64,000 bases of DNA from an uncultured virus (IMG/VR IMGVR_UViG_3300028646_000003). Lineage: Duplodnaviria; Heunggongvirae; Uroviricota; Caudoviricetes. The notes under the pieces are model-generated. The model was not told the DNA's origin, made no database searches, and saw only the letters and a list, made by a program, of their open reading frames with translations. Where the stretch lies: positions 62,001-126,000 of the IMG/VR virus record IMGVR_UViG_3300028646_000003; one strand, 5' to 3'. The stretch's first letter is position 1; each line of letters begins with the position of its first letter. Both the position numbers and the translations under genes were made by a program. This document shows, piece after piece, positions 1 through 64,000 of the stretch.

Positions 1-694
1 CATTGTCAACAAATTTATAGTATTTATCATTATCTTTTATAATAGAATAATATTCATCTAAATTTACTTCTCCTGCCACCCAACTTATTGTTCCTGTAAG
101 TGTTCCATTTCTTGCATAAGTTGTTGAGTCTTTTACTATCGTTCCTATTCCCTCATCGCACTTCCAATATCCAATTAATGTTGAAGTGTTTTCTGATACT
201 ATTATTGAAGACTTCATATATCTTTGTATACTTGCTTGACTTCTTGCAACATTCCATAGTCTAAATTCATCAAAGTCACCCCATGTTTGAGAACCGTCTC
301 CCCAATACGCACCGATTGACCTAATATCTGATTTTGATTGTCTAGCTAAAGTTCCTACTAAAACACCATCAATATAATATTTTTGTGTATTATTTTCTCC
401 AACTATGGCTATATGATGCCAACCGCTACTTAATGTACTCATTACAAACCCAGTATCGTTAAAACCTGTACCATTTATGTTGTCATACATACCTAAATGT
501 AGATTAGACCTTTGAACTATAGTCTGATGATCTCCAGCATTTCCCCTTGTTAATGTATTCCAAGAAGCTTGAGATGCTAATGGATATTTAAATAAACATT
601 CCATTGTCCATGAAGTAGGCAATGCTATATTAGGCACAGATAAATATCCACTACCATTGGTAGGTCTTAAGAAATAAGGATTGCTATTTGCCAT
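1..694 (-). CDS. LamG/concanavalin A-like domain virion protein (runs off the window edge)
   Basis: Manual translation MANSNPYFLRPTNGSG...WTMECLFK...GWHHIAIV...YYIDGVL...DFDEFRLWNVARS...LIGYWKCDEGIG, typical LamG motifs; AGGTGA RBS upstream. Confidence 0.8.
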   Translation of the reverse strand, partial: MANSNPYFLRPTNGSGYLSVPNIALPTSWTMECLFKYPLASQASWNTLTRGNAGDHQTIVQRSNLHLGMYDNINGTGFNDTGFVMSTLSSGWHHIAIVGENNTQKYYIDGVLVGTLARQSKSDIRSIGAYWGDGSQTWGDFDEFRLWNVARSQASIQRYMKSSIIVSENTSTLIGYWKCDEGIGTIVKDSTTYARNGTLTGTISWVAGEVNLDEYYSIIKDNDKYYKFVDN

Positions 695-718
695 ATATAA
701 TCACCTACTTTCTTTTAA

Positions 719-2032
719 TTATTTTCTTAATGTTGTAATATTGTTTACATTCTTATATTTATTTATTTCTAAATCTTGTGTCCATATAATTCCAGAATCT
801 ACTGTTTGATAATTATTCATATCTCTTACATAATCTAAAACCTCAGTTATATCATCTTTACCTTCAATATCAATATCAATAATCTTAGCTTTTCCTTTTG
901 TATTAATGTGAGAATAATGATTTGTAGTTGCAATATTTTGACCATAGCCTTGCAATGTAATTCCACCATCTACATCAAACTTTATATTATTATTGTCTAA
1001 ATTCCATTCTGAAGCATATAGTGTACTTCTATTCATAGAATTTGTATCTCTATTTTCTTTAACAACATTATATATAAAGGTTGATTGATTATTATCTGAA
1101 TCAGTAATATAAATTATTAATGGATTATCTCCCACATTTAACTTTGTGTAATCTATTTGAAAATTTATATAATTAGTTAATGGAGATATGAAATCTGTAC
1201 TAGTAATAATATCACTATTTATTTTTGCAATATATTTTATATTTTTATCTGCGATATGTTTGAATTTTCCATTAAATGTTACTAACTCTGTAAGTTCATA
1301 CCACAAATTAGATGAATATATATCTAGTTGCTGAAAGTCTCCTATTTGTTTTGGATATGAATATGTAGATACTGGGATATTGTACTTATAAGCTAAATAG
1401 GTTTCTACTAGTTGCCTATCTGAATCTGTTAAGGCTGAATTATACACAATCAGTTCTGCAATATCTCCATCAGAAAATTCGCTAGTTGATAAATGTCCAT
1501 TTAATGATAGTCCATTAGGTGCTGTTACTCCTGCTGTACTATTTGAAAATATAGTACCATTCTCATAGGCTTTTGAAGCTATTGATCCACCTTGAATGAC
1601 ACAATCATAAATATAAGGCGTTGTGTTTGAGAGTGGATTTCCTGAAGATACAGAAGTCCATCCTTCAAAATAAGATCTTTGTCTTCCTCCACTATGAAAT
1701 CCTAAAAGCCAATTGTTAGATAGTCCAGACAACATTCTTCCATTTGTTACACCATTTTGTTTTGCAACATAAAAAACTGTTACAGGATTTGAAAAAGTAT
1801 AAGCTAATGTCATTGTTTGTGTTGAGGAAGCAGTAAATCTAACTACTGGATAACCGTTCAATGCATTATATACTAATAGTGGTTGTTGTGTAGTAGCACT
1901 TTGTGTAAAGTTTAAATTATTACCACTTTTGTCATACCATACTGGTACATTACTATTATTAGCTAACCCCGTGCTATCTGCTGAAATCCATGTTTTTAGA
2001 TTTGGTAATTGATTTGGTGAAAATTTTGTCAT
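719..2032 (-). CDS. Lectin-like (LamG-type) virion/fibre protein
   Basis: W-x-D-x-SGN, LNGYPVVRF and GDIAELIVYNSALTDSDRQLVETYL motifs of concanavalin-like phage proteins. Confidence 0.65.
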   Translation of the reverse strand: MTKFSPNQLPNLKTWISADSTGLANNSNVPVWYDKSGNNLNFTQSATTQQPLLVYNALNGYPVVRFTASSTQTMTLAYTFSNPVTVFYVAKQNGVTNGRMLSGLSNNWLLGFHSGGRQRSYFEGWTSVSSGNPLSNTTPYIYDCVIQGGSIASKAYENGTIFSNSTAGVTAPNGLSLNGHLSTSEFSDGDIAELIVYNSALTDSDRQLVETYLAYKYNIPVSTYSYPKQIGDFQQLDIYSSNLWYELTELVTFNGKFKHIADKNIKYIAKINSDIITSTDFISPLTNYINFQIDYTKLNVGDNPLIIYITDSDNNQSTFIYNVVKENRDTNSMNRSTLYASEWNLDNNNIKFDVDGGITLQGYGQNIATTNHYSHINTKGKAKIIDIDIEGKDDITEVLDYVRDMNNYQTVDSGIIWTQDLEINKYKNVNNITTLRK

Positions 2033-2038
2033 CTATAA

Positions 2039-2680
2039 TCACCTCACAAACCATTGCATTTGACCTGACGTTTTTGCTTTTAAATTAGCTTGTTCTTCTT
2101 TTGCTAACTTACCATTATCTATTATTAAGAACTTGCCATCAATATCTTTATTAGAAGTTAGTTTCAAAGTAAAATACATTGGAGAATCTACAGTTGTAGG
2201 AATGCTACATATTGCTGAAAAGTTTAATACTAATCCACCGTCAAATTCTAATCTAGTTTTATATCCAAAATTATATTCATAAATATTTCCTATTAACTTT
2301 TGTCCTGCTCCACCAGTATGAGGGTTAAAATCGCTTATTACGTTTTTATATGTTATAATATCATTGAAAATTGTATAATTATTATTTGTTAATCTATATA
2401 AGTTACCATTGCATTCATACGCAAAGTCTATTATTTTCTCATTTATATTGAATTGACCATTAAGAGCATTAAAATTAAAGTAATATCCATGCCCCATCAA
2501 TCCAAATTGTACTAATTTGTTTTTATCTATTAGATAAAAGTTATTTTCTCCTAACGTTGAATGTGAGAATTCTGTTAAATATGTATTATCATAATAGTTT
2601 GCAAACCAGATGAATTCTCTTTGATGTGTTGGAGAATTGAAATTATTAAAAAATCTTTTATTTTCTTTTAAGTCTAACAT
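2039..2680 (-). CDS. Hypothetical phage protein
   Basis: 213 aa ORF with GGAGG RBS. Confidence 0.7.
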   Translation of the reverse strand: MLDLKENKRFFNNFNSPTHQREFIWFANYYDNTYLTEFSHSTLGENNFYLIDKNKLVQFGLMGHGYYFNFNALNGQFNINEKIIDFAYECNGNLYRLTNNNYTIFNDIITYKNVISDFNPHTGGAGQKLIGNIYEYNFGYKTRLEFDGGLVLNFSAICSIPTTVDSPMYFTLKLTSNKDIDGKFLIIDNGKLAKEEQANLKAKTSGQMQWFVR

Positions 2681-2734
2681 TGTATTGTTGCCTCCCTTTT
2701 GTTATTGTTTTAATTTGTTGATTTTGGGTATGAT

Positions 2735-2774
2735 AAAAAGACTAAGAGTTTTTTTGAGGTTCTCTTAGTCTTTT
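2735..2774. terminator. Intrinsic terminator, probably bidirectional
   Basis: AAAAAGACTAAGAG...CTCTTAGTCTTTT inverted repeat. Confidence 0.75.
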
Positions 2775-2798
2775 ATTGTGGTTATTTTGACGTATTTT

Positions 2799-3422
2799 CT
2801 ATACAAATGAGTATCTGAGTCGAGTTTTGTAGGAATATGTCCCTGCAAGTGAAGCTGAAGGTACGTCATTTCTGAGCGATATTTTAATAAAGTTAGCTTT
2901 TGAAGTAGCTACTGCACCAGTATTTATAGCACCACTTATTTCGTAAATTTGAACAAAAGTAGTTGTGCCTAAGTTATATCTGTATGTAGAATTTCCTAAT
3001 GCTGATGTTTTAACCCATATTAATCCATCAACTAATCCTGTACTAGGTTGAGTTGCACTTACAACTGCACCACTTAAAGAAGAGTAGTCTGCACAAATAC
3101 TGAGAGCTGTTTCGTCCCACGCTGAAGTTCCTGAGTTATAAGTACCTCCTATTTGTGTGTAATTTGTCTCTGATGCAGATTCGCAACGAGCCGACGACCA
3201 TTTTTCTGAAACGACCACCGAATCGCTAATTCCTCCAGTATTTGACTTTATTGTCAATTTTGCACTTTCGCAATTGCTGACAATACTGCTACCTGCAAAA
3301 TTGTTAAAAAGATAAAATTGTAGTACTGCACTCGAACTTCCAGCATCAACAGTTCCGAAATCCGCCAAAGATGCAACACTAGAATCTGATATATTTCTCC
3401 ATGAAATTATAGGTATAGCCAT
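2799..3422 (-). CDS. Putative virion structural protein
   Basis: Ser/Thr/Gly-rich, beta-rich 207 aa ORF in the structural cluster. Confidence 0.55.
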   Translation of the reverse strand: MAIPIISWRNISDSSVASLADFGTVDAGSSSAVLQFYLFNNFAGSSIVSNCESAKLTIKSNTGGISDSVVVSEKWSSARCESASETNYTQIGGTYNSGTSAWDETALSICADYSSLSGAVVSATQPSTGLVDGLIWVKTSALGNSTYRYNLGTTTFVQIYEISGAINTGAVATSKANFIKISLRNDVPSASLAGTYSYKTRLRYSFV

Positions 3423-3480
3423 AATTAATCATCCTTCTTTCTTTTTAATTTATTTTTTTGTATAATAAAAAGAGATAGTT

Positions 3481-4968
3481 TTAAACTACCTCTTTAAATT
3501 GCTTTTCTTTTATTAAGTTTAATAGATATTTTGATTTTTCTATTTGGAAATCTGTCACTTTGTTTTTTCTATGTGGATATTTACCAAATGTTAAATTAAC
3601 TAGTTTTTTCATAATATCATCAGCTATCATTTCATTTTCATTGATTATTTTTATTTCTATAAAATCTAAAAAATAATCAACAAAATCACCTTGGTAACTA
3701 ATAAACCTACCCAATCCACTATATTCATTATTATTTTTTATTACTTTCTCTAATAGATTGTTACTAAATACATCTTTATTTAATTCATTACATATATCAT
3801 ATATAGATTTATGTGCTTTTTCTGTGTCCCAATATACATCAGAAAGTAATTTTTTATCAAATTTATCTGCAAATGTTTTATAAGTTTTATATCTTTTTAT
3901 TACTTCTTCATATAACATTCTTTGCCCGATATCTCTTAAATGGCTACAGGATGGAAGAGTATTTTTATCTTCACTAAATTTCATCATTCTTTCTAATATT
4001 TGAGTATCAGATAACTTGTATGGTGGTAATAAATATTCTACTGACAACACTAAATCTTTATTTATAATAAAATCATTAAATATATTTTTTAATTCTGTTT
4101 GCATATGTTCAAGACCATTTATAAAAACATCGTGTTCTATTGATATATATTCTACATTATGTTTTTCATATAATATTTCTTTGATTTTTCTATTTTTATT
4201 ATATGCTATTCCTAAACTAGACTTTAATTCTTTAGGGTATCCCCATACTTCACAATGAATAGTTTTATTATTTTCTAAATAAAAAGTAAAATCACTTCTG
4301 AATAATCCTTCTCCTTTTGGAAATGGAGATTGTTCTCTTTTAAATGAAATATTAAATCCTAACAAAAACATAGCTGTATAATATTCATAAACTGATCTAT
4401 TAGACATACCACTATCATCAACCAATAAATCTTCTTTTTTATATCCCATAGTTTTTTGAATATTGGTCATACCTCCATGCATTTTACTAATTGAATTACT
4501 AATAAACAAAACAGATAACATTTCTTTAGTATTAGGAAATCTATTATTTTTTGATATAAAATATTCAATAACTTTTTGAACATTTTTTAAATCATAATAT
4601 CCATCCTTTGTTATATCTAAGTCAAAAGTTTCTTTTACTTTTGTTTGAATTTCTAACGCATGTATTTCTTTTATTTTATTCTTACTACATTTACCACAAA
4701 TATCTTTATTTTCTCTTATGTGTGTTTGATATCTTTTATTAATTACTGTCCTTATACCTTTTTCTAAACAATAATCACACAAACATTGCACTTCTGTATG
4801 AGAACCTTTTGGCACATCTTCAATTTTTACTTTTATTTTAGTACCCGTGGGAATTGACCATTTCTTCCATTTCTTTTCTCTAAGTATTTCATACCCCAAT
4901 TCTTCATAATGCTTTACATTAGTTCCATTTAGTTCTACTTCAACTTCCTTTGTCAATAACATGTCCAA
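3481..4968 (-). CDS. Free-standing putative homing endonuclease (Zn-binding N-terminus, PD-(D/E)xK-like core)
   Basis: CxCDYC and CGKC motifs, FRSDF...HCEVWG nuclease-like motif; own promoter, leader and terminator. Confidence 0.6.
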   Translation of the reverse strand: MDMLLTKEVEVELNGTNVKHYEELGYEILREKKWKKWSIPTGTKIKVKIEDVPKGSHTEVQCLCDYCLEKGIRTVINKRYQTHIRENKDICGKCSKNKIKEIHALEIQTKVKETFDLDITKDGYYDLKNVQKVIEYFISKNNRFPNTKEMLSVLFISNSISKMHGGMTNIQKTMGYKKEDLLVDDSGMSNRSVYEYYTAMFLLGFNISFKREQSPFPKGEGLFRSDFTFYLENNKTIHCEVWGYPKELKSSLGIAYNKNRKIKEILYEKHNVEYISIEHDVFINGLEHMQTELKNIFNDFIINKDLVLSVEYLLPPYKLSDTQILERMMKFSEDKNTLPSCSHLRDIGQRMLYEEVIKRYKTYKTFADKFDKKLLSDVYWDTEKAHKSIYDICNELNKDVFSNNLLEKVIKNNNEYSGLGRFISYQGDFVDYFLDFIEIKIINENEMIADDIMKKLVNLTFGKYPHRKNKVTDFQIEKSKYLLNLIKEKQFKEVV

Positions 4969-5114
4969 TCATCTCCTATAATAATTTAATTTGTTATCCT
5001 AGCATTATATATGTAAAAAGGGAAGAGTATCTAGGATAATACTCTTATTGACATGGTTAATTACTCCTTGCTATCCCCTACTATAAATATACTCCTTTTG
5101 AGAGATATTGTCAA
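4969..5114 (-). promoter_or_regulatory. SigA promoter plus structured 5' leader (copy A)
   Basis: TTGACA-17-TATATT (5114-5086); three-stem junction 5019-5079; loop TATCCTAG complementary to CTAGGATA (4995-5002) and partly to the RBS. Confidence 0.7.
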
Positions 5115-5137
5115 ATAATTTTATATTAATTTATTAT

Positions 5138-5554
5138 TTAAATCACTTCTATTTCAATTTCTAAATTTAATCCTTTCAAGTCACTAGCACCAATTAAATT
5201 AACTCTAAAATAATCACCAATACTAACAATATCAGAACCGACTAAATAACTTCCATCATCAACTACTTGTTCAGTTCTAATAAATAAGTTACTACTTAAC
5301 ACACTAGACCATGTATCTAGTTGATTTTTAAAATCACCCTTACTTATCTTTTCTACTATTAATTGTGTATCTACAGTCCCTATATTATTTGTACTTGCAC
5401 TTATTTTAACTATCTTACCATTATAAGGACATCTAATTATTAGATCTTTTATCTTATCGGATACTTCAAAGAATTGAAATACAATTGTTTTTGTTGGTAT
5501 TGATTTTAAAACTTTATTTCCATTACTATTTAAAGTTATAAATTTCACATTCAT
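5138..5554 (-). CDS. Hypothetical structural protein
   Basis: 138 aa; N-terminus KFITLNSNGNKVLK resembles KFITIDSTGKKILR of the neighbouring gene. Confidence 0.6.
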   Translation of the reverse strand: MNVKFITLNSNGNKVLKSIPTKTIVFQFFEVSDKIKDLIIRCPYNGKIVKISASTNNIGTVDTQLIVEKISKGDFKNQLDTWSSVLSSNLFIRTEQVVDDGSYLVGSDIVSIGDYFRVNLIGASDLKGLNLEIEIEVI

Positions 5555-5558
5555 TCAC

Positions 5559-6092
5559 CTACTCTAAATAAATAACTTCATCTTGTTCATACCTTATTGC
5601 TAATGTACTATCACTTGTATTAACACAATATCCCAATGGTTGTACGAATTTAGAAGCAGTTGTCATATCTGGTGTTGCAACTGCTTTACCAAGAGTTCCT
5701 AAGAAATAACTAGCACCATTTACTAGTCCTACTGTTGGCAAATAATCGTTCAATCCTTCAAACATGATTAGTACACTATCTCCAGCAATACCATTAGCAG
5801 TAGTAAAACCATGACATACTTTAGCTGAATCAGTTACATCAGCTAATCTTGCTTTGTAATCTGTTCCGTCTGTAAAAACATTTACCCAATCACCTGCTGA
5901 TAATGGTTCTGATAAAGCAAAAATACATCCTACTTTTCCCACGGAAGTCGGAATCATAGAAATATCCACTTTTCCGTCTACGTTTAATCCTACAATTTTT
6001 CCACTGTCTGCTGAACCTAAACTTGTATCAACAGCACCTCTTAATATCTTTTTACCTGTGCTATCAATAGTTATAAATTTTTGTGTTGACAT
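5559..6092 (-). CDS. Putative head-fibre/capsid-cement-like protein
   Basis: ALSEPLSAGDWVNV...HGF...GASYFLG...FVQPLG pattern; paralogous to the C-terminus of 6124-6828. Confidence 0.5.
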   Translation of the reverse strand: MSTQKFITIDSTGKKILRGAVDTSLGSADSGKIVGLNVDGKVDISMIPTSVGKVGCIFALSEPLSAGDWVNVFTDGTDYKARLADVTDSAKVCHGFTTANGIAGDSVLIMFEGLNDYLPTVGLVNGASYFLGTLGKAVATPDMTTASKFVQPLGYCVNTSDSTLAIRYEQDEVIYLE

Positions 6093-6123
6093 TATATCAT
6101 CTCTCTTTCATCATTTAATTTGT

Positions 6124-6828
6124 TTATTCTAGTTCTACGCTTTCAGCAATATCAATTAATAGTTCACCATCATCATTAGTAAATACACCTATTTTTTGAA
6201 TAAATTTTGATAAAAGCATATTTGGTGTCTTTGTTATTTCTCCTGTATTTCCACAATAAGCTATATCACCTGTTACAAAATTAGTTTTCCATAATGGATT
6301 TACTATTTTGCCTTTATTTCTAACATAAGATTTTTCACCTTCTGAAGATGTATTTATTGCTAGTCCTACAACTTTATTTGAACATACTACATTATTACAA
6401 TCTGCAACAGCAACGGTATTGGCATTGGTTATAAAAACAACTTGTCCAATTAATACGCCACCTAAACCTGTTATATGCGTATCTATAGTTGAATCATTAC
6501 TTCTTTTAGCTAACTCAACTATTGCTTCTAAAACAGTACTAAACCCTAATAATGTTTGCATTTCTTGAACTTTTGCTTGTCCAACAGATGAATCAGTATC
6601 TAACAATACTCCATTAAATTTTCTACCAAAGTTAGTAAAGTTATCAAATAGTCCATTTACTAAAGTTTGTAAATCATTAACAGAACCTACTATATTAGTT
6701 TGATCTGTTTTTAATGCTTTATTTAAAAAATCAAGAGAGTCATAAGGCATTAAGGTATTACTACTAGTATCTTCTGTTAAGATATCGGATTGTATCTGTT
6801 GTAAATCCGTACTTGAATCATAACTCAT
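6124..6828 (-). CDS. Putative head-fibre/cement-like protein
   Basis: LKTDQTNIVGSVNDL fibre-like repeat; C-terminal GQVVFI...VVGLA...FIQKIG domain. Confidence 0.5.
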   Translation of the reverse strand: MSYDSSTDLQQIQSDILTEDTSSNTLMPYDSLDFLNKALKTDQTNIVGSVNDLQTLVNGLFDNFTNFGRKFNGVLLDTDSSVGQAKVQEMQTLLGFSTVLEAIVELAKRSNDSTIDTHITGLGGVLIGQVVFITNANTVAVADCNNVVCSNKVVGLAINTSSEGEKSYVRNKGKIVNPLWKTNFVTGDIAYCGNTGEITKTPNMLLSKFIQKIGVFTNDDGELLIDIAESVELE

Positions 6829-6839
6829 CTTATTCCTCC

Positions 6840-9800
6840 CTAAATTAATTTTATTATTTTAATCTTTATATCAGTTAAAGGTGCTGACAAAAATTTTATA
6901 ACATTAAGTGATGACATATACCACTTGCCTACGTAGGTATTATTAGTTGCACTACTTTCATAATCTCTCATGGGTATTCTTTCATTTTTTTCTGGGATGC
7001 CACTATCTAAATCAGCTTTTACTCCAACAAAGTAAACTTGTATTTTTTGCGTAGTATAATTTGTTGCATTTAATACGTTTGAAGGACTATAACCTGTTAC
7101 AGAAATCAAATTCAGACTCATTATTCCAACAGACCATGGAATTGTTAATTCAAAGTCATGTGCAGGTAATGCAATGGAGGCATCGGTTATGCTAAATGTA
7201 TAATCACTCAATGCACCATTACTTACTCCATCACTATTAGCAATTGCACCACTACTAATATTCACTGTAACAGTATTTCCACTAACCATTCCACCAATAG
7301 GAATTATTAATTGATTTCCACTAATACTTACTGTTCCTTTATTTGCACCTGTTACAACTATTTTACTAGTATCTAATAAAGTACAACTACTTTGATTAAT
7401 TGTATAAATTATTTGTGTAGTATTCTCAGGATAACTAGTAGATGTTGAAGCTGTTAAACTAGGTGCAGATAATATTGCTCTTGTTGTAAAACTAGCAGTT
7501 ACAGTATTTGTATTATCTGCTGTACCACTACTGTTAATTCCATCACCATTGTTAGTAACAATTCCATCTAACACACTTACAGAGTAGGTAGTGGAGTATG
7601 TTATATTACTCAAAGGTATATGTAATGTATTTGATGATAAAGTAGCTATTCCAACAGTTCCACTAGGACTAATACTTACTCTACTACCATCTTTTAAAGT
7701 TGTACCTATTGCATTTGAAACTCCGAAAGTAATTTCACTCAATGTAATTTGTTGATTGGTTAAACCATTGCTACTACTCTGTTGTACAATAGGCTGACTT
7801 ACATTTCCTGCTTTTGTTTTAAAAGTTGCTGTTATTGTATTACTATTTAACGTACTTCCACTAGTTGTAATATTATCACCATTATTTTGAACAATTCCAG
7901 CCAATATACTTACTGTATAGGTTGTACCTGTATTCAATCCACTCAAAGGCACATGAATTGCATTACCTATTAAAGTAGCTGTTCCTATAATTCCGCTTGG
8001 ATTACTTGTTACTTTTAATCCATTCACAAGTGTCAAACCAATAGCATTAGAAACATCAAACGTAATTTCACTCAATGTTGTTAATTGATTTGTTGCGTTA
8101 TTAAGATTACTTTGTAATATTGTAGGTGCAGACACAACAGGTCTATCTATAGTTGTAAATGTACAAGTCACACTATTTGTATTAGGATTATTACTTAAAG
8201 CAGAAATTCCATCTCCATTATTTTGAATTGCACTAGCATTTATTGATATACTATAGGTTGTTAAAAAATCTAAAGTAGTTACAATAGGAATATGTATAGC
8301 ACTTCCACTTATAGTTGGTGTACCTATTACAGCATGATCACAAGTTATTTTTGTACTATCTTTAATTGTTGTACCAATAAAATTACTAATAGGAAATACA
8401 ACTTCTGTCAAAGTTCTTGATTGATTACTTAAACCATTAATACTAGAATTTTGTACTATTGGTGGAGTAACTAATGTAGGCTCAGTTATAAAACTTGCAC
8501 TTATACTTGCATTAGGACTTGTACCGAAAGTATCAACATTGTCACCATTATTAACTATTAACCCACTTTGAAGTGTTATGGTATAAGATGTATAATAAGC
8601 CAAAGTCGATATTATTGGAATATGAATTGTTTTAGTGGCTAAATTTAAAGTTGGTGTCCCTATTACTCCTGTTTTATTACATGTAATTTTAGTAGCATCA
8701 GCTAAAGATAAATTAAAATCGTTAGAAATTTGGAAAGTTATCTCACTTAAATTTACTGAAACTACATTTGTATTGTTGATTGCAGATTGATTTATAATTG
8801 GATTTTGGGGCTTCGGCTTTGTAGTGGTCGAAAAACTAGTTGTCACACTATTTGTATTTGTAGCACTATTTAAATTATTAATTCCATCGCCATGATTTTC
8901 AACTATATTCGCTAATATTGAAATTGTATAAGTAGTTGAATACTCTAGTTTACTAGTCAAAATTGGAATATGTAATACATTTAAACCATCTAAAGTAGCA
9001 GTACCAATAGTTGCACTTACTCCACTACTTGATATAGTTGCTTGTGTTCCATCTTTTAATGTCATTGCAATAGCATTTGAAACAGGGAACGTAATTTCCG
9101 TAGTATATATATTTTGTTCTGTTAAACCATTCATTGATGATTGCAATATTACTGGTTTACTAATATCAGGTGCTATTGTTTTAAATGTACATGATACTGT
9201 ATTTGTATTTGGAGATGTTCTAGCTGTTGTAATATTATCTCCGTTATTTTCTACAGTATTTGGATTTACTGTTACTGTATAATTTGTTAAATTAGCTAGG
9301 TTATGTAATCCTACATGAATTGTGTTGCCAACTAATGTCACAGTATTAATTATATTTGTTGGACTTGATATTACGGAACTTACACTATCTAAAGTTAAAT
9401 TAAAGGTATCATTAACATCAAAAGTTATCTCACTTAAAGATAAAGGTTGGTCAATTACACCATCCATTGATGAAGGTAAAACTGTTGGTGAAATTGGATA
9501 ACTAAGCCAAGCAGTTTCAAATGAGCAAATTAATGCTAAATCATTCTGTGCTTCTCCAAACGACGTTTCATCATCGCCTTCATTCAAAATCACTCCCAAA
9601 TCTAGTTTCACATCATAAATTGTACCTGTGTTAAGAGGATTTAAATAAACATATAATTTCGTTCCCACCAATGTAACATCTTTTATTGCACCACTTGGAT
9701 TAGAAGTAACTTTTGTTATATCTTTTAATACTGTATTTATATCATTAGTTATATCAAACGCTATATATTCTAAATCTACTGGTATATTAGATTGTCCATC

Positions 9801-10193
9801 ATAAGTTGATTGTACTAAAACTGGTGATTTAACTATGTCTGTACTACCTGCATGAAGCATAAGATAAGCTAACTTTTCCAAAGGAATTCCTGTTGGTTTC
9901 GGCTTGAATCCGATATTTACTCCACCTACAGCAATTGTTGAAGGTTCTTGATTTGTGTACAAAATACTTCCACCACTGCCTCCTGAACCACCATTAAATA
10001 TTTCCCATATATTTAAATCATCTTTTATATAATAATATTGTTTATCATTAGTTACATATACTAATAAACCAAGATGTCTTTGAATTATTGGCATAGCTTG
10101 TAAATCAGCATATGTATCAACCACTGTACGTAAATCGACTGGTTGTTGTGAACCTAATAAAAACCCACTCGCTATTGGAATTCCACTTGCCAT
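6840..10193 (-). CDS. Large virion protein with tandem Ig-like repeats
   Basis: About 7 repeats of roughly 115 aa (P-x-I/V-x-Q-S...EITF...IHIP...T-x-Y-x-V/I...N-x-GD...S/T-F-x-T) plus a divergent eighth; N-terminal PVDLRTVV...GLLVYV module. Confidence 0.75.
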   Translation of the reverse strand: MASGIPIASGFLLGSQQPVDLRTVVDTYADLQAMPIIQRHLGLLVYVTNDKQYYYIKDDLNIWEIFNGGSGGSGGSILYTNQEPSTIAVGGVNIGFKPKPTGIPLEKLAYLMLHAGSTDIVKSPVLVQSTYDGQSNIPVDLEYIAFDITNDINTVLKDITKVTSNPSGAIKDVTLVGTKLYVYLNPLNTGTIYDVKLDLGVILNEGDDETSFGEAQNDLALICSFETAWLSYPISPTVLPSSMDGVIDQPLSLSEITFDVNDTFNLTLDSVSSVISSPTNIINTVTLVGNTIHVGLHNLANLTNYTVTVNPNTVENNGDNITTARTSPNTNTVSCTFKTIAPDISKPVILQSSMNGLTEQNIYTTEITFPVSNAIAMTLKDGTQATISSSGVSATIGTATLDGLNVLHIPILTSKLEYSTTYTISILANIVENHGDGINNLNSATNTNSVTTSFSTTTKPKPQNPIINQSAINNTNVVSVNLSEITFQISNDFNLSLADATKITCNKTGVIGTPTLNLATKTIHIPIISTLAYYTSYTITLQSGLIVNNGDNVDTFGTSPNASISASFITEPTLVTPPIVQNSSINGLSNQSRTLTEVVFPISNFIGTTIKDSTKITCDHAVIGTPTISGSAIHIPIVTTLDFLTTYSISINASAIQNNGDGISALSNNPNTNSVTCTFTTIDRPVVSAPTILQSNLNNATNQLTTLSEITFDVSNAIGLTLVNGLKVTSNPSGIIGTATLIGNAIHVPLSGLNTGTTYTVSILAGIVQNNGDNITTSGSTLNSNTITATFKTKAGNVSQPIVQQSSSNGLTNQQITLSEITFGVSNAIGTTLKDGSRVSISPSGTVGIATLSSNTLHIPLSNITYSTTYSVSVLDGIVTNNGDGINSSGTADNTNTVTASFTTRAILSAPSLTASTSTSYPENTTQIIYTINQSSCTLLDTSKIVVTGANKGTVSISGNQLIIPIGGMVSGNTVTVNISSGAIANSDGVSNGALSDYTFSITDASIALPAHDFELTIPWSVGIMSLNLISVTGYSPSNVLNATNYTTQKIQVYFVGVKADLDSGIPEKNERIPMRDYESSATNNTYVGKWYMSSLNVIKFLSAPLTDIKIKIIKLI

Positions 10194-10213
10194 ATATTTT
10201 CACATCCTTTCTA

Positions 10214-11107
10214 TTAGAATATATAAGTTATTGTAAAACTCGTTTGACTTGTAGGCATACTCAAGGTGTATATGTTATAAGGTATTGATTTTCCATCAAG
10301 CATTGTAAAATTTGAAGTTGTTTTTGTAAAAGCTGATAACATTTCAAAATTATTAGGATCTTTGATTGAAGTCAAACTACCATATGAGGTTGGAAATACG
10401 AAACAAAATCTACTATTTGAAATATTATAAGATAAACTTTGACTTGCTTTTGTTACTAATTTTTTAATCATACCTTTCACATCTGCTTCAGTAGGATTTA
10501 TTACATCAACATTACCTATGTACATTGGATAAATATAGTTAAAACTTAAATTACTTGAAACCGTATTTGGCTTACTATCATAGACCTTTATCATATAAGT
10601 TGTATTACTATTTATTCCCGTAGAATCAACATAACTTTCACTTAAAGAAGGATTATCTTTTGAATTAACTAAACTTCCATTCTTATAATATTCTATCTTT
10701 GTAATATCATTAGATTTTTTAGTCATTGTTGCATTTAATTGAATACTAGCCAAATTTGTACCTAGTTCTTGTATTGTTGAAACTGTAGTTCCTAAGTTTG
10801 CAGTCGGTGCAATATACGGGTATAATAAACCATCTAACATCTCTTGAATTGTTTTTTCTTCCACAAAATTTGTTCCTACTGAAAATCCACCAACAGCAAT
10901 TGACATAGGATTTGAGTTCTGATAAGTTACATTTCCTCCACCACCACTTATTGGAATCCATTTCTTCCGTAACTCATTCCAAGAATATAATTCAGGATTG
11001 TTTGTATTATCTTTTAAATATTCTAATATCTGTCCATGATAATCACCTTGTTTTGGAAGATTATTTGACCTAGACACACCTCCTGAAGACATCATTTTAA
11101 AGCTCAT
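10214..11107 (-). CDS. Virion structural protein (Ig-like)
   Basis: YQNSNPMSIAVGG...MLDGLLYPYIAP segment similar to YTNQEPSTIAVGG in 6840-10193. Confidence 0.6.
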   Translation of the reverse strand: MSFKMMSSGGVSRSNNLPKQGDYHGQILEYLKDNTNNPELYSWNELRKKWIPISGGGGNVTYQNSNPMSIAVGGFSVGTNFVEEKTIQEMLDGLLYPYIAPTANLGTTVSTIQELGTNLASIQLNATMTKKSNDITKIEYYKNGSLVNSKDNPSLSESYVDSTGINSNTTYMIKVYDSKPNTVSSNLSFNYIYPMYIGNVDVINPTEADVKGMIKKLVTKASQSLSYNISNSRFCFVFPTSYGSLTSIKDPNNFEMLSAFTKTTSNFTMLDGKSIPYNIYTLSMPTSQTSFTITYIF

Positions 11108-11115
11108 AATATCAC

Positions 11116-12330
11116 CTACTTATTAGTTTTATATTGATATTCTAATTCATTTCTTTTTCTTGCAAAATCTCTAATTATTGTTAAATAATCTTGTATTGCT
11201 TGTCCGTCCATTACTAGTGAAATTTCTGTGTTATATAAATTATCCAAATTTGATAATTTAACTAATGGAATAGGAGAACTTTCTGAATTATCAGTTAAAA
11301 ATGATAAGGTAATACTTTGTTGATTATTGAGTTGTAATTCTGCACTCTTTATACTTCTATCATAACTATCATATGTAACTATAAAATTACAATCGTTAGT
11401 ATTTACAGGTGCATCATCAAGTGTATGAGAATTTGATAATTCAAAAATATTTTGTTGTAATTGTGTAGCCATTACAGATGCAACAGAAAAATCTGTTAAT
11501 TCCCCTGTTAATATTTGGTTATTTATAAATTGTGGATAAACGAAATTTAGTTCATATTCTTCATTTACTTTTGTGTATAATAGTTCTTTAGAAACCCCTA
11601 ATATATCACTTAAATATGTACATTTTAAGTTTGTAGTGGTTTTATATGTCTTTATTGGAATTCCATCTTTTTTGATATATATCTCTGTGTTCATAGGTAG
11701 TAGCTTTGAGAATATTATTAAATTATCTATAACAAATGCTTTAGGTAAAGCAGTTCCCCAAATAGGAAATGTATTTTTAATTGTTATTACATTTGTATTA
11801 TTTCCTGTGATTTCTGTTTTACTATTAGATACTGCGTCGGCTATAGCTCCAACACTTGACTCGTCTCTTGATTGTATTTCTGTTTCTGCCAAAACATAAT
11901 TATTACTAATAGTTAATATATTATTGTAAGTTGTAATTGCACTAACATAATCACTTGCTTTAGCTGAAACTAATATAAACTTTAATAATTTATTAGACGA
12001 GAATTTCAATTCAATATTTTGAGTAATTGGTTTACTACTTAATATCTCTCTTGAAGTCAATCCGATTAATTCACTAAGCCAAATAGCTTTGTCTGGTGTA
12101 GTTCCTACTGAAAATGAACCTAATGATACATTATCAATTAATACTTCTATTGTTTCTCCTGAAGTAAAACCATTCATAGATGTAATCAGTAAATCCACTA
12201 AGTAATCTACAGGAAAATTACTATCGAAAATAGGAAAGTTTTCTTGGATAGAGATAGAACTTGTTCCGTTATTAAGACAAATCAAACCTGTATTAGTTTG
12301 ACATTCTGTAATTGTAGTTACTGTCGCCAT
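11116..12330 (-). CDS. Hypothetical structural protein with internal duplication
   Basis: Duplicated ISIQENFPIF...WLSELIG / ITIKNTFPIW...YLSDILG segments. Confidence 0.6.
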   Translation of the reverse strand: MATVTTITECQTNTGLICLNNGTSSISIQENFPIFDSNFPVDYLVDLLITSMNGFTSGETIEVLIDNVSLGSFSVGTTPDKAIWLSELIGLTSREILSSKPITQNIELKFSSNKLLKFILVSAKASDYVSAITTYNNILTISNNYVLAETEIQSRDESSVGAIADAVSNSKTEITGNNTNVITIKNTFPIWGTALPKAFVIDNLIIFSKLLPMNTEIYIKKDGIPIKTYKTTTNLKCTYLSDILGVSKELLYTKVNEEYELNFVYPQFINNQILTGELTDFSVASVMATQLQQNIFELSNSHTLDDAPVNTNDCNFIVTYDSYDRSIKSAELQLNNQQSITLSFLTDNSESSPIPLVKLSNLDNLYNTEISLVMDGQAIQDYLTIIRDFARKRNELEYQYKTNK

Positions 12331-12596
12331 TTATATCTCCCCTTTCATGTTTTATGATTTTTAATTCCATGAGTATCTACGTATCATATTCACAAAATTA
12401 TCTTTAAAAATCTATTAATAATTAACTGTTTAATAGACTTTAGTAAAATAATTCAGATTTAAGAATAAGGCTATCACTTACTTACAAAGATTGGAACTTT
12501 ACACAAAACAAATGTTTTATATTAATATTGATTGTTATTTGATAAATAGAGACTAGAATTTTATTTTCTAATCTCTATCATTTTGTATATTTCATT

Positions 12597-12899
12597 TCAA
12601 TTGTATCTTTCTAAATCAATCATTCCTAATCTATTCAACAAGAAACTTTCCTCAGTAAGAAACCATTCATTAGTCACTTTCCGACTAGACATTATTTGAT
12701 GGATTATTTTCTCAAGCTTTAAATAAGATTTACACTCTATAATTCTATATAAAGAAAGTTTATCTAAATTACCATTGAACTTAAATGAACTCTTTATTTG
12801 ATTTATTCTCTTTTCTATATTTTTGCTACAGCCAATTTTTATGTATAATTTATTATTTAAACTTTGGTTTTCATTCTTTAAAATATATACTCCACTCAT
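12597..12899 (-). CDS. GIY-YIG (T5orf172-like) nuclease-domain protein
   Basis: GVYIL...YIKIGCSKNIEKRINQ...LEKIIH...EWF. Confidence 0.8.
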   Translation of the reverse strand: MSGVYILKNENQSLNNKLYIKIGCSKNIEKRINQIKSSFKFNGNLDKLSLYRIIECKSYLKLEKIIHQIMSSRKVTNEWFLTEESFLLNRLGMIDLERYN

Positions 12900-12941
12900 T
12901 TAAATGCCCCTTATTTAATTTATTTTGTCTCTAACCTTCAA

Positions 12942-13152
12942 TTTATGAAAATAGTATAAATAGAGAATTGAGTTGTTATACTAAAAGCATAAATTGACAT
13001 TTCAAGATAAAGCTATTTTCATAAATCAACGTTTCAATTGTTATACTAAATTCATAACCCAGTAAAGTGTAACAATAAGACTAACTAACAAGATATACTA
13101 AGAAGAAGAAAGACTAATAAGAAGATGAATTTACAGTTTCGCTAAAGCTCAC
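12942..13152. repeat. Iteron/origin-like repeat cluster downstream of the Rep-like gene
   Basis: 13-bp inverted repeat TTTATGAAAATAG (12942-12954 / 13013-13025); direct repeat TTGTTATACTAAA (12973, 13038); AAGA/CTAA-rich tract; TTCGCTAAAGCTCAC. Confidence 0.5.
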
Positions 13153-14038
13153 TGGAGTTTTTCTCTTTTTCTTCAGAGTTTAGTTCTTTATATTCTTCTT
13201 TTATTAATTTTAGTTCTTCTATCTCTATAGGATTAATACTAGCTTTCTTTTCTAAGTCATTTATTTTTTGTTTCAATGATCTTTTGAGATTACCCTTATC
13301 TTTTAGTCTTCTACTTATATTGTAATATCCATGTTCTTGTCTTTCTTTTTGTAGTCTTTGTAAGAGTATTTCTTCATTCCCTACTCTTGTATAGAACATC
13401 TTACCGTTCTTTACTTTTCCATCAGCTAATACCTTATAACCTGCATAATCAAATATGAATATATCTAAGTCTTTGAGGATATTTATATATTTCAATACTG
13501 TCTTTTCTGCTATATTCACACTATCAGATATATTAAGTAGTGACGGGAAGCATAGTAAGTAATCTTCACATTGTTCATTATTGTTTATACAACTACAAAT
13601 ATATGTATATGTACTCAATAGCGAATATGTATCTATTTTATTTTCATTACTATATTTTATAATTTGTTTTATGTCATTATCAATAAGCATTGTAAAACTA
13701 TCAGTCATATCATGATATAATTCAGCAAATATTAAATCTGTTTTACTTATAGAATCAATATCCACAATTTCCTCATTATCTAAAAATATATTGTCATGAT
13801 AGAAGAACAATTCTTCATCTCCAAACATCTTTAGTATCTTTTTAACTTCATTCTGACTATATGTGTTTTTAGCACCTATGTTTAATATGTCATATAACCA
13901 TTTTAGTGTAAATATACACACATCTTTTCCGTTCCTAGTCATTAATAATATTGTTGCTATTGTTAATTCTTTTGAGTTCAAATCAAAGTCTCCTTTAATA
14001 AAGTCGTTAGGTATCTTAGTGAATTTTTCTTTCATCAT
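13142..14038 (-). CDS. Replication-initiator-like winged-HTH protein
   Basis: FTKIPN N-terminus; CFPSLLNISDSVNIAEKTVLKYINILKD HTH. Confidence 0.6.
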   Translation of the reverse strand: MMKEKFTKIPNDFIKGDFDLNSKELTIATILLMTRNGKDVCIFTLKWLYDILNIGAKNTYSQNEVKKILKMFGDEELFFYHDNIFLDNEEIVDIDSISKTDLIFAELYHDMTDSFTMLIDNDIKQIIKYSNENKIDTYSLLSTYTYICSCINNNEQCEDYLLCFPSLLNISDSVNIAEKTVLKYINILKDLDIFIFDYAGYKVLADGKVKNGKMFYTRVGNEEILLQRLQKERQEHGYYNISRRLKDKGNLKRSLKQKINDLEKKASINPIEIEELKLIKEEYKELNSEEKEKNSSEL

Positions 14039-14072
14039 AAATTAAATTCCTTCTTTCATCATAATATTTTAT

Positions 14073-14255
14073 TTATCTATTTCTATTCATCCACAAGTTA
14101 TAAGCTTGTTCAGTTTCATCTTTATAAAATTTATTCCATACCATTTTTGTTTGTGGGTGTATACCTGTATCAATTGGCTTACATCCTTGACTAATATAAA
14201 ATGAAACTTGATCTATATTATATAAATACATTACTTTTCTTTCTTGATTATTCAT
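14073..14255 (-). CDS. Small phage protein (DUF5659-like, inferred)
   Basis: 60 aa with AGGAGAG RBS; directly upstream of the Rep-like gene. Confidence 0.6.
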   Translation of the reverse strand: MNNQERKVMYLYNIDQVSFYISQGCKPIDTGIHPQTKMVWNKFYKDETEQAYNLWMNRNR

Positions 14256-14315
14256 AATAAATCTCTCCTTAAAATTAGGAGGAAATTAATCCTCCATTTT
14301 TTATAATTTGTTTTA

Positions 14316-15146
14316 TTAGCAAAATTCTTTTCTTAACTTTTCAACAAAGTAAATTTGACCTTTACCATTTACAAGGCTTTGAATACTTGTCTTAGTTCCA
14401 TAAGGAGTTTTATATGTATTCTCTTTTACTTCAAAATAATCCATATATTTTTGATAAGGTTCATTATTGTATCTTAGATATCCATTATCTCTGAACCACT
14501 CAAACAATTTATTTCTTCCAATATTTATTTTTTCATCCTTAATTACTTTTGCAAATTGTGCCATAGTTATAGAATTAGCAGATTCGCTTACTTGTGTGGC
14601 AAATTCAACCATAGGCTTATTTTCTTCTAATTCTTTCTGTAATGGTGCAACTGCTTCTTTAACTTCTAATTCAGTAAGTTGTTTTGATGCTAATATTCCT
14701 TCTTGTCCACCTTGGTATATTGATAATAATAAATTTGCCTTTAATTGTTCATCTGAATTTATAATTTGTCTCATGGCAAAATATTCTCTTCTTAATTGCT
14801 TTCTAATATCTTTAGCTTTTTCTGTTTTCATAAATCCAGTTAATAACATATACCCTTGTTCAGATAATAAATAGCAATATTTTTGTCTGTTACTAGTAAT
14901 AAAGCCTAAACCGACAGCTTCGGTTTTAAAATTTTCATCACATAAATCAAGTAAATCTATACCTATTTCAAATTCTTCAATATTTTGAGTTATTAAATCT
15001 TGTATATCATTATTTCTAACTCCATGAATTTCTGATATTGTCTTAGCTAGCATTACTTTTTGATTTTCTCCAAATCCACCTTCAATTATAGGAATGTTAA
15101 CTCCCATAAAATTTTGTTCTCCATTGATTGTTAATTGATTTTTCAT
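14316..15146 (-). CDS. Phage antirepressor (ORF6N-type N-terminus, ANT/KilAC C-terminus)
   Basis: YLLSEQGYMLL; KPMVEFA...IGRNKLFEWFRDNGYL...NEPYQKY...GKGQIYF; start moved to ATG 15146, which has an RBS. Confidence 0.85.
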   Translation of the reverse strand: MKNQLTINGEQNFMGVNIPIIEGGFGENQKVMLAKTISEIHGVRNNDIQDLITQNIEEFEIGIDLLDLCDENFKTEAVGLGFITSNRQKYCYLLSEQGYMLLTGFMKTEKAKDIRKQLRREYFAMRQIINSDEQLKANLLLSIYQGGQEGILASKQLTELEVKEAVAPLQKELEENKPMVEFATQVSESANSITMAQFAKVIKDEKINIGRNKLFEWFRDNGYLRYNNEPYQKYMDYFEVKENTYKTPYGTKTSIQSLVNGKGQIYFVEKLRKEFC

Positions 15147-15300
15147 TATAATATTCCTTCTTTCATCATATATTTTATTTTTAGTTACCTTCAATCTTTG
15201 AAAGCACCATGAAAATAAATTTGAACATAATAAAAGAGACTAGAGAACTTGTCCCTAATCTCAATTCAACTTAAAATCTTAATTCTAAATACTATTTAAT

Positions 15301-15546
15301 TTATTTTATTTCTTCTGTTTTAACTTCTTCTATAGTTTCAGTTGTTTTTGCATCTAAAATACCTTTAGTTGTTGGGTCAATTACAATACCTAAAATTGTT
15401 AATATGACTAATATTGTATTCATAATATCAGCCCAATTTGCAGGGAATATATTTATACCTAGTTGTTGTGTAAGTAATACTACTGCACTCACTAGCGATA
15501 CCCAAAATGCCTTGTTTTTTAATCTTGTTTTCATTGTTTCACTCAT
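15301..15546 (-). CDS. Holin (phi LC3-like)
   Basis: RLKNKAFWVSLVSAVVLL...LGIVIDPTTKG, two TM segments, adjacent to the endolysin. Confidence 0.9.
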   Translation of the reverse strand: MSETMKTRLKNKAFWVSLVSAVVLLTQQLGINIFPANWADIMNTILVILTILGIVIDPTTKGILDAKTTETIEEVKTEEIK

Positions 15547-15615
15547 GATAAATTCCTCCTTAAATTTTGCCTTTTAAGTAGCATAACTTTATTTTATAAT
15601 TAATTTGTTTAAATT

Positions 15616-16557
15616 TTATAACTTAGTTGCAACACCATTACTAGCAAATTTATATCCATAAGCTGTAGTATCATGTATCATAACACCGTTTGAATAACAA
15701 CAATAGAATTTTCCACCATCATTTACCCAACCTGTTTGCATTGCTCCTGATATATTTAAATAATACCAATTAGAATCTATTTTTTGCCAACCAGTAAGCA
15801 TAGCACCATCTTCATTGCAGTAATACCACTTACTATCATTTTTATCAAATATCCACCCTGTTTTCATTTTGCCATCATTGTTTGAATCTGATAAATAATA
15901 CCACTTTCCTCCAGACTTTTTCCAATCATAGACCATATACCCTTCACTATCGAATAAATACCAATAGTTATCTATCTTTTCCCAACCGTCTTTTGTATAA
16001 GTTCCATCGGAATGTTTATACCACCATTTAGAATCTTGTAATATCCATTCTCCACCTGAAGTTGTGCTACCGTTAGAAACTTGTTCTTTAAAGTCATACC
16101 ATCTTGCCCATGAATTAGTACTAAAACAGTTTGGACAAATCTTATGGCTAGCATCATAATGCCTTACAACGTTATCAATACTGATACCATACTTACTCAT
16201 TAGATATCTCACTAAGTCTATTGTATTGTTTATAGTAGCGTCTGTAGGCATACTGTCAGAACCTATACACATTTCTATACCAACACTATTTTTATTTGAA
16301 ATCCCGTATTTTCCTCCACCATCACCCACTTGCCAACTGTAGAAATTATCTGTATCTATTATTTGAATGATATTATTGGAGTCTACAAAATAATCGGCAC
16401 TAGCTGATCTATCTCCACCTGCAAAATAATCATGATTGTTTTGTGCAGTAGAATTAGGTGAACCCGTATCATGTACCACTATGTATATTGGATTCGCACT
16501 TCTTGAAGACTTATTGTAATTGATAAATTGTTTTTGAATATCTAACATTTTATACAT
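15616..16557 (-). CDS. Endolysin: Amidase_2 N-acetylmuramoyl-L-alanine amidase with choline/cell-wall binding repeats
   Basis: YIVVHDTG, SVGIEMC and VVRHYDASHKICP motifs; repeated WYY...G.M.TGW. Confidence 0.92.
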   Translation of the reverse strand: MYKMLDIQKQFINYNKSSRSANPIYIVVHDTGSPNSTAQNNHDYFAGGDRSASADYFVDSNNIIQIIDTDNFYSWQVGDGGGKYGISNKNSVGIEMCIGSDSMPTDATINNTIDLVRYLMSKYGISIDNVVRHYDASHKICPNCFSTNSWARWYDFKEQVSNGSTTSGGEWILQDSKWWYKHSDGTYTKDGWEKIDNYWYLFDSEGYMVYDWKKSGGKWYYLSDSNNDGKMKTGWIFDKNDSKWYYCNEDGAMLTGWQKIDSNWYYLNISGAMQTGWVNDGGKFYCCYSNGVMIHDTTAYGYKFASNGVATKL

Positions 16558-16860
16558 CGCTTCCTTTTTTAAATTTAACTTTTAATTTTTGAATAACAAA
16601 AAGACTCGAACAATTAACCCAAGTCTTTTAAAATTATTTTTCTTATTTGTGATTTTAATATCTACATTCAGAATTAAGAAATCATCATAGATTAGATTAC
16701 ATAACTTTTGTTCAGACAACTAAATTCCTTATAAAATTCTTATTTTATTTTATGTTAACAAAAAAGGACTATCAATTAAAATAGTCCTCCTAACATTGCT
16801 TTAATATTTAATTGCCAAATAATTAGTCTTACGAACCATATTATCCTATTGCGTATATTA

Positions 16861-19107
16861 TTAATAAGCAACGCTTACAGTTTTCAGCAATTCGCTTGCC
16901 TGTTTAGCAATATGCCTATTTGCTTTGCCACTTTTATCTGTATGTGGATGTGTTCCATCAGGTAGCCATAAATTAACCATTGAAATTGTTTGTTCTGTTC
17001 CACCACTAGCAACCCACCATGCAGAACCATCTGAATATCCTGTTACATCCCAATATCCAGTTGTTTTTATTGTCCCTTGTGACATTCCTAATTTATCGTA
17101 CAATGATAAAAATGGAATTTCCCAATAATCTGCAACATTTTTTTGTGCTGTAATGATACTATTTACCCCAGTATGCTTTTGATTGTCATAATGACTCATA
17201 ATAACTATTTTTGTTCTTGGATTATCAGTTAAAATTAAGTTAATAAGAAAATTCATACAACCACTATAACTAAACATACCATTTGAACCAGTAGTATCTG
17301 TAGTAAAATTATCAGTACCTATATCGTTATGACCATGTTCAAATATATACAAGTCTTTTCTATTATTTCCGAGATGATTTACGACTAGTTTATTTTCATA
17401 AGAGTAAGATTTTATATAGTTCGTATCTGTAGTAGTCCATGTTGTAGGGAAAGCACTTGTAAATACGCTTGAATCATATGTACCACTATTGCCATAAGTT
17501 CCACTATTAATTTTATAATTTATCCAATTTGCAATCCACTGCATTTGTTCAATTGTATTAGTCAAACATCTTGAAACTGCTTCAAAATTGTTTATAAAAC
17601 CATAAGGATTAGTAGTTGGATTCACTAAACTTTGTTTTCTACAACATACACAACTACTACCTACTGCTTCGTTTGTAATTGTCATACTTAAATAGTGAGC
17701 CATTAATAATGGATAACTATTTTCTCTATAATTAGTAGTATCTAATCCGTTTATTCCTGCACCGAATCCAGCTGGTATCGATGTTCCAAAAATTACTGCA
17801 CTTTTATCATTCCATTGAGTTGGATTTTTATTGATTCCGTAACGTTCAACATAAGTATAATCAATACAGTTTTTCTCACAAGCCACATATAATTTAGTCG
17901 CTCCTGTTGGTACTGTGAATGTTTGATATGTGTTATTATAGCTTGATACTGTATATAACGAACCACTTATAAAAGTTCCAGAATCATTAGTACAAAAGTA
18001 AACAGCAATATATGGATTCCCATATGGATGTATTTTAAGTGTTTGACCTTCTGCAACAGTATATATTTTATACACATTTAAACCATCACTTGCGAACACT
18101 GGAGGTGTTGCTTTGCTATATGTTCCAACTACATAACTATCATGGTCTACGTAGTTATAACGCATAGCATTTTTTGTACCTGTTATAGTAGTATTTATTG
18201 TGTTAATGCTATCCGTTGTACTTTGTATTTTTTGATTAAATAAATAAGTAGTCCAATTCGGAGATGCAAATTTTTTAACGGAATTAATTAGCAAACCATT
18301 TGCACTAATGTCATTTTGCACAGATATATAAGCCCATGCTTTGTTTGATATAGTAAAATAGTAAGCACCCGTACTTGCATTTAATGCACTAGAATTATAA
18401 TATACACAATTTCCACTTGAATCAAAAGCAATTAATTCTTTATAACTTGTGCTTTTAATATCAAATTTAACGACATCTAAATAAGAAACTGGTATTCTTG
18501 CAGATACATTTTTACCAGCAGAAGCAGTCCATACATAATTCCAAGCGTAATATCCGCCTGTTTCTCCACCTGTGTAAGTAAATAAATCGGCTGATAATAA
18601 ATCTTTTAGTTTAGCTTCCGATACTGCATTATCTGAAATAGATATGCTTTGATAAATTCCACCACTTGTCCAAGCAGAACCATTCCAGTAGTACCAACAA
18701 CCATCTGCACTTACTATATAAGTATTTGTGTTTCCTGTTGGAAAAGCAGTTTGTAATAATGCTAAAGTGGTATAAACTCCCTTTGGAGAACCACTCGCTA
18801 AACTTGCAATTGCAGATGTATTAGTTGCTATTTGCGATGTATGTGTAGATATTGTAGCTGTATTATTTGCTACATTGGCATTAGTAGTATCTAATGCATT
18901 TTGATTAGCTTTTAATCCAATATTAGCATTTTGTGTTGTTTGTTCCTGTACAATATCTGACAATTGCGTAGAATGACTAGCTACATCTGTTGTTAAATTT
19001 CCAATTTTATTAGCATTTAAAGTTGTATTTCCATTTAATTCGCCAATATTATTATTTATTTTCAAATGCCAATCTGGCTCTCCTTTAATTATGTTTTCTA
19101 TTGCCAT
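16861..19107 (-). CDS. Tail fibre/receptor-binding protein with C-terminal SGNH/GDSL esterase
   Basis: Coiled-coil N-terminus, ASGSPKGVY motif; SGNH blocks IFGTSI, EHGHND and PDGTHP. Confidence 0.75.
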   Translation of the reverse strand: MAIENIIKGEPDWHLKINNNIGELNGNTTLNANKIGNLTTDVASHSTQLSDIVQEQTTQNANIGLKANQNALDTTNANVANNTATISTHTSQIATNTSAIASLASGSPKGVYTTLALLQTAFPTGNTNTYIVSADGCWYYWNGSAWTSGGIYQSISISDNAVSEAKLKDLLSADLFTYTGGETGGYYAWNYVWTASAGKNVSARIPVSYLDVVKFDIKSTSYKELIAFDSSGNCVYYNSSALNASTGAYYFTISNKAWAYISVQNDISANGLLINSVKKFASPNWTTYLFNQKIQSTTDSINTINTTITGTKNAMRYNYVDHDSYVVGTYSKATPPVFASDGLNVYKIYTVAEGQTLKIHPYGNPYIAVYFCTNDSGTFISGSLYTVSSYNNTYQTFTVPTGATKLYVACEKNCIDYTYVERYGINKNPTQWNDKSAVIFGTSIPAGFGAGINGLDTTNYRENSYPLLMAHYLSMTITNEAVGSSCVCCRKQSLVNPTTNPYGFINNFEAVSRCLTNTIEQMQWIANWINYKINSGTYGNSGTYDSSVFTSAFPTTWTTTDTNYIKSYSYENKLVVNHLGNNRKDLYIFEHGHNDIGTDNFTTDTTGSNGMFSYSGCMNFLINLILTDNPRTKIVIMSHYDNQKHTGVNSIITAQKNVADYWEIPFLSLYDKLGMSQGTIKTTGYWDVTGYSDGSAWWVASGGTEQTISMVNLWLPDGTHPHTDKSGKANRHIAKQASELLKTVSVAY

Positions 19108-19141
19108 TATATAATCACACTCCTTATTCGTTTAATTTGTT

Positions 19142-19646
19142 TTAAATTATTATATTTAATATCACACTAATGACCGAATCACTATATGTAATTATATATT
19201 CCGTATCTGTGATTTTTTCAATAACAGGATTACTCCCTAAATATTTTAAAGGTATATATATAGTAATTGTATTTTTATCATCATAAGCTATTTTATTTTC
19301 TAGTTTATAAGTTGTATCACCAGCTGGAAAATCGCCAGCTCCACCAATACCACCACCATATTGAGTATATAAAGCTCTAATAGATGGATAGGTATTTAGG
19401 TTGTGAGTGATAGTTGCCAGTTTGTATTCATCTGATATTTTTATAGTAGGGTTGGATATTTCATTTTCAAAAGGTAATCCATTGTAAAATAATTGATTAT
19501 TTACATATGTAAATTTAGACAGAACTTAATAATGTAAATACTAATTGTGAACCACTAGGGTTTATTGATTTAATACCTGTTACAACTTTTGTAATTTCTT
19601 GACTAGTATAGGCTTTTGCTTTATTGAGAGTAAAGAAATCTATCAA
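19142..19646 (-). pseudogene. Frameshifted/deleted remnant of a baseplate-fibre gene
   Basis: TTG-start 43 aa ORF ending TAA; another frame continues VLSKFTY...HNLNTYPSIRALYTQYGGGIGGAGDFPAG, paralogous to the middle of 20697-22844. Confidence 0.65.
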
Positions 19647-19674
19647 TTTTCATCACTTCTTTCTTTAATTTATT

Positions 19675-19885
19675 TCAGAATGTAATCCATCTATTAGTTT
19701 TTGAATTAAATATTTTAGCTACTATTGTATCATTATCCATTAGAATTGTTATTTGACTTCCATTCTGTATAAATCCTTCTAAGTGGTTTGTATTATCAGG
19801 TAATATATCTCCTTCATTTGCCATAAATTCTTTATAAGGGGGGGGCATTGAGTTGGTAGCCTTCCCTAGTCTTAATTACTGCCAT
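19675..19885 (-). pseudogene. Small gene (about 69 aa) frameshifted at a C8 homopolymer
   Basis: MAVIKTREGYQLNAPP then TTA TAA; removing one C restores an ORF PYKEFMANEG...RWITF*. Confidence 0.65.
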
Positions 19886-20065
19886 TTATATCAGTCCTTT
19901 CTATACTGTATTCTCTATATTTACTTATTTAATTTTTAGAAACTATGATTTAAACCTAAAATCTTAATTTATAAGTCTCACTTTATTAATTTTAGACAAT
20001 AAAAAAGACTCCAATGGAGTTATTCAAATTGTCTATATATTTTATCTTATTATTTAATTTATTTA

Positions 20066-20260
20066 CTAAGAAGGTAAAATAATTAACTTAGTCAAAATCG
20101 CATACTGAGTCGTAGTAATTTTTGCGTCTGCTAAAAATATATTTATTATATTTGTTATTTCCGTGAAATCTTGTTCACTAACAATTTTTAATTTTTCATC
20201 ATTAATTCTACTTGTTAATAATCTTTCTAACAATGTCTGCATTTCAGTTAATGTTTCCAT
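20066..20260 (-). CDS. Small tail-associated protein
   Basis: 64 aa with RBS; position after the fibre chaperone. Confidence 0.55.
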   Translation of the reverse strand: METLTEMQTLLERLLTSRINDEKLKIVSEQDFTEITNIINIFLADAKITTTQYAILTKLIILPS

Positions 20261-20679
20261 TATCTTATACCTCCTATTGTTTTATTTTTTTCTCTTAATA
20301 AAAAATACTTTTCCAAATCCTCAATTGATGTTGTATCTAAATTGACATATGTAGAAATAGTATTTTTCCTATCTAATATAATTTGTTGCTCTTTTTGTTT
20401 TTGTTTTTTAGTATCTAATTCTTCTTGTGTATAATATTCATATTTTAAAGTCTTAGTTTTTACATCTACCGAATATGATTTAACATTATTAAAAATAGAT
20501 GCTAAAGTTCCATATTCTAATTCTATATAATCAATTTCATCTATATTTTTATCTTTTAATTGTTCATATATTTCCATGTCTTGTTCTTTAGTTGTTTCTC
20601 TTAAAGTCCCTTCTGGTGTTATAGTTAATATTTCTCCTGTAGATATAAAATAATATATTTTTGCTTTTATTTCATTCAC
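20260..20679 (-). CDS. Putative tail fibre assembly protein
   Basis: KIYYFISTGEIL...ETTKEQD motif; follows the fibre gene. Confidence 0.55.
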   Translation of the reverse strand: MNEIKAKIYYFISTGEILTITPEGTLRETTKEQDMEIYEQLKDKNIDEIDYIELEYGTLASIFNNVKSYSVDVKTKTLKYEYYTQEELDTKKQKQKEQQIILDRKNTISTYVNLDTTSIEDLEKYFLLREKNKTIGGIR

Positions 20680-20696
20680 AGTTTAACCTCCTCATA

Positions 20697-22844
20697 TTAT
20701 TCCGTAATATAGTAACTGTAAGTAACATTAGTTATAATTCTAGCTCTAAAAGCAACACTAGCTACATTTAACACTAAATTACTAGCATCTGTATACATTT
20801 CATACTGGTCAGCAGTATCAGCCCTACCGTATATAGTATTAACTCCATTAATTGATACGCTTACTTCACTTGTCCATAAAATATTAGTAGGATCAGTATA
20901 CTTAAATATAACAATTCTTGGAGTAAAATTAAGAGGTATAGTTACTCCTGTTGGTGTTACATAAATTGAGCCTTCAGCATAGTGCTTACCTCCCAAACTT
21001 TCTATTGTAGCACTTCCCACTACGTCTCCTATAACCTTGTCTTTTACAATATTCGCACTGACTAAATCGGTATATCCTTTTATGGTTTGCGTTTCGCTGA
21101 TATATTGCCCAGATGAAATTACTTGATCTGATATTGAAGGTTTATAAGTTTGTGCTGTTTTACTTGGTATATTTCCTGTTATTTTAACTCCGTTTATCCA
21201 TGCAGTTATTCCATATAATATTTGATTAGCAGTTGCACTTGCGATAGTTTGACTAGCTAATGAATTTGCACTAATTGTTCCACCATCTATATATCCAAGT
21301 GGGGGATTATAACTTTCACCACAATTTAATAATTTAGAAAGTGTACCGTTGATAGGCATTGTTCCTATTAAATCTGTATCAATATCTGTACTAAACCCGT
21401 CTCCTGCTAATACGTGGGACGCTATAGTATTTCCTACCGCATTAGCTTTTAGAAAAAAACAATCATTACCTAAATCATACCAAATATCATATGCCTTTCC
21501 TTGTACTAAAACAGGTGGATTAGTACCATTAGGTTTATAAAAATGCTTATTATTTATAGTCGTTGAAGCCCCATTATTATTATATTTTGCTATAAATTTT
21601 AATGGATATCCATTTGTTAAAGTCTTATTAATAACTAGTACCAATTCGTTTGCAGTTCCTTGTGCAGTTTGATAGTTTAAATCAGATATTGAATTATTAA
21701 TTGACACTATACTATCATTAATTGATTTAATTTCTTCTTCTATACTTCCTTCTATTAATTCAATTAAAACACTTCTAGTAGAGTTTAAAAAAGTTACTAT
21801 ATATTTATAATCATTTATTTTATTTATTGTTGGACTTGCAATATAATAATTTAAAGGTACAAATATAGTCACATTATTATTATCTGTATATATTGCTTTA
21901 TTTTGCATTAAATTACAATCGCTATCAGCTCCAGCAGGGAAGTTACCTGCACCACCTACCCCAGCTCCAAATTCAGTATAAGTTAATTTAACTACTGGAT
22001 ATCCATTTAATCCATGATTGATAGACAATAATTCTTTATTACAATATGTCTCATTTAGCATTGTGTTTGAAAGTGGTACTAATTGAGTTGTATCATAATT
22101 TTTAAATTTTTGTAATTCGACATCAGCATTAGCTATTACAGATATTAAATCATCTTTATCTATGTTTGCACTTATTTTTGCTGAGTCTAATTCATCCCTA
22201 ATAGTCGTTGCACTAGGAATAGATATATCTAATTTGTCACTTATTGCTTTTGAGTTCTGATATAAGGGATTTAATCTAGATTCTATTGCATTGGCTTCAT
22301 CAATAGAATCATTCAATGTGTTATCTACTGCACTTGCTTGTGGTACTTTTATTGCAAAATCATCAGCTATTGCTTGTGCTTCAAGAATATCTGCTTTAAA
22401 ACTTGCACTTAATGCCATTGCTATATTTACATCATCATCAAATCGTTCTAAAATATCAACAAAGTTTCTTGAAACGACTCTATCATCATCATTCACAAGC
22501 CCACTAACGTTTAATACTATAAAATAGCTAGATTTTCTATTTCCTAAATTATCTGTAAGTTCAAGTATCCCAATAACTTTTCCTGTAGATGTTGACAATT
22601 GGTTACTACAATTTATAGTTAATAGTTTTCCAACTTTAGTTATATTTTCAACTTGACCATATATAGTTCCGTCTGGTTTTTTAGCTACAAATGTAATATT
22701 AAAATTAGTTAAATCAACTGGAACATCATAGTCATATACATTAAATTGTAAAACCATTGTGTCCATTTGTTGACAATTAGTTTTTAATTTTATACATTCT
22801 TTTAAGTCTATATCCTGTGTTTCCCATGTAAAAATATTTGACAT
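20697..22844 (-). CDS. BppU-like upper baseplate/tail fibre protein
   Basis: PVDLTNFNITFVAKKPDG BppU N-terminal motif, coiled coil, fibre repeats (ATANQILYG.TAWING.KITG). Confidence 0.75.
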   Translation of the reverse strand: MSNIFTWETQDIDLKECIKLKTNCQQMDTMVLQFNVYDYDVPVDLTNFNITFVAKKPDGTIYGQVENITKVGKLLTINCSNQLSTSTGKVIGILELTDNLGNRKSSYFIVLNVSGLVNDDDRVVSRNFVDILERFDDDVNIAMALSASFKADILEAQAIADDFAIKVPQASAVDNTLNDSIDEANAIESRLNPLYQNSKAISDKLDISIPSATTIRDELDSAKISANIDKDDLISVIANADVELQKFKNYDTTQLVPLSNTMLNETYCNKELLSINHGLNGYPVVKLTYTEFGAGVGGAGNFPAGADSDCNLMQNKAIYTDNNNVTIFVPLNYYIASPTINKINDYKYIVTFLNSTRSVLIELIEGSIEEEIKSINDSIVSINNSISDLNYQTAQGTANELVLVINKTLTNGYPLKFIAKYNNNGASTTINNKHFYKPNGTNPPVLVQGKAYDIWYDLGNDCFFLKANAVGNTIASHVLAGDGFSTDIDTDLIGTMPINGTLSKLLNCGESYNPPLGYIDGGTISANSLASQTIASATANQILYGITAWINGVKITGNIPSKTAQTYKPSISDQVISSGQYISETQTIKGYTDLVSANIVKDKVIGDVVGSATIESLGGKHYAEGSIYVTPTGVTIPLNFTPRIVIFKYTDPTNILWTSEVSVSINGVNTIYGRADTADQYEMYTDASNLVLNVASVAFRARIITNVTYSYYITE

Positions 22845-22867
22845 TTTATCACCTTCCCTTTCATATA

Positions 22868-24523
22868 TTAATTTGTTTTATATGTAAAATTAAATTTACA
22901 GTTACCATCTATTGCATTTGAATAATATACTGTAACCACATCCGTACTTACATTTTTAACCCCTAAAATTTGTGCTTGATTTAATGAATAATCTCCATTA
23001 GTAATAATAATAGGATTCATTCCTAAACCAGTTATATTTAATGTTATATTGCTTGTACCAGATGTTATTGTAGTTGTTATGGTATCTACAATTACATTTT
23101 GTCTTTCATTTAATTTATTTGTAACAAATTCTGTATTTGCAATTTGTTTATCACTTGTTGTAGTTGGCAATGTAGGGACATTAATCAAACCATTATTTGA
23201 ATATAGTTTGTTTAAAAAATTAAACGTTCCATCGGTCAAATTCAACAAAAAATAGTCATTTATTGACTTTAAAATACCTGTTTTAATCAGACTTGCATCT
23301 ATATTTCCTGTTAGTGAAGCAGTGTTTATTGCTGGAGTTCCATTGGTAGTTGTAGTTGTAACTTTATTTACTATATCAGAACTTGTTTGTAAATCTTTTA
23401 ATATACTACTGTATTTTATGACGTTTGTTAATTCTACCGTTACATCAAAAGGGTTTTCAGTATATTTTCTTTCTACAGACTCTATTTGTGCAGTTAAATT
23501 AAAATCTATATCCTTATCTATAATGATAACTTGTTCCCCTACAACTGGTTCGGTTAAAGATGAATCCTCATACACCGAAAAATCGCTCATAGATATTTTC
23601 CCACTAAGTACTGGTAAACTCACTTTTTTCAATTGTTCTAATGCTGTTTGATATAAAGTATTCACATCTATAATATTTGTATCTGTATAATCAGTTTCTT
23701 GTACACATCTTGGAGTTACATATATTTCTTCTGTAGTCATACCTTTTGCCTTAAACCAACTAATGTCTTCTACATATAATTTCCCCGTAGGATTTACACT
23801 TGTTATATTTATTGGGTTTGTTGTATCTTCATCACTTGCACCATAAGCATGTAAACGAGTAAAGATACCTGTACTATCATAAGTGATATCTAATGATTTT
23901 AGCCCTTGTCCTTTTCTTATAAATTTACCATTGTCAATAGCATTTTTTCTCAAATATACCCACTTTTGTCCATCTGAATCTGTAGTTAACTCCATCCATC
24001 CATCAAACTTCTCACACAATGTTAATAGATTTTCAAATACAGATGTTCCAGATTCAGCTTCAATATATCTATATGTTTCAGTAATATCTGTTCCACCCCA
24101 TTTGTATAACCTTGTTAAATCAACATTTAAAGGAGATGTTATTATAATATCAAATAATTCTTTTGGTGTTTTCCCTGACGCATTATCCAATGTTAGAGCT
24201 TGACATCTAATACCTTTAATTTCTGTGAACTCACTTTCACAAGTTATACTCAATGTGTTAGAATCTGTATCACTTAATTCTACGGTCTTTATTATGTAAA
24301 AATCATTTTCAAATTTTACTAACATTTCAGCACTATCGTAACTTATTATTGTATTATCAAATGGAATTTTAAACGTTAAAGTTGTTACATCATTTAATAT
24401 ACTCTTCTTCACTATTTCATAAGCAAGGTTTACATTTTTGTTAGATAATATAGCTAGTGGTTGTTTATTAGGTGAATATAGTTTTAAAACGGGATATAAT
24501 ATTTTTCTTTTTATAGCTTTCAT
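22868..24523 (-). CDS. Tal/prophage tail endopeptidase-like hub protein
   Basis: TTLTFKIP, IFTRLHAYG and VGEQVIIID motifs; follows Dit. Confidence 0.8.
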   Translation of the reverse strand: MKAIKRKILYPVLKLYSPNKQPLAILSNKNVNLAYEIVKKSILNDVTTLTFKIPFDNTIISYDSAEMLVKFENDFYIIKTVELSDTDSNTLSITCESEFTEIKGIRCQALTLDNASGKTPKELFDIIITSPLNVDLTRLYKWGGTDITETYRYIEAESGTSVFENLLTLCEKFDGWMELTTDSDGQKWVYLRKNAIDNGKFIRKGQGLKSLDITYDSTGIFTRLHAYGASDEDTTNPINITSVNPTGKLYVEDISWFKAKGMTTEEIYVTPRCVQETDYTDTNIIDVNTLYQTALEQLKKVSLPVLSGKISMSDFSVYEDSSLTEPVVGEQVIIIDKDIDFNLTAQIESVERKYTENPFDVTVELTNVIKYSSILKDLQTSSDIVNKVTTTTTNGTPAINTASLTGNIDASLIKTGILKSINDYFLLNLTDGTFNFLNKLYSNNGLINVPTLPTTTSDKQIANTEFVTNKLNERQNVIVDTITTTITSGTSNITLNITGLGMNPIIITNGDYSLNQAQILGVKNVSTDVVTVYYSNAIDGNCKFNFTYKTN

Positions 24524-24538
24524 TTAACCACCCCGTTC

Positions 24539-25321
24539 CTATAATATTTTTGAATTTAAAGTTACTGACAGTTGAGAAACTGAACCCGTATTTAAAATAA
24601 ATGTATTTTTTATGAAAGGTTGTAATATCGGCATGTCATAATATTCATTTGAAAAATATTTGTCCATCTGAGATGTTCGCACTCCATTTACATATGAATA
24701 AACCTGTCCTTCTGAATCAATATATATATCTTTATCTATATTTTTTAACGTTATAATCAAGTCATTCCAAGTAAATACTATTGTTGATTGTGTACCATTA
24801 GGAGTTATTTTTAAAATAGGCAAACTTTCAATATTACCTTTGTTTTTAAAATAATATTTATTACCAATAGCAGGATTTGTAATTATTTTATCTTTTTCGT
24901 TTGTTACTCTCCATAATGGGTCGTGTGCTATAAAAGATAATTCAACTTCTCCATAAAATTTTTTACCATAATAAACTTCCATATCAAAGCCTTTATCATA
25001 TATTACATCAATTTCTTTATCTACAAATTGTTCATCACACCAAGAAAATGTTTGTTGTTTATTAACTCCCAACCAAGCATTTAATTCTTCTAAATCGACA
25101 TCTCCTTCAAATATTACAGAAATAGGAATTGTCCTTGGTTGATATCTACTTCTGATATATCTTTCTCCATTGTTTGAAGAATCTTTATCTGTAATGTGTT
25201 CTATCTCGGGAAGGAGATTATATTTCTTTTTCGTGTCCTCGGTATTAATTATTGTTCCATTAAAATAACTTAAAGTTTTATCTCCTAATCGAAAATCTTC
25301 ATGATATACATATTCTGCCAA
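24539..25321 (-). CDS. Distal tail protein (Dit)
   Basis: Y.PRTI, ELSFIAHDP and NKGNIESLP motifs; lies between TMP and Tal; TTG start. Confidence 0.8.
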   Translation of the reverse strand: MAEYVYHEDFRLGDKTLSYFNGTIINTEDTKKKYNLLPEIEHITDKDSSNNGERYIRSRYQPRTIPISVIFEGDVDLEELNAWLGVNKQQTFSWCDEQFVDKEIDVIYDKGFDMEVYYGKKFYGEVELSFIAHDPLWRVTNEKDKIITNPAIGNKYYFKNKGNIESLPILKITPNGTQSTIVFTWNDLIITLKNIDKDIYIDSEGQVYSYVNGVRTSQMDKYFSNEYYDMPILQPFIKNTFILNTGSVSQLSVTLNSKIL

Positions 25322-25328
25322 TTATATT

Positions 25329-25383
25329 ACTTTAGTGAGATAGCATATTATAAATATCAGACCTCACTAAAGTTCACCTCCTT
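25329..25383 (-). promoter_or_regulatory. Shine-Dalgarno separated from the Dit start codon by a 45-nt hairpin
   Basis: AAGGAGGTGA-[ACTTTAGTGAG...CTCACTAAAGT]-AATATAA-TTG. Confidence 0.65.
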
Positions 25384-25490
25384 TCTTATTTAATTAGTTT
25401 TTGTTTTTTACATAATAAAAGAACCCATTATATTTAAATGGGTTCTAAAAATAAGTTATATTGTGATTTTAATTCATTTACTATACTGCA

Positions 25491-27071
25491 TTAATATATT
25501 TCCGAATCAATATATTTAAATGTAAATCCATGATGATGTCCACTTATCCCTTGACAAACTTTCCCTATATTAGCATTAAATAATTTAACTCCAAATATTT
25601 CTAAACTTCGTCTTTCTAATTCAATTATAGACTTAAAAACACCTAAACTTATTCCATCTTTAAATATTTCTACTTTTTTACCCAATGCTTTTTCCATTTC
25701 TTCTTTTGCATCATAATTAATCCAATCCCATATTTCAGAACCTTGCTTTAAATATTTTCTCGCAGTTTGACCTTTTATGTTAAGAATATTTCCTATATCT
25801 GTAGTTGTCATTTCACAGTTGTCATGTTTAATTTCACAAACTTTTTTAACTAAATTAATACATGCAAATTCTGAACATTGAATCCAATCAATATTACTCA
25901 AATCAAATTTAGTTATCATCTTTTCATTGTTTAATATACTATTATTAATCCATTCTAATGTACTTTTCCTACAATCTATCACTATATAATTTTCTTCTTT
26001 AATACCATTTGCTAAAGCTAATTCTTTCTTTAATCTATCATTTTCTTGTTCTTCTTTAAGCATTCTAGAATCTTTTAAATGCGTAAATCCTTCTTCATAA
26101 TGTTGCATACCATGAGTTTCTACAATATACTGTTCATTGTTATATTCAAAATAAAAATCATATTTGTATTTTTTACACCAATTAAACGAAGATTTATTCA
26201 ATTGTGTTTCAAAATCTAGCCCCAATTGTATCAAAATACTAAAAACAAATTTTTCGGGATAGGGAAATTTATCACTACAAATACAAGCTATTGAATGATG
26301 TTCATAAATTGTATTTATCCTCATTTTCTTTGATTTTACTTTTCCACAGTCAGGACATAACGGTATTATGTTTTCATTGCTTCTAGCAGTATATTTCTTA
26401 GCTTCCTCATATCCTCCTTGAAAATAAGGTATCATCCAAGGATCAGTAATAACAATCGAATTAATATTTTTGACTACAATATGTGATGAACTACAACAAC
26501 AAGAACAACCTTTTCCATCTTTTAAATTTCCTTCTGTTATCCAATACTCTTCTTTATATATTTTATCTCTAGTAGAATAATGTTCGCCACATTCAAACCC
26601 ACACTCGTTACATTTATATTTATAATATTTTAGCCCTTTTTCATCTTTCTTTGCATCAGTAATGGTGATATTTCTTTTATTATCTTTAAATATCATTCCT
26701 ATTTCTATTTTAAAATCTCCAGTTGCTTTACCTAATATTTTTCCTATTTTACATCTTTGAAAATCACAAGTAAAAACCTCATCTTCCTTATCATTGAATT
26801 CTATTAATATATAATTCTTTTTATCTCTTTCATAATCAATAATTTTAATATATCCTTCTCTGTCCTTGTATATGAAATATATTTTGAAGTTTTTTGAGTA
26901 ATCCCAATTAATACATTTATTAGATATATTTCCTCCCTTTTTACCTTTTCCTCCATGTGGTAAAATATCTAAAAATACTTTTCTAATTTTACTATTCTCA
27001 TAATCTTCTTTATTTTCTTCTTTAAATTTATTTATAATTTCTAAATACTTTTCTTGGCTAATTCTCTCCAT
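25491..27071 (-). CDS. Zn-ribbon PD-(D/E)xK (Vsr/DUF559-like) putative homing endonuclease with NUMOD1-like tail, paralog 1
   Basis: CxxC pairs, YKYDFYF...IVETHGMQHY, C-terminal IGKVCQG...HGFTFKY. Confidence 0.7.
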   Translation of the reverse strand: MERISQEKYLEIINKFKEENKEDYENSKIRKVFLDILPHGGKGKKGGNISNKCINWDYSKNFKIYFIYKDREGYIKIIDYERDKKNYILIEFNDKEDEVFTCDFQRCKIGKILGKATGDFKIEIGMIFKDNKRNITITDAKKDEKGLKYYKYKCNECGFECGEHYSTRDKIYKEEYWITEGNLKDGKGCSCCCSSSHIVVKNINSIVITDPWMIPYFQGGYEEAKKYTARSNENIIPLCPDCGKVKSKKMRINTIYEHHSIACICSDKFPYPEKFVFSILIQLGLDFETQLNKSSFNWCKKYKYDFYFEYNNEQYIVETHGMQHYEEGFTHLKDSRMLKEEQENDRLKKELALANGIKEENYIVIDCRKSTLEWINNSILNNEKMITKFDLSNIDWIQCSEFACINLVKKVCEIKHDNCEMTTTDIGNILNIKGQTARKYLKQGSEIWDWINYDAKEEMEKALGKKVEIFKDGISLGVFKSIIELERRSLEIFGVKLFNANIGKVCQGISGHHHGFTFKYIDSEIY

Positions 27072-27225
27072 TAATAAATTCCTCCAATATAATTTAATTT
27101 ATTGCTCCAATATGTATAAAAGGAAAGGAAACTCATTGGAGAGAGCTTATCAATTGAACTCGCGACTTTTCAATCTATCCTTCCATATCTATATATTATA
27201 ACATACTTTAAGAGTAATTATAACT
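27072..27225 (-). promoter_or_regulatory. Promoter plus structured 5' leader (copy B)
   Basis: TGnTATAAT -10; three-stem junction 27122-27184; loop CTCCAAT pairs with ATTGGAG at 27105-27111 and 27082-27088 (RBS). Confidence 0.7.
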
Positions 27226-27264
27226 AATAAATTACAAATAAGATAATTGTTTTAATAAATTTCT

Positions 27265-30200
27265 TTATATTTTTCCGTATTTTCTCAATGTTTGTTTTAA
27301 CTGTTTATCTAGATTATTACTAAAGTTTTTTGTATTAAAATCAGAAGTAGCGTCGACTTGATAATTATTATTTATATTTATATTACTAGAACTACTATTA
27401 TCAGCATTGCTATTATTAACAACACTATTTGCTATTTTATTCAAATCAATACCTAGTGTTGGCATAGCTAAATTGCCAATATTAGAATATGATTGTGATA
27501 ACTGACCAAGTAAAGCCCCCGACTCTTTAAGGGAATTATAAATTTCATCAATTTTCAACATAGAACTATCAAATTGAACAGTATCTTTGGCGTTTAATAT
27601 CTTTTCACTTGCATGTAATATACCTATTTTACCATTAGAATCAATATTACTTGGAGTTCTTCCACCTGTATCATATCCAGCTGTATGATAATATCCATTG
27701 GAATCTGTATAATCTCCGTTACTATAACTTTTAGTTCCATCACTATGAGTAGTAGTTGTAGAACCATTGCTATTAGTAACAGTTGTAGATGGTTTACTTG
27801 AACTAGAACTACCACTTGACCCTTTATTTATAGTGTTTATCTCATCATTGGTTAATGGATGATCTGATATTATTCCAGAACCTATATCAGTATAATGCGT
27901 TCCACTACTAGTTGTATTTTCATAATGGTTTGATGATGACTCACCATCACCGTTTCCACCATCACTAGAATTATTGTTTCTAATTTTAACATTGTTTAAA
28001 TTACTAATAGCTTCAGTTATTTTTTTCAAAGAAGCGTCAACGCTTGTTGATAAATCTACACCCATCTTTTTATAATCTTCGCTATATTTTGAGTATAAAT
28101 CATACATATCGCTTTGTTGATTTTTATTAATCATTTTTTCAGCTTTATTATAGGCATTCTTCTCATTTAATAACTCCGAATAATGTTTTTCATCTTCTGC
28201 TTCTTGTTCTTTATTTGCTTTTTCTAAATCGCTTAGTTGCTGATCGTAATTATCGCTCTGAATTTGCTTTTGATTATTTAAACTATCAATTTCTTTGGAT
28301 AATGCATCTTTTTTAATAGTTTTTTGTAAATCGGTAATCTGGGTATTTACATCTTGTATTCTTCCTTGTGCTTCTGTAGAATTATCTCTTTGTAAGTTAG
28401 CCAACTCTACTTTAAGTTTCTTGAGTTTAGTTTCATTATCAGACGTTTCATCATTCATAGCATCTAATTCAGCTTGTTTAGATTTAATCTTTTCGTCCCA
28501 AAGTGCTAATTTACTTGTCTTTTCATCTTCTAACGATTGCTTTGCATCTTCTCTTGATTCATCTGCTTGTTTTTTTAATTCATCAACTTTTTCTTGTGCG
28601 TCTTTTAGAATATCTTGTGCTAATTCTTCTTTCGCATTATTAAGAATATCTATGTTGGCTTTCTTAATTTGTTCGTTAACTTTAGAAATTTCATTAGCTT
28701 GCTCTTGCCATTCAGCAGTAGTTTTAGGAATTTTATCTCCGACTAACTCTATATATTTTTTAGTTTCATCATTAATATCTTTAAGATTTTTTATTGCATC
28801 TTCTTTTGCTTGCTTATCAGCTTCTGTATTACCACCCATTGAATTTACTTGTTCTTGTAAAGATAATAATTTTTGTTGGCTGTTTATTAATTTGCCATTG
28901 GCGTCAAACTCAAAGCCAAGATTAGCCAATTTTGTTTTTTTCTCTTCTGCATCTTTTTTTTGTTCATCATTTAAACTTTTTAAAGCAGTTTGTTTTTGTT
29001 TATATATCTCTATATTTTTTAACTCTGCTTGTTGGTATTCTGGGCTACCTTCTTTTAATGAATCTAATAATGTTTTATTTAAAGATAATTCATTATCTGC
29101 TTGTTTTACTGCATTATTGAAATCTAGATACCTGTCAGGTTCTATTTCACTTTTTAATTTTGATATTTCTTCTGCTAATTTTTGTGCTTTTTCGGCTTCT
29201 TTTTCGGCATCTGATTTCCCAGACGAACCTTTATTTGGGCTACCCGTACCACTGAAGTCAGAATTTCCCATGCCTCCACCAAATTTATCAAGATTCAGTC
29301 CACCACCTGCATATATTTTATCCAAATCTTTATAAGCACTTCTAATTTTATCTCCTGTAGCTAATATTCCCGAAGCCTTTTTTGTAAAATCTTCATATTG
29401 TTCATTATTTGCTCCACCAGATAAATCTATTCCACCATAAGCACCTTCAGTAAACGCTTGACTAGTATCGTCCCAAAATTGAGCCATAGATCCTGCAAAT
29501 TGTTTTAATATTTCTGACTTTGCTGAAATCAAATTTGTGAAATTATTATAATCTACATTATATCCAGACGCAGTGACATCTACATACTTACTCATCCAAC
29601 TATCTACAGCAATGCTCAATTCCCCCATAGCACCACTCTTGAGCCCGTTTAATGTAGTATAATTGGACAAGTCAACATTGTATGCACCATTACTATCAGA
29701 AACAAAACTATTTAAAAATGAGTTTATTTGATTTTCATATCCTTCATTGTTTTTAATTTTGTCTTGGTAAAATTGTTCGTCGTCCTGTTTCATTATTAAA
29801 TAAGCATCCTGTTGTGCAGTTTGTTGTTCTTTTATCTTGCCAGTTAAATATTCTTGTGCCGTGGAAGCACTATTTAAACTTTCTGTAACATCTGTACCAT
29901 ATGCTTTGCTCATTTGTTTAACTAAAGCAGGCGTTACTGCTTGTGATTTATTAAGTTTATCGAGATAAGATTGTGCTTGTGCTATTGCCTGAGTTGATTC
30001 TGAATAAGCCTTTGTTGCTTTTGTTATTGCATTTGCTTGAGTATTTGCACCATTATCTGCATTTGTATTATCATTTTTTGCTTGAGTATTATCATTTATA
30101 ACCTTAGTGTTATCATCAGTTTTTTCTGAACTATTTCCCATTGCATTATTTACTTCATCTAAAGAACCTGCAAATTTTGTGTTCTTACTATCTAGAGAAC

Positions 30201-33000
30201 TCAATGCAGACTGAACTGCTAATATTTTTTGTTTATAATCTTCATATTCTTTGGTTGTATCTTTTAATTGACTATCTGTACTAACAGAACTCTTATGAGG
30301 TCCGTTAGCTCCTATTGAAATTACTTCTTGACTTGTTACTCCATTATTATAATCCTCAGTCAATCTTTTCATTTCTTCCTGTGCTTTTTTATACGCTTCA
30401 ACCATCTTTGCTACATCGTCAGTATTGCCAACTTTGTTATTGCTCAATGTTTCAATTGCTTTTGCCTGTGCTAATTCTTTATCTTTGTCAATTAACTTTT
30501 GTGTCGCATCTGCATTTAATTTCTTTTTACCTGTATTTTCATCTATTGCCGAAGAAGCTTGAGGATATAAACTTATTAACGATTGTTGTGCAGTTGCTAA
30601 TTCTTCTTCTTTAGTTTTATATTCTTGTGTACCTTGTTTTAATGTTGATAGCTCAGACTCTAATTTTTTATAATTATTTAATAATTCTTGTCCTTGGTTT
30701 GGATTACTAGTTTGTAGTGATTGTACGTATTCTGCATTAGATTGTTTTAAGTTATTTTGGGAAGTTGTTAAAGCGTCCATAACAACAATAACTCCTGTAA
30801 TAGCCATTGCAATTAATCCAAAAGGATTAGTAGATAGAGCTATATCTAATTCTGCTGTCGCAACAGTTAATGCACCTTCTGCTTTCACTACTGAAAATAA
30901 AGTTGATATATACGAACCTAAACTGGCAATTGCACTTGTAATAGCTTGCCCTTTAAATAATAAAAAAGCCGTAGTTGCAACTGCTATTACCGTTTTTAAA
31001 TTTCCAAATGTGCTAACCATTATTGTTAAAGAGTCTACAAACGATTTTAAACTAGATGAGTTCATTGATTCTTTATACATATTTGAAATAGATTCTTTCA
31101 ATTGGTCAATACTATATTGTACTCCTTGTTGATAGGTTTTAAATTCATTCATCGCACTATTTGAACTATTTTGTGCTAAACTATACGCTCTATTCAATTC
31201 ATCTACATTATTCAATACGGAACTAATTACATTTGCCTGTAATTTACCACCTAAAAGTTCACTTACATTTAATTTATCGTTTGTATTCATTGTTTTGAAT
31301 TTTTCTCCAACTTGTTGTAATATGTCAAAAGTTGGTAGTATTTGTCCAGTTGTGGTATCTCTCATAGTAACACCTAAAGCACTTAACTGTTTCTCAAATT
31401 TAGGTATTAATTCTCCATTCTCATCTTTAAATGATGCTATTCTAAGGGAGACAGATTTTAGGGCTTGACCCACAACATCTCCACCTAATTTTGTTTGTGA
31501 TTCAGCAGTTGATATTATAGCCAATGTTTGGTCTAAGGTATTTCCAGCAGTAGACATGCTACTTGCAGATTTTGAAAGGGCCTCGCCTAAATCTGTAGTG
31601 CTTGTAGCCATATTATTAGAAATATTATTATATTTATCAATTAATGTTATACTTTTACTTGCTTCTATCTGAAATGCTTTTAGTGGGGCAATCATATATT
31701 GTTGAGCCATTGCGACACTATCAATATCACCAACTTTTGTTAATAGCATAGTGTTTTTAGCTAATTCTGTAGCATTTTTTAAAGATTCTCCTGTTTTTGC
31801 CCAAGAAGTAGTTGCATCAACAACTTTATCAGCCTGAGAACCATATTCCATAGCAATATCATGTGCTTGATTTAAAAAACTTGAATATGTTTGATTTGTT
31901 TCTTGAGTTACTTTTTTTAAATTTGTCATTGCACTATCTAATTGAACTACATAAGTGATAGCGTCTCTAAAAGAATTAGATAACATTTGAACTGCTTGAT
32001 AAGTTCCAAGGTAAAGTCCAGTATTGCTTAATGCACGTTTAATTGATTGTCCAAACGTTTCACTATCTGTAGTCGCTAATTTTAATGCATTACTACTATT
32101 TTTTACCGAATTAGATAGATTTCTGCTCGCTTCAGTTCCTTGATTTAATTCAGAGGCTAACTTACTTCCACTAATAGTGCCTCCATTTTGCAAACTAGCC
32201 ATTAATGTTTTTAACTTTTCTATTTCAGATATATAAGCATCTAGTGAAGATTTTGAACTACTATCACCTACTAAACTTCCATACTTGCTTTTCATAGAAG
32301 TAAGGCTAGATTCCATTTTACTTATTGTATTTTGCAAACGAACTATTTGGCTATCTGAACTGCCTAAGTTGTTAATAGTAGTTTGTAATTCTTTAAATTC
32401 TTTGTCGGCAGAATTTGTATTTATTGAATTTAATCGATTTTGTAATTCAGTAATTACTGATTCATTTATAAATTTATTATTACTAGACTTACTTAATTTG
32501 CTTTGTAAATTATCAATTATATTTTCTAATTTTTGAAAATTTTCTGTATTACTAGCAGTTTTTAAACCAGTTGCTAAATCAGTAGTTAATTTAGTTGTAT
32601 TACCAATACCAATTTGCAATTGTTCGACAGTTTTTAATGTTTCTGTTATATTACCATTAGAATCAGAATTGCCCATTTTAGTACTAGATAAAGTTTTCAT
32701 AGCATTTTCAGTTTGTTCAATTGCTTTTTGTTCTTCTTTTAATTTATTTGTTACTACTTCTACACCAATTGCTTGATTATTAAAAACCCCTTGAAAATTA
32801 AATCCATTCTTTAATTTATTATTAATATTATCTAATGTATTACTAAATTCCTTTAATGATTTATTGACCTGTGTTGTATCTATTTTTAAATCTATACTTG
32901 AATTTTTATTTAATTGTTCTATTGCAGTTTTTAATTCAGTTTGTATCTCACTAGTGGGTTGTAATTTTATCCCTAAACTAATTGAATTTTGATATGCCAT
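27265..33000 (-). CDS. Tail tape measure protein
   Basis: 1911 aa helical protein with TP901-type core (LDSAMTNLKKVT...GQALKSVSLRI) and C-terminal YDTGG...ILHASEKIL. Confidence 0.93.
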   Translation of the reverse strand: MAYQNSISLGIKLQPTSEIQTELKTAIEQLNKNSSIDLKIDTTQVNKSLKEFSNTLDNINNKLKNGFNFQGVFNNQAIGVEVVTNKLKEEQKAIEQTENAMKTLSSTKMGNSDSNGNITETLKTVEQLQIGIGNTTKLTTDLATGLKTASNTENFQKLENIIDNLQSKLSKSSNNKFINESVITELQNRLNSINTNSADKEFKELQTTINNLGSSDSQIVRLQNTISKMESSLTSMKSKYGSLVGDSSSKSSLDAYISEIEKLKTLMASLQNGGTISGSKLASELNQGTEASRNLSNSVKNSSNALKLATTDSETFGQSIKRALSNTGLYLGTYQAVQMLSNSFRDAITYVVQLDSAMTNLKKVTQETNQTYSSFLNQAHDIAMEYGSQADKVVDATTSWAKTGESLKNATELAKNTMLLTKVGDIDSVAMAQQYMIAPLKAFQIEASKSITLIDKYNNISNNMATSTTDLGEALSKSASSMSTAGNTLDQTLAIISTAESQTKLGGDVVGQALKSVSLRIASFKDENGELIPKFEKQLSALGVTMRDTTTGQILPTFDILQQVGEKFKTMNTNDKLNVSELLGGKLQANVISSVLNNVDELNRAYSLAQNSSNSAMNEFKTYQQGVQYSIDQLKESISNMYKESMNSSSLKSFVDSLTIMVSTFGNLKTVIAVATTAFLLFKGQAITSAIASLGSYISTLFSVVKAEGALTVATAELDIALSTNPFGLIAMAITGVIVVMDALTTSQNNLKQSNAEYVQSLQTSNPNQGQELLNNYKKLESELSTLKQGTQEYKTKEEELATAQQSLISLYPQASSAIDENTGKKKLNADATQKLIDKDKELAQAKAIETLSNNKVGNTDDVAKMVEAYKKAQEEMKRLTEDYNNGVTSQEVISIGANGPHKSSVSTDSQLKDTTKEYEDYKQKILAVQSALSSLDSKNTKFAGSLDEVNNAMGNSSEKTDDNTKVINDNTQAKNDNTNADNGANTQANAITKATKAYSESTQAIAQAQSYLDKLNKSQAVTPALVKQMSKAYGTDVTESLNSASTAQEYLTGKIKEQQTAQQDAYLIMKQDDEQFYQDKIKNNEGYENQINSFLNSFVSDSNGAYNVDLSNYTTLNGLKSGAMGELSIAVDSWMSKYVDVTASGYNVDYNNFTNLISAKSEILKQFAGSMAQFWDDTSQAFTEGAYGGIDLSGGANNEQYEDFTKKASGILATGDKIRSAYKDLDKIYAGGGLNLDKFGGGMGNSDFSGTGSPNKGSSGKSDAEKEAEKAQKLAEEISKLKSEIEPDRYLDFNNAVKQADNELSLNKTLLDSLKEGSPEYQQAELKNIEIYKQKQTALKSLNDEQKKDAEEKKTKLANLGFEFDANGKLINSQQKLLSLQEQVNSMGGNTEADKQAKEDAIKNLKDINDETKKYIELVGDKIPKTTAEWQEQANEISKVNEQIKKANIDILNNAKEELAQDILKDAQEKVDELKKQADESREDAKQSLEDEKTSKLALWDEKIKSKQAELDAMNDETSDNETKLKKLKVELANLQRDNSTEAQGRIQDVNTQITDLQKTIKKDALSKEIDSLNNQKQIQSDNYDQQLSDLEKANKEQEAEDEKHYSELLNEKNAYNKAEKMINKNQQSDMYDLYSKYSEDYKKMGVDLSTSVDASLKKITEAISNLNNVKIRNNNSSDGGNGDGESSSNHYENTTSSGTHYTDIGSGIISDHPLTNDEINTINKGSSGSSSSSKPSTTVTNSNGSTTTTHSDGTKSYSNGDYTDSNGYYHTAGYDTGGRTPSNIDSNGKIGILHASEKILNAKDTVQFDSSMLKIDEIYNSLKESGALLGQLSQSYSNIGNLAMPTLGIDLNKIANSVVNNSNADNSSSSNININNNYQVDATSDFNTKNFSNNLDKQLKQTLRKYGKI

Positions 33001-33063
33001 TTATAATCTTATCTCCTTTCATTTACACAAAAATAAAAGAAGTACCGATTATTTGGCACTTCT

Positions 33064-33600
33064 TTACTTGGTTTTTATATTTAATTTTTTGGTCAATTCC
33101 CGTATCGCATTTGGGTCATTTGCTATTTTCATAAAATCTTCAAATTGCATATTAATTTTATATTTCTTAAAGAATTTATTCATTTTTACTTTCATTCTCT
33201 CTAAATTATCGTTACTATTTGTTATATTTAATAAGTTATCCATTAATTTAATTTGTTGTGTATAATCATAGAATATATCATCTACTATTTCAGTAATGAA
33301 TGTTTCAATTTCTCTATATAATAAAACTAGTGTTCTATCACCATTATCTAATTTTTCTTGAACTTCATTGTCACCGTATTCATCTATGGAGTGTCCAATT
33401 GAAGTAATTTCCCTTATTATAAACCTTACACTTTTAAATTGTAATTCTCCACTTATGTTCATCTCTTTATCTATTTGTATACTATCTTTTACCAATTGTT
33501 TGATTTCCTCGTATTGTTCGTCACTTGGATGATACAAAATGAGGTCTTTATTTTTATATCTATACGCATTTTTTTGATGTTTTTCTAATAAATTTCCCAT
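33064..33600 (-). CDS. Putative tail assembly chaperone
   Basis: 178 aa, directly upstream of TMP. Confidence 0.55.
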   Translation of the reverse strand: MGNLLEKHQKNAYRYKNKDLILYHPSDEQYEEIKQLVKDSIQIDKEMNISGELQFKSVRFIIREITSIGHSIDEYGDNEVQEKLDNGDRTLVLLYREIETFITEIVDDIFYDYTQQIKLMDNLLNITNSNDNLERMKVKMNKFFKKYKINMQFEDFMKIANDPNAIRELTKKLNIKTK

Positions 33601-33660
33601 ATTTTATTTCTCTCCTTCATTTCTGCATAATAAAAAGACTTAGAATATTTTATCTAAGTC

Positions 33661-34284
33661 TTATTTAAAGTCTAATATTTCTGATTGCACTGTATCATAT
33701 TTAATATCTTTAGATACCATTTTAGTTAATTTTTGTGTTGCATTTGGTTTTATAATAGAGTCATCATTCGTCCAATCTGATTGAATTATATTACCATTTT
33801 TATCTTTGAAATCTAAGCCTATTTTTACATAACTTATATTTTCTTTGCCATTATTTTGTACAGTTATTTCAATATTTTGATAGCCACTAGAATATTTAGG
33901 ATTAACTATTTCTGTTTTAATTATTTTTAATGAATCAATATGATCTTTTAAAGCCTTATATTGATTCATAGCTTCTTCTAAACTTCCAGTATTAGATTGT
34001 TCACATAGGTCAATTGTTGATACGAAAAGTTTATTTATTGCTGACGATTGTGCATCAGTTCCTTTGAAGTATATATTTGTCATATCCCTAGCTTTATTAT
34101 AATTTTTAGTTGACAATGTTAAATTTATTCTATTAGTCTTTTGTTTCTCTGACATTCCTATTCCATAATTAAAATATCCTATATAACTTGCAACTAATAT
34201 TAATGCAATTACAATCAAACTTATAATACTCGATTTTTTATGTTCTTTTATAAAACCTTTTAATTTTAATAATTTTCCCTTCAT
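33661..34284 (-). CDS. Membrane-anchored FxLYD-like domain protein (moron)
   Basis: N-terminal TM helix; ITVQNNGKENISYVKIGLDFKDKNGNII; own promoter-like sequence and terminator. Confidence 0.7.
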   Translation of the reverse strand: MKGKLLKLKGFIKEHKKSSIISLIVIALILVASYIGYFNYGIGMSEKQKTNRINLTLSTKNYNKARDMTNIYFKGTDAQSSAINKLFVSTIDLCEQSNTGSLEEAMNQYKALKDHIDSLKIIKTEIVNPKYSSGYQNIEITVQNNGKENISYVKIGLDFKDKNGNIIQSDWTNDDSIIKPNATQKLTKMVSKDIKYDTVQSEILDFK

Positions 34285-34340
34285 AGAATAATCACCTCAT
34301 AGTATAATATACCATATATTAGGTAAAAATTCCAATTATT

Positions 34341-35960
34341 TTATATTGCTTGATTTAATTTTGCATTTTCTTGAATTTCTTTTATTTGTTCTTCGGTAAG
34401 GTCTTTTAAGTATCTAAATTGATATCCTTGATGATGTTGCTGTTTCCCTTGACATACTTTAGTTATAGCACTATTAAACATTTTTATTCCAAATATTTTA
34501 AAACTATTTAATTCACATTCAGAAATGGAATTAAATATAATACCATTTTCTATACAAATTATTTTAGTACTTAACTTTTGTTTATTTCTTTCTATAGTAT
34601 TATTATTATTAATATTTTTTGAAATTTCCACAGTATAATCTGTTATTTTCAGTTCAAATCCTATTTTTAAATACGTGCAAATTGTTGTTCTGCTCATCTT
34701 CATAATTTTGGAAATTTCAGTTGTACTATGAATACCGATATTCCATAAATCACAAGCTTCTTTGATTCTACTTGACGAAACAAATTTCAAAACCTTACTC
34801 CAATCAATATTGGCTAATAAAAACAAATTATTTATATTAACATTAGATAATATATTATTTTTTATATAATCAAATCCATAGTACATACGATGGTCACAGT
34901 CAACTCTAATTACTTCAATTCCATGTTCAATAGCTAATCTATCTTTTTCATCATCAATAAATTGTGATTCTTTAGCAGTCATATTATTCTTAAAATTCCC
35001 CTTACCATGACCTAGACCCCCATCCATTTCTATAATGTATTTTTTGCCATCTTGCTCAAAATAGAAATCATAATAACCTTGTCTTCGTTTATTTTTATAT
35101 AAAAATTTACACCATTCTACTTTCTTTTCTGCTTCAAATTGAACATTTAGTTGTTCTAACACATTAAACATTATTTTATTTGGCACTGAAATACCATCCC
35201 CACATTTATTACATGAAAATCCGTTCCTTACAAAATTATCAATAGTCATTTCTTTTCTATAATAACAGTCCAAACACTTAAACCACACTTTTTTATGGCT
35301 ACCAATTGTGTATTTCCAAGTATCTTCTTCGTTTACAAAGTATTTAACTAGTTCTAGGTTCGTTTTCCATATAGAATTTATCTCTTTTACGACTTTTTGA
35401 GAATTTGGACAACAAATTTCACAACCTACTCCACGTAGAATATCTCTTTGAGAAATTTCATCTATATCTCCACATGACAAACATTTATATTTATATCCTT
35501 TAACTTTATAACTATAGTTTGATTTAATAATTAATTGTTCTAATATCAATAAATTTGAATGCTTTCCTTTGACAATATCACCTCTATTATATAAATATTC
35601 TTTATTCCTTATATTGAATAGTTTGCCTATTTGACAATTATTAATGCTCCCTGCATTTAAACTTAAGTTTTCACCATAATATTCAATTGTTATTTTTAAT
35701 TGTTTATCATATGAATAATCTATTAATCTTATATAATCCTCATGAACACCATATATAAAAAATATATAATAATTTTTATTCACTGATTCAATCCAATTTA
35801 TACTACCTTCTTTTGCTTTTCCACCTTTTCCCCATCTAGGCAAACATTCCAAAAATATCTTTTTACATTTACCACTCTCATAATCTTCTCTATTATTTTC
35901 CTTAAATTTTTCAATAATCTCCATATATTCTTCTTGATTTAATTGTCTATTTCCTTCCAT
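34341..35960 (-). CDS. Zn-ribbon PD-(D/E)xK putative homing endonuclease, paralog 2
   Basis: KVWFKCLDC, YYDFYF...IIEMDGGLGH, ITKVCQGK..HH.GYQFRY. Confidence 0.7.
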   Translation of the reverse strand: MEGNRQLNQEEYMEIIEKFKENNREDYESGKCKKIFLECLPRWGKGGKAKEGSINWIESVNKNYYIFFIYGVHEDYIRLIDYSYDKQLKITIEYYGENLSLNAGSINNCQIGKLFNIRNKEYLYNRGDIVKGKHSNLLILEQLIIKSNYSYKVKGYKYKCLSCGDIDEISQRDILRGVGCEICCPNSQKVVKEINSIWKTNLELVKYFVNEEDTWKYTIGSHKKVWFKCLDCYYRKEMTIDNFVRNGFSCNKCGDGISVPNKIMFNVLEQLNVQFEAEKKVEWCKFLYKNKRRQGYYDFYFEQDGKKYIIEMDGGLGHGKGNFKNNMTAKESQFIDDEKDRLAIEHGIEVIRVDCDHRMYYGFDYIKNNILSNVNINNLFLLANIDWSKVLKFVSSSRIKEACDLWNIGIHSTTEISKIMKMSRTTICTYLKIGFELKITDYTVEISKNINNNNTIERNKQKLSTKIICIENGIIFNSISECELNSFKIFGIKMFNSAITKVCQGKQQHHQGYQFRYLKDLTEEQIKEIQENAKLNQAI

Positions 35961-36120
35961 TCTTAAATTCCTCCAATATAATTTATTTCTCCAATATTAA
36001 ATAAAAAAGGAAGAAAGGTTAATTGGAGCTAACCCATTCAATATAACAAATCGTCGACTACTTATTATATTTATTTCTTCCTACTATATATTATAACACT
36101 CTTACGAGCAAATTATAATC
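35961..36120 (-). promoter_or_regulatory. Promoter plus structured 5' leader (copy C)
   Basis: TGTTATAAT -10; junction 36008-36082; loop CTCCAAT pairs with ATTGGAG at 35989-35995 and 35971-35977 (RBS). Confidence 0.7.
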
Positions 36121-36366
36121 AATTTTATTTTCAATTTCATATCCATTTTTATACATTTATGGTATAATATAATCACTGTATTGTATAGAGAAAGTTAAAA
36201 TATAAATAAAGGGATTTACATTTTATTAAAACTATAAATTTTGAACTATATAATATTAGTCTTGTGTCCCCTAATAATGTTCTACCTAATTCTTTTAAGT
36301 ATTTTACCATATAAATTATTAATAAGTGTTTTTATGGCAAAATACTTAAAAGGAGGTGTTTTTTAA

Positions 36367-36504
36367 ATGAATATGGGGTACATAATTGAAAGTCTTATAA
36401 AGGTAATTTTATTCGCTATAACCATCAAACTAATTATTTATGCTAATGAGAACGGTATAAGTAAAGACATAATAATAGCTCTCATTTTAGGTTTTCTGAA
36501 GTAG
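36367..36504 (+). CDS. 45 aa hydrophobic peptide, probable type I toxin
   Basis: MNMGYIIESLIKVILFAITIKLIIYANENGISKDIIIALILGFLK; AGGAGG RBS at the 3' end of a long hairpin (36290-36354); terminator 36547-36571; convergent promoter downstream. Confidence 0.65.
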   Translation: MNMGYIIESLIKVILFAITIKLIIYANENGISKDIIIALILGFLK

Positions 36505-36634
36505 AACACGGAAACCTAACGCAAGAGCATAAGACTTAGAATCTATGGGCGAACTGCAATTCGTCCTTTTTCTATTATTATATCCAGTATACCATAGTTT
36601 ATACTTCTTGCAATATTTAATTTTAATTGTTTAT

Positions 36635-37324
36635 TTAGCATCTTTGCCAAATTTGTTCTATATAATTATTATCTTTTCTATATCCAACGATAATACAATC
36701 CCAATTCATGCTATAATGTTCATTATCTTCTGAAACTGTTCTTATATTAGTTATATCCTTGCATCTATTGTAAAGATCCTTTGTATGCCTAAAATTATCA
36801 TCTCTAAATTCAACTTGTTCTAATGAGTCCTTTACAATTAAATCCCCATACTGACAAGTATCAAGATATTGTCTAGCAAAAATTTCTACACCACTCATAT
36901 CTTTATAGCCTGTTAATTTTATTTTAGTTTTATCATTATGTATGACCTTCAATTCGTCACCTTGTCTTGTTATATACAATATATCATCTAATAACTCGTA
37001 TAAATAATATTCTAAATCATCATCTATTAGAATTGGACTTTTACCATCTATTAAAATCACCTTATATTCATTAGAAATTAGTTTTTCAATAAAATTAATT
37101 ATTTGTTGTTTGATAATAATTTTTATATAACACTTCTTACCTTGTTTATTTAGATCAATATATTTCTCCCAATTAGTTGCATTACAATTTAAATAATCTT
37201 CATAATTATTTATATCACTATAATTTTTAATCCCATGTCTTTCACAAAAACGACCATATTGAATAAATAACTCCTTTGTACAATTCATTTCCATTACATT
37301 TTCAGTTGTTAATACTTGTCCCAT
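36635..37324 (-). CDS. Hypothetical protein
   Basis: 229 aa, GGGAG RBS, promoter TTGCAA-17-TATAAT at 37483-37455. Confidence 0.7.
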   Translation of the reverse strand: MGQVLTTENVMEMNCTKELFIQYGRFCERHGIKNYSDINNYEDYLNCNATNWEKYIDLNKQGKKCYIKIIIKQQIINFIEKLISNEYKVILIDGKSPILIDDDLEYYLYELLDDILYITRQGDELKVIHNDKTKIKLTGYKDMSGVEIFARQYLDTCQYGDLIVKDSLEQVEFRDDNFRHTKDLYNRCKDITNIRTVSEDNEHYSMNWDCIIVGYRKDNNYIEQIWQRC

Positions 37325-37584
37325 TTAACACATCTCCCTTGATTTTTCAGGAATAACTATGCTACAATAATACTTGCGAGGTATTTTGGTGGTAGCTTAT
37401 TTAGTTATCGCCTTATTTTTATTTGGTAATGTTTGTTTTGTTTACCATATGTTCATTATAATACCACTTTAGAAACATTGCAATACCTTTTTAAAAACTT
37501 TTATGTTTTTTATTTAAACTTCTAAATATCATTATTGAAACATTTCTTGATATAGTATATAATTAATTAAGAGGTGAATGTAAT

Positions 37585-38346
37585 ATGAAATCAAGATTAA
37601 ACACATATATGACCTTTTATAATATTACTCAAAAAGAATTATCAGAGGGAACAGGAATTAATAGGAATACAATAGGGAGATATTGCAACGACACTTTTGA
37701 AAGTCTTCCAAAAAATCATATTGATGCTCTGTGCAGTTTCTTTAGAGTTTCTTTTGAATCTTTATTTGAAACTAACTATAATTTCCCAATAAAATATCCA
37801 TCTAGTGTAATTGAACAATCAATAAAAAATATACCTGTTCCACAAAATTTAGTAGTTACAAAAGGTGTAGACTTAAATACAATGCAAGAAAGAATTATAA
37901 CATACCTTGAACCAAATAAGTTCGAAGACCCTATGGAGGGAATGAGTCCTGATGAAATCGAAGAAGTTAGAAAAATTTCATCAGAGTATCACAAAAGATT
38001 CGATTCTGAATTAGAACTTGATAAACTAATTTCAAACTTTATTGATAATTTATTAGACGGACTTTTTACAAATTTGAATTTTGAACCATCTGTAATACAA
38101 ATTTTTGAAAAATACAAAGGATATGATTATTTTACAACTAATTTAAAAGTTGAAAAATTTTATGACGCCTTTCATCGTTTTCTAAAACACTATTCAGACA
38201 AAGATAATGCACGATTTATAAAATTTTTAGATGATATACAACACATTTATGAAAATGGTGGACTTGGCAAACTAACAGATAATGAATTAGAAAAATTAAA
38301 AGACACTGCTGAATTCCTTAATAGTGAAGATAAACAAAAAGACTAG
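37585..38346 (+). CDS. Cro/C1-type HTH transcriptional regulator
   Basis: ITQKELSEGTGINRNTIGRYCN...LCSFFRVSFESLF; divergent orientation; terminator 38336-38363. Confidence 0.85.
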   Translation: MKSRLNTYMTFYNITQKELSEGTGINRNTIGRYCNDTFESLPKNHIDALCSFFRVSFESLFETNYNFPIKYPSSVIEQSIKNIPVPQNLVVTKGVDLNTMQERIITYLEPNKFEDPMEGMSPDEIEEVRKISSEYHKRFDSELELDKLISNFIDNLLDGLFTNLNFEPSVIQIFEKYKGYDYFTTNLKVEKFYDAFHRFLKHYSDKDNARFIKFLDDIQHIYENGGLGKLTDNELEKLKDTAEFLNSEDKQKD

Positions 38347-38450
38347 AAGTTAATTCTAGTCTTACATATTTTGTTGAAATTATTTATAATTTTCACCTTT
38401 ATATTTTAAAAAAGGTAAAGTTTACGGAGTTAGAAAATAAATTTATCTGA

Positions 38451-38666
38451 CACCGTTAGGTGGAAGAAAGCGTAGCGTTAGCTACAAGACTTATATATTC
38501 ACTAAATGATGTTTAATATCTATACGCCCTGCCTTAAGGCGTCCCTAAAGGGACTCAATTTTGTCTTGTTCGTACCTCACAATCCAAGTATGATTTTTCT
38601 TAATTTATTTTATATATGCACATTATAGACCTTACTAGTTATATTAATACGAGGCATAATGTGCAT
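38451..38666. other. Cluster of GC-rich mini-hairpins and an inverted repeat (origin/primase-site-like)
   Basis: CACC-GTTA-GGTG, GTAGC-GTTA-GCTAC, GCCTTAAGGC, GTCCC-TAAA-GGGAC, and 11-bp IR ATGCACATTAT (38616/38656). Confidence 0.5.
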
Positions 38667-38669
38667 GTA

Positions 38670-39410
38670 TTAATTTTCTTTAACACTTTCAAGCCAATCA
38701 ATATAATATTCATTAAACTTCTTAGATTCATATGTATCAGTAATTAATTTATAAATATCTTTAAATAGTTGATTTTCCTTTTGCAATTGAAACTTACTAA
38801 CTCTATATACGAATTTATCTTCAATAGTTTGAGCATATGCAGTAACACTATCCATTAGCATTTGCATAGTATCATAATCAATTTCATCTTTTTTATATTT
38901 TTGTGCTATTTCCTGTTTCTTATTTGCGAATCTACTACATTTAATATAAGAAGAATATTCTTCTTTGCATGTTATTCTGTATGTAGGTTTCTTATCATTA
39001 TCAAATTCCATAGCAATATAAAAATAACCATCTTTTGATAATATATTATTCATTAACATTTTTTCATCCCACCTAGTTATTGTTTTTCTATTAACTTTAC
39101 ACCATTTAGATAACATTTCTTTTGTAATTGGTTTATTAATATTAAATAATCTATACATAAAATAGTCACCAAAAGAGTAATCATTTTTAGTTCCAAACAT
39201 AATTTTTGAGATATCATTTAATAATTTCTTACTATCATTTATCTTCTCTATTTCATATGTATTACTTCTGCCTTCTTTTGTTTTATTAATCAATTTATAT
39301 CCTTTTTCATCTAGTCTTGATTCTAATGTATTTCTTTGTTCTATAACGGTTAATGCTCGATCTTTAACACCTAAAATGTCCATTAATTGCTTTTTATTTA
39401 TTTTCTCCAT
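38670..39410 (-). CDS. Rep-like/HTH DNA-binding protein
   Basis: ITKEMLSKWCKVNRKTITRW HTH; start moved to ATG 39410, which has an AGGAGA RBS. Confidence 0.55.
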   Translation of the reverse strand: MEKINKKQLMDILGVKDRALTVIEQRNTLESRLDEKGYKLINKTKEGRSNTYEIEKINDSKKLLNDISKIMFGTKNDYSFGDYFMYRLFNINKPITKEMLSKWCKVNRKTITRWDEKMLMNNILSKDGYFYIAMEFDNDKKPTYRITCKEEYSSYIKCSRFANKKQEIAQKYKKDEIDYDTMQMLMDSVTAYAQTIEDKFVYRVSKFQLQKENQLFKDIYKLITDTYESKKFNEYYIDWLESVKEN

Positions 39411-39500
39411 ATTTATCGCTTCTCCTATCAATCAATTATTTTTGCACAACAAAAAGAGATAGCTATAAAACTATCTCTAACTTGTCTTAATCATTTTAAT

Positions 39501-39677
39501 TTAGTTATAAAATTCACTTAATGCTTTAAACAATTCCTTTGACTTTGTATACTTATAAATTCTTACACCAAAATCATTAGTTTTAACAAAAGCCCATCTA
39601 AATCCCTTTTCAGTTAAAAAGTCAACTTCTTTTAAATATTGTGTTGGATATTCTTTATCCCATTTTTGATTATTCAT
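39501..39677 (-). CDS. Small phage protein (58 aa, DUF5659-like inferred; absent from the ORF track)
   Basis: MNNQKWDKEYPTQYLKEVDFLTEKGFRWAFVKTNDFGVRIYKYTKSKELFKALSEFYN with AGGAG RBS. Confidence 0.7.
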   Translation of the reverse strand: MNNQKWDKEYPTQYLKEVDFLTEKGFRWAFVKTNDFGVRIYKYTKSKELFKALSEFYN

Positions 39678-39714
39678 TATTTATCACTACTCCTATTTAT
39701 ATATTAATTTATTT

Positions 39715-40686
39715 TTAATTAGCAACTTTCAAGTTCTCATCTATATTCTTTATAATATCTTCATAAGATTTAGATTGTATTTTACCATCTTTAATCAACT
39801 TTTTAATTATGTAAGAAATGCCTTGTGATTTTATTAGTGTTTTTGAATCAGCAAATCTGTTTCCTTCTATTGGTATAACCTTAAAATGGTTCATGTCTAC
39901 TTGATTTTGATAAGGTTCATTATTTGCTCTTAATATTTTATTATCTCTCATCCATTCAAATAATTTATTACGTCCAAACTTTGGAATATTTAATATCTTA
40001 CTAAATTCACCTACGTCATATAACTTATTTGAGTTAGTAAATCTATCTGCGATAGCTAAACTATCTTGTACTTGTTCCATTAATTGTTCTTTTGCTAAAG
40101 TTATATCTATTTGTTTAATTTGTTCTTCTAATTTTTTATCTCTTTCTAATAATACTAATTTCTTAGAAGTATCAGATTCCATTATTACACTACCTAATAT
40201 ATATTTTCTTTCTTCTATAAAAGATTCTTTACTTTCTTGTAAAGTCTTTTCCATAACAATGTTCTCTGCCTTAATTTTAAAATAATCTTCAATGAAATCT
40301 TTATATAACTCTACTGCTTTATCTCCTTCTGCAAATTTTAAAAATAATAAAAATCCTGCTTCAGAAAATACATAAATATTTTTAGCTAAATTAATAGCTT
40401 GATCTGTATAACCTAGTGTTTTCAATGCTTCCTTTGTAGTGTCCTGCTGTGGGACACTAGATTTTAAATCTAAAATATCAACTCCAAATTCAAAATGTTG
40501 TAAATTATCGGACAATCTTTGCCTTACACTTCTAGCTCCTTTTGCATATTCTAATAATTCTGCAATTTGTCTATCAGTAATAATTGGACTCGACTCAGAA
40601 AATCCACCTAATACTTTTGTAAATTCTCGCTCCTTTACTTGTACTTTTCCTTCTGTAAATAATTTGATAATTTTGTTTTGTTCCAT
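39715..40686 (-). CDS. Phage antirepressor (ORF6N + ANT/KilAC), paralog of 14316-15146
   Basis: GGFSE, FEFGVDILDL, IYVFSEAGF and GRNKLFEWMRDNKIL...NEPYQ. Confidence 0.85.
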   Translation of the reverse strand: MEQNKIIKLFTEGKVQVKEREFTKVLGGFSESSPIITDRQIAELLEYAKGARSVRQRLSDNLQHFEFGVDILDLKSSVPQQDTTKEALKTLGYTDQAINLAKNIYVFSEAGFLLFLKFAEGDKAVELYKDFIEDYFKIKAENIVMEKTLQESKESFIEERKYILGSVIMESDTSKKLVLLERDKKLEEQIKQIDITLAKEQLMEQVQDSLAIADRFTNSNKLYDVGEFSKILNIPKFGRNKLFEWMRDNKILRANNEPYQNQVDMNHFKVIPIEGNRFADSKTLIKSQGISYIIKKLIKDGKIQSKSYEDIIKNIDENLKVAN

Positions 40687-41023
40687 TCAAAACAACTCCT
40701 TTTTATTTTAATTTATTCTTAATACATGCGTTTCTGCATATACTTTAATCGTATTTCTACTGTTTATTTAGTTAGAATAATCCGACTAAGGGAGCTACCC
40801 TTAGTCATAAATTACTCATTGCATGTATTCTAAATAAATTTTGGTGTTGGAATCACCATTAAAATATACGTCTTTGAAAATTATGTATTGACTTTATATA
40901 TTAATTTGTTAATTGGTATATTTATACTATAATACCATCGCTTTATAAAGTCAATACATATTTATATTAATTTGTTTTAATAATTATATTCCTTTAAAAT
41001 GAACAATTTATGTTGTTATCGTT

Positions 41024-41470
41024 TTATGAAAAATCATATCCTTTTGATTTTAGCATACTAATAATATCTTTAATTGCATCTCCAGTTACCACATAATTTT
41101 CATAAGTATCTCCAATCATATCCATTTCTTTTCCACCTCTTTTATACCCTAGACCTTCTGCAAACATCTCTGCAATATCTGTAATTGGTAAAGGATTTTT
41201 ATTTTCTGAGTTTGAAGGAGATTGCATAGCACTTGGATCAAGTTTTATTTCTGCTATATATTCATTTCCTACTATTTTATAATCAATTATAATCGAATTT
41301 AACAATTCTGACGTTCTAGAGTAGACTTGAGGAGAATATGAACTATAGATAACAGTTATAACATAGTCTTGTATAATTCCTTTTATTTTTTCTGCTTCAT
41401 CTCTTAATATTTCTCCTACATTCGTTTGTAATTGAGAATAGAATGCTTCTAGACTATTAAAATCTGCCAT
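41024..41470 (-). CDS. Putative tail completion/neck protein
   Basis: IYSSYSPQVYSRTSELLNSI motif; position in the tail operon. Confidence 0.55.
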   Translation of the reverse strand: MADFNSLEAFYSQLQTNVGEILRDEAEKIKGIIQDYVITVIYSSYSPQVYSRTSELLNSIIIDYKIVGNEYIAEIKLDPSAMQSPSNSENKNPLPITDIAEMFAEGLGYKRGGKEMDMIGDTYENYVVTGDAIKDIISMLKSKGYDFS

Positions 41471-41598
41471 GTATTGTCACTTCCTTTATATTATTAATGT
41501 ATTTCATTTTAGGTATAATAAAAGACACCTTAATTAATAAGATGCCTTAGGTTGTTTTGTGTTTAGTTATTTAATTTTCTATTGCTTGGTTTAAGTTA

Positions 41599-43128
41599 TT
41601 AGGCTACAAATTTAAAAGTATATCCTTTATATTGTGGCTTTTTACCTCGGCATACTGCTGATATTTTACAAAAGTTTAGCTTTGCTCCAAATAATTCTTC
41701 ACTTTTTTCATCTAATTCTTGTGCTGATGGAAATATTCCTTGACTTATATTATCTTTAAATATTTCAACTGGTTTACAATTGTTTTTTGTGACTTTTCTA
41801 ATATGTTCTATTTTGAATTTTTCACTATCTTCTACAGTATAATCGCACCAATCGAGATTTTTACCTTTCTTCAAATAACTAAGTGCACATGAACTTGATA
41901 TTTTTAAAATCTTACCTATTTCCCCTGTACTTCTAATCCCACTATTCCATAATTCACAAGCTTCTTTTACTATTGGCTTATGAGATTGTTCATCAGCTTT
42001 CTTAAAATCAACTTTATTTAAATCAAAATAATAATTTAAATCGCTATTTAGTATATTATTCTTTATATTTTCATATTTTCTAATTCTAAAATAACAATTA
42101 ATCCTAATTGGTTTCTTTATTCCATGTAACATAGCCATTTCTTCTTTATAATCATCAATTGCTTTTGACTCCTTAGAACTTTGTCCACTCATTTTGTTGT
42201 CATTTTCATGCCAACCACCATCCATCTCTATAATTAAATTCATTGATGGAATGTAAAAATCATATCTTCTTTTGCCTATCCAATCCGGAGAATACTCTGG
42301 AATAAATTCTATATTTAATTGAGTTAAAATATTAAACATGAATTTTTCAGCGTAACTTTTCCCATCGCCACAATATTCACAACCAATACTTTCATTTGAA
42401 ACAAAAGAATTTACAGAAACTTTTTTCTTCTTTATTTTCCCACATTCTTTACATTTTACATATACTTTTCTATTGCTACATTCACTATGAATATAAGTAT
42501 CTTCAATATTTAAAAAGAACTTCGCCATTTCTGGATTTGTTTTAGATATGCTATTTATATCTTTTACTATAATTGTACTATTACAACAAGCACAACCTGT
42601 ATCTCGACTAAGTAGATTATGTTCTGGTATCCAAAATTCATCTTTATATTCCTTATCTCTTATTGAATAATGTTCTCCACAATCAAATCCACACGTATTG
42701 CATTTGTATTTATAAAGTTTACTTTTTCCTTTTTCATTTTTATAATCGGTTATTGTTATATCTCTTTTATTATCTTTTATTATTTGCCCAATTTTATATT
42801 TAAAATTACTTGTTTTTGTACCAACTATATTCCCTAATTTACATTGTGTAAAATCTCCTGTATTTATTTTATATATATCTTGTAGATAAGATATTTGTAG
42901 TTCTTGTCCAATACTTCTATAATTTATTATCATTACATAACCTGCAACATTTTTATCTATAAAATATACTTTATAGTCGTTGCTATTTTTCCAATCTATA
43001 CTTCCACCATTGTGATTTGATTTAGGTAATACATCTAAAAATATCTTTCTACACGTTCCACTTTCAATTAATTCATTATGTTCTAGTTCCCATTGTTCAA
43101 TAATTTGTTGATATTCCCTTTCTTCCAT
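41599..43128 (-). CDS. Zn-ribbon PD-(D/E)xK putative homing endonuclease, paralog 3 (509 aa)
   Basis: RYDFYIP...IIEMDGGWH, ISAVCRGK..Y.GYTFKF; true start ATG 43128 has a GGAGG RBS and aligns with the paralog N-termini. Confidence 0.7.
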   Translation of the reverse strand: MEEREYQQIIEQWELEHNELIESGTCRKIFLDVLPKSNHNGGSIDWKNSNDYKVYFIDKNVAGYVMIINYRSIGQELQISYLQDIYKINTGDFTQCKLGNIVGTKTSNFKYKIGQIIKDNKRDITITDYKNEKGKSKLYKYKCNTCGFDCGEHYSIRDKEYKDEFWIPEHNLLSRDTGCACCNSTIIVKDINSISKTNPEMAKFFLNIEDTYIHSECSNRKVYVKCKECGKIKKKKVSVNSFVSNESIGCEYCGDGKSYAEKFMFNILTQLNIEFIPEYSPDWIGKRRYDFYIPSMNLIIEMDGGWHENDNKMSGQSSKESKAIDDYKEEMAMLHGIKKPIRINCYFRIRKYENIKNNILNSDLNYYFDLNKVDFKKADEQSHKPIVKEACELWNSGIRSTGEIGKILKISSSCALSYLKKGKNLDWCDYTVEDSEKFKIEHIRKVTKNNCKPVEIFKDNISQGIFPSAQELDEKSEELFGAKLNFCKISAVCRGKKPQYKGYTFKFVA

Positions 43129-43268
43129 CACTAATTCCTCCGTTGAATTTATTTTCCGATTTATATGTAATATAGGAAGGGAGTTCGGAATACTCCTTTT
43201 CAATAAGGCTCATGACTTCCTTATTTATCCTACATTACAATAATACCATATTTAGGTATTATTGTAAA
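43129..43268 (-). promoter_or_regulatory. Promoter plus structured 5' leader (copy D)
   Basis: TTTACA-17-TATTAT within a perfect 13-bp IR (43235-43267); junction 43173-43232; loop TTCCGA pairs with TCGGAA (43154-43159) and the CGGAGG RBS. Confidence 0.7.
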
Positions 43269-43354
43269 ATTGATTATTTATAATTTGTTTTTAAACAATC
43301 AAGGATAGACACCTAGAAAGATGTCTATTTATTCATTGTTTAATTTTAATTTTA

Positions 43355-44464
43355 TTATGCTACTACAATTGAAGTTACTGAATTACTTATTCCTTCATAT
43401 AATCCACCGTCAACAACTAGTCTTACGTCATATGTACCCGATGATAATCCTAATATTGTTTTAGAAATGTCGGTTTCAGATACAGCCGTAGCAACTCTTA
43501 CACCTGTAGTTCCTCCTATATTTGTTTCAACCCAATTTAAATCTGTTGATAACTTATATTGTACTTCTATATTATCTGCATCTGCTGGTGCTGTGAATGT
43601 TAAATCAATTTTACCAGCTAAAGTAGATATGCCTGTTAAATCAGTAATTGGAGTTGGATCTGCAACTGAATTTGGGAATTTATAATATACAGTTCCTAAG
43701 TATTTAGCACCTACTGGTTTCATTACTGTTAATTCATGTTTAGCATCTACTTCTTTTGGATCGGACTCATTTTTTGAATCAGTAGTTGCACTTAGTTTAC
43801 AACGAGGCAATATATATAATTTATCGCATAATGCACTCATATCAGGTTTTACTAATGGAATTTCTACTACTGCAAATAATTCTGGCACTGAACTAGATGA
43901 TGTTAGATTGAAATACTTATCTCCAAGTTTTCCTATGAACTTAAATCCACCAACTTGAATATTATCTCCTACTGCAATACTAGCGTCTACTATTTTAAAT
44001 ACTTTTTTATTTACTGTATCTTGAGTTACATTTACAGAATCAATTTGATTTCCTGTTATTGGATTAGTAAAAGTAACTTCTTCCCCTAATTTTGGTTCTT
44101 CTGATAAGGTTACAATCTTATCTGCACCTGATAATTCAACTGCGTATAATTCTGGCATATGAAATCCGTCTACCGTAGCGTCAGCGTCCTTCATACCATC
44201 ACCCATTTTTAATGCAAATAAGTTTTGATCTTGAATAACGTCTTCTATTGTAAATACTACTGTTTTAGGTTTATCGATAATATATGTTATATCGTTATCC
44301 GTACCTGATTTTACCTCTATTTGGTCTGCTTTTGCATTCATTTCTGAAGTTTTTACCGTTGCTGTAGCATATTCTATTTTAGTCTTAGCGTCATATAAAA
44401 ATACTCGACCAATTTTAAATTCAACAACGTCTTTCATTAAAGAGTCTTCTATTATTTTACTCAT
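43355..44464 (-). CDS. Major tail protein with C-terminal FN3/Ig-like domain
   Basis: Position and composition; C-terminal PTPITDL...IDLTFTAP...YDVRLVV; ATG 44464 has a GGAGG RBS. Confidence 0.7.
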   Translation of the reverse strand: MSKIIEDSLMKDVVEFKIGRVFLYDAKTKIEYATATVKTSEMNAKADQIEVKSGTDNDITYIIDKPKTVVFTIEDVIQDQNLFALKMGDGMKDADATVDGFHMPELYAVELSGADKIVTLSEEPKLGEEVTFTNPITGNQIDSVNVTQDTVNKKVFKIVDASIAVGDNIQVGGFKFIGKLGDKYFNLTSSSSVPELFAVVEIPLVKPDMSALCDKLYILPRCKLSATTDSKNESDPKEVDAKHELTVMKPVGAKYLGTVYYKFPNSVADPTPITDLTGISTLAGKIDLTFTAPADADNIEVQYKLSTDLNWVETNIGGTTGVRVATAVSETDISKTILGLSSGTYDVRLVVDGGLYEGISNSVTSIVVA

Positions 44465-44536
44465 TGTTATTATTCCTCCTTTTAATTTTTTCATTTAATT
44501 TATTTATTAATTTGGTTTCCCAAATAAATATCTTTA

Positions 44537-45415
44537 TTATTTTTGTTGCAATATTTTATCTAGCGAATTAACTTTAAAATCACCAACTATCATGTCATAA
44601 GGATTAAATCTAAGGTTCACCTGTTCGCTAAGTTCTATTATTTTAGCATCATTACATCCTTGGCTTCTTAACATAAACATAAATATATTATAATTTTTTC
44701 TAGTTATAATTTCATAATCAAATCGTAATCTATAATATGTATATTTAAATATTTCTTCATCTGATAATCCTCTTTCAGAACCTACAACTGATAACATTGC
44801 ACATAAATCTCCACCTTTATTATCTTTAGTTTGAGATTTAATTGTTCTTTGAATTTCTTCATTAATTCGTTTATCTTTTGATGTAGGCATTTCATAAAGA
44901 AGATTTTGCCACATTACAATACCACGCAATTCTTTAAAATTATCTCTAGTAATATATAAACCATCATTTTCTATTTGAAAAACATAATTTAATTCTTCTT
45001 GACTTAAACATTTAAACATTACTTGTTTTTTAAATAATAAAGAAAATAGTTGTTCTAATTCATATATTGAATAGGTCATTACCTGTCCACTATTATATAA
45101 GTTAAGCAATTGCATTAACTCATTATATTTAGACTGTTCATCTTCATTAATAGGAGTATATTGTTTTATATTATTTAAATATTCAATTTCCTTATCCATT
45201 TTTAACGATGTGCTTACAAAGTAATCTAACACGTTAGTTTTTTTATTAACCTTATATAAATTATGCAATGTAGTAATACCTTGTGTGATATATTTGCCTG
45301 CTAACTTAGAAAATACGTCATGGTCAAAAATACTAATAGGATATATATTACCCATACCTTCAATAAATTGTGGTCTCATAAAATAATTATCTAAATCATT
45401 TATTTCAGTAATCAT
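44537..45415 (-). CDS. Phage tail-region protein
   Basis: 292 aa, overlaps the upstream stop codon (coupled). Confidence 0.6.
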   Translation of the reverse strand: MITEINDLDNYFMRPQFIEGMGNIYPISIFDHDVFSKLAGKYITQGITTLHNLYKVNKKTNVLDYFVSTSLKMDKEIEYLNNIKQYTPINEDEQSKYNELMQLLNLYNSGQVMTYSIYELEQLFSLLFKKQVMFKCLSQEELNYVFQIENDGLYITRDNFKELRGIVMWQNLLYEMPTSKDKRINEEIQRTIKSQTKDNKGGDLCAMLSVVGSERGLSDEEIFKYTYYRLRFDYEIITRKNYNIFMFMLRSQGCNDAKIIELSEQVNLRFNPYDMIVGDFKVNSLDKILQQK

Positions 45416-45972
45416 AATGTTTTACCATACTTTCTAAGTTGATAATTTTTATTCGATGATATTTCTGCATTAGTTCCGAACCCTTTATACATCAACAACA
45501 TGGCATCATTTTCACTGTTAATGGAAAGTTCTTGAAAAGAGTTCTCAGTAAATTCCCCAATATTATTTATATTAGCTGTTTCAAGATTATCATTAATTTT
45601 TCTTTTAATACTATAAATCCTACTACTACCATCATTTAATTCTTGAATATTTGTTCCTTTGCATATTATTTTACATATAATATAAACATTTGATATATAT
45701 TTACTTCTCTTTGTTGTTTCAAAAGATATTAGAACCAATGGCATTTCTGCGTTCATGATAATATCTGCTTGCCTTTTAAACAATAAGACTCCATGCACAC
45801 CATTACTACTATTTGTTGCAGTATCTTCTGAAAATATATCGTAGGGATTTTCTAAATCAGCTCTATCAAGTGCATCTGAGTAAGGATAGTAAATGAGTTT
45901 TTGTAATTCACTATCCTCAAGAACCATTTTTCTTATGTAATCTTTAAATACCTTAAAACTATCTAAACTCAT
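45412..45972 (-). CDS. Putative tail terminator/neck protein
   Basis: LQKLIYYPYSDAL motif; position. Confidence 0.5.
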   Translation of the reverse strand: MSLDSFKVFKDYIRKMVLEDSELQKLIYYPYSDALDRADLENPYDIFSEDTATNSSNGVHGVLLFKRQADIIMNAEMPLVLISFETTKRSKYISNVYIICKIICKGTNIQELNDGSSRIYSIKRKINDNLETANINNIGEFTENSFQELSINSENDAMLLMYKGFGTNAEISSNKNYQLRKYGKTL

Positions 45973-46108
45973 AATTATTTACTATCACCTCCATCATTTT
46001 AATTAATTTTAATTTTCTACACCTAGCCTATAGCCACATTCTCAAAACTTAAAAACCCAATAAAAGTTCTGTTTTATCAACTCATTATTTATGCATTAAT
46101 TTATTTTA

Positions 46109-47440
46109 TTACATGCCACTAAGACTAACAGTTTGAGTAGAAATTATTGAATTATCTACACTATTAGTAAATGTTATTATGAAACTTTTTGATGTGCTTA
46201 CACTAACATTTTTAACTAAGAAGTCAACATTAGATTTTCTAGTGATTGTTACTGACCCTGTCGCTACTAAAGAACTTCCAATAGAATCTAATGAATAATT
46301 TACTATCAATGTTGAATCAGCGACACCATTAATGGTTTCTTTGCAATTTGCAGTACTTGACATATAAGTTTTCAAGCTAACGCCATTAGATACTTTTCCT
46401 GTTGACCATTCACACGAATATGATATTACAGGAACAATTACATCTGTTTTAACTTCAAATGCAATATCAAATTCTTTTAAAACTCTATCTAATGTAACTT
46501 GTAGTTTCATACTACCTAAACCTATATTTACTCCACTTATTGAAATAACTCCATTTGTATTAGTAATAGTTGCTAAGGGACTATTACTTGTAACCATAAC
46601 TCCACTATAATCAATCTCAGAACCTAATTCATCTTTAATAGAATATACTAAATTTGCCGATGTTCCCTTAGTTACTTCAAATGTAGTGGGGACATTATAT
46701 GTATATGTATGTGGAATTACAGTTTTATAGTCCGCTATACCTAAAACCATATCATCTATTTCATAATTTATGGCTGTTTCTCCAAGTAATACAGCTAATA
46801 CGCCTTTAGTAGTAACCCTATCCGTTTGTGTTGCTTTCCAAGCCTGACCATTTACTATGAATCTTTGATCTATTTTTATCAGTTTTGATATATCATTATT
46901 TGAGAGTACTAATCCAAACATTCCATCTCCCTCAATTATTGAACTTCCACCAATACTTTTTATTCCCAATGTATATTTCGTATTATTCGTCACAATTGTG
47001 GGAATAGTATATAAAGTGTTATCAACTATGAATTTCAAATCATAATTACACTCTTCAAAGATACCTTCATCATATCCATGTTTTTTATCTATCTTGGATT
47101 TAATAAGATAAGTTCTTAGTGTATCAGTTTCATTGACTTTGAATTTAACATAGTCTCCACGTTTAATCTGATTAGGATATACTTGCAATTTTTCTTCCAT
47201 TTCAGTATCAGCAGTTTGTTTTCTTGATATGTCAATTACTCCTTTGATTGGAGCTTCTAAGTTATTTATAAATACATCTTTTGCATCGATTGAATTTATT
47301 AATACATCAAATCTATATATTGCATGTTCTCTAGCGTTATTATAGTCTTGTGTAATTCCAGAAATGAGTGATTCTTTGCTTGTTTGATTATTAGAAACTT
47401 TGTTTATAGTTCTATAATATTTTAAATCTTCTTTATTCAT
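46109..47440 (-). CDS. Head closure/neck protein with Ig-like C-terminus
   Basis: IKRGDYV...ECNYDLKF...IDQRFIVNGQAWK; likely start ATG 47440 just after the upstream stop. Confidence 0.55.
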   Translation of the reverse strand: MNKEDLKYYRTINKVSNNQTSKESLISGITQDYNNAREHAIYRFDVLINSIDAKDVFINNLEAPIKGVIDISRKQTADTEMEEKLQVYPNQIKRGDYVKFKVNETDTLRTYLIKSKIDKKHGYDEGIFEECNYDLKFIVDNTLYTIPTIVTNNTKYTLGIKSIGGSSIIEGDGMFGLVLSNNDISKLIKIDQRFIVNGQAWKATQTDRVTTKGVLAVLLGETAINYEIDDMVLGIADYKTVIPHTYTYNVPTTFEVTKGTSANLVYSIKDELGSEIDYSGVMVTSNSPLATITNTNGVISISGVNIGLGSMKLQVTLDRVLKEFDIAFEVKTDVIVPVISYSCEWSTGKVSNGVSLKTYMSSTANCKETINGVADSTLIVNYSLDSIGSSLVATGSVTITRKSNVDFLVKNVSVSTSKSFIITFTNSVDNSIISTQTVSLSGM

Positions 47441-47441
47441 A

Positions 47442-47912
47442 TCAATATGCCAATAAATGACCACCAGTTTTTCTATTCTTACTGTTATAGCTAACAACTT
47501 TTTTATCAAATTGTATTTGTCTATATTCAGCAACTTTTAAATAGGTAGTCCTTTCTGTATTAGAATTGGGCATTTTAATATCATCTCCAAAGTATTCTTG
47601 ATATTTTTTCAACCTGACTATTCCTTCATCAAACATTTTAATAACCATACAATCACTAATTAAATCCTTTTCCAATGGAACTAACTCAAAATTAAATGTT
47701 TCTAAATCATCATTTTTATCTAAAAAATCTACATTTTGAGAGATGGAAACAACTAATTGCAAGTCACTTACTGCATCTTCTAATAAACCCATTTCTCTTC
47801 TATTTGTAATTTCTATAAATTCTTCTTCTGTAACATTTTCATAACAAAAGAAATCTTTGTATTCTTTTATTTTACGTTCAAATCTATCTATTACTTCTGA
47901 ATAAGGCGTCAA
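47442..47912 (-). CDS. Head-tail adaptor-like protein
   Basis: MTPYSEVIDRFERKI...FNFEL...E..LI pattern; position after capsid. Confidence 0.55.
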   Translation of the reverse strand: MTPYSEVIDRFERKIKEYKDFFCYENVTEEEFIEITNRREMGLLEDAVSDLQLVVSISQNVDFLDKNDDLETFNFELVPLEKDLISDCMVIKMFDEGIVRLKKYQEYFGDDIKMPNSNTERTTYLKVAEYRQIQFDKKVVSYNSKNRKTGGHLLAY

Positions 47913-47966
47913 TATTAATCATTCCTTTCTATAATTCATTAAAGGAAGATTTATATATCTCCCTTA

Positions 47967-48578
47967 TTATTTCTTAGTTGTAGTAGTTTTCTTAGTTGTT
48001 GTTTTTGTTACAATAGGTTCTTGAATATCTTCAACATTTTCTTCATTTGGAGCTACTGCTAATTCGATATTTTCAGTTGCGTCAACTTCTAATTCTGATT
48101 TTCTTATACCTTCAGCAATTTCTTCTTTTCTTGCTCTTATATATAATTCCACTTTTTCGGCAATAAGATATTTGTTAGTATTTTTCAAATAAACTAATAA
48201 TGATAAGAAAGAGTCTATTGTTGACATTTTATCTATTTGAGTTATCTTTGTTAATATTGTGTCATTAGGTTGTAGGATCATTCTTTCTATTTCATCTCTT
48301 GAATAAGAGTTTTTGTCTTTATTAACGTCTATTCTTAATTGTTTATAGGCTTGGTCTTCAATATTTGGTGAGAATCTAATAGCTTGATTCTTGAAGTTTT
48401 CTGATTTCATATTAGCTTTCATAATATCTTTCCATAGTACAGATACATAATATGGTTCTCCATCAATCTTAGGAGGTAATTCATATCCTGCGTCTAAAGG
48501 ATTTTCACTTGCTATAAATGTTTTATAATCATAATCGTGGTATACATCCACATAGTCTATTTCTTTTATCATTTCCAT
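47967..48578 (-). CDS. Hypothetical head-associated protein
   Basis: 203 aa with Thr/Lys-rich tail; follows capsid. Confidence 0.6.
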   Translation of the reverse strand: MEMIKEIDYVDVYHDYDYKTFIASENPLDAGYELPPKIDGEPYYVSVLWKDIMKANMKSENFKNQAIRFSPNIEDQAYKQLRIDVNKDKNSYSRDEIERMILQPNDTILTKITQIDKMSTIDSFLSLLVYLKNTNKYLIAEKVELYIRARKEEIAEGIRKSELEVDATENIELAVAPNEENVEDIQEPIVTKTTTKKTTTTKK

Positions 48579-48657
48579 AATTATCTCTCCTTGAATTTTA
48601 TATTATTTATTTTATTAAGAAAGGGCATGTAAATTAATACACACCCTAATGTTATAA

Positions 48658-49698
48658 CTAAGAAATAGTTATTTTTGAAATGTATTGAGTATCAGTTACA
48701 CAAATTCCAAATTCAACTCCAGAGAATTTGAATGAAATCTTTTCACCATTGTTTTCTTCAGTAGTTCTAGTAAACATTTGTCCTTTTGTATACATTTCTC
48801 CAATTGTTCCTGAAAAACCAAATACTCTATTTTCTGGTAATAATGTTTGATCGTCTCCTGTTTTCTTACCTTTTAATACTGGAACTAACTTACAACCATT
48901 TAATACTTGTAGTAATGATAAATCATTTAATGTTCCTTTCATTGTTTCAGAATAGAAATCAGCACCGATGGCTCTGCACATTTCTCTTATTCTGTTAGAT
49001 AATCCAACAATTAATGGTTCTTTACCTGTAACTGCATTATCATATGTATAATCAGTTAAGCTTTGAGTAGCACCAGCAGTCCATGCACCAGTAACACCAA
49101 ATACTTGAGTTCCACCAGTGATTAATTTATCTACATAGCTTAATATTGCTTTAAATTTTTGTTTGTCAAATTCTTCAATAGCATACATAGCTAAAGTTGC
49201 TACTCCAACTGCACCGTCTCTTCTTAAATTAGACATTGGGATTTCAGTTTCGATTTGTAAAACTGTTTCCATTGTGTTTCCTTCTGCTACATCTAGGTAA
49301 GATTTATCTACGTTACCTGTTCTGTTAGCAACTTGTCTTGCAACTAATGTATTCTTTGGTGATTTTCTAATTCTAACCATATCAAATTCGCCATAAGAAC
49401 CCTTATCTGTTAAGAATTGAGTTAATACTTCATTTGGTACTTCAAATATAATTGGTTCAATTATATCTACAACTATTTGTGCAATACTTTCTCTAGCTTC
49501 TGTTTTACCATATTTCCAAGCATCATTTACCATTGTATTAACTACTTGTGAAAATGCTTCTTCGTCTTCTGATAATACTATATCCTTTTCTCTTAATACA
49601 TTTTTAGAATATACATTTTTAGCCCATTGATATGCTTCTCCACTTTTAAATCTTTTTACTACTTCTTCTTCGCTTAATTCTATGTTTCTGTTTATCAT
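48658..49698 (-). CDS. Major capsid protein
   Basis: 346 aa; position after scaffold and decoration genes. Confidence 0.75.
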   Translation of the reverse strand: MINRNIELSEEEVVKRFKSGEAYQWAKNVYSKNVLREKDIVLSEDEEAFSQVVNTMVNDAWKYGKTEARESIAQIVVDIIEPIIFEVPNEVLTQFLTDKGSYGEFDMVRIRKSPKNTLVARQVANRTGNVDKSYLDVAEGNTMETVLQIETEIPMSNLRRDGAVGVATLAMYAIEEFDKQKFKAILSYVDKLITGGTQVFGVTGAWTAGATQSLTDYTYDNAVTGKEPLIVGLSNRIREMCRAIGADFYSETMKGTLNDLSLLQVLNGCKLVPVLKGKKTGDDQTLLPENRVFGFSGTIGEMYTKGQMFTRTTEENNGEKISFKFSGVEFGICVTDTQYISKITIS

Positions 49699-49733
49699 AA
49701 TTAATATTCCTTCTTTCTTTTATTATTTTTTTA

Positions 49734-50195
49734 TTAAACTAATCTAAATCCTAATAATTTGTGTCCATTGTCATAAATCCAACCAAGGCTATAAAAAGCA
49801 GAACCAGTAGTTCCTTTTGCTAATTCTCCATTTACAACAGTTAATAAAGAACCTTCAACCACATCAGCATCAACTAATGCAGAAGCAAATAATTCTGTTG
49901 CATATCTTTCTCCTTTTTGAATTGTTTCAACTCCAGCGTATGCACCTGTTAAAACAAGATCTTGAGAAGTAGAATAATCTGAAACTGGCATACCCATTGC
50001 TACATCTACATCAACAACTACATCTCTTGTTAAAATTCCTACAACATTTGCGTCTGCAACTGCTTTTATCAATGTTGTGATTTTATTAGTGGCATCATAA
50101 CTCTCGTTTACGAATGTCCCCCTTTTCATATCAACCTTTACTGTGTTTTGAGCATTAAATACTTTTCCTGAGTTTACTTGTAATCTTCTATACAT
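49734..50195 (-). CDS. Capsid decoration/minor head protein
   Basis: 153 aa between protease/scaffold and capsid. Confidence 0.6.
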   Translation of the reverse strand: MYRRLQVNSGKVFNAQNTVKVDMKRGTFVNESYDATNKITTLIKAVADANVVGILTRDVVVDVDVAMGMPVSDYSTSQDLVLTGAYAGVETIQKGERYATELFASALVDADVVEGSLLTVVNGELAKGTTGSAFYSLGWIYDNGHKLLGFRLV

Positions 50196-50253
50196 ATTAA
50201 TATTCCTTCTTTCTTTTATTATTTTAATTTATTATTTAATTAATTTAAATTAA

Positions 50254-51837
50254 TTATCTTTTAATATTTCTTCTAGCATAATTTAATAATGCAGAACTTG
50301 AATTTTCATACTTATAGTTTGTATTTGCGTTTAAATCAGTAGAAACTTCTACTTCTTTTTCACTTGTTTCAACTTCTGCTTTTTCTTCTTTAGTAGTTAT
50401 TTCTACTTTTGAAGCTTGTTCAACAACTCTTTCAGCTATTAGACATTTAATTTGTTTTTCGTCTAAATTTGAAATTGCTTCTTTAATTGCTTCTGAATTC
50501 TCAATATCTTCTTCTGTAAAATATTTACTAGATAAAGCCATTTTCTTTAAGTTTTCTTTTTTTTCTGCAATTTCGGCTTCTAATTTCTTTGCATCAGCTT
50601 CAGCCTTTTCAATTCTAAGTGGTTCTAATTCAGCTATAGCCTTTTCTTTTTCTGCAATAGTTTCTTGTTGACTTGTAATTGTCTCACCAAGTTTCACAAT
50701 TTCATCTATTTTTGTAGAAAGTTCCTCGTTCTTAGTTGATAATTCATCATTAACACCATTTAATTGTGCTTGAATTTCTTGAATTTGTTCATCAATTTGA
50801 ACTGATGGAACAAAAGTCATTTTAACTGGTGTTTGGCTTGTAATAGATATACTTTCATCTGAATTAACAGTGTAAGCATATTCTATAAAGTCATCTTCGC
50901 TCTCTGCATTCCAATCATACCCTACTGCTCTAAATTCATACGGATATACTCTTGATATGCAAATCCATTTGTTTGTGTCTATTGAATTAATAGCAACTCT
51001 TAATTTATCATATAAATCATTTGTTGTTATAGATGACACTTCTGTTTTGTTTTTATTTTCTGCCATATCGACAATTCCTCCTTTTTCTTCTATGTTTTCG
51101 TTTAATTTATTTTCAACTGATTTTTCATCAGACTGAATGCTTGTTTCTATGTTTTCTTGGTTCTCTGATATTTGTTCAAAACTATTGATTTCACTTAAAT
51201 CGTTTATAAATGCTTCTGCAAATTCGTCTTCTTGTTGTGTTTCTTCGGCAACTTCTAACATACCACTACAATCATATGCAGGACTTGTATATTTAGAAAG
51301 CAACGCATGTCCTATAAAAATACCATCGTTAATAACTTTAACTTGTTTTCCACCTATTGCATTTATATTACTATTTACAATTGATATTTCCCAAGATGTA
51401 TTTAATGGTTCATCACTATCAAATCTATCTTGTATTATTTTGCAACAATTTTCAAACCTACGCCAAACTCTACAATTAGCTGTAATATATTCTACCTCAT
51501 CAATAGTTTCAATTTGAACAGTATCAAATACTCCAAAGGCATCAGTTCCAAACTTTAATTTTTCTTGAAGTTGTCCATTAATTAACTCATAAACTTTTTT
51601 TGCTTGATGTGAAGTAAAATCCAACTCATCATCCTTATTTGGTTTTATTAATCCAACTAGTGGCTTCATTACTAAAGTATTTAACCAATTTTCTATAGTA
51701 TCTCTATTTAACATTACATTATTTCTATTGGGATCAAAATTACATATAATGAATTTTACATTCATATATGAATCATCTTGAGATTCTGATATTTCTATTT
51801 TGTTATTACTATATAAAATTATTTTATCTTCGTCCAA
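50254..51837 (-). CDS. Prohead protease/scaffold fusion
   Basis: N-terminal PNRNNV...KPLVG...SH...TSWEI...FIGHALL domain; acidic coiled-coil C-terminus. Confidence 0.75.
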   Translation of the reverse strand: MDEDKIILYSNNKIEISESQDDSYMNVKFIICNFDPNRNNVMLNRDTIENWLNTLVMKPLVGLIKPNKDDELDFTSHQAKKVYELINGQLQEKLKFGTDAFGVFDTVQIETIDEVEYITANCRVWRRFENCCKIIQDRFDSDEPLNTSWEISIVNSNINAIGGKQVKVINDGIFIGHALLSKYTSPAYDCSGMLEVAEETQQEDEFAEAFINDLSEINSFEQISENQENIETSIQSDEKSVENKLNENIEEKGGIVDMAENKNKTEVSSITTNDLYDKLRVAINSIDTNKWICISRVYPYEFRAVGYDWNAESEDDFIEYAYTVNSDESISITSQTPVKMTFVPSVQIDEQIQEIQAQLNGVNDELSTKNEELSTKIDEIVKLGETITSQQETIAEKEKAIAELEPLRIEKAEADAKKLEAEIAEKKENLKKMALSSKYFTEEDIENSEAIKEAISNLDEKQIKCLIAERVVEQASKVEITTKEEKAEVETSEKEVEVSTDLNANTNYKYENSSSALLNYARRNIKR

Positions 51838-51858
51838 TCTATATCACCACCTTTCAAA

Positions 51859-53607
51859 TCATACTTTTAATGCTTCTTTTCGTGATTGATCTGATTCTTG
51901 CTTATCTATATTTTCATTTTTTTTACTATTATTCTTATTGGTATTAGAATCTAGATTATTATGTGTTACCGTGTCTCCGTCTTTTCCCGATGTTGTGAAA
52001 GATGTTATATGAGGACTCATAATATCATCAGTAGTCATTTCTACGCCATCTATTGTTACTTTATTTTCTTTTACACGTTTATTAATTTCAATTTCAGGAT
52101 TTAATCCTAGCATTGTCAAAATAGTATCGTAGCTTAATCCAATTTTTGAGTACATAGTTTCTACTAACCTTAATAATGTTTCTAAATCCAGCAACTTAGT
52201 AGATTCAATAGTTATAGTAGGTGAATATTCCAAAGGAAAACCATTTTCTTCACATACCAACTGATAGTATTTATTAAGGATTGGTTCTAAACTCTTAGTT
52301 ATTCTATTAACCATTTTTAATAGTTCGTCATAGTTTATTTTAGTAGTTGTTATAGATTTAGAACCTTCTGAACTAATAAATGATATTCCTAATGCTTCTA
52401 ATATTCTTAACTTATAACCTGATTTAGTTTTTTCATCAGTCAACTCAGTTTTAGGTTCAATCAATTTTAAATCTTGTACTTGTGGGTCAGCAGTATATAT
52501 AATAGTATCTTTTGACATAGCTTCAAGTAAACTCACATGTGCATGACCTATCATATTAATGGCATTTGGCTTTTCCATTAATTCTTTTTCAGTTAATTGC
52601 AAATAAATCTTTTTAGTCTTTTGAATTAATACTTTTTGGTCACTTTTATCAACCGTTTCCAACATTAATTGAGGTTGTAGTGCTTTAAATATAGGTGTTA
52701 ATCCATATAGCCCTTTTAAATTATTTATCCTATTTAATCCTATTTTTTGTGGATTTAATAAAGCATATTGGTCTTTCCCTTTATAAGCGTCATATATTTC
52801 AGTAGGATAACATTTTTTAACTTCGTCTTCTATTGTTTTTTCAATATCAATAAGTTTATTTGTTTTTAATCTTCCATATTTTGTTCTACTCTCTTGTAAC
52901 CTTGATGATAATTCAGTAACATTAAAAGACACTACTGGGTCGTCATCAATTCTCATTGGTGTGATTTCAGTAATATCCATTGGATAATTTACTATAGAAT
53001 AACCATTTTCACTATCACCCATTAAATAGAATATAAAATTACCTTCTGTATATGTAATAACTGCATTATCGGCTATTAACTTAGGTATATTAATTTGTTT
53101 ATTAAACTTTTCTATTACTACTTTTAATTCGTCTTCCATTTTTTGTTCTTTTTTTAGTTTAGTACCTTTTTTACTGCTAGGAGATGGATAATCAATTTTG
53201 TAATTTATGTTTATATTATTTTCTATAGTTTCAACCACTCTACCAATTAAATCTTCTTTGTTTATGTAATATTTAACTATTCCGTTTATTTTCTTTATTT
53301 TATCTATACTAGTTTGAGTGTTCTGTGCTAATGAGGATAATTCGTCCATAGTTGTAACATAAGATGATGTATTTTTATCTAATACAGTACTATAAATATT
53401 ACTTAATCTTTGTGCATCATATGTAGCTTGTTGTATGTAGTTTGGATCAAAATAATCTTTAGTAGTAGATGTTTCTATATCTGATAAGATGTAATTCCCA
53501 CCGATATTAGACACTTGTTTTGTTTCGCCTTCTGATAGAACTGGTATAGTTAAATCTATCTTTTGTAGTTGAGGGATTGGGATTTCTGTAGATTGTTTTT
53601 TTGTCAA
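51859..53607 (-). CDS. Portal protein
   Basis: 582 aa directly after terL; YGLTPIFKAL and ILEALGISF motifs. Confidence 0.8.
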   Translation of the reverse strand: MTKKQSTEIPIPQLQKIDLTIPVLSEGETKQVSNIGGNYILSDIETSTTKDYFDPNYIQQATYDAQRLSNIYSTVLDKNTSSYVTTMDELSSLAQNTQTSIDKIKKINGIVKYYINKEDLIGRVVETIENNININYKIDYPSPSSKKGTKLKKEQKMEDELKVVIEKFNKQINIPKLIADNAVITYTEGNFIFYLMGDSENGYSIVNYPMDITEITPMRIDDDPVVSFNVTELSSRLQESRTKYGRLKTNKLIDIEKTIEDEVKKCYPTEIYDAYKGKDQYALLNPQKIGLNRINNLKGLYGLTPIFKALQPQLMLETVDKSDQKVLIQKTKKIYLQLTEKELMEKPNAINMIGHAHVSLLEAMSKDTIIYTADPQVQDLKLIEPKTELTDEKTKSGYKLRILEALGISFISSEGSKSITTTKINYDELLKMVNRITKSLEPILNKYYQLVCEENGFPLEYSPTITIESTKLLDLETLLRLVETMYSKIGLSYDTILTMLGLNPEIEINKRVKENKVTIDGVEMTTDDIMSPHITSFTTSGKDGDTVTHNNLDSNTNKNNSKKNENIDKQESDQSRKEALKV

Positions 53608-53632
53608 TCGGATTCCTCCTTTCTTGCTTTAA

Positions 53633-55527
53633 TTATATAGAATTGAAATTTACTGATGAAACAAATGTTGGTGCTGTTGACCAATCAACTTGTGGTGCTT
53701 GCTTATTAACTATTCCGTCACGTCTAAGGTTTTTTAAATGCCAAGCTAACATTACCATTGTGTAAGCTCTATCATCATGCATTTTACTCTTTTTATCAGG
53801 AGGCAGTTCATATTTATAATTTATATCATCACCTTGTCTTCTTATTGCAATTAATTCTTCTTTTGCGTTATCAATTTGCTTTAATGCCAATTCTTCGTCC
53901 CAAGATAGATTGTATTGTTTATAATCTATTGATTTTACCTTTTTCTTTTCATTCGTATCCTCATCAATTTCTTCAATCTCTTTTCCTTCCTGTGGTAGAC
54001 TTAAGTACCCTTTCATATCATAATTATCTGTAAATTCAATTAGTCCTAAATTTAATAATTCTACAAAATCATCATACATTTCTGTTTTATATTTTTTAGG
54101 TGATACTAATTTTAATTTTCCTACTGCATTCGGATAAGAATTTACATGTTCAGCACAGGCTTCTTTATCAATTAATCCCCTATGTTTATTTCCTTGTTCA
54201 TCTTCCCAGTCGTCCATAAAATAATCTGCGATTATCGGACCACCACCTCCTGAACCAGCATCAACTAGTAAACAATCTATATTCTCATAATCAGCCTTGC
54301 CTTTTCCGTTATAATTTATTAGCATTTGTTTTATCTCTTTAATTTGTTCTGGCGTTCTCATTGGAGTTTTTTTCTTTTTCCCTAAATCCACAAGACTTAC
54401 ACAGTTTTGAATTATTAATTTCCATCCAACTTGTTCATCATATATATATTCTCCTACTGATGTCGCTGAATTATCATAATCATGTGCTGGATCATATGAA
54501 ATTGCAATGTGTCTTTTTATATTTCCTTCATTAATTAATAATGGTTTTCTAACTGATGAATTTTTCATAATTACTGCACGTTTTATAGGTTGTTTATTTC
54601 CACCATCAGCATCAAAACGATTAAAATATTCTCGATTTGCTTTCTCTGAGTTTGACCTTATTTCATCATCAACTTTAGATTGTGATAACAATGGTATATT
54701 TAATTTTTTACCTTTTAATGTAGCTCCTATTATAACCTCACAATTTAAGTCAGCTACAAAATGGTCTTTACTTCCTGCAAACATTAACTTTGCCCACTCT
54801 TTATATAATGTATAAAATGCAGAATCCGTACTACTAGCAGATGAACAAAACAATAATTGATTAGGAATATTCATCGGTATAGTTTCGGTGTTTATACCAC
54901 CACCTAACTTAAACGACGAATCCTGTGTACAAAATGATTTTGTAACTGAAATATAGTTTTCACTTATGAAACCACTTTCATCATACAAATTTAAATTTGA
55001 TCTTTTCCCTCTAATATTATCTTCTTCCCCAGAAACAGTAGTAACTTGACTGTTGTTAAATAGCTTACATCTAAATCCTTGAGGAGAGTGAACAAATCCA
55101 TCATGGTTAGCACTTGCAGAAACTTCTCCTAAAAATATATCTGTTAATCCACAAAAAGATTCTATTTGTTTTTTTGCTATTGACTCCATTTTAAGTTGTC
55201 AAAGAAAGGTATCTTGGCTTTGACTTGCGGTTAATGAAAGTATAAAGCTTTGAAAGTTTGGAAATAACATCATTTTTGTCATTATAAATGGAGAACTTAA
55301 AGTTGATTTACTCAGCCTCCATTACGAGACATCAACCATAATGCAAATTGTTTGCTCCATGATTCTTGAAATGTATATTTTTGATAATCCATAAGTTCAA
55401 GTCCCAACACTAATTCTGCGAACTTTACAGGATTTCTTCTTCCCCATACAAGTATTTCATTGTATTTTAAATAACCTTCTAACTTTTTTTGAGTCAAATT
55501 ACCTTTATTTATAATTGTGATACCCAT
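53633..55527 (-). CDS. terL: Terminase large subunit, interrupted by 5-nt (55310-55314) and 9-nt (55193-55201) UGA-containing inserts; 626 aa when joined
   Basis: Joined product ...WLMSRNGG|KSTLSSPF...QSQDTFL|KMESIAK... restores Walker A; Walker B LYDESG, nuclease ISYDPA and HDDRAY motifs are intact. Confidence 0.85.
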
Positions 55528-55718
55528 AATGAATTTAATTCACCTCCTTCTTATATCAATAAAGTTTGCTTAAACGCAACAAAAGACATGTTACCATGCC
55601 TTCAGTTATTGAAACATATTTTTTTATTTAAATGCCTATTCACTATTATTATTATTATTATCATTTAATAACAATCTTAATTTATCTCTACTAATACCCA
55701 CTAATTTTGAAGCTTCGC

Positions 55719-57092
55719 TTATTCACTTATAACACTATTCAATATTTTTTGTTTTTCAATTTCTTTTTTATTTTTAATAACCTTATCAATATGCTCCATA
55801 GTGTCAATAGGTACTATTTCCTCAACCATATTATTAAAACTTATTTGGTCTTCTTTATAATTCTGCTTTTGAATAGAGTCTTGTCCATCCTTTATGTCTC
55901 CGTAGTCCAAAACATCATAATAATCTGTTTCTAAAACATCTTGTTTATAATCTACATCATTGAAAGAGCAAATCGCCTTTAATTTTCTATTTTCTTCTCT
56001 TAATTTACTGTATTCTTGTTCATAAAAATTTATTTTTTCGTTTTGGAATTTTACCATATCTATTAAATCATCATCGCCAAAATTAAGATTTTCTACAATT
56101 GCTTTTGCGGATAATCTTGCTGTTTGTAACATACCATTAGAAGTCTGAATATCAAATAAATTAACTTGTGCTTCTTTTAAATCTATTTCTTTTAACTTTT
56201 TAACCATGCCCGTTAATGTATTTGCACCGATTGTTTTATGACCACTATATAAATCACTAATCTTATTGTCTTTCGCTAAAGCCAATAAACTTTTATTTAG
56301 TTTTTCTTTAGTGTCGGTTAAGCTTTTAATAGTTCCAATATTGTCTTTTATACTTTTTATATCAGAACTTAAATTTGTTATAACATCATTTATTTTATTT
56401 TCTTGATTTTGACCTTTTATAATACTTATTATTGCACTATTTTTAAGCTCATCATTTTGACTATCTTCATCTAGCATATTTATCAACTTGGCATACATTT
56501 TTGATTTATCTTCTTCTATTTCATTCTGAAAAGGATCATATCCGATTATTCTAATAATATCTTCTTTATTTTGTTTATCTCTTACTCGTTGTTCAATTTC
56601 TTCGTCAGTAAACTCTTTAGGCTTAGATATAATTAAGCTATTTTCTTTTTCTTTGGTAGTATCATCCTCAACAATACTCATTCCTAAATCAATTTTATCT
56701 CCATGTTCAAAAGCATAACCTTTATAATTTTTAAGAGAATTTATTGTTTTTATGTATTTTTTCCATACTTCTAATCCATTTTGTACTATAGTGAAATCTT
56801 TATTCCATCCTGCTTCTGTTAATGAACTATTGTATATTCCTTCGAGATATACAAAATCCAATAACTCACATATTTTATATATTGATATTTTTATATCATT
56901 AGTTTCTTCTAAAAGTGATACATAAAAATTAGTTAAACAATCTTTACATAAAGATACTCTTCCAGTATAAGTATGTAATTTTGAACTCGATGTGTAAAAA
57001 TTATTTGTATTACTAAGTATTGTTCCACACTTAGTACATCTAGTTTTCCCTTTCATCTGCTCATCTAAATCTTTTGTCTTAAAATCTGCCAT
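55719..57092 (-). CDS. Zn-finger protein upstream of terL (possible terminase small subunit)
   Basis: CTKC...CKDC N-terminus; position. Confidence 0.5.
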   Translation of the reverse strand: MADFKTKDLDEQMKGKTRCTKCGTILSNTNNFYTSSSKLHTYTGRVSLCKDCLTNFYVSLLEETNDIKISIYKICELLDFVYLEGIYNSSLTEAGWNKDFTIVQNGLEVWKKYIKTINSLKNYKGYAFEHGDKIDLGMSIVEDDTTKEKENSLIISKPKEFTDEEIEQRVRDKQNKEDIIRIIGYDPFQNEIEEDKSKMYAKLINMLDEDSQNDELKNSAIISIIKGQNQENKINDVITNLSSDIKSIKDNIGTIKSLTDTKEKLNKSLLALAKDNKISDLYSGHKTIGANTLTGMVKKLKEIDLKEAQVNLFDIQTSNGMLQTARLSAKAIVENLNFGDDDLIDMVKFQNEKINFYEQEYSKLREENRKLKAICSFNDVDYKQDVLETDYYDVLDYGDIKDGQDSIQKQNYKEDQISFNNMVEEIVPIDTMEHIDKVIKNKKEIEKQKILNSVISE

Positions 57093-57139
57093 TATATTTT
57101 CACCTACTTAATTTTTTACATAATAAAAAGTCACCAAAA

Positions 57140-58501
57140 TTAATTAGCAACTTCTAATTTTTTTAATATTTTATTACTTCTATATTGTTCTTCTAACTGT
57201 TCGTCAAATGCTCCTTCAAAAAATCTAATTAAGAACTCATCAAACTGACTATGTGTATTTCTTCCATATCCATAATTTTGATGAAATATTTTATGATATT
57301 CTTCTTTCATACATTTCCCTAATGGATACCTGTAATGAATTTCTGTACATTTACATATAATTTGTTTTATTTCCATATCTGTATAATTACTTATAGTTTC
57401 ATATATAGGTAATTTTAATTCTTCTAAAGTATCTCTAACTATATTATCAAAACTATATAAGTGATGAATATGATCAAACCTTTCCCCTGTAATAATACAT
57501 TTGAAATTGCATTCTTTCATACTATCTAATTTCCATTGGTTAATATTTCTTCTTAATTCATTTTCTATATTACTAATTCCACCTTTATAATTAGGATTTA
57601 AACTACCAAATCTTGCAGAACCAAACATTGGATTATTTTCGCCTTTTGATTTTCCATTTTTAAGTCGAGTCTCACTTATTTTATTTCTCCATTCCTCAGT
57701 TTGTGCGTCATTTGTTGCTCTTAATTTACTTTCATCACTTTTATGTAAATTTAAACTATGAGCTTTATCCATAATTTGATTAATTGTTAAATGTGGGAAA
57801 AATTCATTCTTCATTTCATTATTGGTCATATCTGAATAATTATTTTGAATAATTATTACTTCTTCATCTTTCCATATGTATGAATCAGATATTGCATAGT
57901 TCTCACCTTTACATTTTTTGCATACGTTTCTAAAACCATCACTACAAGTATTATCTTTTGGAAAATATAAAAATTCTAATGGTAAATATTCATTACAGCA
58001 CTTGCATAATTTGTATCTTTTGCCTTTAATGTCTTTATATTTTATTTTGTCATAATCTTCTACTACATTATTTATTTTATATAATCCTAGTTTTTTACTC
58101 ATATGTAATACAGATTTTTCAGTACGATTAACGCTAAGCAATGGAATTATCTCTTTGATTATTAATTTATTATAATTAGCTATAATAATATCTTTATCCC
58201 TTTGACTCCATGTATCTTTCTCATTAGAACAATTTAAACACTTAGACAAATATCCATCTTTAGCTTTAGCATATAATCCAAATTCTGATACCTCTTTTTT
58301 AATATTACAACATTTGCAAACTTTATATCCATCTTTAGCATAGAACTTTTCTCTATATTTAATTTCTTGTTCTGTTTTTGCTTTATTCCTACAAGCTTTA
58401 CATGTATTTTCAAAACTTCCATTTTTGTTTTTATAAAAATTTTCCTCGTTTAATTCTTTTTCTTGTCCACATTTTTTACATTTTCTTATTTCCATAATCA
58501 A
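57140..58501 (-). CDS. HNH endonuclease with repeated Zn-finger modules
   Basis: Three CxxC...CxxC repeats, GENNPMFG segment, CIITG...HIHHLY...YHKIFH. Confidence 0.75.
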   Translation of the reverse strand: MIMEIRKCKKCGQEKELNEENFYKNKNGSFENTCKACRNKAKTEQEIKYREKFYAKDGYKVCKCCNIKKEVSEFGLYAKAKDGYLSKCLNCSNEKDTWSQRDKDIIIANYNKLIIKEIIPLLSVNRTEKSVLHMSKKLGLYKINNVVEDYDKIKYKDIKGKRYKLCKCCNEYLPLEFLYFPKDNTCSDGFRNVCKKCKGENYAISDSYIWKDEEVIIIQNNYSDMTNNEMKNEFFPHLTINQIMDKAHSLNLHKSDESKLRATNDAQTEEWRNKISETRLKNGKSKGENNPMFGSARFGSLNPNYKGGISNIENELRRNINQWKLDSMKECNFKCIITGERFDHIHHLYSFDNIVRDTLEELKLPIYETISNYTDMEIKQIICKCTEIHYRYPLGKCMKEEYHKIFHQNYGYGRNTHSQFDEFLIRFFEGAFDEQLEEQYRSNKILKKLEVAN

Positions 58502-58552
58502 ATTCCTCCTAAATTGCTAATATCACATAGCTCATTATTTTATAATTTATTT

Positions 58553-59221
58553 CTATAAATAACTTTTAACTTTTTCATCATCAATTTTTACTAAACCAAA
58601 TAACTTCAAACTATCTAAATCTAGTTCTTTCCCTGAAGCATAATATTCTGGATTTATGTAAATAGCTTTTTTATGACCATATTGAACTCTTTTTAACATA
58701 TTTTTATCTTCCAAAGATTTTAAAGCAGTAATTATACTTCTTTCAGTTAATCCTATAATTGGTTCTAGTTCTTTAATAGTAGGAATATGATCATTAATTA
58801 CAATACAATTAGTAGGATACTGAATGAAATCTCTCATTATATAAAATACTAGCTTTTCATTTGTATTTAATTTCATATTCATCACTCCCTCAATTTTATT
58901 CCTATAAACTATATTGAACTCACCGTTATCAAAATTCTCCCTTGCTTTACCACTCTTTTTCCTTTTAACTTTCTTCTTAGTTAAACTTTGTTCATTCTCT
59001 ATGCCAAATTCAGTATTAGACACATAATTAGCAGTAGCAAACATTTCTGTTTTATACTTTTCTAATTTAGTTTGTATTATTTTGTCATGCTCTGATTTTG
59101 TTATAAATTCACCAGTTTCAGACTGAATAAAACTACCACCTTGTATTTCTAAAAATTTACTATCTTCTTCAATTATAAAATATCTTATTAATTCACCTAT
59201 ATTATTGTTTTGCATCTTCAT
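58553..59221 (-). CDS. RepL-like winged-HTH protein
   Basis: TIKELEPIIGLTERSIITALKSLEDKNML...IYINPEY, resembling Firmicute plasmid RepL. Confidence 0.6.
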   Translation of the reverse strand: MKMQNNNIGELIRYFIIEEDSKFLEIQGGSFIQSETGEFITKSEHDKIIQTKLEKYKTEMFATANYVSNTEFGIENEQSLTKKKVKRKKSGKARENFDNGEFNIVYRNKIEGVMNMKLNTNEKLVFYIMRDFIQYPTNCIVINDHIPTIKELEPIIGLTERSIITALKSLEDKNMLKRVQYGHKKAIYINPEYYASGKELDLDSLKLFGLVKIDDEKVKSYL

Positions 59222-59359
59222 AATGCCTCCTTAAATTTATTTTTACGCACAACAAAAGACTGAATATCACAACAGTTAATACTGCATGTAGTTCAGTCTT
59301 TCATACTTAATACTCATATTTAATTTATTTAACATTAGTTGTATCAGCACTTTACAAAC

Positions 59360-59656
59360 TTACTCTTCTTTGTTCTTCATATTATTTTGAGTTCTAATAG
59401 CGTCAGCTATTACCCTTTTTATCTGTAATAATTTGTTGATATAATCTTGTAGACATATATTAGTTTTATTTTTAAAATCTTGTTCCAATTTAATCAAATC
59501 TTCTTTATAGCCTTCAATATAAAAAAATACTTTGTAATCACTTTTATATCTTTTATTTTCTTTCACCTCAATATTATTATATGTATAACCATTAAGAAGT
59601 AAGTAAGCTACCATTTCAGATTGACTATATTTGTAATTAACTTTTTCCATATTCAA
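59360..59656 (-). CDS. Small phage protein (DUF5659-like, inferred)
   Basis: VAYLLLNGY...KVFFYIEG pattern; upstream of the Rep-like gene. Confidence 0.55.
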   Translation of the reverse strand: MNMEKVNYKYSQSEMVAYLLLNGYTYNNIEVKENKRYKSDYKVFFYIEGYKEDLIKLEQDFKNKTNICLQDYINKLLQIKRVIADAIRTQNNMKNKEE

Positions 59657-59813
59657 ATTCCTCCTATATAATTTATTTTAGGTATTCTACAAGATAATTT
59701 TACCATATAGAATACTAATTTACAATACTTTATTACATTAATTTATTATTTCTAGCTATCCACCTAATAGGCAAATATCATAAAAACAATAAGCATTATA
59801 CGTTAAAAATAGA

Positions 59814-59852
59814 CTAGACAACAACTCATCTAGACAACAACTCATCTAGACA
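59814..59852. repeat. Tandem direct repeat, 16-bp unit, about 2.4 copies
   Basis: CTAGACAACAACTCAT CTAGACAACAACTCAT CTAGACA. Confidence 0.85.
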
Positions 59853-59954
59853 CCTTAAAACCATATTAAATTAATTATATGTTGTAAGTAATCTTTGATT
59901 ACGCCACAACAAATCATGCTTTAGCATGACAACCCCGTAGAGTATAATAATCTA

Positions 59955-60569
59955 TTAATTACCTTGCTTCATATCTTGTAATACTTTAATTTGCTTTAAT
60001 ATATTTTCCCTTGATAACGTTGTATTTTTATTCTTAGGTGTTTCAGCGTATTCAATCATTAATTCTTCTATTTGAGTATCACAAAAACTACTACGAGTAA
60101 TTTTAGACTGTCTACTATCTATATATTCAATATTATCATTAGTAATCATGCAATATATTTGTTTAACGTCCATAGGTTTTAATATACTATCAATATATTC
60201 TTTATTTAAATAACATTCGTCAAAGAAAGCAATTTCAATATTTCTACACGCTTTAAATTGAGTATTAGGATTAATATAAAACACTTCTAATTTGTTACCA
60301 TCATTAAATTCTATAGAATCCCTTTCTCTAGATGATTTATATAATTTTATAGAATTACTTTCTTTATATGTGTATTCTTTAAAATAATCTTGTAGTATTC
60401 TACTTGAAAATGGTGAAATATATAAATACTTCCCGTTCTTATTCTCTATGATCTTCCTAAACACAGAATAAGTTTTTCCTTCTCCTCGTTCCCAATTACA
60501 TACTACAATTTCCTTTTTACTATTTAACATTTTGTCTTGATAAACTCTCATCTCACTCATTTTTATCAA
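59955..60569 (-). CDS. Stand-alone terminase-like P-loop ATPase domain protein
   Basis: YQ motif, VCNWERGEGKT (Walker A), IAFFDE (Walker B); no nuclease domain. Confidence 0.6.
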   Translation of the reverse strand: MIKMSEMRVYQDKMLNSKKEIVVCNWERGEGKTYSVFRKIIENKNGKYLYISPFSSRILQDYFKEYTYKESNSIKLYKSSRERDSIEFNDGNKLEVFYINPNTQFKACRNIEIAFFDECYLNKEYIDSILKPMDVKQIYCMITNDNIEYIDSRQSKITRSSFCDTQIEELMIEYAETPKNKNTTLSRENILKQIKVLQDMKQGN

Positions 60570-60716
60570 ACTCCTTCTTATATAATCTTTATTTACCTAT
60601 CCATCTTGATAAGCATAACTAAAATTACATATAAAAAGGACTAGATATATTTCAACCTAATCCTAATAAGGACATAAAATTTTACTTTTAACTGCTTTTT
60701 ATATTAATTTATTAAC

Positions 60717-61346
60717 TTAAATATGATCAATACTTTCTCTAACGTCCTTTAAACAATCATCGAATCCTTCTTCGTAGCCCATCTCAATAGCATCAGAAAT
60801 TGTATCTTTAATTAAATTATAGATATTTCCAACTAAGTATTTGTCTAAATCCAGTTCGTCAATGCTTGATAAAAGTTCTTCAAATAAAATCTCTGTTGTA
60901 TCTTCTTCTTCAATTTCTTTTTCGTAATCTTCGTCGTCACTATATTCACAATTATCGCAGTCATAATTACATTCTTCTTCTGAATCATTTTCATATGTAC
61001 ATTCAACTAACATTACCATTCCAGAAAACTTCTTTATATCAATGCAATCAGCTAAATCGGAGTCTATAAAAACAATATCACTATCATCTTCTAATGTTTC
61101 TCCATCTTTACTGAAGACTTTTTCTATAAAATATTCTATTTCTCCATCTTCATAAATGTTTTTAGCAATTGCTAATATATCATTTTCTTCTATTAGATTT
61201 TCAACATAATCAAAATCAGCTTCACAGAATTGAACTCCATCTTCCATTAATTCTAAAACTGTTTCACCAATTTCTATGCCATCACCAATAAATACTGTAC
61301 CTGATTCTTCTGAATTTAGTATCATTTCTTTAATTAATTCTTGCAT
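60717..61346 (-). CDS. Highly acidic hypothetical protein
   Basis: 209 aa, very Asp/Glu-rich, with a CNYDCDNC motif. Confidence 0.7.
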   Translation of the reverse strand: MQELIKEMILNSEESGTVFIGDGIEIGETVLELMEDGVQFCEADFDYVENLIEENDILAIAKNIYEDGEIEYFIEKVFSKDGETLEDDSDIVFIDSDLADCIDIKKFSGMVMLVECTYENDSEEECNYDCDNCEYSDDEDYEKEIEEEDTTEILFEELLSSIDELDLDKYLVGNIYNLIKDTISDAIEMGYEEGFDDCLKDVRESIDHI

Positions 61347-61384
61347 TTTTTATTATCTCCCTCACTTATAATATTTAATTTATT

Positions 61385-61735
61385 TTATACTTGACTATCA
61401 TCTTGAATATCTTGTTTAATTTTTGTGGCTTCTAAATTCATTCTACCTGTACTTTCATTAAGAATATATTGAAAAGCATCAGCATTATTTACTCCTACAG
61501 ATACTAATCCGATAAATTGCCCACAAGCAAAACTAATATCTTTCAAACCTTTTTTAAATATATCTTCGTCTAATTCAAATCCATTTAACTCATCAGTATT
61601 GATTTCAATCCTAGGTGTTATTTCTTCTATAATATCTAAAACTTCATCTTTACTATAATATTCTTGTTCTTCCATAGGCTGATTTGGTTCTATTTCTTCA
61701 ACTTTATTTAACTCTTCTTTACACATAATTCTCAC
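61385..61735 (-). CDS. Hypothetical protein
   Basis: 116 aa ORF in the operon. Confidence 0.65.
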   Translation of the reverse strand: MRIMCKEELNKVEEIEPNQPMEEQEYYSKDEVLDIIEEITPRIEINTDELNGFELDEDIFKKGLKDISFACGQFIGLVSVGVNNADAFQYILNESTGRMNLEATKIKQDIQDDSQV

Positions 61736-61744
61736 CTATATCCT

Positions 61745-62341
61745 TTATATAATTATTTCATCAGCAACATTTAATTTTAAAGCAGTAGCACCATCCATAT
61801 AAAAGTCTTTATTACTCTTTGTATAGCTATCAAATTGTTCTTTAGTTATACCTGTTTTCTCAGTTATTAAATCAACTATTAACTTGTACCATCTATCGCA
61901 TTGCTCTCTATCATTTACAGTATCTTGATATGTCTCAGTACCGTATCTAAATCTATTCCATTGGTGTCACATTAAATCACTTCTCTTATATACAAATCTT
62001 TTAGATCCACATATAAATATTTTGAATGCCATTGAATAAGCATAGCTTGTACAATATGTATGAATTTCTATCCCTTTATTAATGTAATATTCCATTAGGT
62101 CACAAAAATGCATTCCATCAACTAAACTTCCTCCTGGAGAAGCTATGATTAATTTTATTGGTGTTCTATCTTCCTTGCTCAATGATAGTTGTTTAGTGGC
62201 AAGTTTCTTTAATTGTCTTGATAACATTATTATAAATTCAGTTGTAATTTCATCATCAATATATAGTGTATTATTATCTTTGTAATCTACTAATTTGATT
62301 TCTTCTAGCAATAAATTCCGTTGTTGATATACTTCTCCCAT
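61745..62341 (-). CDS. ClpP-like serine protease with in-frame UGA at 61967-61969 (198 aa if read through)
   Basis: IASPGGS, AYSMA (Ser), SDLM*HQ (His), KDFYMD (Asp), ALKLNVADEII; the frame stays open 73 codons past the UGA. Confidence 0.8.
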
Positions 62342-62371
62342 AACTTTTCACCATTAATCCTTTATTTTATT

Positions 62372-63607
62372 TTAATTGATTTGTAAATTTATATCTCTTA
62401 TATATTCAACTCCATCATAGTTAACTAAAATTAGAGTTTGACTTGCATGTGTTGTACATTGAAGTTTGTCCACACTATATGGATTCATACCAAATAATGA
62501 ACCTATAGTTGTTACGTACCCACCATTATTTTGTGAACTTACACCAAAATTATGATAATGTCCTCTTATTAACATAGCATACTTTATATTATTCATACTT
62601 GTTTCTGTGTCATAGAATTTCTTATCTTCTTTAGGACTTTTATCACCATGTTTAACTTTTATAACTCCAAAACCTAAGTCAAACTCTCCACAATCTTCTT
62701 TAAAATCAATATCACAAACGTTGACTCTATCATTCTTAGCTAAAGTAAACCACTTCTTTAAATTCTTAACTATGGTATAATTGTTGTTATCTCCTTCAAT
62801 ATTTCCATCTTTATAAGCTTGGTTTCCACGCTGATGGTTTCCACCTACTGAATATAAGTCTACATTTACCTTCATTTCTGATATACTTGTAATAAATCCA
62901 TATAGCAATTCCTCAGCCATAACAATCTGTTCATTACTATTAAATTCACAACTATATGATTGATCTTGTCCACGCATATAAATTCCTTCAGTTAAATCTC
63001 CAGCTTGCACTACTATAACTTTAGATATATCATTTTTATGTATTTCTTTTTCTATTTCAGATAAGAATCTAGATAATCTCTTTTTAGCTATTTCATAATT
63101 ATAACTATTTCCTCTATAATCCTTAATAATGTATCCTATATGCCAATCTGAAATGCAACAAATTAGTGTTTTTTCTGATTCATCTTCAATTCTTTTATAA
63201 GATAAAGGTAGAAAGTTTTCACATTCTCTATCAATATACTCATTTATGTAATTTGCAATTTCAATATTCTTTATAAAGTCTTTCTTTATTCTGTTAAGTT
63301 TATTAGTATCATTACGAATTAATTGCTTTTTAACATCTAACTCACCAATCAATTCAGTGACTTCGTCTATTTTATTTTTTACTGCTTTATCACCTTTTAA
63401 AGATTCCAAACATTCAGCACACGCAATTTCATAAATTTTATATATACCACGGAAATAACTCTCTTGGAAGTCAGTTCCAAGTTCTTGATTAATTACTTCT
63501 GCAATTTCTCTATTAATCATATTAAATTGTGTTTTGTTAGAATACATTCTATGTATATATTTTTCTCTTGACTCGATTTCCGATTTTAAATATCTTTCAT
63601 CTTCCAT
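62372..63607 (-). CDS. Calcineurin-like metallophosphoesterase
   Basis: SDWHIG, AGDLTEG, GGNH, KHGD and GHYH motifs. Confidence 0.85.
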   Translation of the reverse strand: MEDERYLKSEIESREKYIHRMYSNKTQFNMINREIAEVINQELGTDFQESYFRGIYKIYEIACAECLESLKGDKAVKNKIDEVTELIGELDVKKQLIRNDTNKLNRIKKDFIKNIEIANYINEYIDRECENFLPLSYKRIEDESEKTLICCISDWHIGYIIKDYRGNSYNYEIAKKRLSRFLSEIEKEIHKNDISKVIVVQAGDLTEGIYMRGQDQSYSCEFNSNEQIVMAEELLYGFITSISEMKVNVDLYSVGGNHQRGNQAYKDGNIEGDNNNYTIVKNLKKWFTLAKNDRVNVCDIDFKEDCGEFDLGFGVIKVKHGDKSPKEDKKFYDTETSMNNIKYAMLIRGHYHNFGVSSQNNGGYVTTIGSLFGMNPYSVDKLQCTTHASQTLILVNYDGVEYIRDINLQIN

Positions 63608-63650
63608 AATAATTCTCCCTCATTATTATTTTACTTTCATAATTTGTTTT

Positions 63651-63857
63651 CTAAAGCTTTATAATATCTGTACTTTCTCCACATTTATTGCAATAAAAAA
63701 TATATTCTTCATTTGTGCCTATCTTTTCAAAATCCTGCAAAGACACTTTTTCATCAATATCTATATTACTTTTGCAATTCTTACATTTAACATCTTTATA
63801 CTTTTTGTGTTGTTTCTTTTTATCTTTATTACTCATTCTTCCATCTTCTTTTAACAT
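63651..63857 (-). CDS. Small Zn-ribbon protein
   Basis: CKNC...CNKCG. Confidence 0.55.
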   Translation of the reverse strand: MLKEDGRMSNKDKKKQHKKYKDVKCKNCKSNIDIDEKVSLQDFEKIGTNEEYIFYCNKCGESTDIIKL

Positions 63858-64000
63858 CTCATATCTTCCCTTTACTCTTTAATTTTTAATTAATTTTAAA
63901 TACATTAAAAGCTCATAACATCACATGCAATGAGTTTTATCATATATTTAATTTATTTCCTATTCATTTTACTATTTACATATTGCACATTTAAGTTTAT

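What the first reader, a model, noticed from the sequence alone, without database searches (positions are those of the whole stretch)
4969..43268. Conserved three-way-junction leader with a covarying anti-RBS pseudoknot upstream of four endonuclease genes
Cores lie at 5019-5079, 27122-27184, 36008-36082 and 43173-43232 (minus strand). Each follows a sigA-like promoter and has the layout P1 (AGG/GGA...CC) - ATAR - P2 with an AGT-containing loop - TGA(A/T) (TCAAT in copy A) - P3 - P1'. Stem sequences differ but pairing is kept. The P3 loop is complementary to two downstream sites, an upstream decoy and the RBS, and it covaries with them: CTCCAAT/ATTGGAG (B, C), TTCCGA/TCGGAA and CGGAG (D), TATCCTAG/CTAGGATA and TAGGAG (A). 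Copy A precedes a dissimilar endonuclease, so the RNA appears to travel with gene function. I do not recognise it as a named family. Inference: a translational switch that restrains toxic nucleases, or an RNA partner of the nuclease.
Basis: partly seen in the sequence, partly recalled or inferred. Interest (0 to 1): 0.85.

Follow-up and report, generated by a model that had tools for sequence, protein, structure and literature searches.

The report
Folded leader RNA gating phage nucleases
Four selfish DNA-cutting-enzyme genes of this peat-soil phage each begin with the same small three-armed RNA, in which one loop matches the gene's own ribosome landing site and another loop can pair with a twin molecule, so it most likely keeps the nuclease scarce; the RNA family is widespread in phages but is not catalogued.

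Summary
All four cores fold into the same three-way junction, and a covariance model finds exactly these four in the 130-kb phage record. In 29 distinct copies from many phages, 93.5% of cells pair and 17 of 19 pairs show changes on both sides. The P3 loop matches its own downstream sites far better than the sites of other copies (0 of 20000 permutations).

The P2 loop carries a 6-base palindrome in 13 of 14 copies, with six different palindromes in all. Four different ones occur in this window, which points to loop-loop pairing of two RNAs.

The leader precedes at least five unrelated nuclease families. Downstream genes are nuclease-like in 15 of 16 copies and in 19 of 24 further copies. It is found in phages whose genes have a Shine-Dalgarno site and in phages whose genes lack one.

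No Rfam family matches, int-alpA included.

The most likely function is a portable leader that blocks the ribosome-binding region. The trigger, and whether the upstream site is a decoy or a second clamp, remain open.

This scan has already noted the family in at least 8 other genomes.

The parts
5086..5114 (-). Copy A: sigma-70-type promoter-like site, 11 of 12 matches, spacer 17
5018..5079 (-). Copy A: three-way junction. P1 5075-5079 with 5018-5022; P2 5066-5071 with 5051-5056; P3 5038-5046 with 5023-5031
5058..5063 (-). Copy A: 6-base palindrome inside the 9-base P2 loop (5057-5065)
   Evidence: coordinates by arithmetic
5031..5038 (-). Copy A: P3 loop word (8 bases) complementary to both sites
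4995..5002 (-). Copy A: upstream site (site 1), 8 bases complementary to the P3 loop
4973..4978 (-). Copy A: site 2 over the Shine-Dalgarno region, 5 contiguous pairs with the loop
3481..4962 (-). Gene A, 493 aa. Residues 1-110 match phrog_5104 (E 3.2e-12) and residues 1-98 match phrog_12131 'homing endonuclease' (E 1.3e-6). No catalytic domain identified
27195..27203 (-). Copy B: extended -10 element seen by eye; the two-hexamer scan found no promoter here
27122..27184 (-). Copy B: three-way junction. P1 27179-27184 with 27122-27128; P2 27169-27175 with 27152-27158; P3 27143-27148 with 27129-27134
27160..27165 (-). Copy B: 6-base palindrome in the P2 loop (27159-27168)
27135..27142 (-). Copy B: P3 loop
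27105..27111 (-). Copy B: site 1, 7 bases complementary to the P3 loop
27089..27102 (-). Copy B: A/T-rich box between the two sites. It is the same box that precedes many ordinary genes of this phage
27081..27088 (-). Copy B: site 2 over the Shine-Dalgarno site, 8 pairs including one G-U
25491..27071 (-). Gene B, 526 aa, phrog_4538-type nuclease (E 5e-47); also matches phrog_9084 'homing endonuclease'
36090..36098 (-). Copy C: extended -10 element seen by eye; the scan found only a more distal site at 36112-36140
36008..36082 (-). Copy C: three-way junction with a long P2. P1 36074-36082 with 36008-36016; P2 36058-36071 with 36040-36053; P3 36029-36034 with 36017-36022
36053..36058 (-). Copy C: 6-base palindrome at the tip of P2
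36022..36028 (-). Copy C: P3 loop word (7 bases)
35989..35995 (-). Copy C: site 1, 7 bases
35970..35977 (-). Copy C: site 2 over the Shine-Dalgarno site
34341..35960 (-). Gene C, 539 aa, phrog_4538-type nuclease (E 2e-54), with a treble-clef zinc finger (PF14311)
43240..43268 (-). Copy D: promoter-like site, 10 of 12 matches, with TG before the -10 hexamer
43166..43239 (-). Copy D: three-way junction with a 12-pair P1. P1 43228-43239 with 43166-43177; P2 43219-43225 with 43202-43208; P3 43192-43196 with 43180-43184
43210..43215 (-). Copy D: 6-base palindrome in the P2 loop (43209-43218)
43185..43191 (-). Copy D: P3 loop
43154..43159 (-). Copy D: site 1, 6 bases
43138..43142 (-). Copy D: site 2 in the Shine-Dalgarno site, 5 pairs including one G-U
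41599..43128 (-). Gene D, 509 aa, phrog_4538-type nuclease (E 6e-50)

Best explanation
Each of the four genes is a free-standing homing-endonuclease cassette made of promoter, leader and reading frame. The leader is a 60-75-base three-way-junction RNA at or near the 5' end of the transcript.

Shown by comparison:
- Three stems are kept by compensatory changes.
- The P3 loop is complementary to one or two short sites in the ribosome-binding region of its own mRNA, and loop and sites change together.
- The P2 loop presents a 6-base palindrome flanked by purines.

Inferred:
- The junction is a scaffold that holds the P3 loop ready to pair with the ribosome-binding region, which lowers initiation and keeps a potentially harmful nuclease scarce.
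- The palindromic P2 loop lets two leaders kiss. A pair then offers two P3 loops for the two sites, which would make the block depend on how much leader RNA has accumulated.
- The cassette is portable and has been recombined in front of many unrelated nucleases.

Not known:
- whether the upstream site competes with the ribosome-site copy (a switch) or adds to the block;
- whether some leaders end at the U-rich tract after P1' and act in trans;
- what, if anything, sets the state.
For: Structure. See (stems; loop and sites) as given in the observation check.

The pairing is RNA-like. Where the two sites of one leader differ, the change is A to G opposite a loop U. This occurs in 5 leaders: D, G1_22406, G2_10474 and G2_30819 and L197.

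The pairing is aimed at the ribosome-binding region as such. In relatives whose genes show no Shine-Dalgarno site (L190, L195, L204, L234), the sites are arbitrary words 4-7 bases and 17-30 bases before the start.

P2 loop. 13 of 14 copies not selected by that loop hold a 6-base Watson-Crick palindrome. There are six different palindromes; the shuffle mean is 1.8 and 0 of 5000 shuffles reach 13. The four copies of this window carry four different palindromes.

Gene association.
- First set, 15 of 16 nuclease-like: 12 phrog_4538-type, 1 GIY-YIG, 1 phrog_559 and gene A.
- Second set, 19 of 24 nuclease-like: HNH, GIY-YIG and others.

Cassette. A related phage has the same junction between the long upstream gene and the next gene, but with about 135 bases and no nuclease.

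Precedent. Ribosome-site-sequestering structures are described for I-TevI, I-TevII, I-TevIII, mobE and segB of T4-type phages (PMC3014915, passages of section 29).
Against: - There is no expression or probing data.
- Folding energies of single copies are ordinary, and for B the junction is not the minimum-energy fold.
- The stem alignments were fitted to the model.
- The sites were found by best-match search. Only the permutation tests control for this.
- The upstream site pairs as well as or better than the ribosome-site copy in 8 of 12 leaders by length. It is also nearer, so the default fold could leave the ribosome site free.
- 1 of 16 and 5 of 24 downstream genes are not nuclease-like: a 132-aa protein, an integrase, a DnaD-like protein and three unknowns.
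- About half of the relatives of these nucleases have no such leader.
- A is detected only marginally by a model built without it.
- Promoters at B and C failed the scan.
- Dimer formation is inferred from sequence symmetry alone.
Confidence: 0.6

Rival explanations
1. The leader is mainly a trans-acting small RNA. Transcription from the cassette's own promoter often stops at the U-rich tract after P1'. This would release a 70-80-base junction RNA whose free P3 loop binds the sites on full-length or internally started mRNAs. The logic would resemble that of the c4 antisense RNA of phages P1 and P7 (as I recall it).
For: U is enriched just after P1': 63% in the first 5 bases against 33% over the leaders, and 18 of 30 copies have at least 5 U in 9. 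A dedicated promoter sits directly in front of a non-coding structure. Two identical target sites and a dimerising loop suit binding by more than one RNA. Loop words and palindromes differ between copies of one genome, as expected if cross-talk in trans must be avoided.
Against: The terminator scan reports nothing at the four leaders. A branched structure is an atypical terminator. U-richness may simply be a flexible linker in AT-rich DNA. B and C share one loop word. No small RNA has been observed.
Confidence: 0.15
2. The leader is a 5' stability or processing module, not a translational brake. A closed P1 at the 5' end, locked by the loop-site pseudoknot, would protect the mRNA from 5' exonucleases. 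It would also define a clean 5' end when the cassette sits in an operon or a tRNA array.
For: P1 begins within a few bases of the inferred start site. In a second subfamily it begins within about 10 bases of the 3' end of a tRNA, tmRNA or ROOL RNA.
Against: This does not explain why the loop's partner always lies in the ribosome-binding region, including in genes without a Shine-Dalgarno site. It also does not explain the association with nuclease genes.
Confidence: 0.1
3. The features act at the DNA level. Loop word and sites would be binding sites (an operator) for the cognate nuclease or a phage repressor. Alternatively, the conserved leader would be a recombination linker like the promoter-stem-loop (PeSL) cassettes of T4-type phages.
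For: I-TevI represses its own promoter by binding an operator; this is cited as reference 101 in PMC3014915 (seen in the reference list only). PeSL cassettes, made of a strong promoter and a stem-loop, flank shuffled genes (PMC2839356, abstract and passages). Here the leader is part of an insertion/deletion between related phages.
Against: Near-orthologous proteins (C and G2_30819) carry different words, while one word precedes a phrog_4538 nuclease, a GIY-YIG nuclease and a 132-aa protein. The inverted copy always lies in a hairpin loop whose stem covaries. Differences between the sites are G-U compatible. A linker role for recombination is not excluded and could coexist with the RNA function.
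Confidence: 0.05
4. The junction is a sensor (riboswitch-like, or bound by a phage or host protein). Its conserved junction bases and P2 loop would bind a factor that decides whether the P3 loop takes the upstream site (on) or the ribosome site (off).
For: Junction bases are strongly conserved over phages with 27-53% G+C. Two alternative partners for one loop is the classic layout of a switch.
Against: The P2 loop keeps its symmetry, not its sequence. No ligand pocket is evident. A second subfamily has different junction sequences and only one site.
Confidence: 0.1

Closest known systems
Ribosome-site-sequestering RNA structures of T4-type homing endonuclease genes (I-TevI, I-TevII, I-TevIII, mobE, segB)
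   Same: The target is the same (translation initiation of a mobile nuclease gene in a phage), and so is the principle (the ribosome-binding site is paired). Source: PMC3014915, passages of section 29.
   Different: Those are simple local hairpins, specific to each gene. They are relieved when a late promoter inside the hairpin gives a shorter transcript. Here a conserved, portable three-way-junction scaffold pairs through a hairpin loop (a pseudoknot). It usually has two identical sites and carries a palindromic second loop. It occurs before at least five nuclease families in phages of very different composition. Whether the A/T-rich box between the sites in this phage is an internal promoter is open.
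c4 antisense RNA of phages P1 and P7 (from my own knowledge; no paper was read here)
   Same: It is a structured RNA encoded in the leader of the operon it controls. Its loops pair with sites that include a ribosome-binding site, and loop and target change together between relatives.
   Different: No Rfam hit of any kind falls on the leaders at E<=1 or E<=10. c4 uses two different loops for two different sites and is released by processing. Here one loop serves two identical sites, and release is not shown.
Dimerisation initiation site (kissing loop) of HIV-1 genomic RNA (from my own knowledge)
   Same: It is a hairpin loop of about 9 bases made of a 6-base palindrome flanked by purines, and the palindrome varies between strains while its symmetry is kept. 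This is the layout of the P2 loop here.
   Different: The biology is unrelated. Dimer formation here is inferred only.
int-alpA RNA motif, Rfam RF02996
   Same: It is a small phage- or island-associated RNA of unknown function.
   Different: The Rfam model gives no match at E<=10 in this phage, in two relatives or in two further records that carry the leader. It gives none on the 14 short leader loci, and none in 20 further loci at E<=1.
Unnamed candidate structured RNAs of the IMG/VR catalogue (PMC10690425)
   Same: Supplementary file 5 lists candidates that lie within 25 bases upstream of genes with mixed HNH, NUMOD4, GIY-YIG and AP2 domains, for example DNAVirus_8080 and DNAVirus_8377. Some may be this family.
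   Different: The main text does not mention HNH or GIY-YIG and gives no pseudoknot, palindrome or mechanism.
PeSL promoter-stem-loop cassettes of T4-type phages (PMC2839356)
   Same: They are short conserved regulatory cassettes, made of a strong promoter and a structure, that travel with accessory genes and mark insertions and deletions between close phages.
   Different: The PeSL stem-loop is a terminator placed around the promoter and acts as a DNA recombination linker. Here the structure is a transcribed three-way junction with covariation and pairing to the ribosome site.

Membership tests
Any Rfam 15 family | Match to a curated covariance model at its gathering score | tested here: not met
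   Window: 0 matches at gathering score and 2 unrelated matches at E<=1, neither on a leader. 14 short leader loci at E<=10: 8 chance-level matches, none reaching half of its gathering score. 12 and 20 relatives' loci: only tRNA, tmRNA, ROOL, abiF and chance hits, none on the element.
int-alpA (RF02996) | Score of at least 35.8 bits with the Rfam model | tested here: not met
   0 of 5 records (G000, G001, G002, G006, G007) match at E<=10. 0 of 5 further genomes or records match at E<=1.
Group I intron carrying a homing endonuclease gene | Intron ribozyme core on both sides of the reading frame, inside a split host gene | tested here: not met
   No intron model matches. Only 57-170 bases lie between each nuclease stop and the next gene, and the flanking reading frames are intact. 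A promoter-like site sits directly upstream. A related phage joins the same two flanking genes through an ordinary intergenic spacer.
T4-type ribosome-site-sequestering hairpins | The ribosome-binding site is paired within the mRNA | tested here: met
   Complementarity of the loop to the site over or next to the Shine-Dalgarno site holds in all 13 canonical copies and covaries. This is an in silico result only.
T4-type ribosome-site-sequestering hairpins | A later promoter inside the structure gives a shorter, translatable transcript | tested here: inconclusive
   An A/T-rich box lies between the two sites in G000-G002 leaders. It also precedes the Shine-Dalgarno site of many ordinary genes, with about 75 occurrences of which 70 are in gene orientation. 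It may be a phage promoter or only a common upstream element. It is absent from most other lineages.
c4-type leader-encoded antisense RNA | Loop or loops complementary to a target that overlaps the ribosome site of the same operon, covarying between relatives | tested here: met
c4-type leader-encoded antisense RNA | Released as a free small RNA that acts in trans | not testable with these tools
   The only hint is the U-rich tract after P1'. No reads show RNA ends.
Kissing-loop dimerisation hairpin | Self-complementary hexamer in an apical loop, with symmetry kept while the sequence varies | tested here: met
   13 of 14 copies and 9 of 10 distinct loops carry one. There are six palindromes, and 0 of 5000 shuffles reach the observed count. 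Physical dimer formation was not tested.
Intrinsic terminator | G+C-rich hairpin followed directly by a run of U | tested here: inconclusive
   The scan reports none at the leaders, but U is enriched after P1'.

The most novel reading that the evidence does not exclude
The leader is an RNA-only dosage controller that is also an address label. Two identical leaders kiss through their private palindrome, and the pair clamps both sites of the ribosome-binding region. Nuclease synthesis would then shut off once the cassette's own RNA reaches a set concentration. Each cassette in a genome carries its own palindrome and its own loop word, so several cassettes can be controlled independently. The whole module moves between at least five unrelated nuclease families and between phages of hosts with and without Shine-Dalgarno-led initiation.
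Probability: 0.25. Interest if true: 0.85.

Novelty: new variant of a known kind. Interest (0 to 1): 0.72.

Why it matters
Homing endonucleases are among the most common selfish genes in phages. How their expression is kept tolerable has been worked out only for a few T4-type genes, each with its own hairpin.

Here a single conserved RNA architecture, absent from Rfam, appears to do this job for many unrelated nucleases. It works across phages of very different hosts and carries a programmable loop-to-site address and a programmable dimerisation loop.

If confirmed, it would be a new widespread class of cis-regulatory RNA. It would give a natural example of an orthogonal, portable translational brake, and it would help mark free-standing nuclease cassettes in phage annotation. 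The predictions can be tested directly with reporters and compensatory mutations.

Tried and rejected
- Group I intron: rejected (see membership test).
- Hammerhead-like core: the junction after P2, the first P3 pair and the single base before P1' recall part of the hammerhead core by eye. The strand between P1 and P2 lacks the catalytic bases, and no ribozyme model matches.
- tRNA-like fold: ARAGORN finds nothing in the window, and the order of the arms is wrong.
- Named phages: megablast of the B region found nothing. blastn of a relative's leader gave only a chance match in a Clostridium phage gene.
- First pattern scan of viral contigs: 117 stretches, nearly all chance. The true ones were L034 and re-finds of known copies.
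- My loose descriptor alone does not separate true copies from background three-way-junction-like stretches.
- Cellular genomes: the P2-loop pattern gave 31 stretches, with model hits at only 3 at E<=0.01. In 150 further genomes of the class of one carrier, none was found at E<=0.001; only 35 candidates per genome were scored.
- Sequencing runs: 23 peat DNA runs hold the stretch. The one RNA-library run held contigs that are 90-95% or less like the gene's first part and that run on, unlike this window, upstream. Contigs cannot show transcript ends, so nothing can be concluded about transcription.
- PDB sequence search and NCBIfam gave no usable name for the proteins.
- Literature: a search for the P2-loop letters returned 10 unrelated papers. 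Three word searches found no description of this RNA.
Coordinates were worked out by arithmetic.

Full report
**Setting**

The window is bases 62001-126000 of a 130,085-base virus record, estimated 74% complete. Its G+C content is about 27%. Near-identical DNA occurs in 23 peat metagenome runs. All long reading frames near the finding lie on the minus strand. There are no tRNA genes in the window and no Rfam matches at gathering score.

**The four genes**

- B, C and D are paralogues, 37-42% identical to each other. They belong to phrog_4538 (E 5e-47 to 2e-54) and also match families named homing endonuclease, HNH endonuclease and intron-encoded nuclease.
- Gene A is unrelated to them (18% identity). 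Only its first ~100 residues match anything: phrog_5104 and phrog_12131 'homing endonuclease'. Atlas neighbours are viral proteins. A minority carry HNH_repeat, and others carry DUF7487 with DUF559; these are leads only.
- The genes are free-standing. The gaps to the next gene are 57-170 bases.
- For B, a related phage (G001) joins the same long upstream gene to the same downstream gene through about 135 bases with no nuclease. Promoter, leader and reading frame therefore form one insertion/deletion unit.

**The leaders in the window**

Reading the four regions and parsing them with my own descriptor gives the same plan in each:

1. a purine-rich P1 strand;
2. two or three junction bases;
3. 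hairpin P2;
4. three to five junction bases;
5. hairpin P3;
6. none to two bases;
7. the pyrimidine-rich P1 partner;
8. a U-rich spacer;
9. a first site complementary to the P3 loop;
10. an A/T-rich box;
11. a second site over the Shine-Dalgarno site;
12. the start codon.

Single-sequence folding is unremarkable, with z-scores of 0.77 to -1.98. The junction is the minimum-energy fold for A, C and D but not for B. The case therefore rests on comparison between copies.

**Relatives**

- A protein-guided scan of viral contigs gave 27 loci. Their upstream regions showed the same leader before some relatives (L005, L007, L008, L020), a variant before others (L010, L027), degenerate forms (L011, L016), and nothing before L006, L013, L014, L017, L018, L023 and L025.
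- Models R1 and R2 then found further copies in two large related phage records.
- My descriptor counts four copies in each of G000, G001 and G002.
- With filters off, R2 ranks the 13 expected copies above everything else. A comes last, at 10.9 bits.
- Model R3, built from those 13, finds exactly four matches in the whole record of this window.

**Stems**

| Alignment | Distinct copies | Cells paired | Pairs changed on both sides | Shuffles reaching the observed value | Slid controls |
|---|---|---|---|---|---|
| 13-copy | 12 | 94.6% | 16 of 19 | 0 of 500 | 44-54% |
| 30-copy | 29 | 93.5% | 17 of 19 | 0 of 500 on four measures, 14 of 500 on the fifth | 40-50% |

Both alignments were fitted to the model, so the counts lean towards the structure. 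The 17 added copies were picked by a pattern in the P2 loop only, which left P1, P3 and the lower part of P2 free to vary.

**Loop and sites**

- In all 13 canonical copies the P3 loop has two non-overlapping complementary sites of 5-11 bases. One lies 23-41 bases and one 4-13 bases before the start.
- Cognate loops pair with their own downstream region better than with those of other copies: 13.1 against 8.0 bases, and -8.7 against -4.6 kcal/mol. No permutation of 20000 reaches the observed value. With one representative for each of seven loop classes, only the identity among 5040 permutations does. Shuffled loops do so 0 of 2000 times.
- On all 30 copies, with loops taken automatically from the model alignment, the result is the same (0 of 20000). 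It holds for the 17 new loci alone: 12.5 against 6.9, 0 of 20000.
- Where the two sites of one leader differ, the change is A to G opposite a loop U in five leaders. This fits RNA pairing and not a repeated DNA word.
- The words do not follow the proteins. C and its close counterpart in G002 carry different words, and one word precedes a phrog_4538 nuclease, a GIY-YIG nuclease and a 132-aa protein.

**The second loop**

Among 14 copies not selected through P2, 13 hold a 6-base Watson-Crick palindrome in the P2 loop; the exception has a 4-base one. There are six different palindromes. The shuffle mean is 1.8, and 0 of 5000 shuffles reach 13.

In the 9- and 10-base P2 loops of A, B and D the palindrome lies off the centre of the loop, so there it is not an extension of the stem. 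The four copies of this window carry four different palindromes, and so do the four copies of G002.

**A wider family**

- A scan of viral contigs for the commonest P2-loop form gave 47 stretches. R3 matches at the pattern's place in 28 of them at E<=1, and in 26 at E<=0.022. These include phages with 43-53% G+C.
- Several of these have promoters and gene starts of the kind I know from Bacteroidota. They have no Shine-Dalgarno site, yet they keep two identical arbitrary words just before the start.
- Thirteen further stretches form a second subfamily. It has the same P2, the same three-stem topology and other junction bases, but a single site over the Shine-Dalgarno site. That site lies at about the distance from P1' that site 1 has here. 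The loop and site covary in five pairs read by eye.
- This subfamily sits directly after tRNA, tmRNA or ROOL genes in phage tRNA arrays.
- Downstream genes of 24 new loci: 19 are HNH, GIY-YIG or other nuclease families, including the family of gene A (L224). The other five are an integrase, a DnaD-like protein and three unknowns.
- In cellular genomes the element is rare. Of 31 pattern matches, 3 have model hits at E<=0.01: a Clostridium MAG, a Roseburia MAG and Actinobacillus indolicus. In 150 further genomes of one carrier's class, none was found.

**What it is not**

- No Rfam family matches the leaders under any threshold tried.
- It is not an intron; see the membership test.

**How it probably works**

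Shown: the fold, the loop-site complementarity placed on the ribosome-binding region, the palindrome, and the link to nuclease cassettes.

Inferred: the loop-site pairing hinders initiation, as the simple hairpins of T4-type nuclease genes do (PMC3014915, passages of section 29).

Two observations caution against calling the upstream site a decoy:

- In relatives with short spacing, both sites lie inside the stretch a ribosome would cover.
- The single site of the second subfamily occupies the position of site 1.

A pair of leaders joined through the palindromes would present two loops for two sites. This is my preferred reading of why the sites are duplicated, but nothing here tests it.

The U-rich tract after P1' leaves room for a released small RNA that acts in trans.

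In this phage and its two relatives the box between the sites is the same box that precedes many ordinary genes. If it is a phage promoter, short transcripts would escape the block, as with I-TevI. The box is missing in most other lineages, so it is not part of the family's core.

**Literature**

I found no description of this RNA.

A catalogue of candidate viral RNAs lists unnamed candidates directly upstream of mixed HNH and GIY-YIG genes (PMC10690425, supplementary file 5). Its sequence files were not readable here, so overlap cannot be excluded.

The PeSL cassettes of T4-type phages share the idea of a portable regulatory cassette but differ in kind (PMC2839356, abstract and passages).

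This scan has noted the same family in at least eight other genomes.

**Verdict**

The finding is a real, covarying and apparently uncatalogued leader RNA family. The mechanism class (pairing of the ribosome site) is known. The architecture, its portability and the dimerisation loop are new. Function is inferred, not shown.

Noticed in passing
whole G000 record; in the window e.g. 27089-27102 and 35978-35988 (minus strand): An 11-base A/T-rich box occurs about 75 times in the record, 70 times in gene orientation. It very often lies 10-20 bases before the Shine-Dalgarno site and start of ordinary genes. It is a candidate phage-specific promoter or a common upstream element.
   Followed up: partly
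window 43305-43328 (minus strand): A terminator-like hairpin (10 pairs) lies just after the gene upstream of cassette D. Cassette D therefore appears transcriptionally insulated from that gene.
   Followed up: no
window 36140-36635: About 500 bases upstream of cassette C have no long reading frame. Model R2 gives a weak plus-strand hit at 36497-36573 (17.1 bits, E 0.4-0.6).
   Followed up: no
L212, L226, L193, L215 (tRNA-array phages): The nuclease reading frames behind the leader are cut by an early in-frame stop: TAG in L212 and L226, not checked in L193 and L215. In L212 and L226 the translation shown goes on in the same frame with protein-like sequence. This suggests stop-codon recoding or decayed genes in these 100-220-kb phages with large tRNA arrays.
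   Followed up: no
L202 1195-1785 (-), L208 1183-1777 (+), L226 1197-1549 (+): ROOL RNA (333 and 331 bits) and a tmRNA gene lie in phage tRNA arrays. A leader-plus-nuclease cassette starts about 25 bases after the 3' end of each ROOL RNA, and in L226 a few bases after a tRNA gene that lies downstream of the tmRNA.
   Followed up: partly
L233 3170-3206 (-), L229 1059-1095 (+): The abiF RNA motif (46.1 and 39.4 bits, above its gathering score of 37) lies beside a tRNA gene. These are the two loci whose leaders precede an integrase and a DnaD-like gene.
   Followed up: no
L010 2872-2989, L027 2870-2986: A variant leader has a T-loop-like palindromic P2 loop, a long G+C-rich P3 and a single site just 5' of the Shine-Dalgarno site. 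Between the two loci, one loop base and its partner in the site change together, and P2 is almost wholly replaced while staying paired.
   Followed up: partly
G001 about 186,640-190,850 (L118, L227, L228): Two identical leaders lie in opposite orientation about 4 kb apart, each before a different paralogous nuclease.
   Followed up: no
window 27069-27151 (copy B): In the minimum-energy fold of B, the P3 5' strand and loop pair with the second site and the spacer up to the start codon as one long interrupted helix instead of forming P3. The block on the ribosome site may therefore extend beyond the loop in this copy.
   Followed up: no

What the first reader, a model, noticed from the sequence alone, without database searches (positions are those of the whole stretch)
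55190..55320. Terminase gene split by two micro-inserts that look like programmed ribosomal stop-hop (bypass) sites
Seen in the sequence (minus strand): site 1 reads TCT CGT AAT GGA GGC [TGAGT] AAA TCA ACT. Removing 5 nt restores Walker A, SRNGG-KST. Thirty-six codons later, site 2 reads ACC TTT CTT [TGA CAA CTT] AAA ATG GAG, and removing 9 nt gives DTFL-KMES. Both inserts begin with an in-frame UGA right after a sense codon. Site 2 has identical take-off and landing codons (CUU-stop-N3-CUU). Site 1 has a near-cognate landing (GGC to AGU) with an internal GGAGG 3 nt upstream of the landing codon. The 36-codon middle segment and all downstream motifs are intact, and the 518 aa ORF has no SD of its own. 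Established: matched codons flanking a stop define T4 gene 60 bypassing and stop-hopping, and CUU UGA C is the prfB recoding site. Inference: DNA packaging is gated by two serial UGA-dependent (RF2-sensitive) recoding events.
Basis: partly seen in the sequence, partly recalled or inferred. Interest (0 to 1): 0.92.

Follow-up and report, generated by a model that had tools for sequence, protein, structure and literature searches.

The report
Stop-led ribosome-hop gaps in phage terminase
The only DNA-packaging motor gene of this uncultured peat phage is broken by two real inserts of 5 and 9 bases, each starting with a stop codon, and about twenty similar inserts in related phages follow the same codon rules, so ribosomes most likely hop over them, a rare way of reading a gene.

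Summary
On the minus strand, terL reads GGC[TGAGT]AAA (inside Walker A) and, 36 codons later, CTT[TGACAACTT]AAA. Both inserts are real: six other IMG/VR contigs carry them, and contigs from other sequencing runs cross them without gaps. Relatives at 85-88% identity lack both inserts precisely (RNGGKST, DTFLKMES) but carry other micro-inserts elsewhere in terL.

Across about 160 fetched loci I found 20 take-off/insert combinations of 2-15 nt at 10 terL sites, including prophages of cultured Paenibacillus strains.
- 19 of 20 begin with an in-frame stop: UGA 12, UAG 5, UAA 2.
- In 20 of 20 the last three insert bases match the take-off codon at positions 2 and 3. In 13 of 20 they are a synonymous or identical codon.
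- All 8 Leu take-offs read UUY-CUN-stop.

All three terL segments are under purifying selection (dN/dS 0.07-0.10).

Best reading: programmed short-range translational bypassing (stop-hopping) yields one 626-aa TerL (confidence about 0.75). The RF2-gating idea is untested. Nothing is shown at the protein level.

The closest published case is the phiHau3 terminase (UUA-led 10-nt gaps). This scan noted similar gaps before on other DNA (e.g. e1-5693922). I class it as a new variant of a known kind.

The parts
55315..55527 (-). terL segment 1: 71 codons from ATG 55527 to the take-off codon GGC (55317-55315). It encodes the conserved N-terminus and the first half of Walker A (...LMSRNGG).
   Evidence: It aligns to the N-termini of intact relatives. 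dN/dS against the L008 lineage is 0.08.
55310..55314 (-). Coding gap 1: TGAGT. The in-frame UGA comes directly after GGC, and the last three bases AGT match GGC at codon positions 2 and 3 (wobble).
   Evidence: Absent from the L008 and L010 lineages, which read GGT GGA AAA / TCT GGA AAG. The gap-finder picks 5 nt as the best gap, 11 points ahead of 2 nt. An RNA-library contig crosses it without a gap.
55202..55309 (-). terL segment 2: 36 codons (KSTLSSPFIMTKMMLFPNFQSFILSLTASQSQDTFL) ending in the take-off codon CTT (55204-55202), which is preceded by TTT.
   Evidence: It is 36/36 aa identical to the L008 lineage despite 11 codons with silent changes. dN/dS is 0.07.
55193..55201 (-). Coding gap 2: TGACAACTT. 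The in-frame UGA (context CUU UGA C) comes after CTT, and the last three bases CTT are identical to the take-off codon.
   Evidence: Absent from the L008 and L010 lineages (TTT TTG AAA / TTT TTA AAA). The best gap is 9 nt, 11 points ahead of 6 nt.
53633..55192 (-). terL segment 3: 519 codons (KMESIAKK... to the end) plus the stop. This is the rest of the ATPase and the nuclease part.
   Evidence: It is 61% identical to the intact TerL of L028 over residues 68-593. dN/dS is 0.10. Bacillus phage terminases match at E 1e-11 to 1e-12.

Best explanation
terL of this phage is one gene read by two short translational bypasses (stop-hops).

Proposed steps, all inferred:
1. The ribosome decodes GGC (Gly71), or later CUU (Leu107), into its P site and meets UGA in the A site.
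2. Termination there is slow: the stop is weak and the context at site 2 is UGA-C.
3. The peptidyl-tRNA lets go of its codon, the mRNA slides by 5 or 9 nt, and the same tRNA re-pairs with AGU (positions 2 and 3) or CUU (all three positions).
4. Decoding resumes at the next codon (AAA at both sites).
5. The product is a single 626-aa TerL with an intact Walker A (SRNGGKST) and no extra residues.

Shown here: the inserts are real, they are exact additions, and they follow family-wide codon rules. All three segments are under purifying selection, and no other terL lies in the 130-kb record.

Inferred: the ribosomal mechanism, its efficiency, and the purpose.

On purpose, I rank tolerated indels that persist because they break homing-endonuclease or intein target sites slightly above a release-factor-sensing throttle on packaging. 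Neither idea is tested.
For: (1) The inserts are real. 6 of 6 near-identical IMG/VR contigs carry both. 18 runs hold at least half of the sampled words. X9 record 12 and X10 record 3 cross both sites with 0 gaps while differing at 27 and 23 other positions. The 151-nt contig of RNA run X22 crosses site 1 with 0 gaps, and no joints were seen.

(2) The inserts are exact. The L008 (88%) and L010 (85%) lineages read RNGGKST / RNSGKST and DTFLKMES / DTFLKLEA with no extra bases. A gap-finder scored against 40 distinct intact N-termini returns exactly 5 and 9 nt. For every other resolved insert (all but L104's two close breaks, read by eye, and L010's, which has no stop) it also returns the gap-free length, with the runner-up 7-15 points lower, mostly 11, which is one gap opening.

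(3) The family survey gives 20 take-off/insert combinations at 10 sites.
- 19 of 20 start with an in-frame stop: TGA 12, TAG 5, TAA 2. Genome-wide ORF ends are TAA 75, TAG 14, TGA 9 of 98.
- 20 of 20 have the landing second base equal to the take-off second base, and 13 of 20 have a synonymous or identical landing triplet.
- In 4-nt gaps the kind of stop follows the take-off codon: CGN with UAG-N, GAN with UGA-N.
- All 8 Leu take-offs are CTN preceded by a Phe codon, at 4 different sites. Rough chance figures are: 2e-22 for the stops, 1e-11 (6e-9 conservative) for the second base, and 2e-4 for F-L.

(4) Take-off codons track the inserts. At WGR^, 6/6 are CGN with an insert against 18/54 without. 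At RFL^G, 4/4 are CTN against 3/56. These are rare codons in this phage.

(5) Selection. dN/dS is 0.08, 0.07 and 0.10 for segments 1, 2 and 3. Gap interiors vary while their ends are kept: TGATGAGAGCTT against TGACGAAGGCTT, and TGAACTA against TGACCTA.

(6) There is only one terL locus in G000.

(7) Precedent. [quoted passage not shown] Synthetic stop-hops and the phiHau3 terminase gaps are in print.
Against: - There are no protein, ribosome-profiling or reporter data, so the mechanism rests on sequence patterns alone.
- Site 1 lands on a triplet with a first-position mismatch (GGC to AGU). Two serial hops would be costly unless each is efficient.
- No shared RNA structure was found. Shuffle z-scores range from -2.2 to +0.9 over 18 sites. 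Only WIN site 1, L076 and L105 show a hairpin around the gap.
- No gene-60-like nascent-peptide signal could be tested.
- For in-frame gaps such as site 2, stop-codon readthrough (3 extra residues) is separated from hopping only by one gap penalty in alignments.
- For 4-nt gaps in relatives, a +1 shift giving one extra residue is likewise only 7-11 points worse.
- One lineage (L010) has a gap that starts with ACG, not a stop.
- One contig (L007 = L021) pairs the 4-nt insert with a 4-nt deletion 33 nt downstream. Hopping does not explain this.
- The RNA contig may derive from DNA in the library, and site 2 had no RNA cover.
- Lineages are related, so the chance figures overstate independence.
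Confidence: 0.75

Rival explanations
1. The inserts are recoded, but not by exact hops. At site 2 the UGA is read through, adding 3 residues. At site 1 the ribosome shifts +2/-1, for example by out-of-frame decoding of AGU as Ser, adding one residue. The result is a slightly longer TerL.
For: Site 2 is in frame on both sides. The runner-up gaps of the gap-finder (2 nt at site 1, 6 nt at site 2) cost only one gap opening. The single tRNA of the phage record is tRNA-Ser(GCU), which reads AGY, the triplet at the end of gap 1 and of most UAG-N gaps.
Against: A Ser between G and K would break the GK[ST] P-loop. K is invariant and the preceding G nearly invariant in 15 diverse relatives. None of the insert-less lineages's alignment shows extra residues at these columns. 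This model also does not explain why landing triplets are synonymous with take-off codons in 13 of 20 cases, why 7-, 8- and 15-nt gaps exist, or why gap interiors drift.
Confidence: 0.1
2. terL is a decaying or dispensable gene, or it works as separate pieces. The breaks are then plain mutations in a defective or helper-dependent phage, or the fragments assemble without being joined.
For: The record is a linear fragment estimated 74% complete, so a second terminase outside it cannot be excluded. The contig L007/L021 shows that frame-damaging variants do circulate.
Against: dN/dS is 0.07-0.10 in all three segments, and the middle 36 codons are 36/36 identical in protein with 11 silent codon changes. 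The inserts are kept in strains that have diverged at 23-27 other positions. Plain mutations would not begin with a stop in 19 of 20 cases or end in a matching triplet in 20 of 20. A cut between G and K of Walker A cannot give two working pieces. PHROG scans of 46 other ORFs of the window showed no other split gene.
Confidence: 0.06
3. The 5 and 9 bases are removed or ignored at the RNA or DNA level, by an unknown micro-splicing, editing or excision step, before translation.
For: Not excluded by sequence alone. Relatives do carry self-splicing-type introns in terL, so RNA processing does act on this gene family.
Against: No known bacterial mechanism excises 2-15 nt. The rules found here are codon-anticodon rules: frame-specific stop, wobble-synonymous landing, and tRNA-box-specific take-off codons. 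The RNA-library contig X22 record 7 keeps gap 1, and no joined form was seen in 4 runs, which is weak evidence because contigs drop rare variants. Rfam found nothing in L001 or L010.
Confidence: 0.04
4. Sequencing or assembly artefact, or a non-standard genetic code.
For: None beyond the a-priori rate of indel errors in metagenome assemblies.
Against: The inserts are identical in 6 other contigs and in contigs of other runs. Related inserts occur in assemblies from different projects and in isolate genomes. TGA ends 9 and TAG 14 of 98 ORFs, and Trp is TGG. No reassignment of a stop can repair a 5-nt shift.
Confidence: 0.01

Closest known systems
Candidate translational bypassing in the large terminase of Streptomyces phage phiHau3 and two prophages. 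Antonov et al. 2023, PMC10732093: I read section 3.4, part 1 of the Discussion, and passages. The original proposal by Smith et al. 2013 is known to me only as cited there.
   Same: The same gene (terL) carries two short frame-breaking inserts whose flanks are adjacent in relatives. The first junction lies in the G|K of the P-loop-like motif (GWG|KD there, NGG|KS here). A slow-to-decode A-site codon leads each gap. Most relatives lack the inserts.
   Different: There the lead codon is the rare sense codon UUA, tied to Streptomyces bldA biology, and the gaps are 7-10 nt in 3 of 100 terminases. Here the lead is a stop codon (UGA, UAG or UAA), the gaps are 2-15 nt, and 20 of 60 distinct N-terminal sequences carry one. 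The hosts are Bacillota and the TerL family is unrelated at sequence level (no Pfam hit above threshold).
Phage T4 gene 60 50-nt bypass within the MobA homing-endonuclease cassette. I read passages of bioRxiv 10.1101/2022.08.31.505936 and of PMC5009743. Bonocora et al. 2011 is known to me as cited there.
   Same: The take-off codon is followed at once by a stop. The landing triplet matches the take-off codon and one protein is made from two frames. The setting is a phage genome rich in homing endonucleases, where such an insert can protect the target site.
   Different: Gene 60 needs a 50-nt gap, a take-off stem-loop and a nascent-peptide signal, and it travels with MobA as one element. Here the gaps are 2-15 nt, no shared structure was found, and no endonuclease gene sits next to terL in most insert-bearing lineages.
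Synthetic 'stop-hops' and hopping of ribosomes stalled at UGA in E. coli. Weiss et al. 1987 is known to me as described in passages of PMC5009743. Seidman et al. 2011 is known to me as cited in a passage of PMC6815119.
   Same: [quoted passage not shown] CAG[TGACAA]AAG in L104 is exactly the '9 nt specify one amino acid' form. Site 2 here is the same form with 3 more bases.
   Different: Those are low-level events in reporters. The 2016 review states that no natural in-frame stop-hopping was known. Here the hops would be required for an essential gene and are kept by selection.
prfB (RF2) programmed +1 frameshift at CUU UGA C. This is recalled knowledge, also described in the Discussion of PMC10732093.
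   Same: Site 2 has the identical heptamer CUU UGA C, and site 1 has GGAGG just upstream of the UGA.
   Different: The +1 frame is closed at both sites, so a prfB-type shift cannot give TerL.
Mitochondrial 'byps' of the yeast Magnusiomyces capitatus. Known to me only from a passage in PMC10732093 and a passage in PMC5009743.
   Same: Many short non-coding blocks within coding sequences are translationally skipped, with several per gene.
   Different: Those blocks are longer, lie in a mitochondrial system, and are spread over many genes. Here they were seen only in terL (46 other ORFs of the window scanned).

Membership tests
Programmed translational bypassing (hopping) | A non-coding block inside an ORF that is absent from orthologues, whose flanks are contiguous in them | tested here: met
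   the L008 and L010 lineages lack exactly the 5 and 9 nt, and the gap-free gap length scores best.
Programmed translational bypassing (hopping) | A slow-to-decode A-site codon (stop or rare codon) directly 3' of the take-off codon | tested here: met
   UGA follows at both sites. Across the family 19 of 20 begin with a stop, and the exception is ACG, at 3.2 per 1000 codons.
Programmed translational bypassing (hopping) | The landing triplet can pair with the peptidyl-tRNA of the take-off codon | tested here: met
   Site 2 is CTT/CTT. Site 1 is GGC/AGT, pairing at positions 2 and 3 only. Across the family 13 of 20 are synonymous or identical and 20 of 20 match at position 2.
Programmed translational bypassing (hopping) | One polypeptide spanning the gap is made | not testable with these tools
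   This needs mass spectrometry or reporters.
T4 gene 60-type bypass element | A take-off stem-loop that holds the take-off codon and the stop | tested here: inconclusive
   site 1 folds at -11.1 kcal/mol (z -2.2) and site 2 at -4.3 (z -0.75). No structure is shared over the 18 sites.
T4 gene 60-type bypass element | Linked homing-endonuclease gene (MobA cassette) and a nascent-peptide signal | tested here: not met
   nearly all lineages, with or without an insert, have the same ~360-aa (up to 457-aa) neighbour gene upstream. An HNH-like gene lies two genes away in the window. The peptide signal is not testable.
phiHau3-type terminase coding gaps | The gaps are led by the rare UUA codon of Streptomyces | tested here: not met
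   The lead codons here are stops. TTA is the commonest Leu codon here, at 54 per 1000.
prfB-type +1 programmed frameshift | An open +1 frame that continues the protein after CUU UGA C | tested here: not met
   the +1 frame reads GAG TAA at site 1 and reaches TAG after 7 codons at site 2.
Stop-codon reassignment (code 4, suppressor tRNA) | TGA is not used as a terminator and occurs in frame in many genes | tested here: not met
   TGA ends 9 of 98 ORFs and Trp is TGG. The only tRNA is Ser-GCU. The frame change at site 1 would remain.
Pseudogene | Relaxed selection on the fragments | tested here: not met
   dN/dS is 0.08, 0.07 and 0.10.
Large terminase subunit (TerL) | Homology to known terminases and a Walker A GK[ST] motif | tested here: met
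   tblastn matches annotated terminases of Bacillus phages at E 1e-11 to 2e-12. PHROG 5989 matches at 5e-5. Pfam TerL_ATPase matches only at 0.0013, below its cut-off. K of GK[ST] is invariant in 15 relatives. The PDB sequence search found nothing.

The most novel reading that the evidence does not exclude
A whole clade of Bacillota phages and prophages routinely uses efficient stop-hopping that needs almost no cis signals: UUY-CUN-UGA, GAR-UGA-R or GGN-CGN-UAG-N plus a matching triplet 2-15 nt downstream. On this reading the micro-gaps are not accidents. They are selected devices that spread by recombination and protect the terL hot spots (the Walker A intein site and intron sites) from homing endonucleases, while making packaging depend on release-factor activity. 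These would be the first natural stop-hops, and they would show that ordinary bacterial ribosomes can bypass at useful efficiency without gene-60-like machinery.
Probability: 0.3. Interest if true: 0.92.

Novelty: new variant of a known kind. Interest (0 to 1): 0.85.

Why it matters
Natural translational bypassing is known from very few cases: T4 gene 60 and its homologues, yeast mitochondrial byps, and the phiHau3 candidate. The 2016 review by Atkins and colleagues states that no natural in-frame stop-hop was known.

This family offers about twenty natural variants of a minimal hop site. They differ in gap length (2-15 nt), stop codon and landing match, which makes them a ready-made mutational series for working out the rules of take-off and landing. 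Three variants lie in prophages of strains held in culture collections, so the claim is directly testable.

There is also a practical consequence. Gene callers split such terminases into fragments or call them pseudogenes. That distorts phage completeness estimates and terL-based phylogenies.

Tried and rejected
- Rfam (E up to 1) on L001 and L010 gave 0 matches. The two 263- and 317-nt terL insertions of the L010 lineage are therefore called group-I-like only from their ends (exon ...T, intron ...G) and a GATATAGTC-type core that I recall as typical.
- Pfam found no TerL family above its cut-off. A profile search of PDB sequences gave 0 hits.
- blastn of the locus against cultured phages found no match.
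- Local RNA folding gave no structure shared by the sites.
- A link between inserts and an adjacent endonuclease gene is not general.
- My first N-terminal regex found nothing and was corrected.
- My first gap-finder was biased towards long gaps because its downstream window moved with the gap. It was replaced by a version with a fixed end.
- The gap-finder cannot resolve two breaks 8 codons apart (L104) or a gap without a stop (L010). I read those by eye.
- Look-ups of earlier scan notes by sequence and by place found nothing for this genome.
- Site 2 had no cover in the RNA-labelled runs X22 and X19, which is no evidence either way.
- Small word shares in wastewater, aquatic and rice-paddy RNA runs are not used for habitat.
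- A PHROG scan of 46 other window ORFs showed no second split gene. This is a coarse test, because most families there are unannotated.
Full report
WHAT IS THERE. The window is bases 62001-126000 of a 130,085-bp linear IMG/VR virus record with 27% G+C, estimated 74% complete. On the minus strand an ORF starts at 55527 and runs 71 codons to ...LMSRNGG (GGC, 55317-55315). It then stops at TGA (55314-55312). Five bases after GGC the sequence continues in another frame as KSTLSS... for exactly 36 codons, up to TTT CTT (CTT = 55204-55202). TGA CAA CTT follows (55201-55193), and then AAA ATG GAG..., the 518-aa ORF ending at 53633. I add two points. Site 2 does not change frame. The +1 frame is closed at both sites, so a prfB-type shift cannot help.

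THE INSERTS ARE REAL.
- Six other IMG/VR contigs (L002-L006, L009) are identical through both inserts.
- Contigs of 18 sequencing runs labelled peat metagenome hold at least half of the sampled words of 54900-55600.
- Of the four runs I laid, X9 record 12 and X10 record 3 cross both sites with 0 gaps while differing at 27 and 23 other positions, mostly every third base. A diverged strain therefore keeps both inserts.
- A 151-nt contig of a metatranscriptome run (X22 record 7, 55274-55424, 3 differences, 0 gaps) crosses site 1 unprocessed. No joints were seen.
- All of these are contigs, not reads, and DNA can contaminate an RNA library. Site 2 had no RNA cover.

THEY ARE EXACT ADDITIONS. Relatives at 88% (L008, L019, L020, L100) and 85% identity (L010-L016) read CGT AAT GGT GGA AAA AGT (RNGGKS) and ACG TTT TTG AAA ATG (TFLKM), without the 5 and 9 bases. 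Both lineages are themselves interrupted elsewhere. The L008 lineage has GAA[TGAG]TTA after LGLE. The L010 lineage has CGA[ACGA]AAT after WGRR, plus two larger insertions of 263 and 317 nt.

FAMILY SURVEY.
- The scans returned 18 loci, the best 80 of 173, 46 metagenome loci and 19 loci from isolate or MAG genomes.
- An N-terminal motif anchored 117 of the 145 sequences held: 58 were open for 235 codons, 58 had a stop, and 1 was too short.
- The 28 without an anchor were left out of the counts. 24 of them form the 37-45% clade (L111, L114-L133, L136, L138, L142), which one search shows as single ORFs of 614-647 aa. The others are L063, L107 and L135 (truncated) and L139 (intein-like).
- By their first 120 codons there are 60 distinct sequences, 20 with at least one micro-insert.
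- Also dropped were L007/L021 (an odd variant, see below) and L144 (an unresolved break at anchor codon 166).
- Of the 19 genome loci, 15 had the anchor. 4 of these carry one insert and 11 carry none. Of the 4 without an anchor, L152 and L155 have inteins, L164 has an intron with a LAGLIDADG gene, and L156 looks intact.

THE INSERTS, written as take-off[insert]next codon:
- WGR^: CGA[TAGC]AAA (L052/53), CGT[TAGC]AAA (L080), CGA[TAGT]AAA (L081, the same contig as L153, Paenibacillus pini JCM 16418), CGA[TAGA]AAA (L087/88). Also CGT[TAGC]AAG (L149) and CGA[TAGC]AAG (L162, P. barcinonensis CECT 7022). CGC[TAGGTTAACTAGCGT]AGA (L030/L105) forms a perfect 6-bp hairpin.
- WGRR^: CGA[ACGA]AAT (L010).
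- [RT]FL^G: CTT[TGAACTA]GGA (L072/76), CTT[TGACGGTT]GGA (L143), CTG[TGACCTA]GGA (L104).
- GI[ED]^: GAA[TGAG]TTA (L008), GAG[TGAA]TTC (L018/82), GAT[TGAC]TTT (L067/69).
- EFL^D: CTT[TGATT]GAC (L058/60/110/134), CTT[TAACTA]GAC (L150).
- DYQ^K: CAG[TGACAA]AAG (L104).
- GG^K: this window.
- PFV^M: GTG[TA]ATG (L029).
- TFL^K: this window.
- GFL^S: CTT[TGATGAGAGCTT]TCT (L104), CTT[TGACGAAGGCTT]TCT (L027).
A gap-finder tried every gap of 1-40 nt and scored the joined peptide against 40 distinct intact N-termini. It chose these same lengths wherever it could resolve them, with the runner-up 7-15 points lower.

RULES.
- (i) 19 of 20 combinations begin with an in-frame stop, including 13 of the 14 that change frame. 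Detection of those 14 does not depend on where the stop falls.
- (ii) The stops are TGA 12, TAG 5 and TAA 2, whereas the phage ends 75 of 98 ORFs with TAA. The base after UGA is C in 6 of 12.
- (iii) The last three bases of the insert, which form the landing triplet, are identical or synonymous with the take-off codon in 13 of 20. In the other 7 they agree at positions 2 and 3 (GGC/AGT, CTT/ATT, CTT/GTT, CGN/AGN). The first base is the A of the stop in 6 of the 7 and a G in L143.
- (iv) In 4-nt gaps the stop follows the take-off codon: CGN takes UAG-N (landing AGN) and GAN takes UGA-N (landing GAN).
- (v) The take-off codons are box codons that are rare in this phage. All 8 Leu take-offs are CTN (18 of 81 Leu codons per 1000 genome-wide), and each is preceded by TTT (7) or TTC (1), at four different F-L dipeptides. 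Only 12.6% of Leu residues in these sequences follow Phe.
- (vi) The take-off codon tracks the presence of an insert: 6/6 CGN against 18/54 at WGR^, and 4/4 CTN against 3/56 at RFL^G.
- (vii) 18 of 20 lie in the first ~110 codons.
They ignore shared ancestry, so I also give a conservative count of 15 events.

SELECTION AND TURNOVER. Between the window and the L008 lineage, dN/dS is 0.08, 0.07 and 0.10 for the three segments. The middle segment is 36/36 identical in protein. Where two lineages share a site, the ends of the gap are kept and its interior drifts. This is seen at GFL^S and at [RT]FL^G. In a tree of the first 180 residues, insert-bearing lineages are scattered among intact ones. All six members of the window's own clade carry different inserts. 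The window and L100 are 98% identical in protein there, yet share none. Inserts are therefore gained, lost or exchanged quickly.

ALTERNATIVES.
- Genetic code: TGA and TAG are ordinary terminators here, and no reassignment mends a 5-nt shift.
- Second terminase: none lies in the record, though the record is incomplete.
- Pseudogene or split protein: contradicted by selection, by the codon rules, and by the cut inside GK[ST].
- Readthrough or a +2 shift: these predict extra residues, which the relatives never show, and a broken P-loop.
- RNA-level removal: there is no known mechanism, and the one RNA contig is unprocessed.
- Unexplained: L007/L021, where the TGAG insert is joined by a 4-nt deletion 33 nt downstream, leaving an in-frame TGA and 11 altered residues. 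Also unexplained is the stop-less gap of L010, whose A-site codon ACG is rare.

MECHANISM (inferred). With a weak stop in the A site, the peptidyl-tRNA (Gly-GCC at site 1, a CUN-reading Leu tRNA at site 2) unpairs. The mRNA slips, and the tRNA re-pairs on the first downstream triplet that offers positions 2 and 3. Decoding then resumes. GGAGG just before site 1, and the G-rich TGG GGN before WGR^, may act like the internal Shine-Dalgarno of prfB. UUY in the E site may weaken the hold on the mRNA. Efficiency is unknown.

PURPOSE (speculative). terL in this family is a hot spot for selfish elements.
- Inteins with LAGLIDADG domains sit at GGK^S, 3 nt from gap 1 (L042, L053, L055, L066, L070, L075, L140, L152, L155).
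- Introns sit at GKR^S (L010, L029, L164).
- The window holds at least six endonuclease-like genes.
A gap that destroys a nuclease target while still being hopped would be kept, as shown for gene 60 and MobA (passage). Against this, no endonuclease gene is consistently next to terL.

WHAT IS KNOWN. The closest case in print is the phiHau3 terminase, with two 10-nt UUA-led gaps, the first at GWG|KD. It is supported by mass spectrometry of a modified construct (the gap's UUA changed to UAA, plus a Lys-to-Asn change next to the landing site) expressed in E. coli (PMC10732093). The 2016 review describes stop-hops only in synthetic constructs and says that no natural in-frame case was known (PMC5009743, passages). 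Three searches of the paper library found no report of stop-led gaps in Bacillota phage terminases: translational bypassing + terminase + phage; bypassing, take-off codon, landing, metagenom, phage; and stop-hop, stop hopping, translational hop, ribosome hopping. I did not look at supplements. This scan has noted the same kind of gap before on other DNA: e1-5693922 describes a 15-nt two-stop hairpin between Arg codons in a terminase, like my L030/L105, and e1-6089314 describes gaps in Walker A.

VERDICT. It is a new, stop-led, very short variant of translational bypassing, and cultured strains are available to test it.

Noticed in passing
L010:3255-3440 and L010:3983-4280 (also L029 about 1890-2130; L164:100-700): terL of the L010 lineage holds two insertions of about 263 and 317 nt at GKR^S and YDP^A. 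The exons end in T and the inserts end in G, and the inserts carry a GATATAGTC-like core, so they look like ORF-less group I introns. L029 has an insertion at the same GKR^S site, and L164 has one there with a LAGLIDADG gene. Rfam found no match.
   Followed up: partly
L042, L053, L055, L066, L070, L075, L140, L152, L155 (Walker A, after GGK/SGK): In-frame insertions of about 340 aa begin ALALD... and end ...THN before S/T. L042 hits LAGLIDADG_3 and Hom_end, so these are inteins at the P-loop, 3 nt from where this window has gap 1. L053 has both the WGR^ 4-nt gap and the intein.
   Followed up: partly
L007 = L021 (anchor codon 31 onwards): This is a variant of the L008 lineage. It has the TGAG insert plus a 4-nt deletion 33 nt downstream, which restores the frame but leaves the in-frame TGA and 11 altered residues. 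It may be a dead variant, a readthrough form or an assembly error.
   Followed up: partly
window 25494-27098, 34344-35996, 41602-43209, 3484-4968, 12600-12899, 57140-58501 (all minus strand): At least six homing-endonuclease-like genes lie in 64 kb. Three are paralogues (phrog_4538 with HNH or homing-endonuclease hits) placed between structural genes.
   Followed up: no
G000:C1:126182-126271 (182 bases beyond the window's end): The only tRNA in the record is tRNA-Ser(GCU). It reads AGY, the triplet that ends gap 1 (AGT) and most UAG-N gaps of relatives. This may be coincidence, since AGT is the commonest Ser codon here.
   Followed up: no
window 55719-57092 (minus strand): This 457-aa gene with Cys-rich motifs (phrog_3314, function unknown) lies directly upstream of terL in nearly all lineages, at 37% identity in L017 and L018. 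It is a candidate small terminase subunit.
   Followed up: partly
L149, L153, L162 (genome contigs): Prophages of cultured Paenibacillus strains (sp. CGMCC 1.60092, P. pini JCM 16418, P. barcinonensis CECT 7022) carry the WGR^ UAG-N gap in an otherwise open terL (560 codons walked). I did not check whether the prophages are complete.
   Followed up: partly
L071 and L074 (ORF 1309-3684), L144 (about 900-950): L071 and L074 have a 792-aa terL with an in-frame extra of about 190 aa and no Pfam hit. L144 has a break, CAT[TGAT]ATC, at anchor codon 166 that my gap-finder could not place convincingly.
   Followed up: no
window 46109-47533 and 47442-47912 (minus strand): Two ORFs of 474 and 156 aa overlap by 92 nt in different frames within the head module. 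I did not examine this for frameshifting.
   Followed up: no
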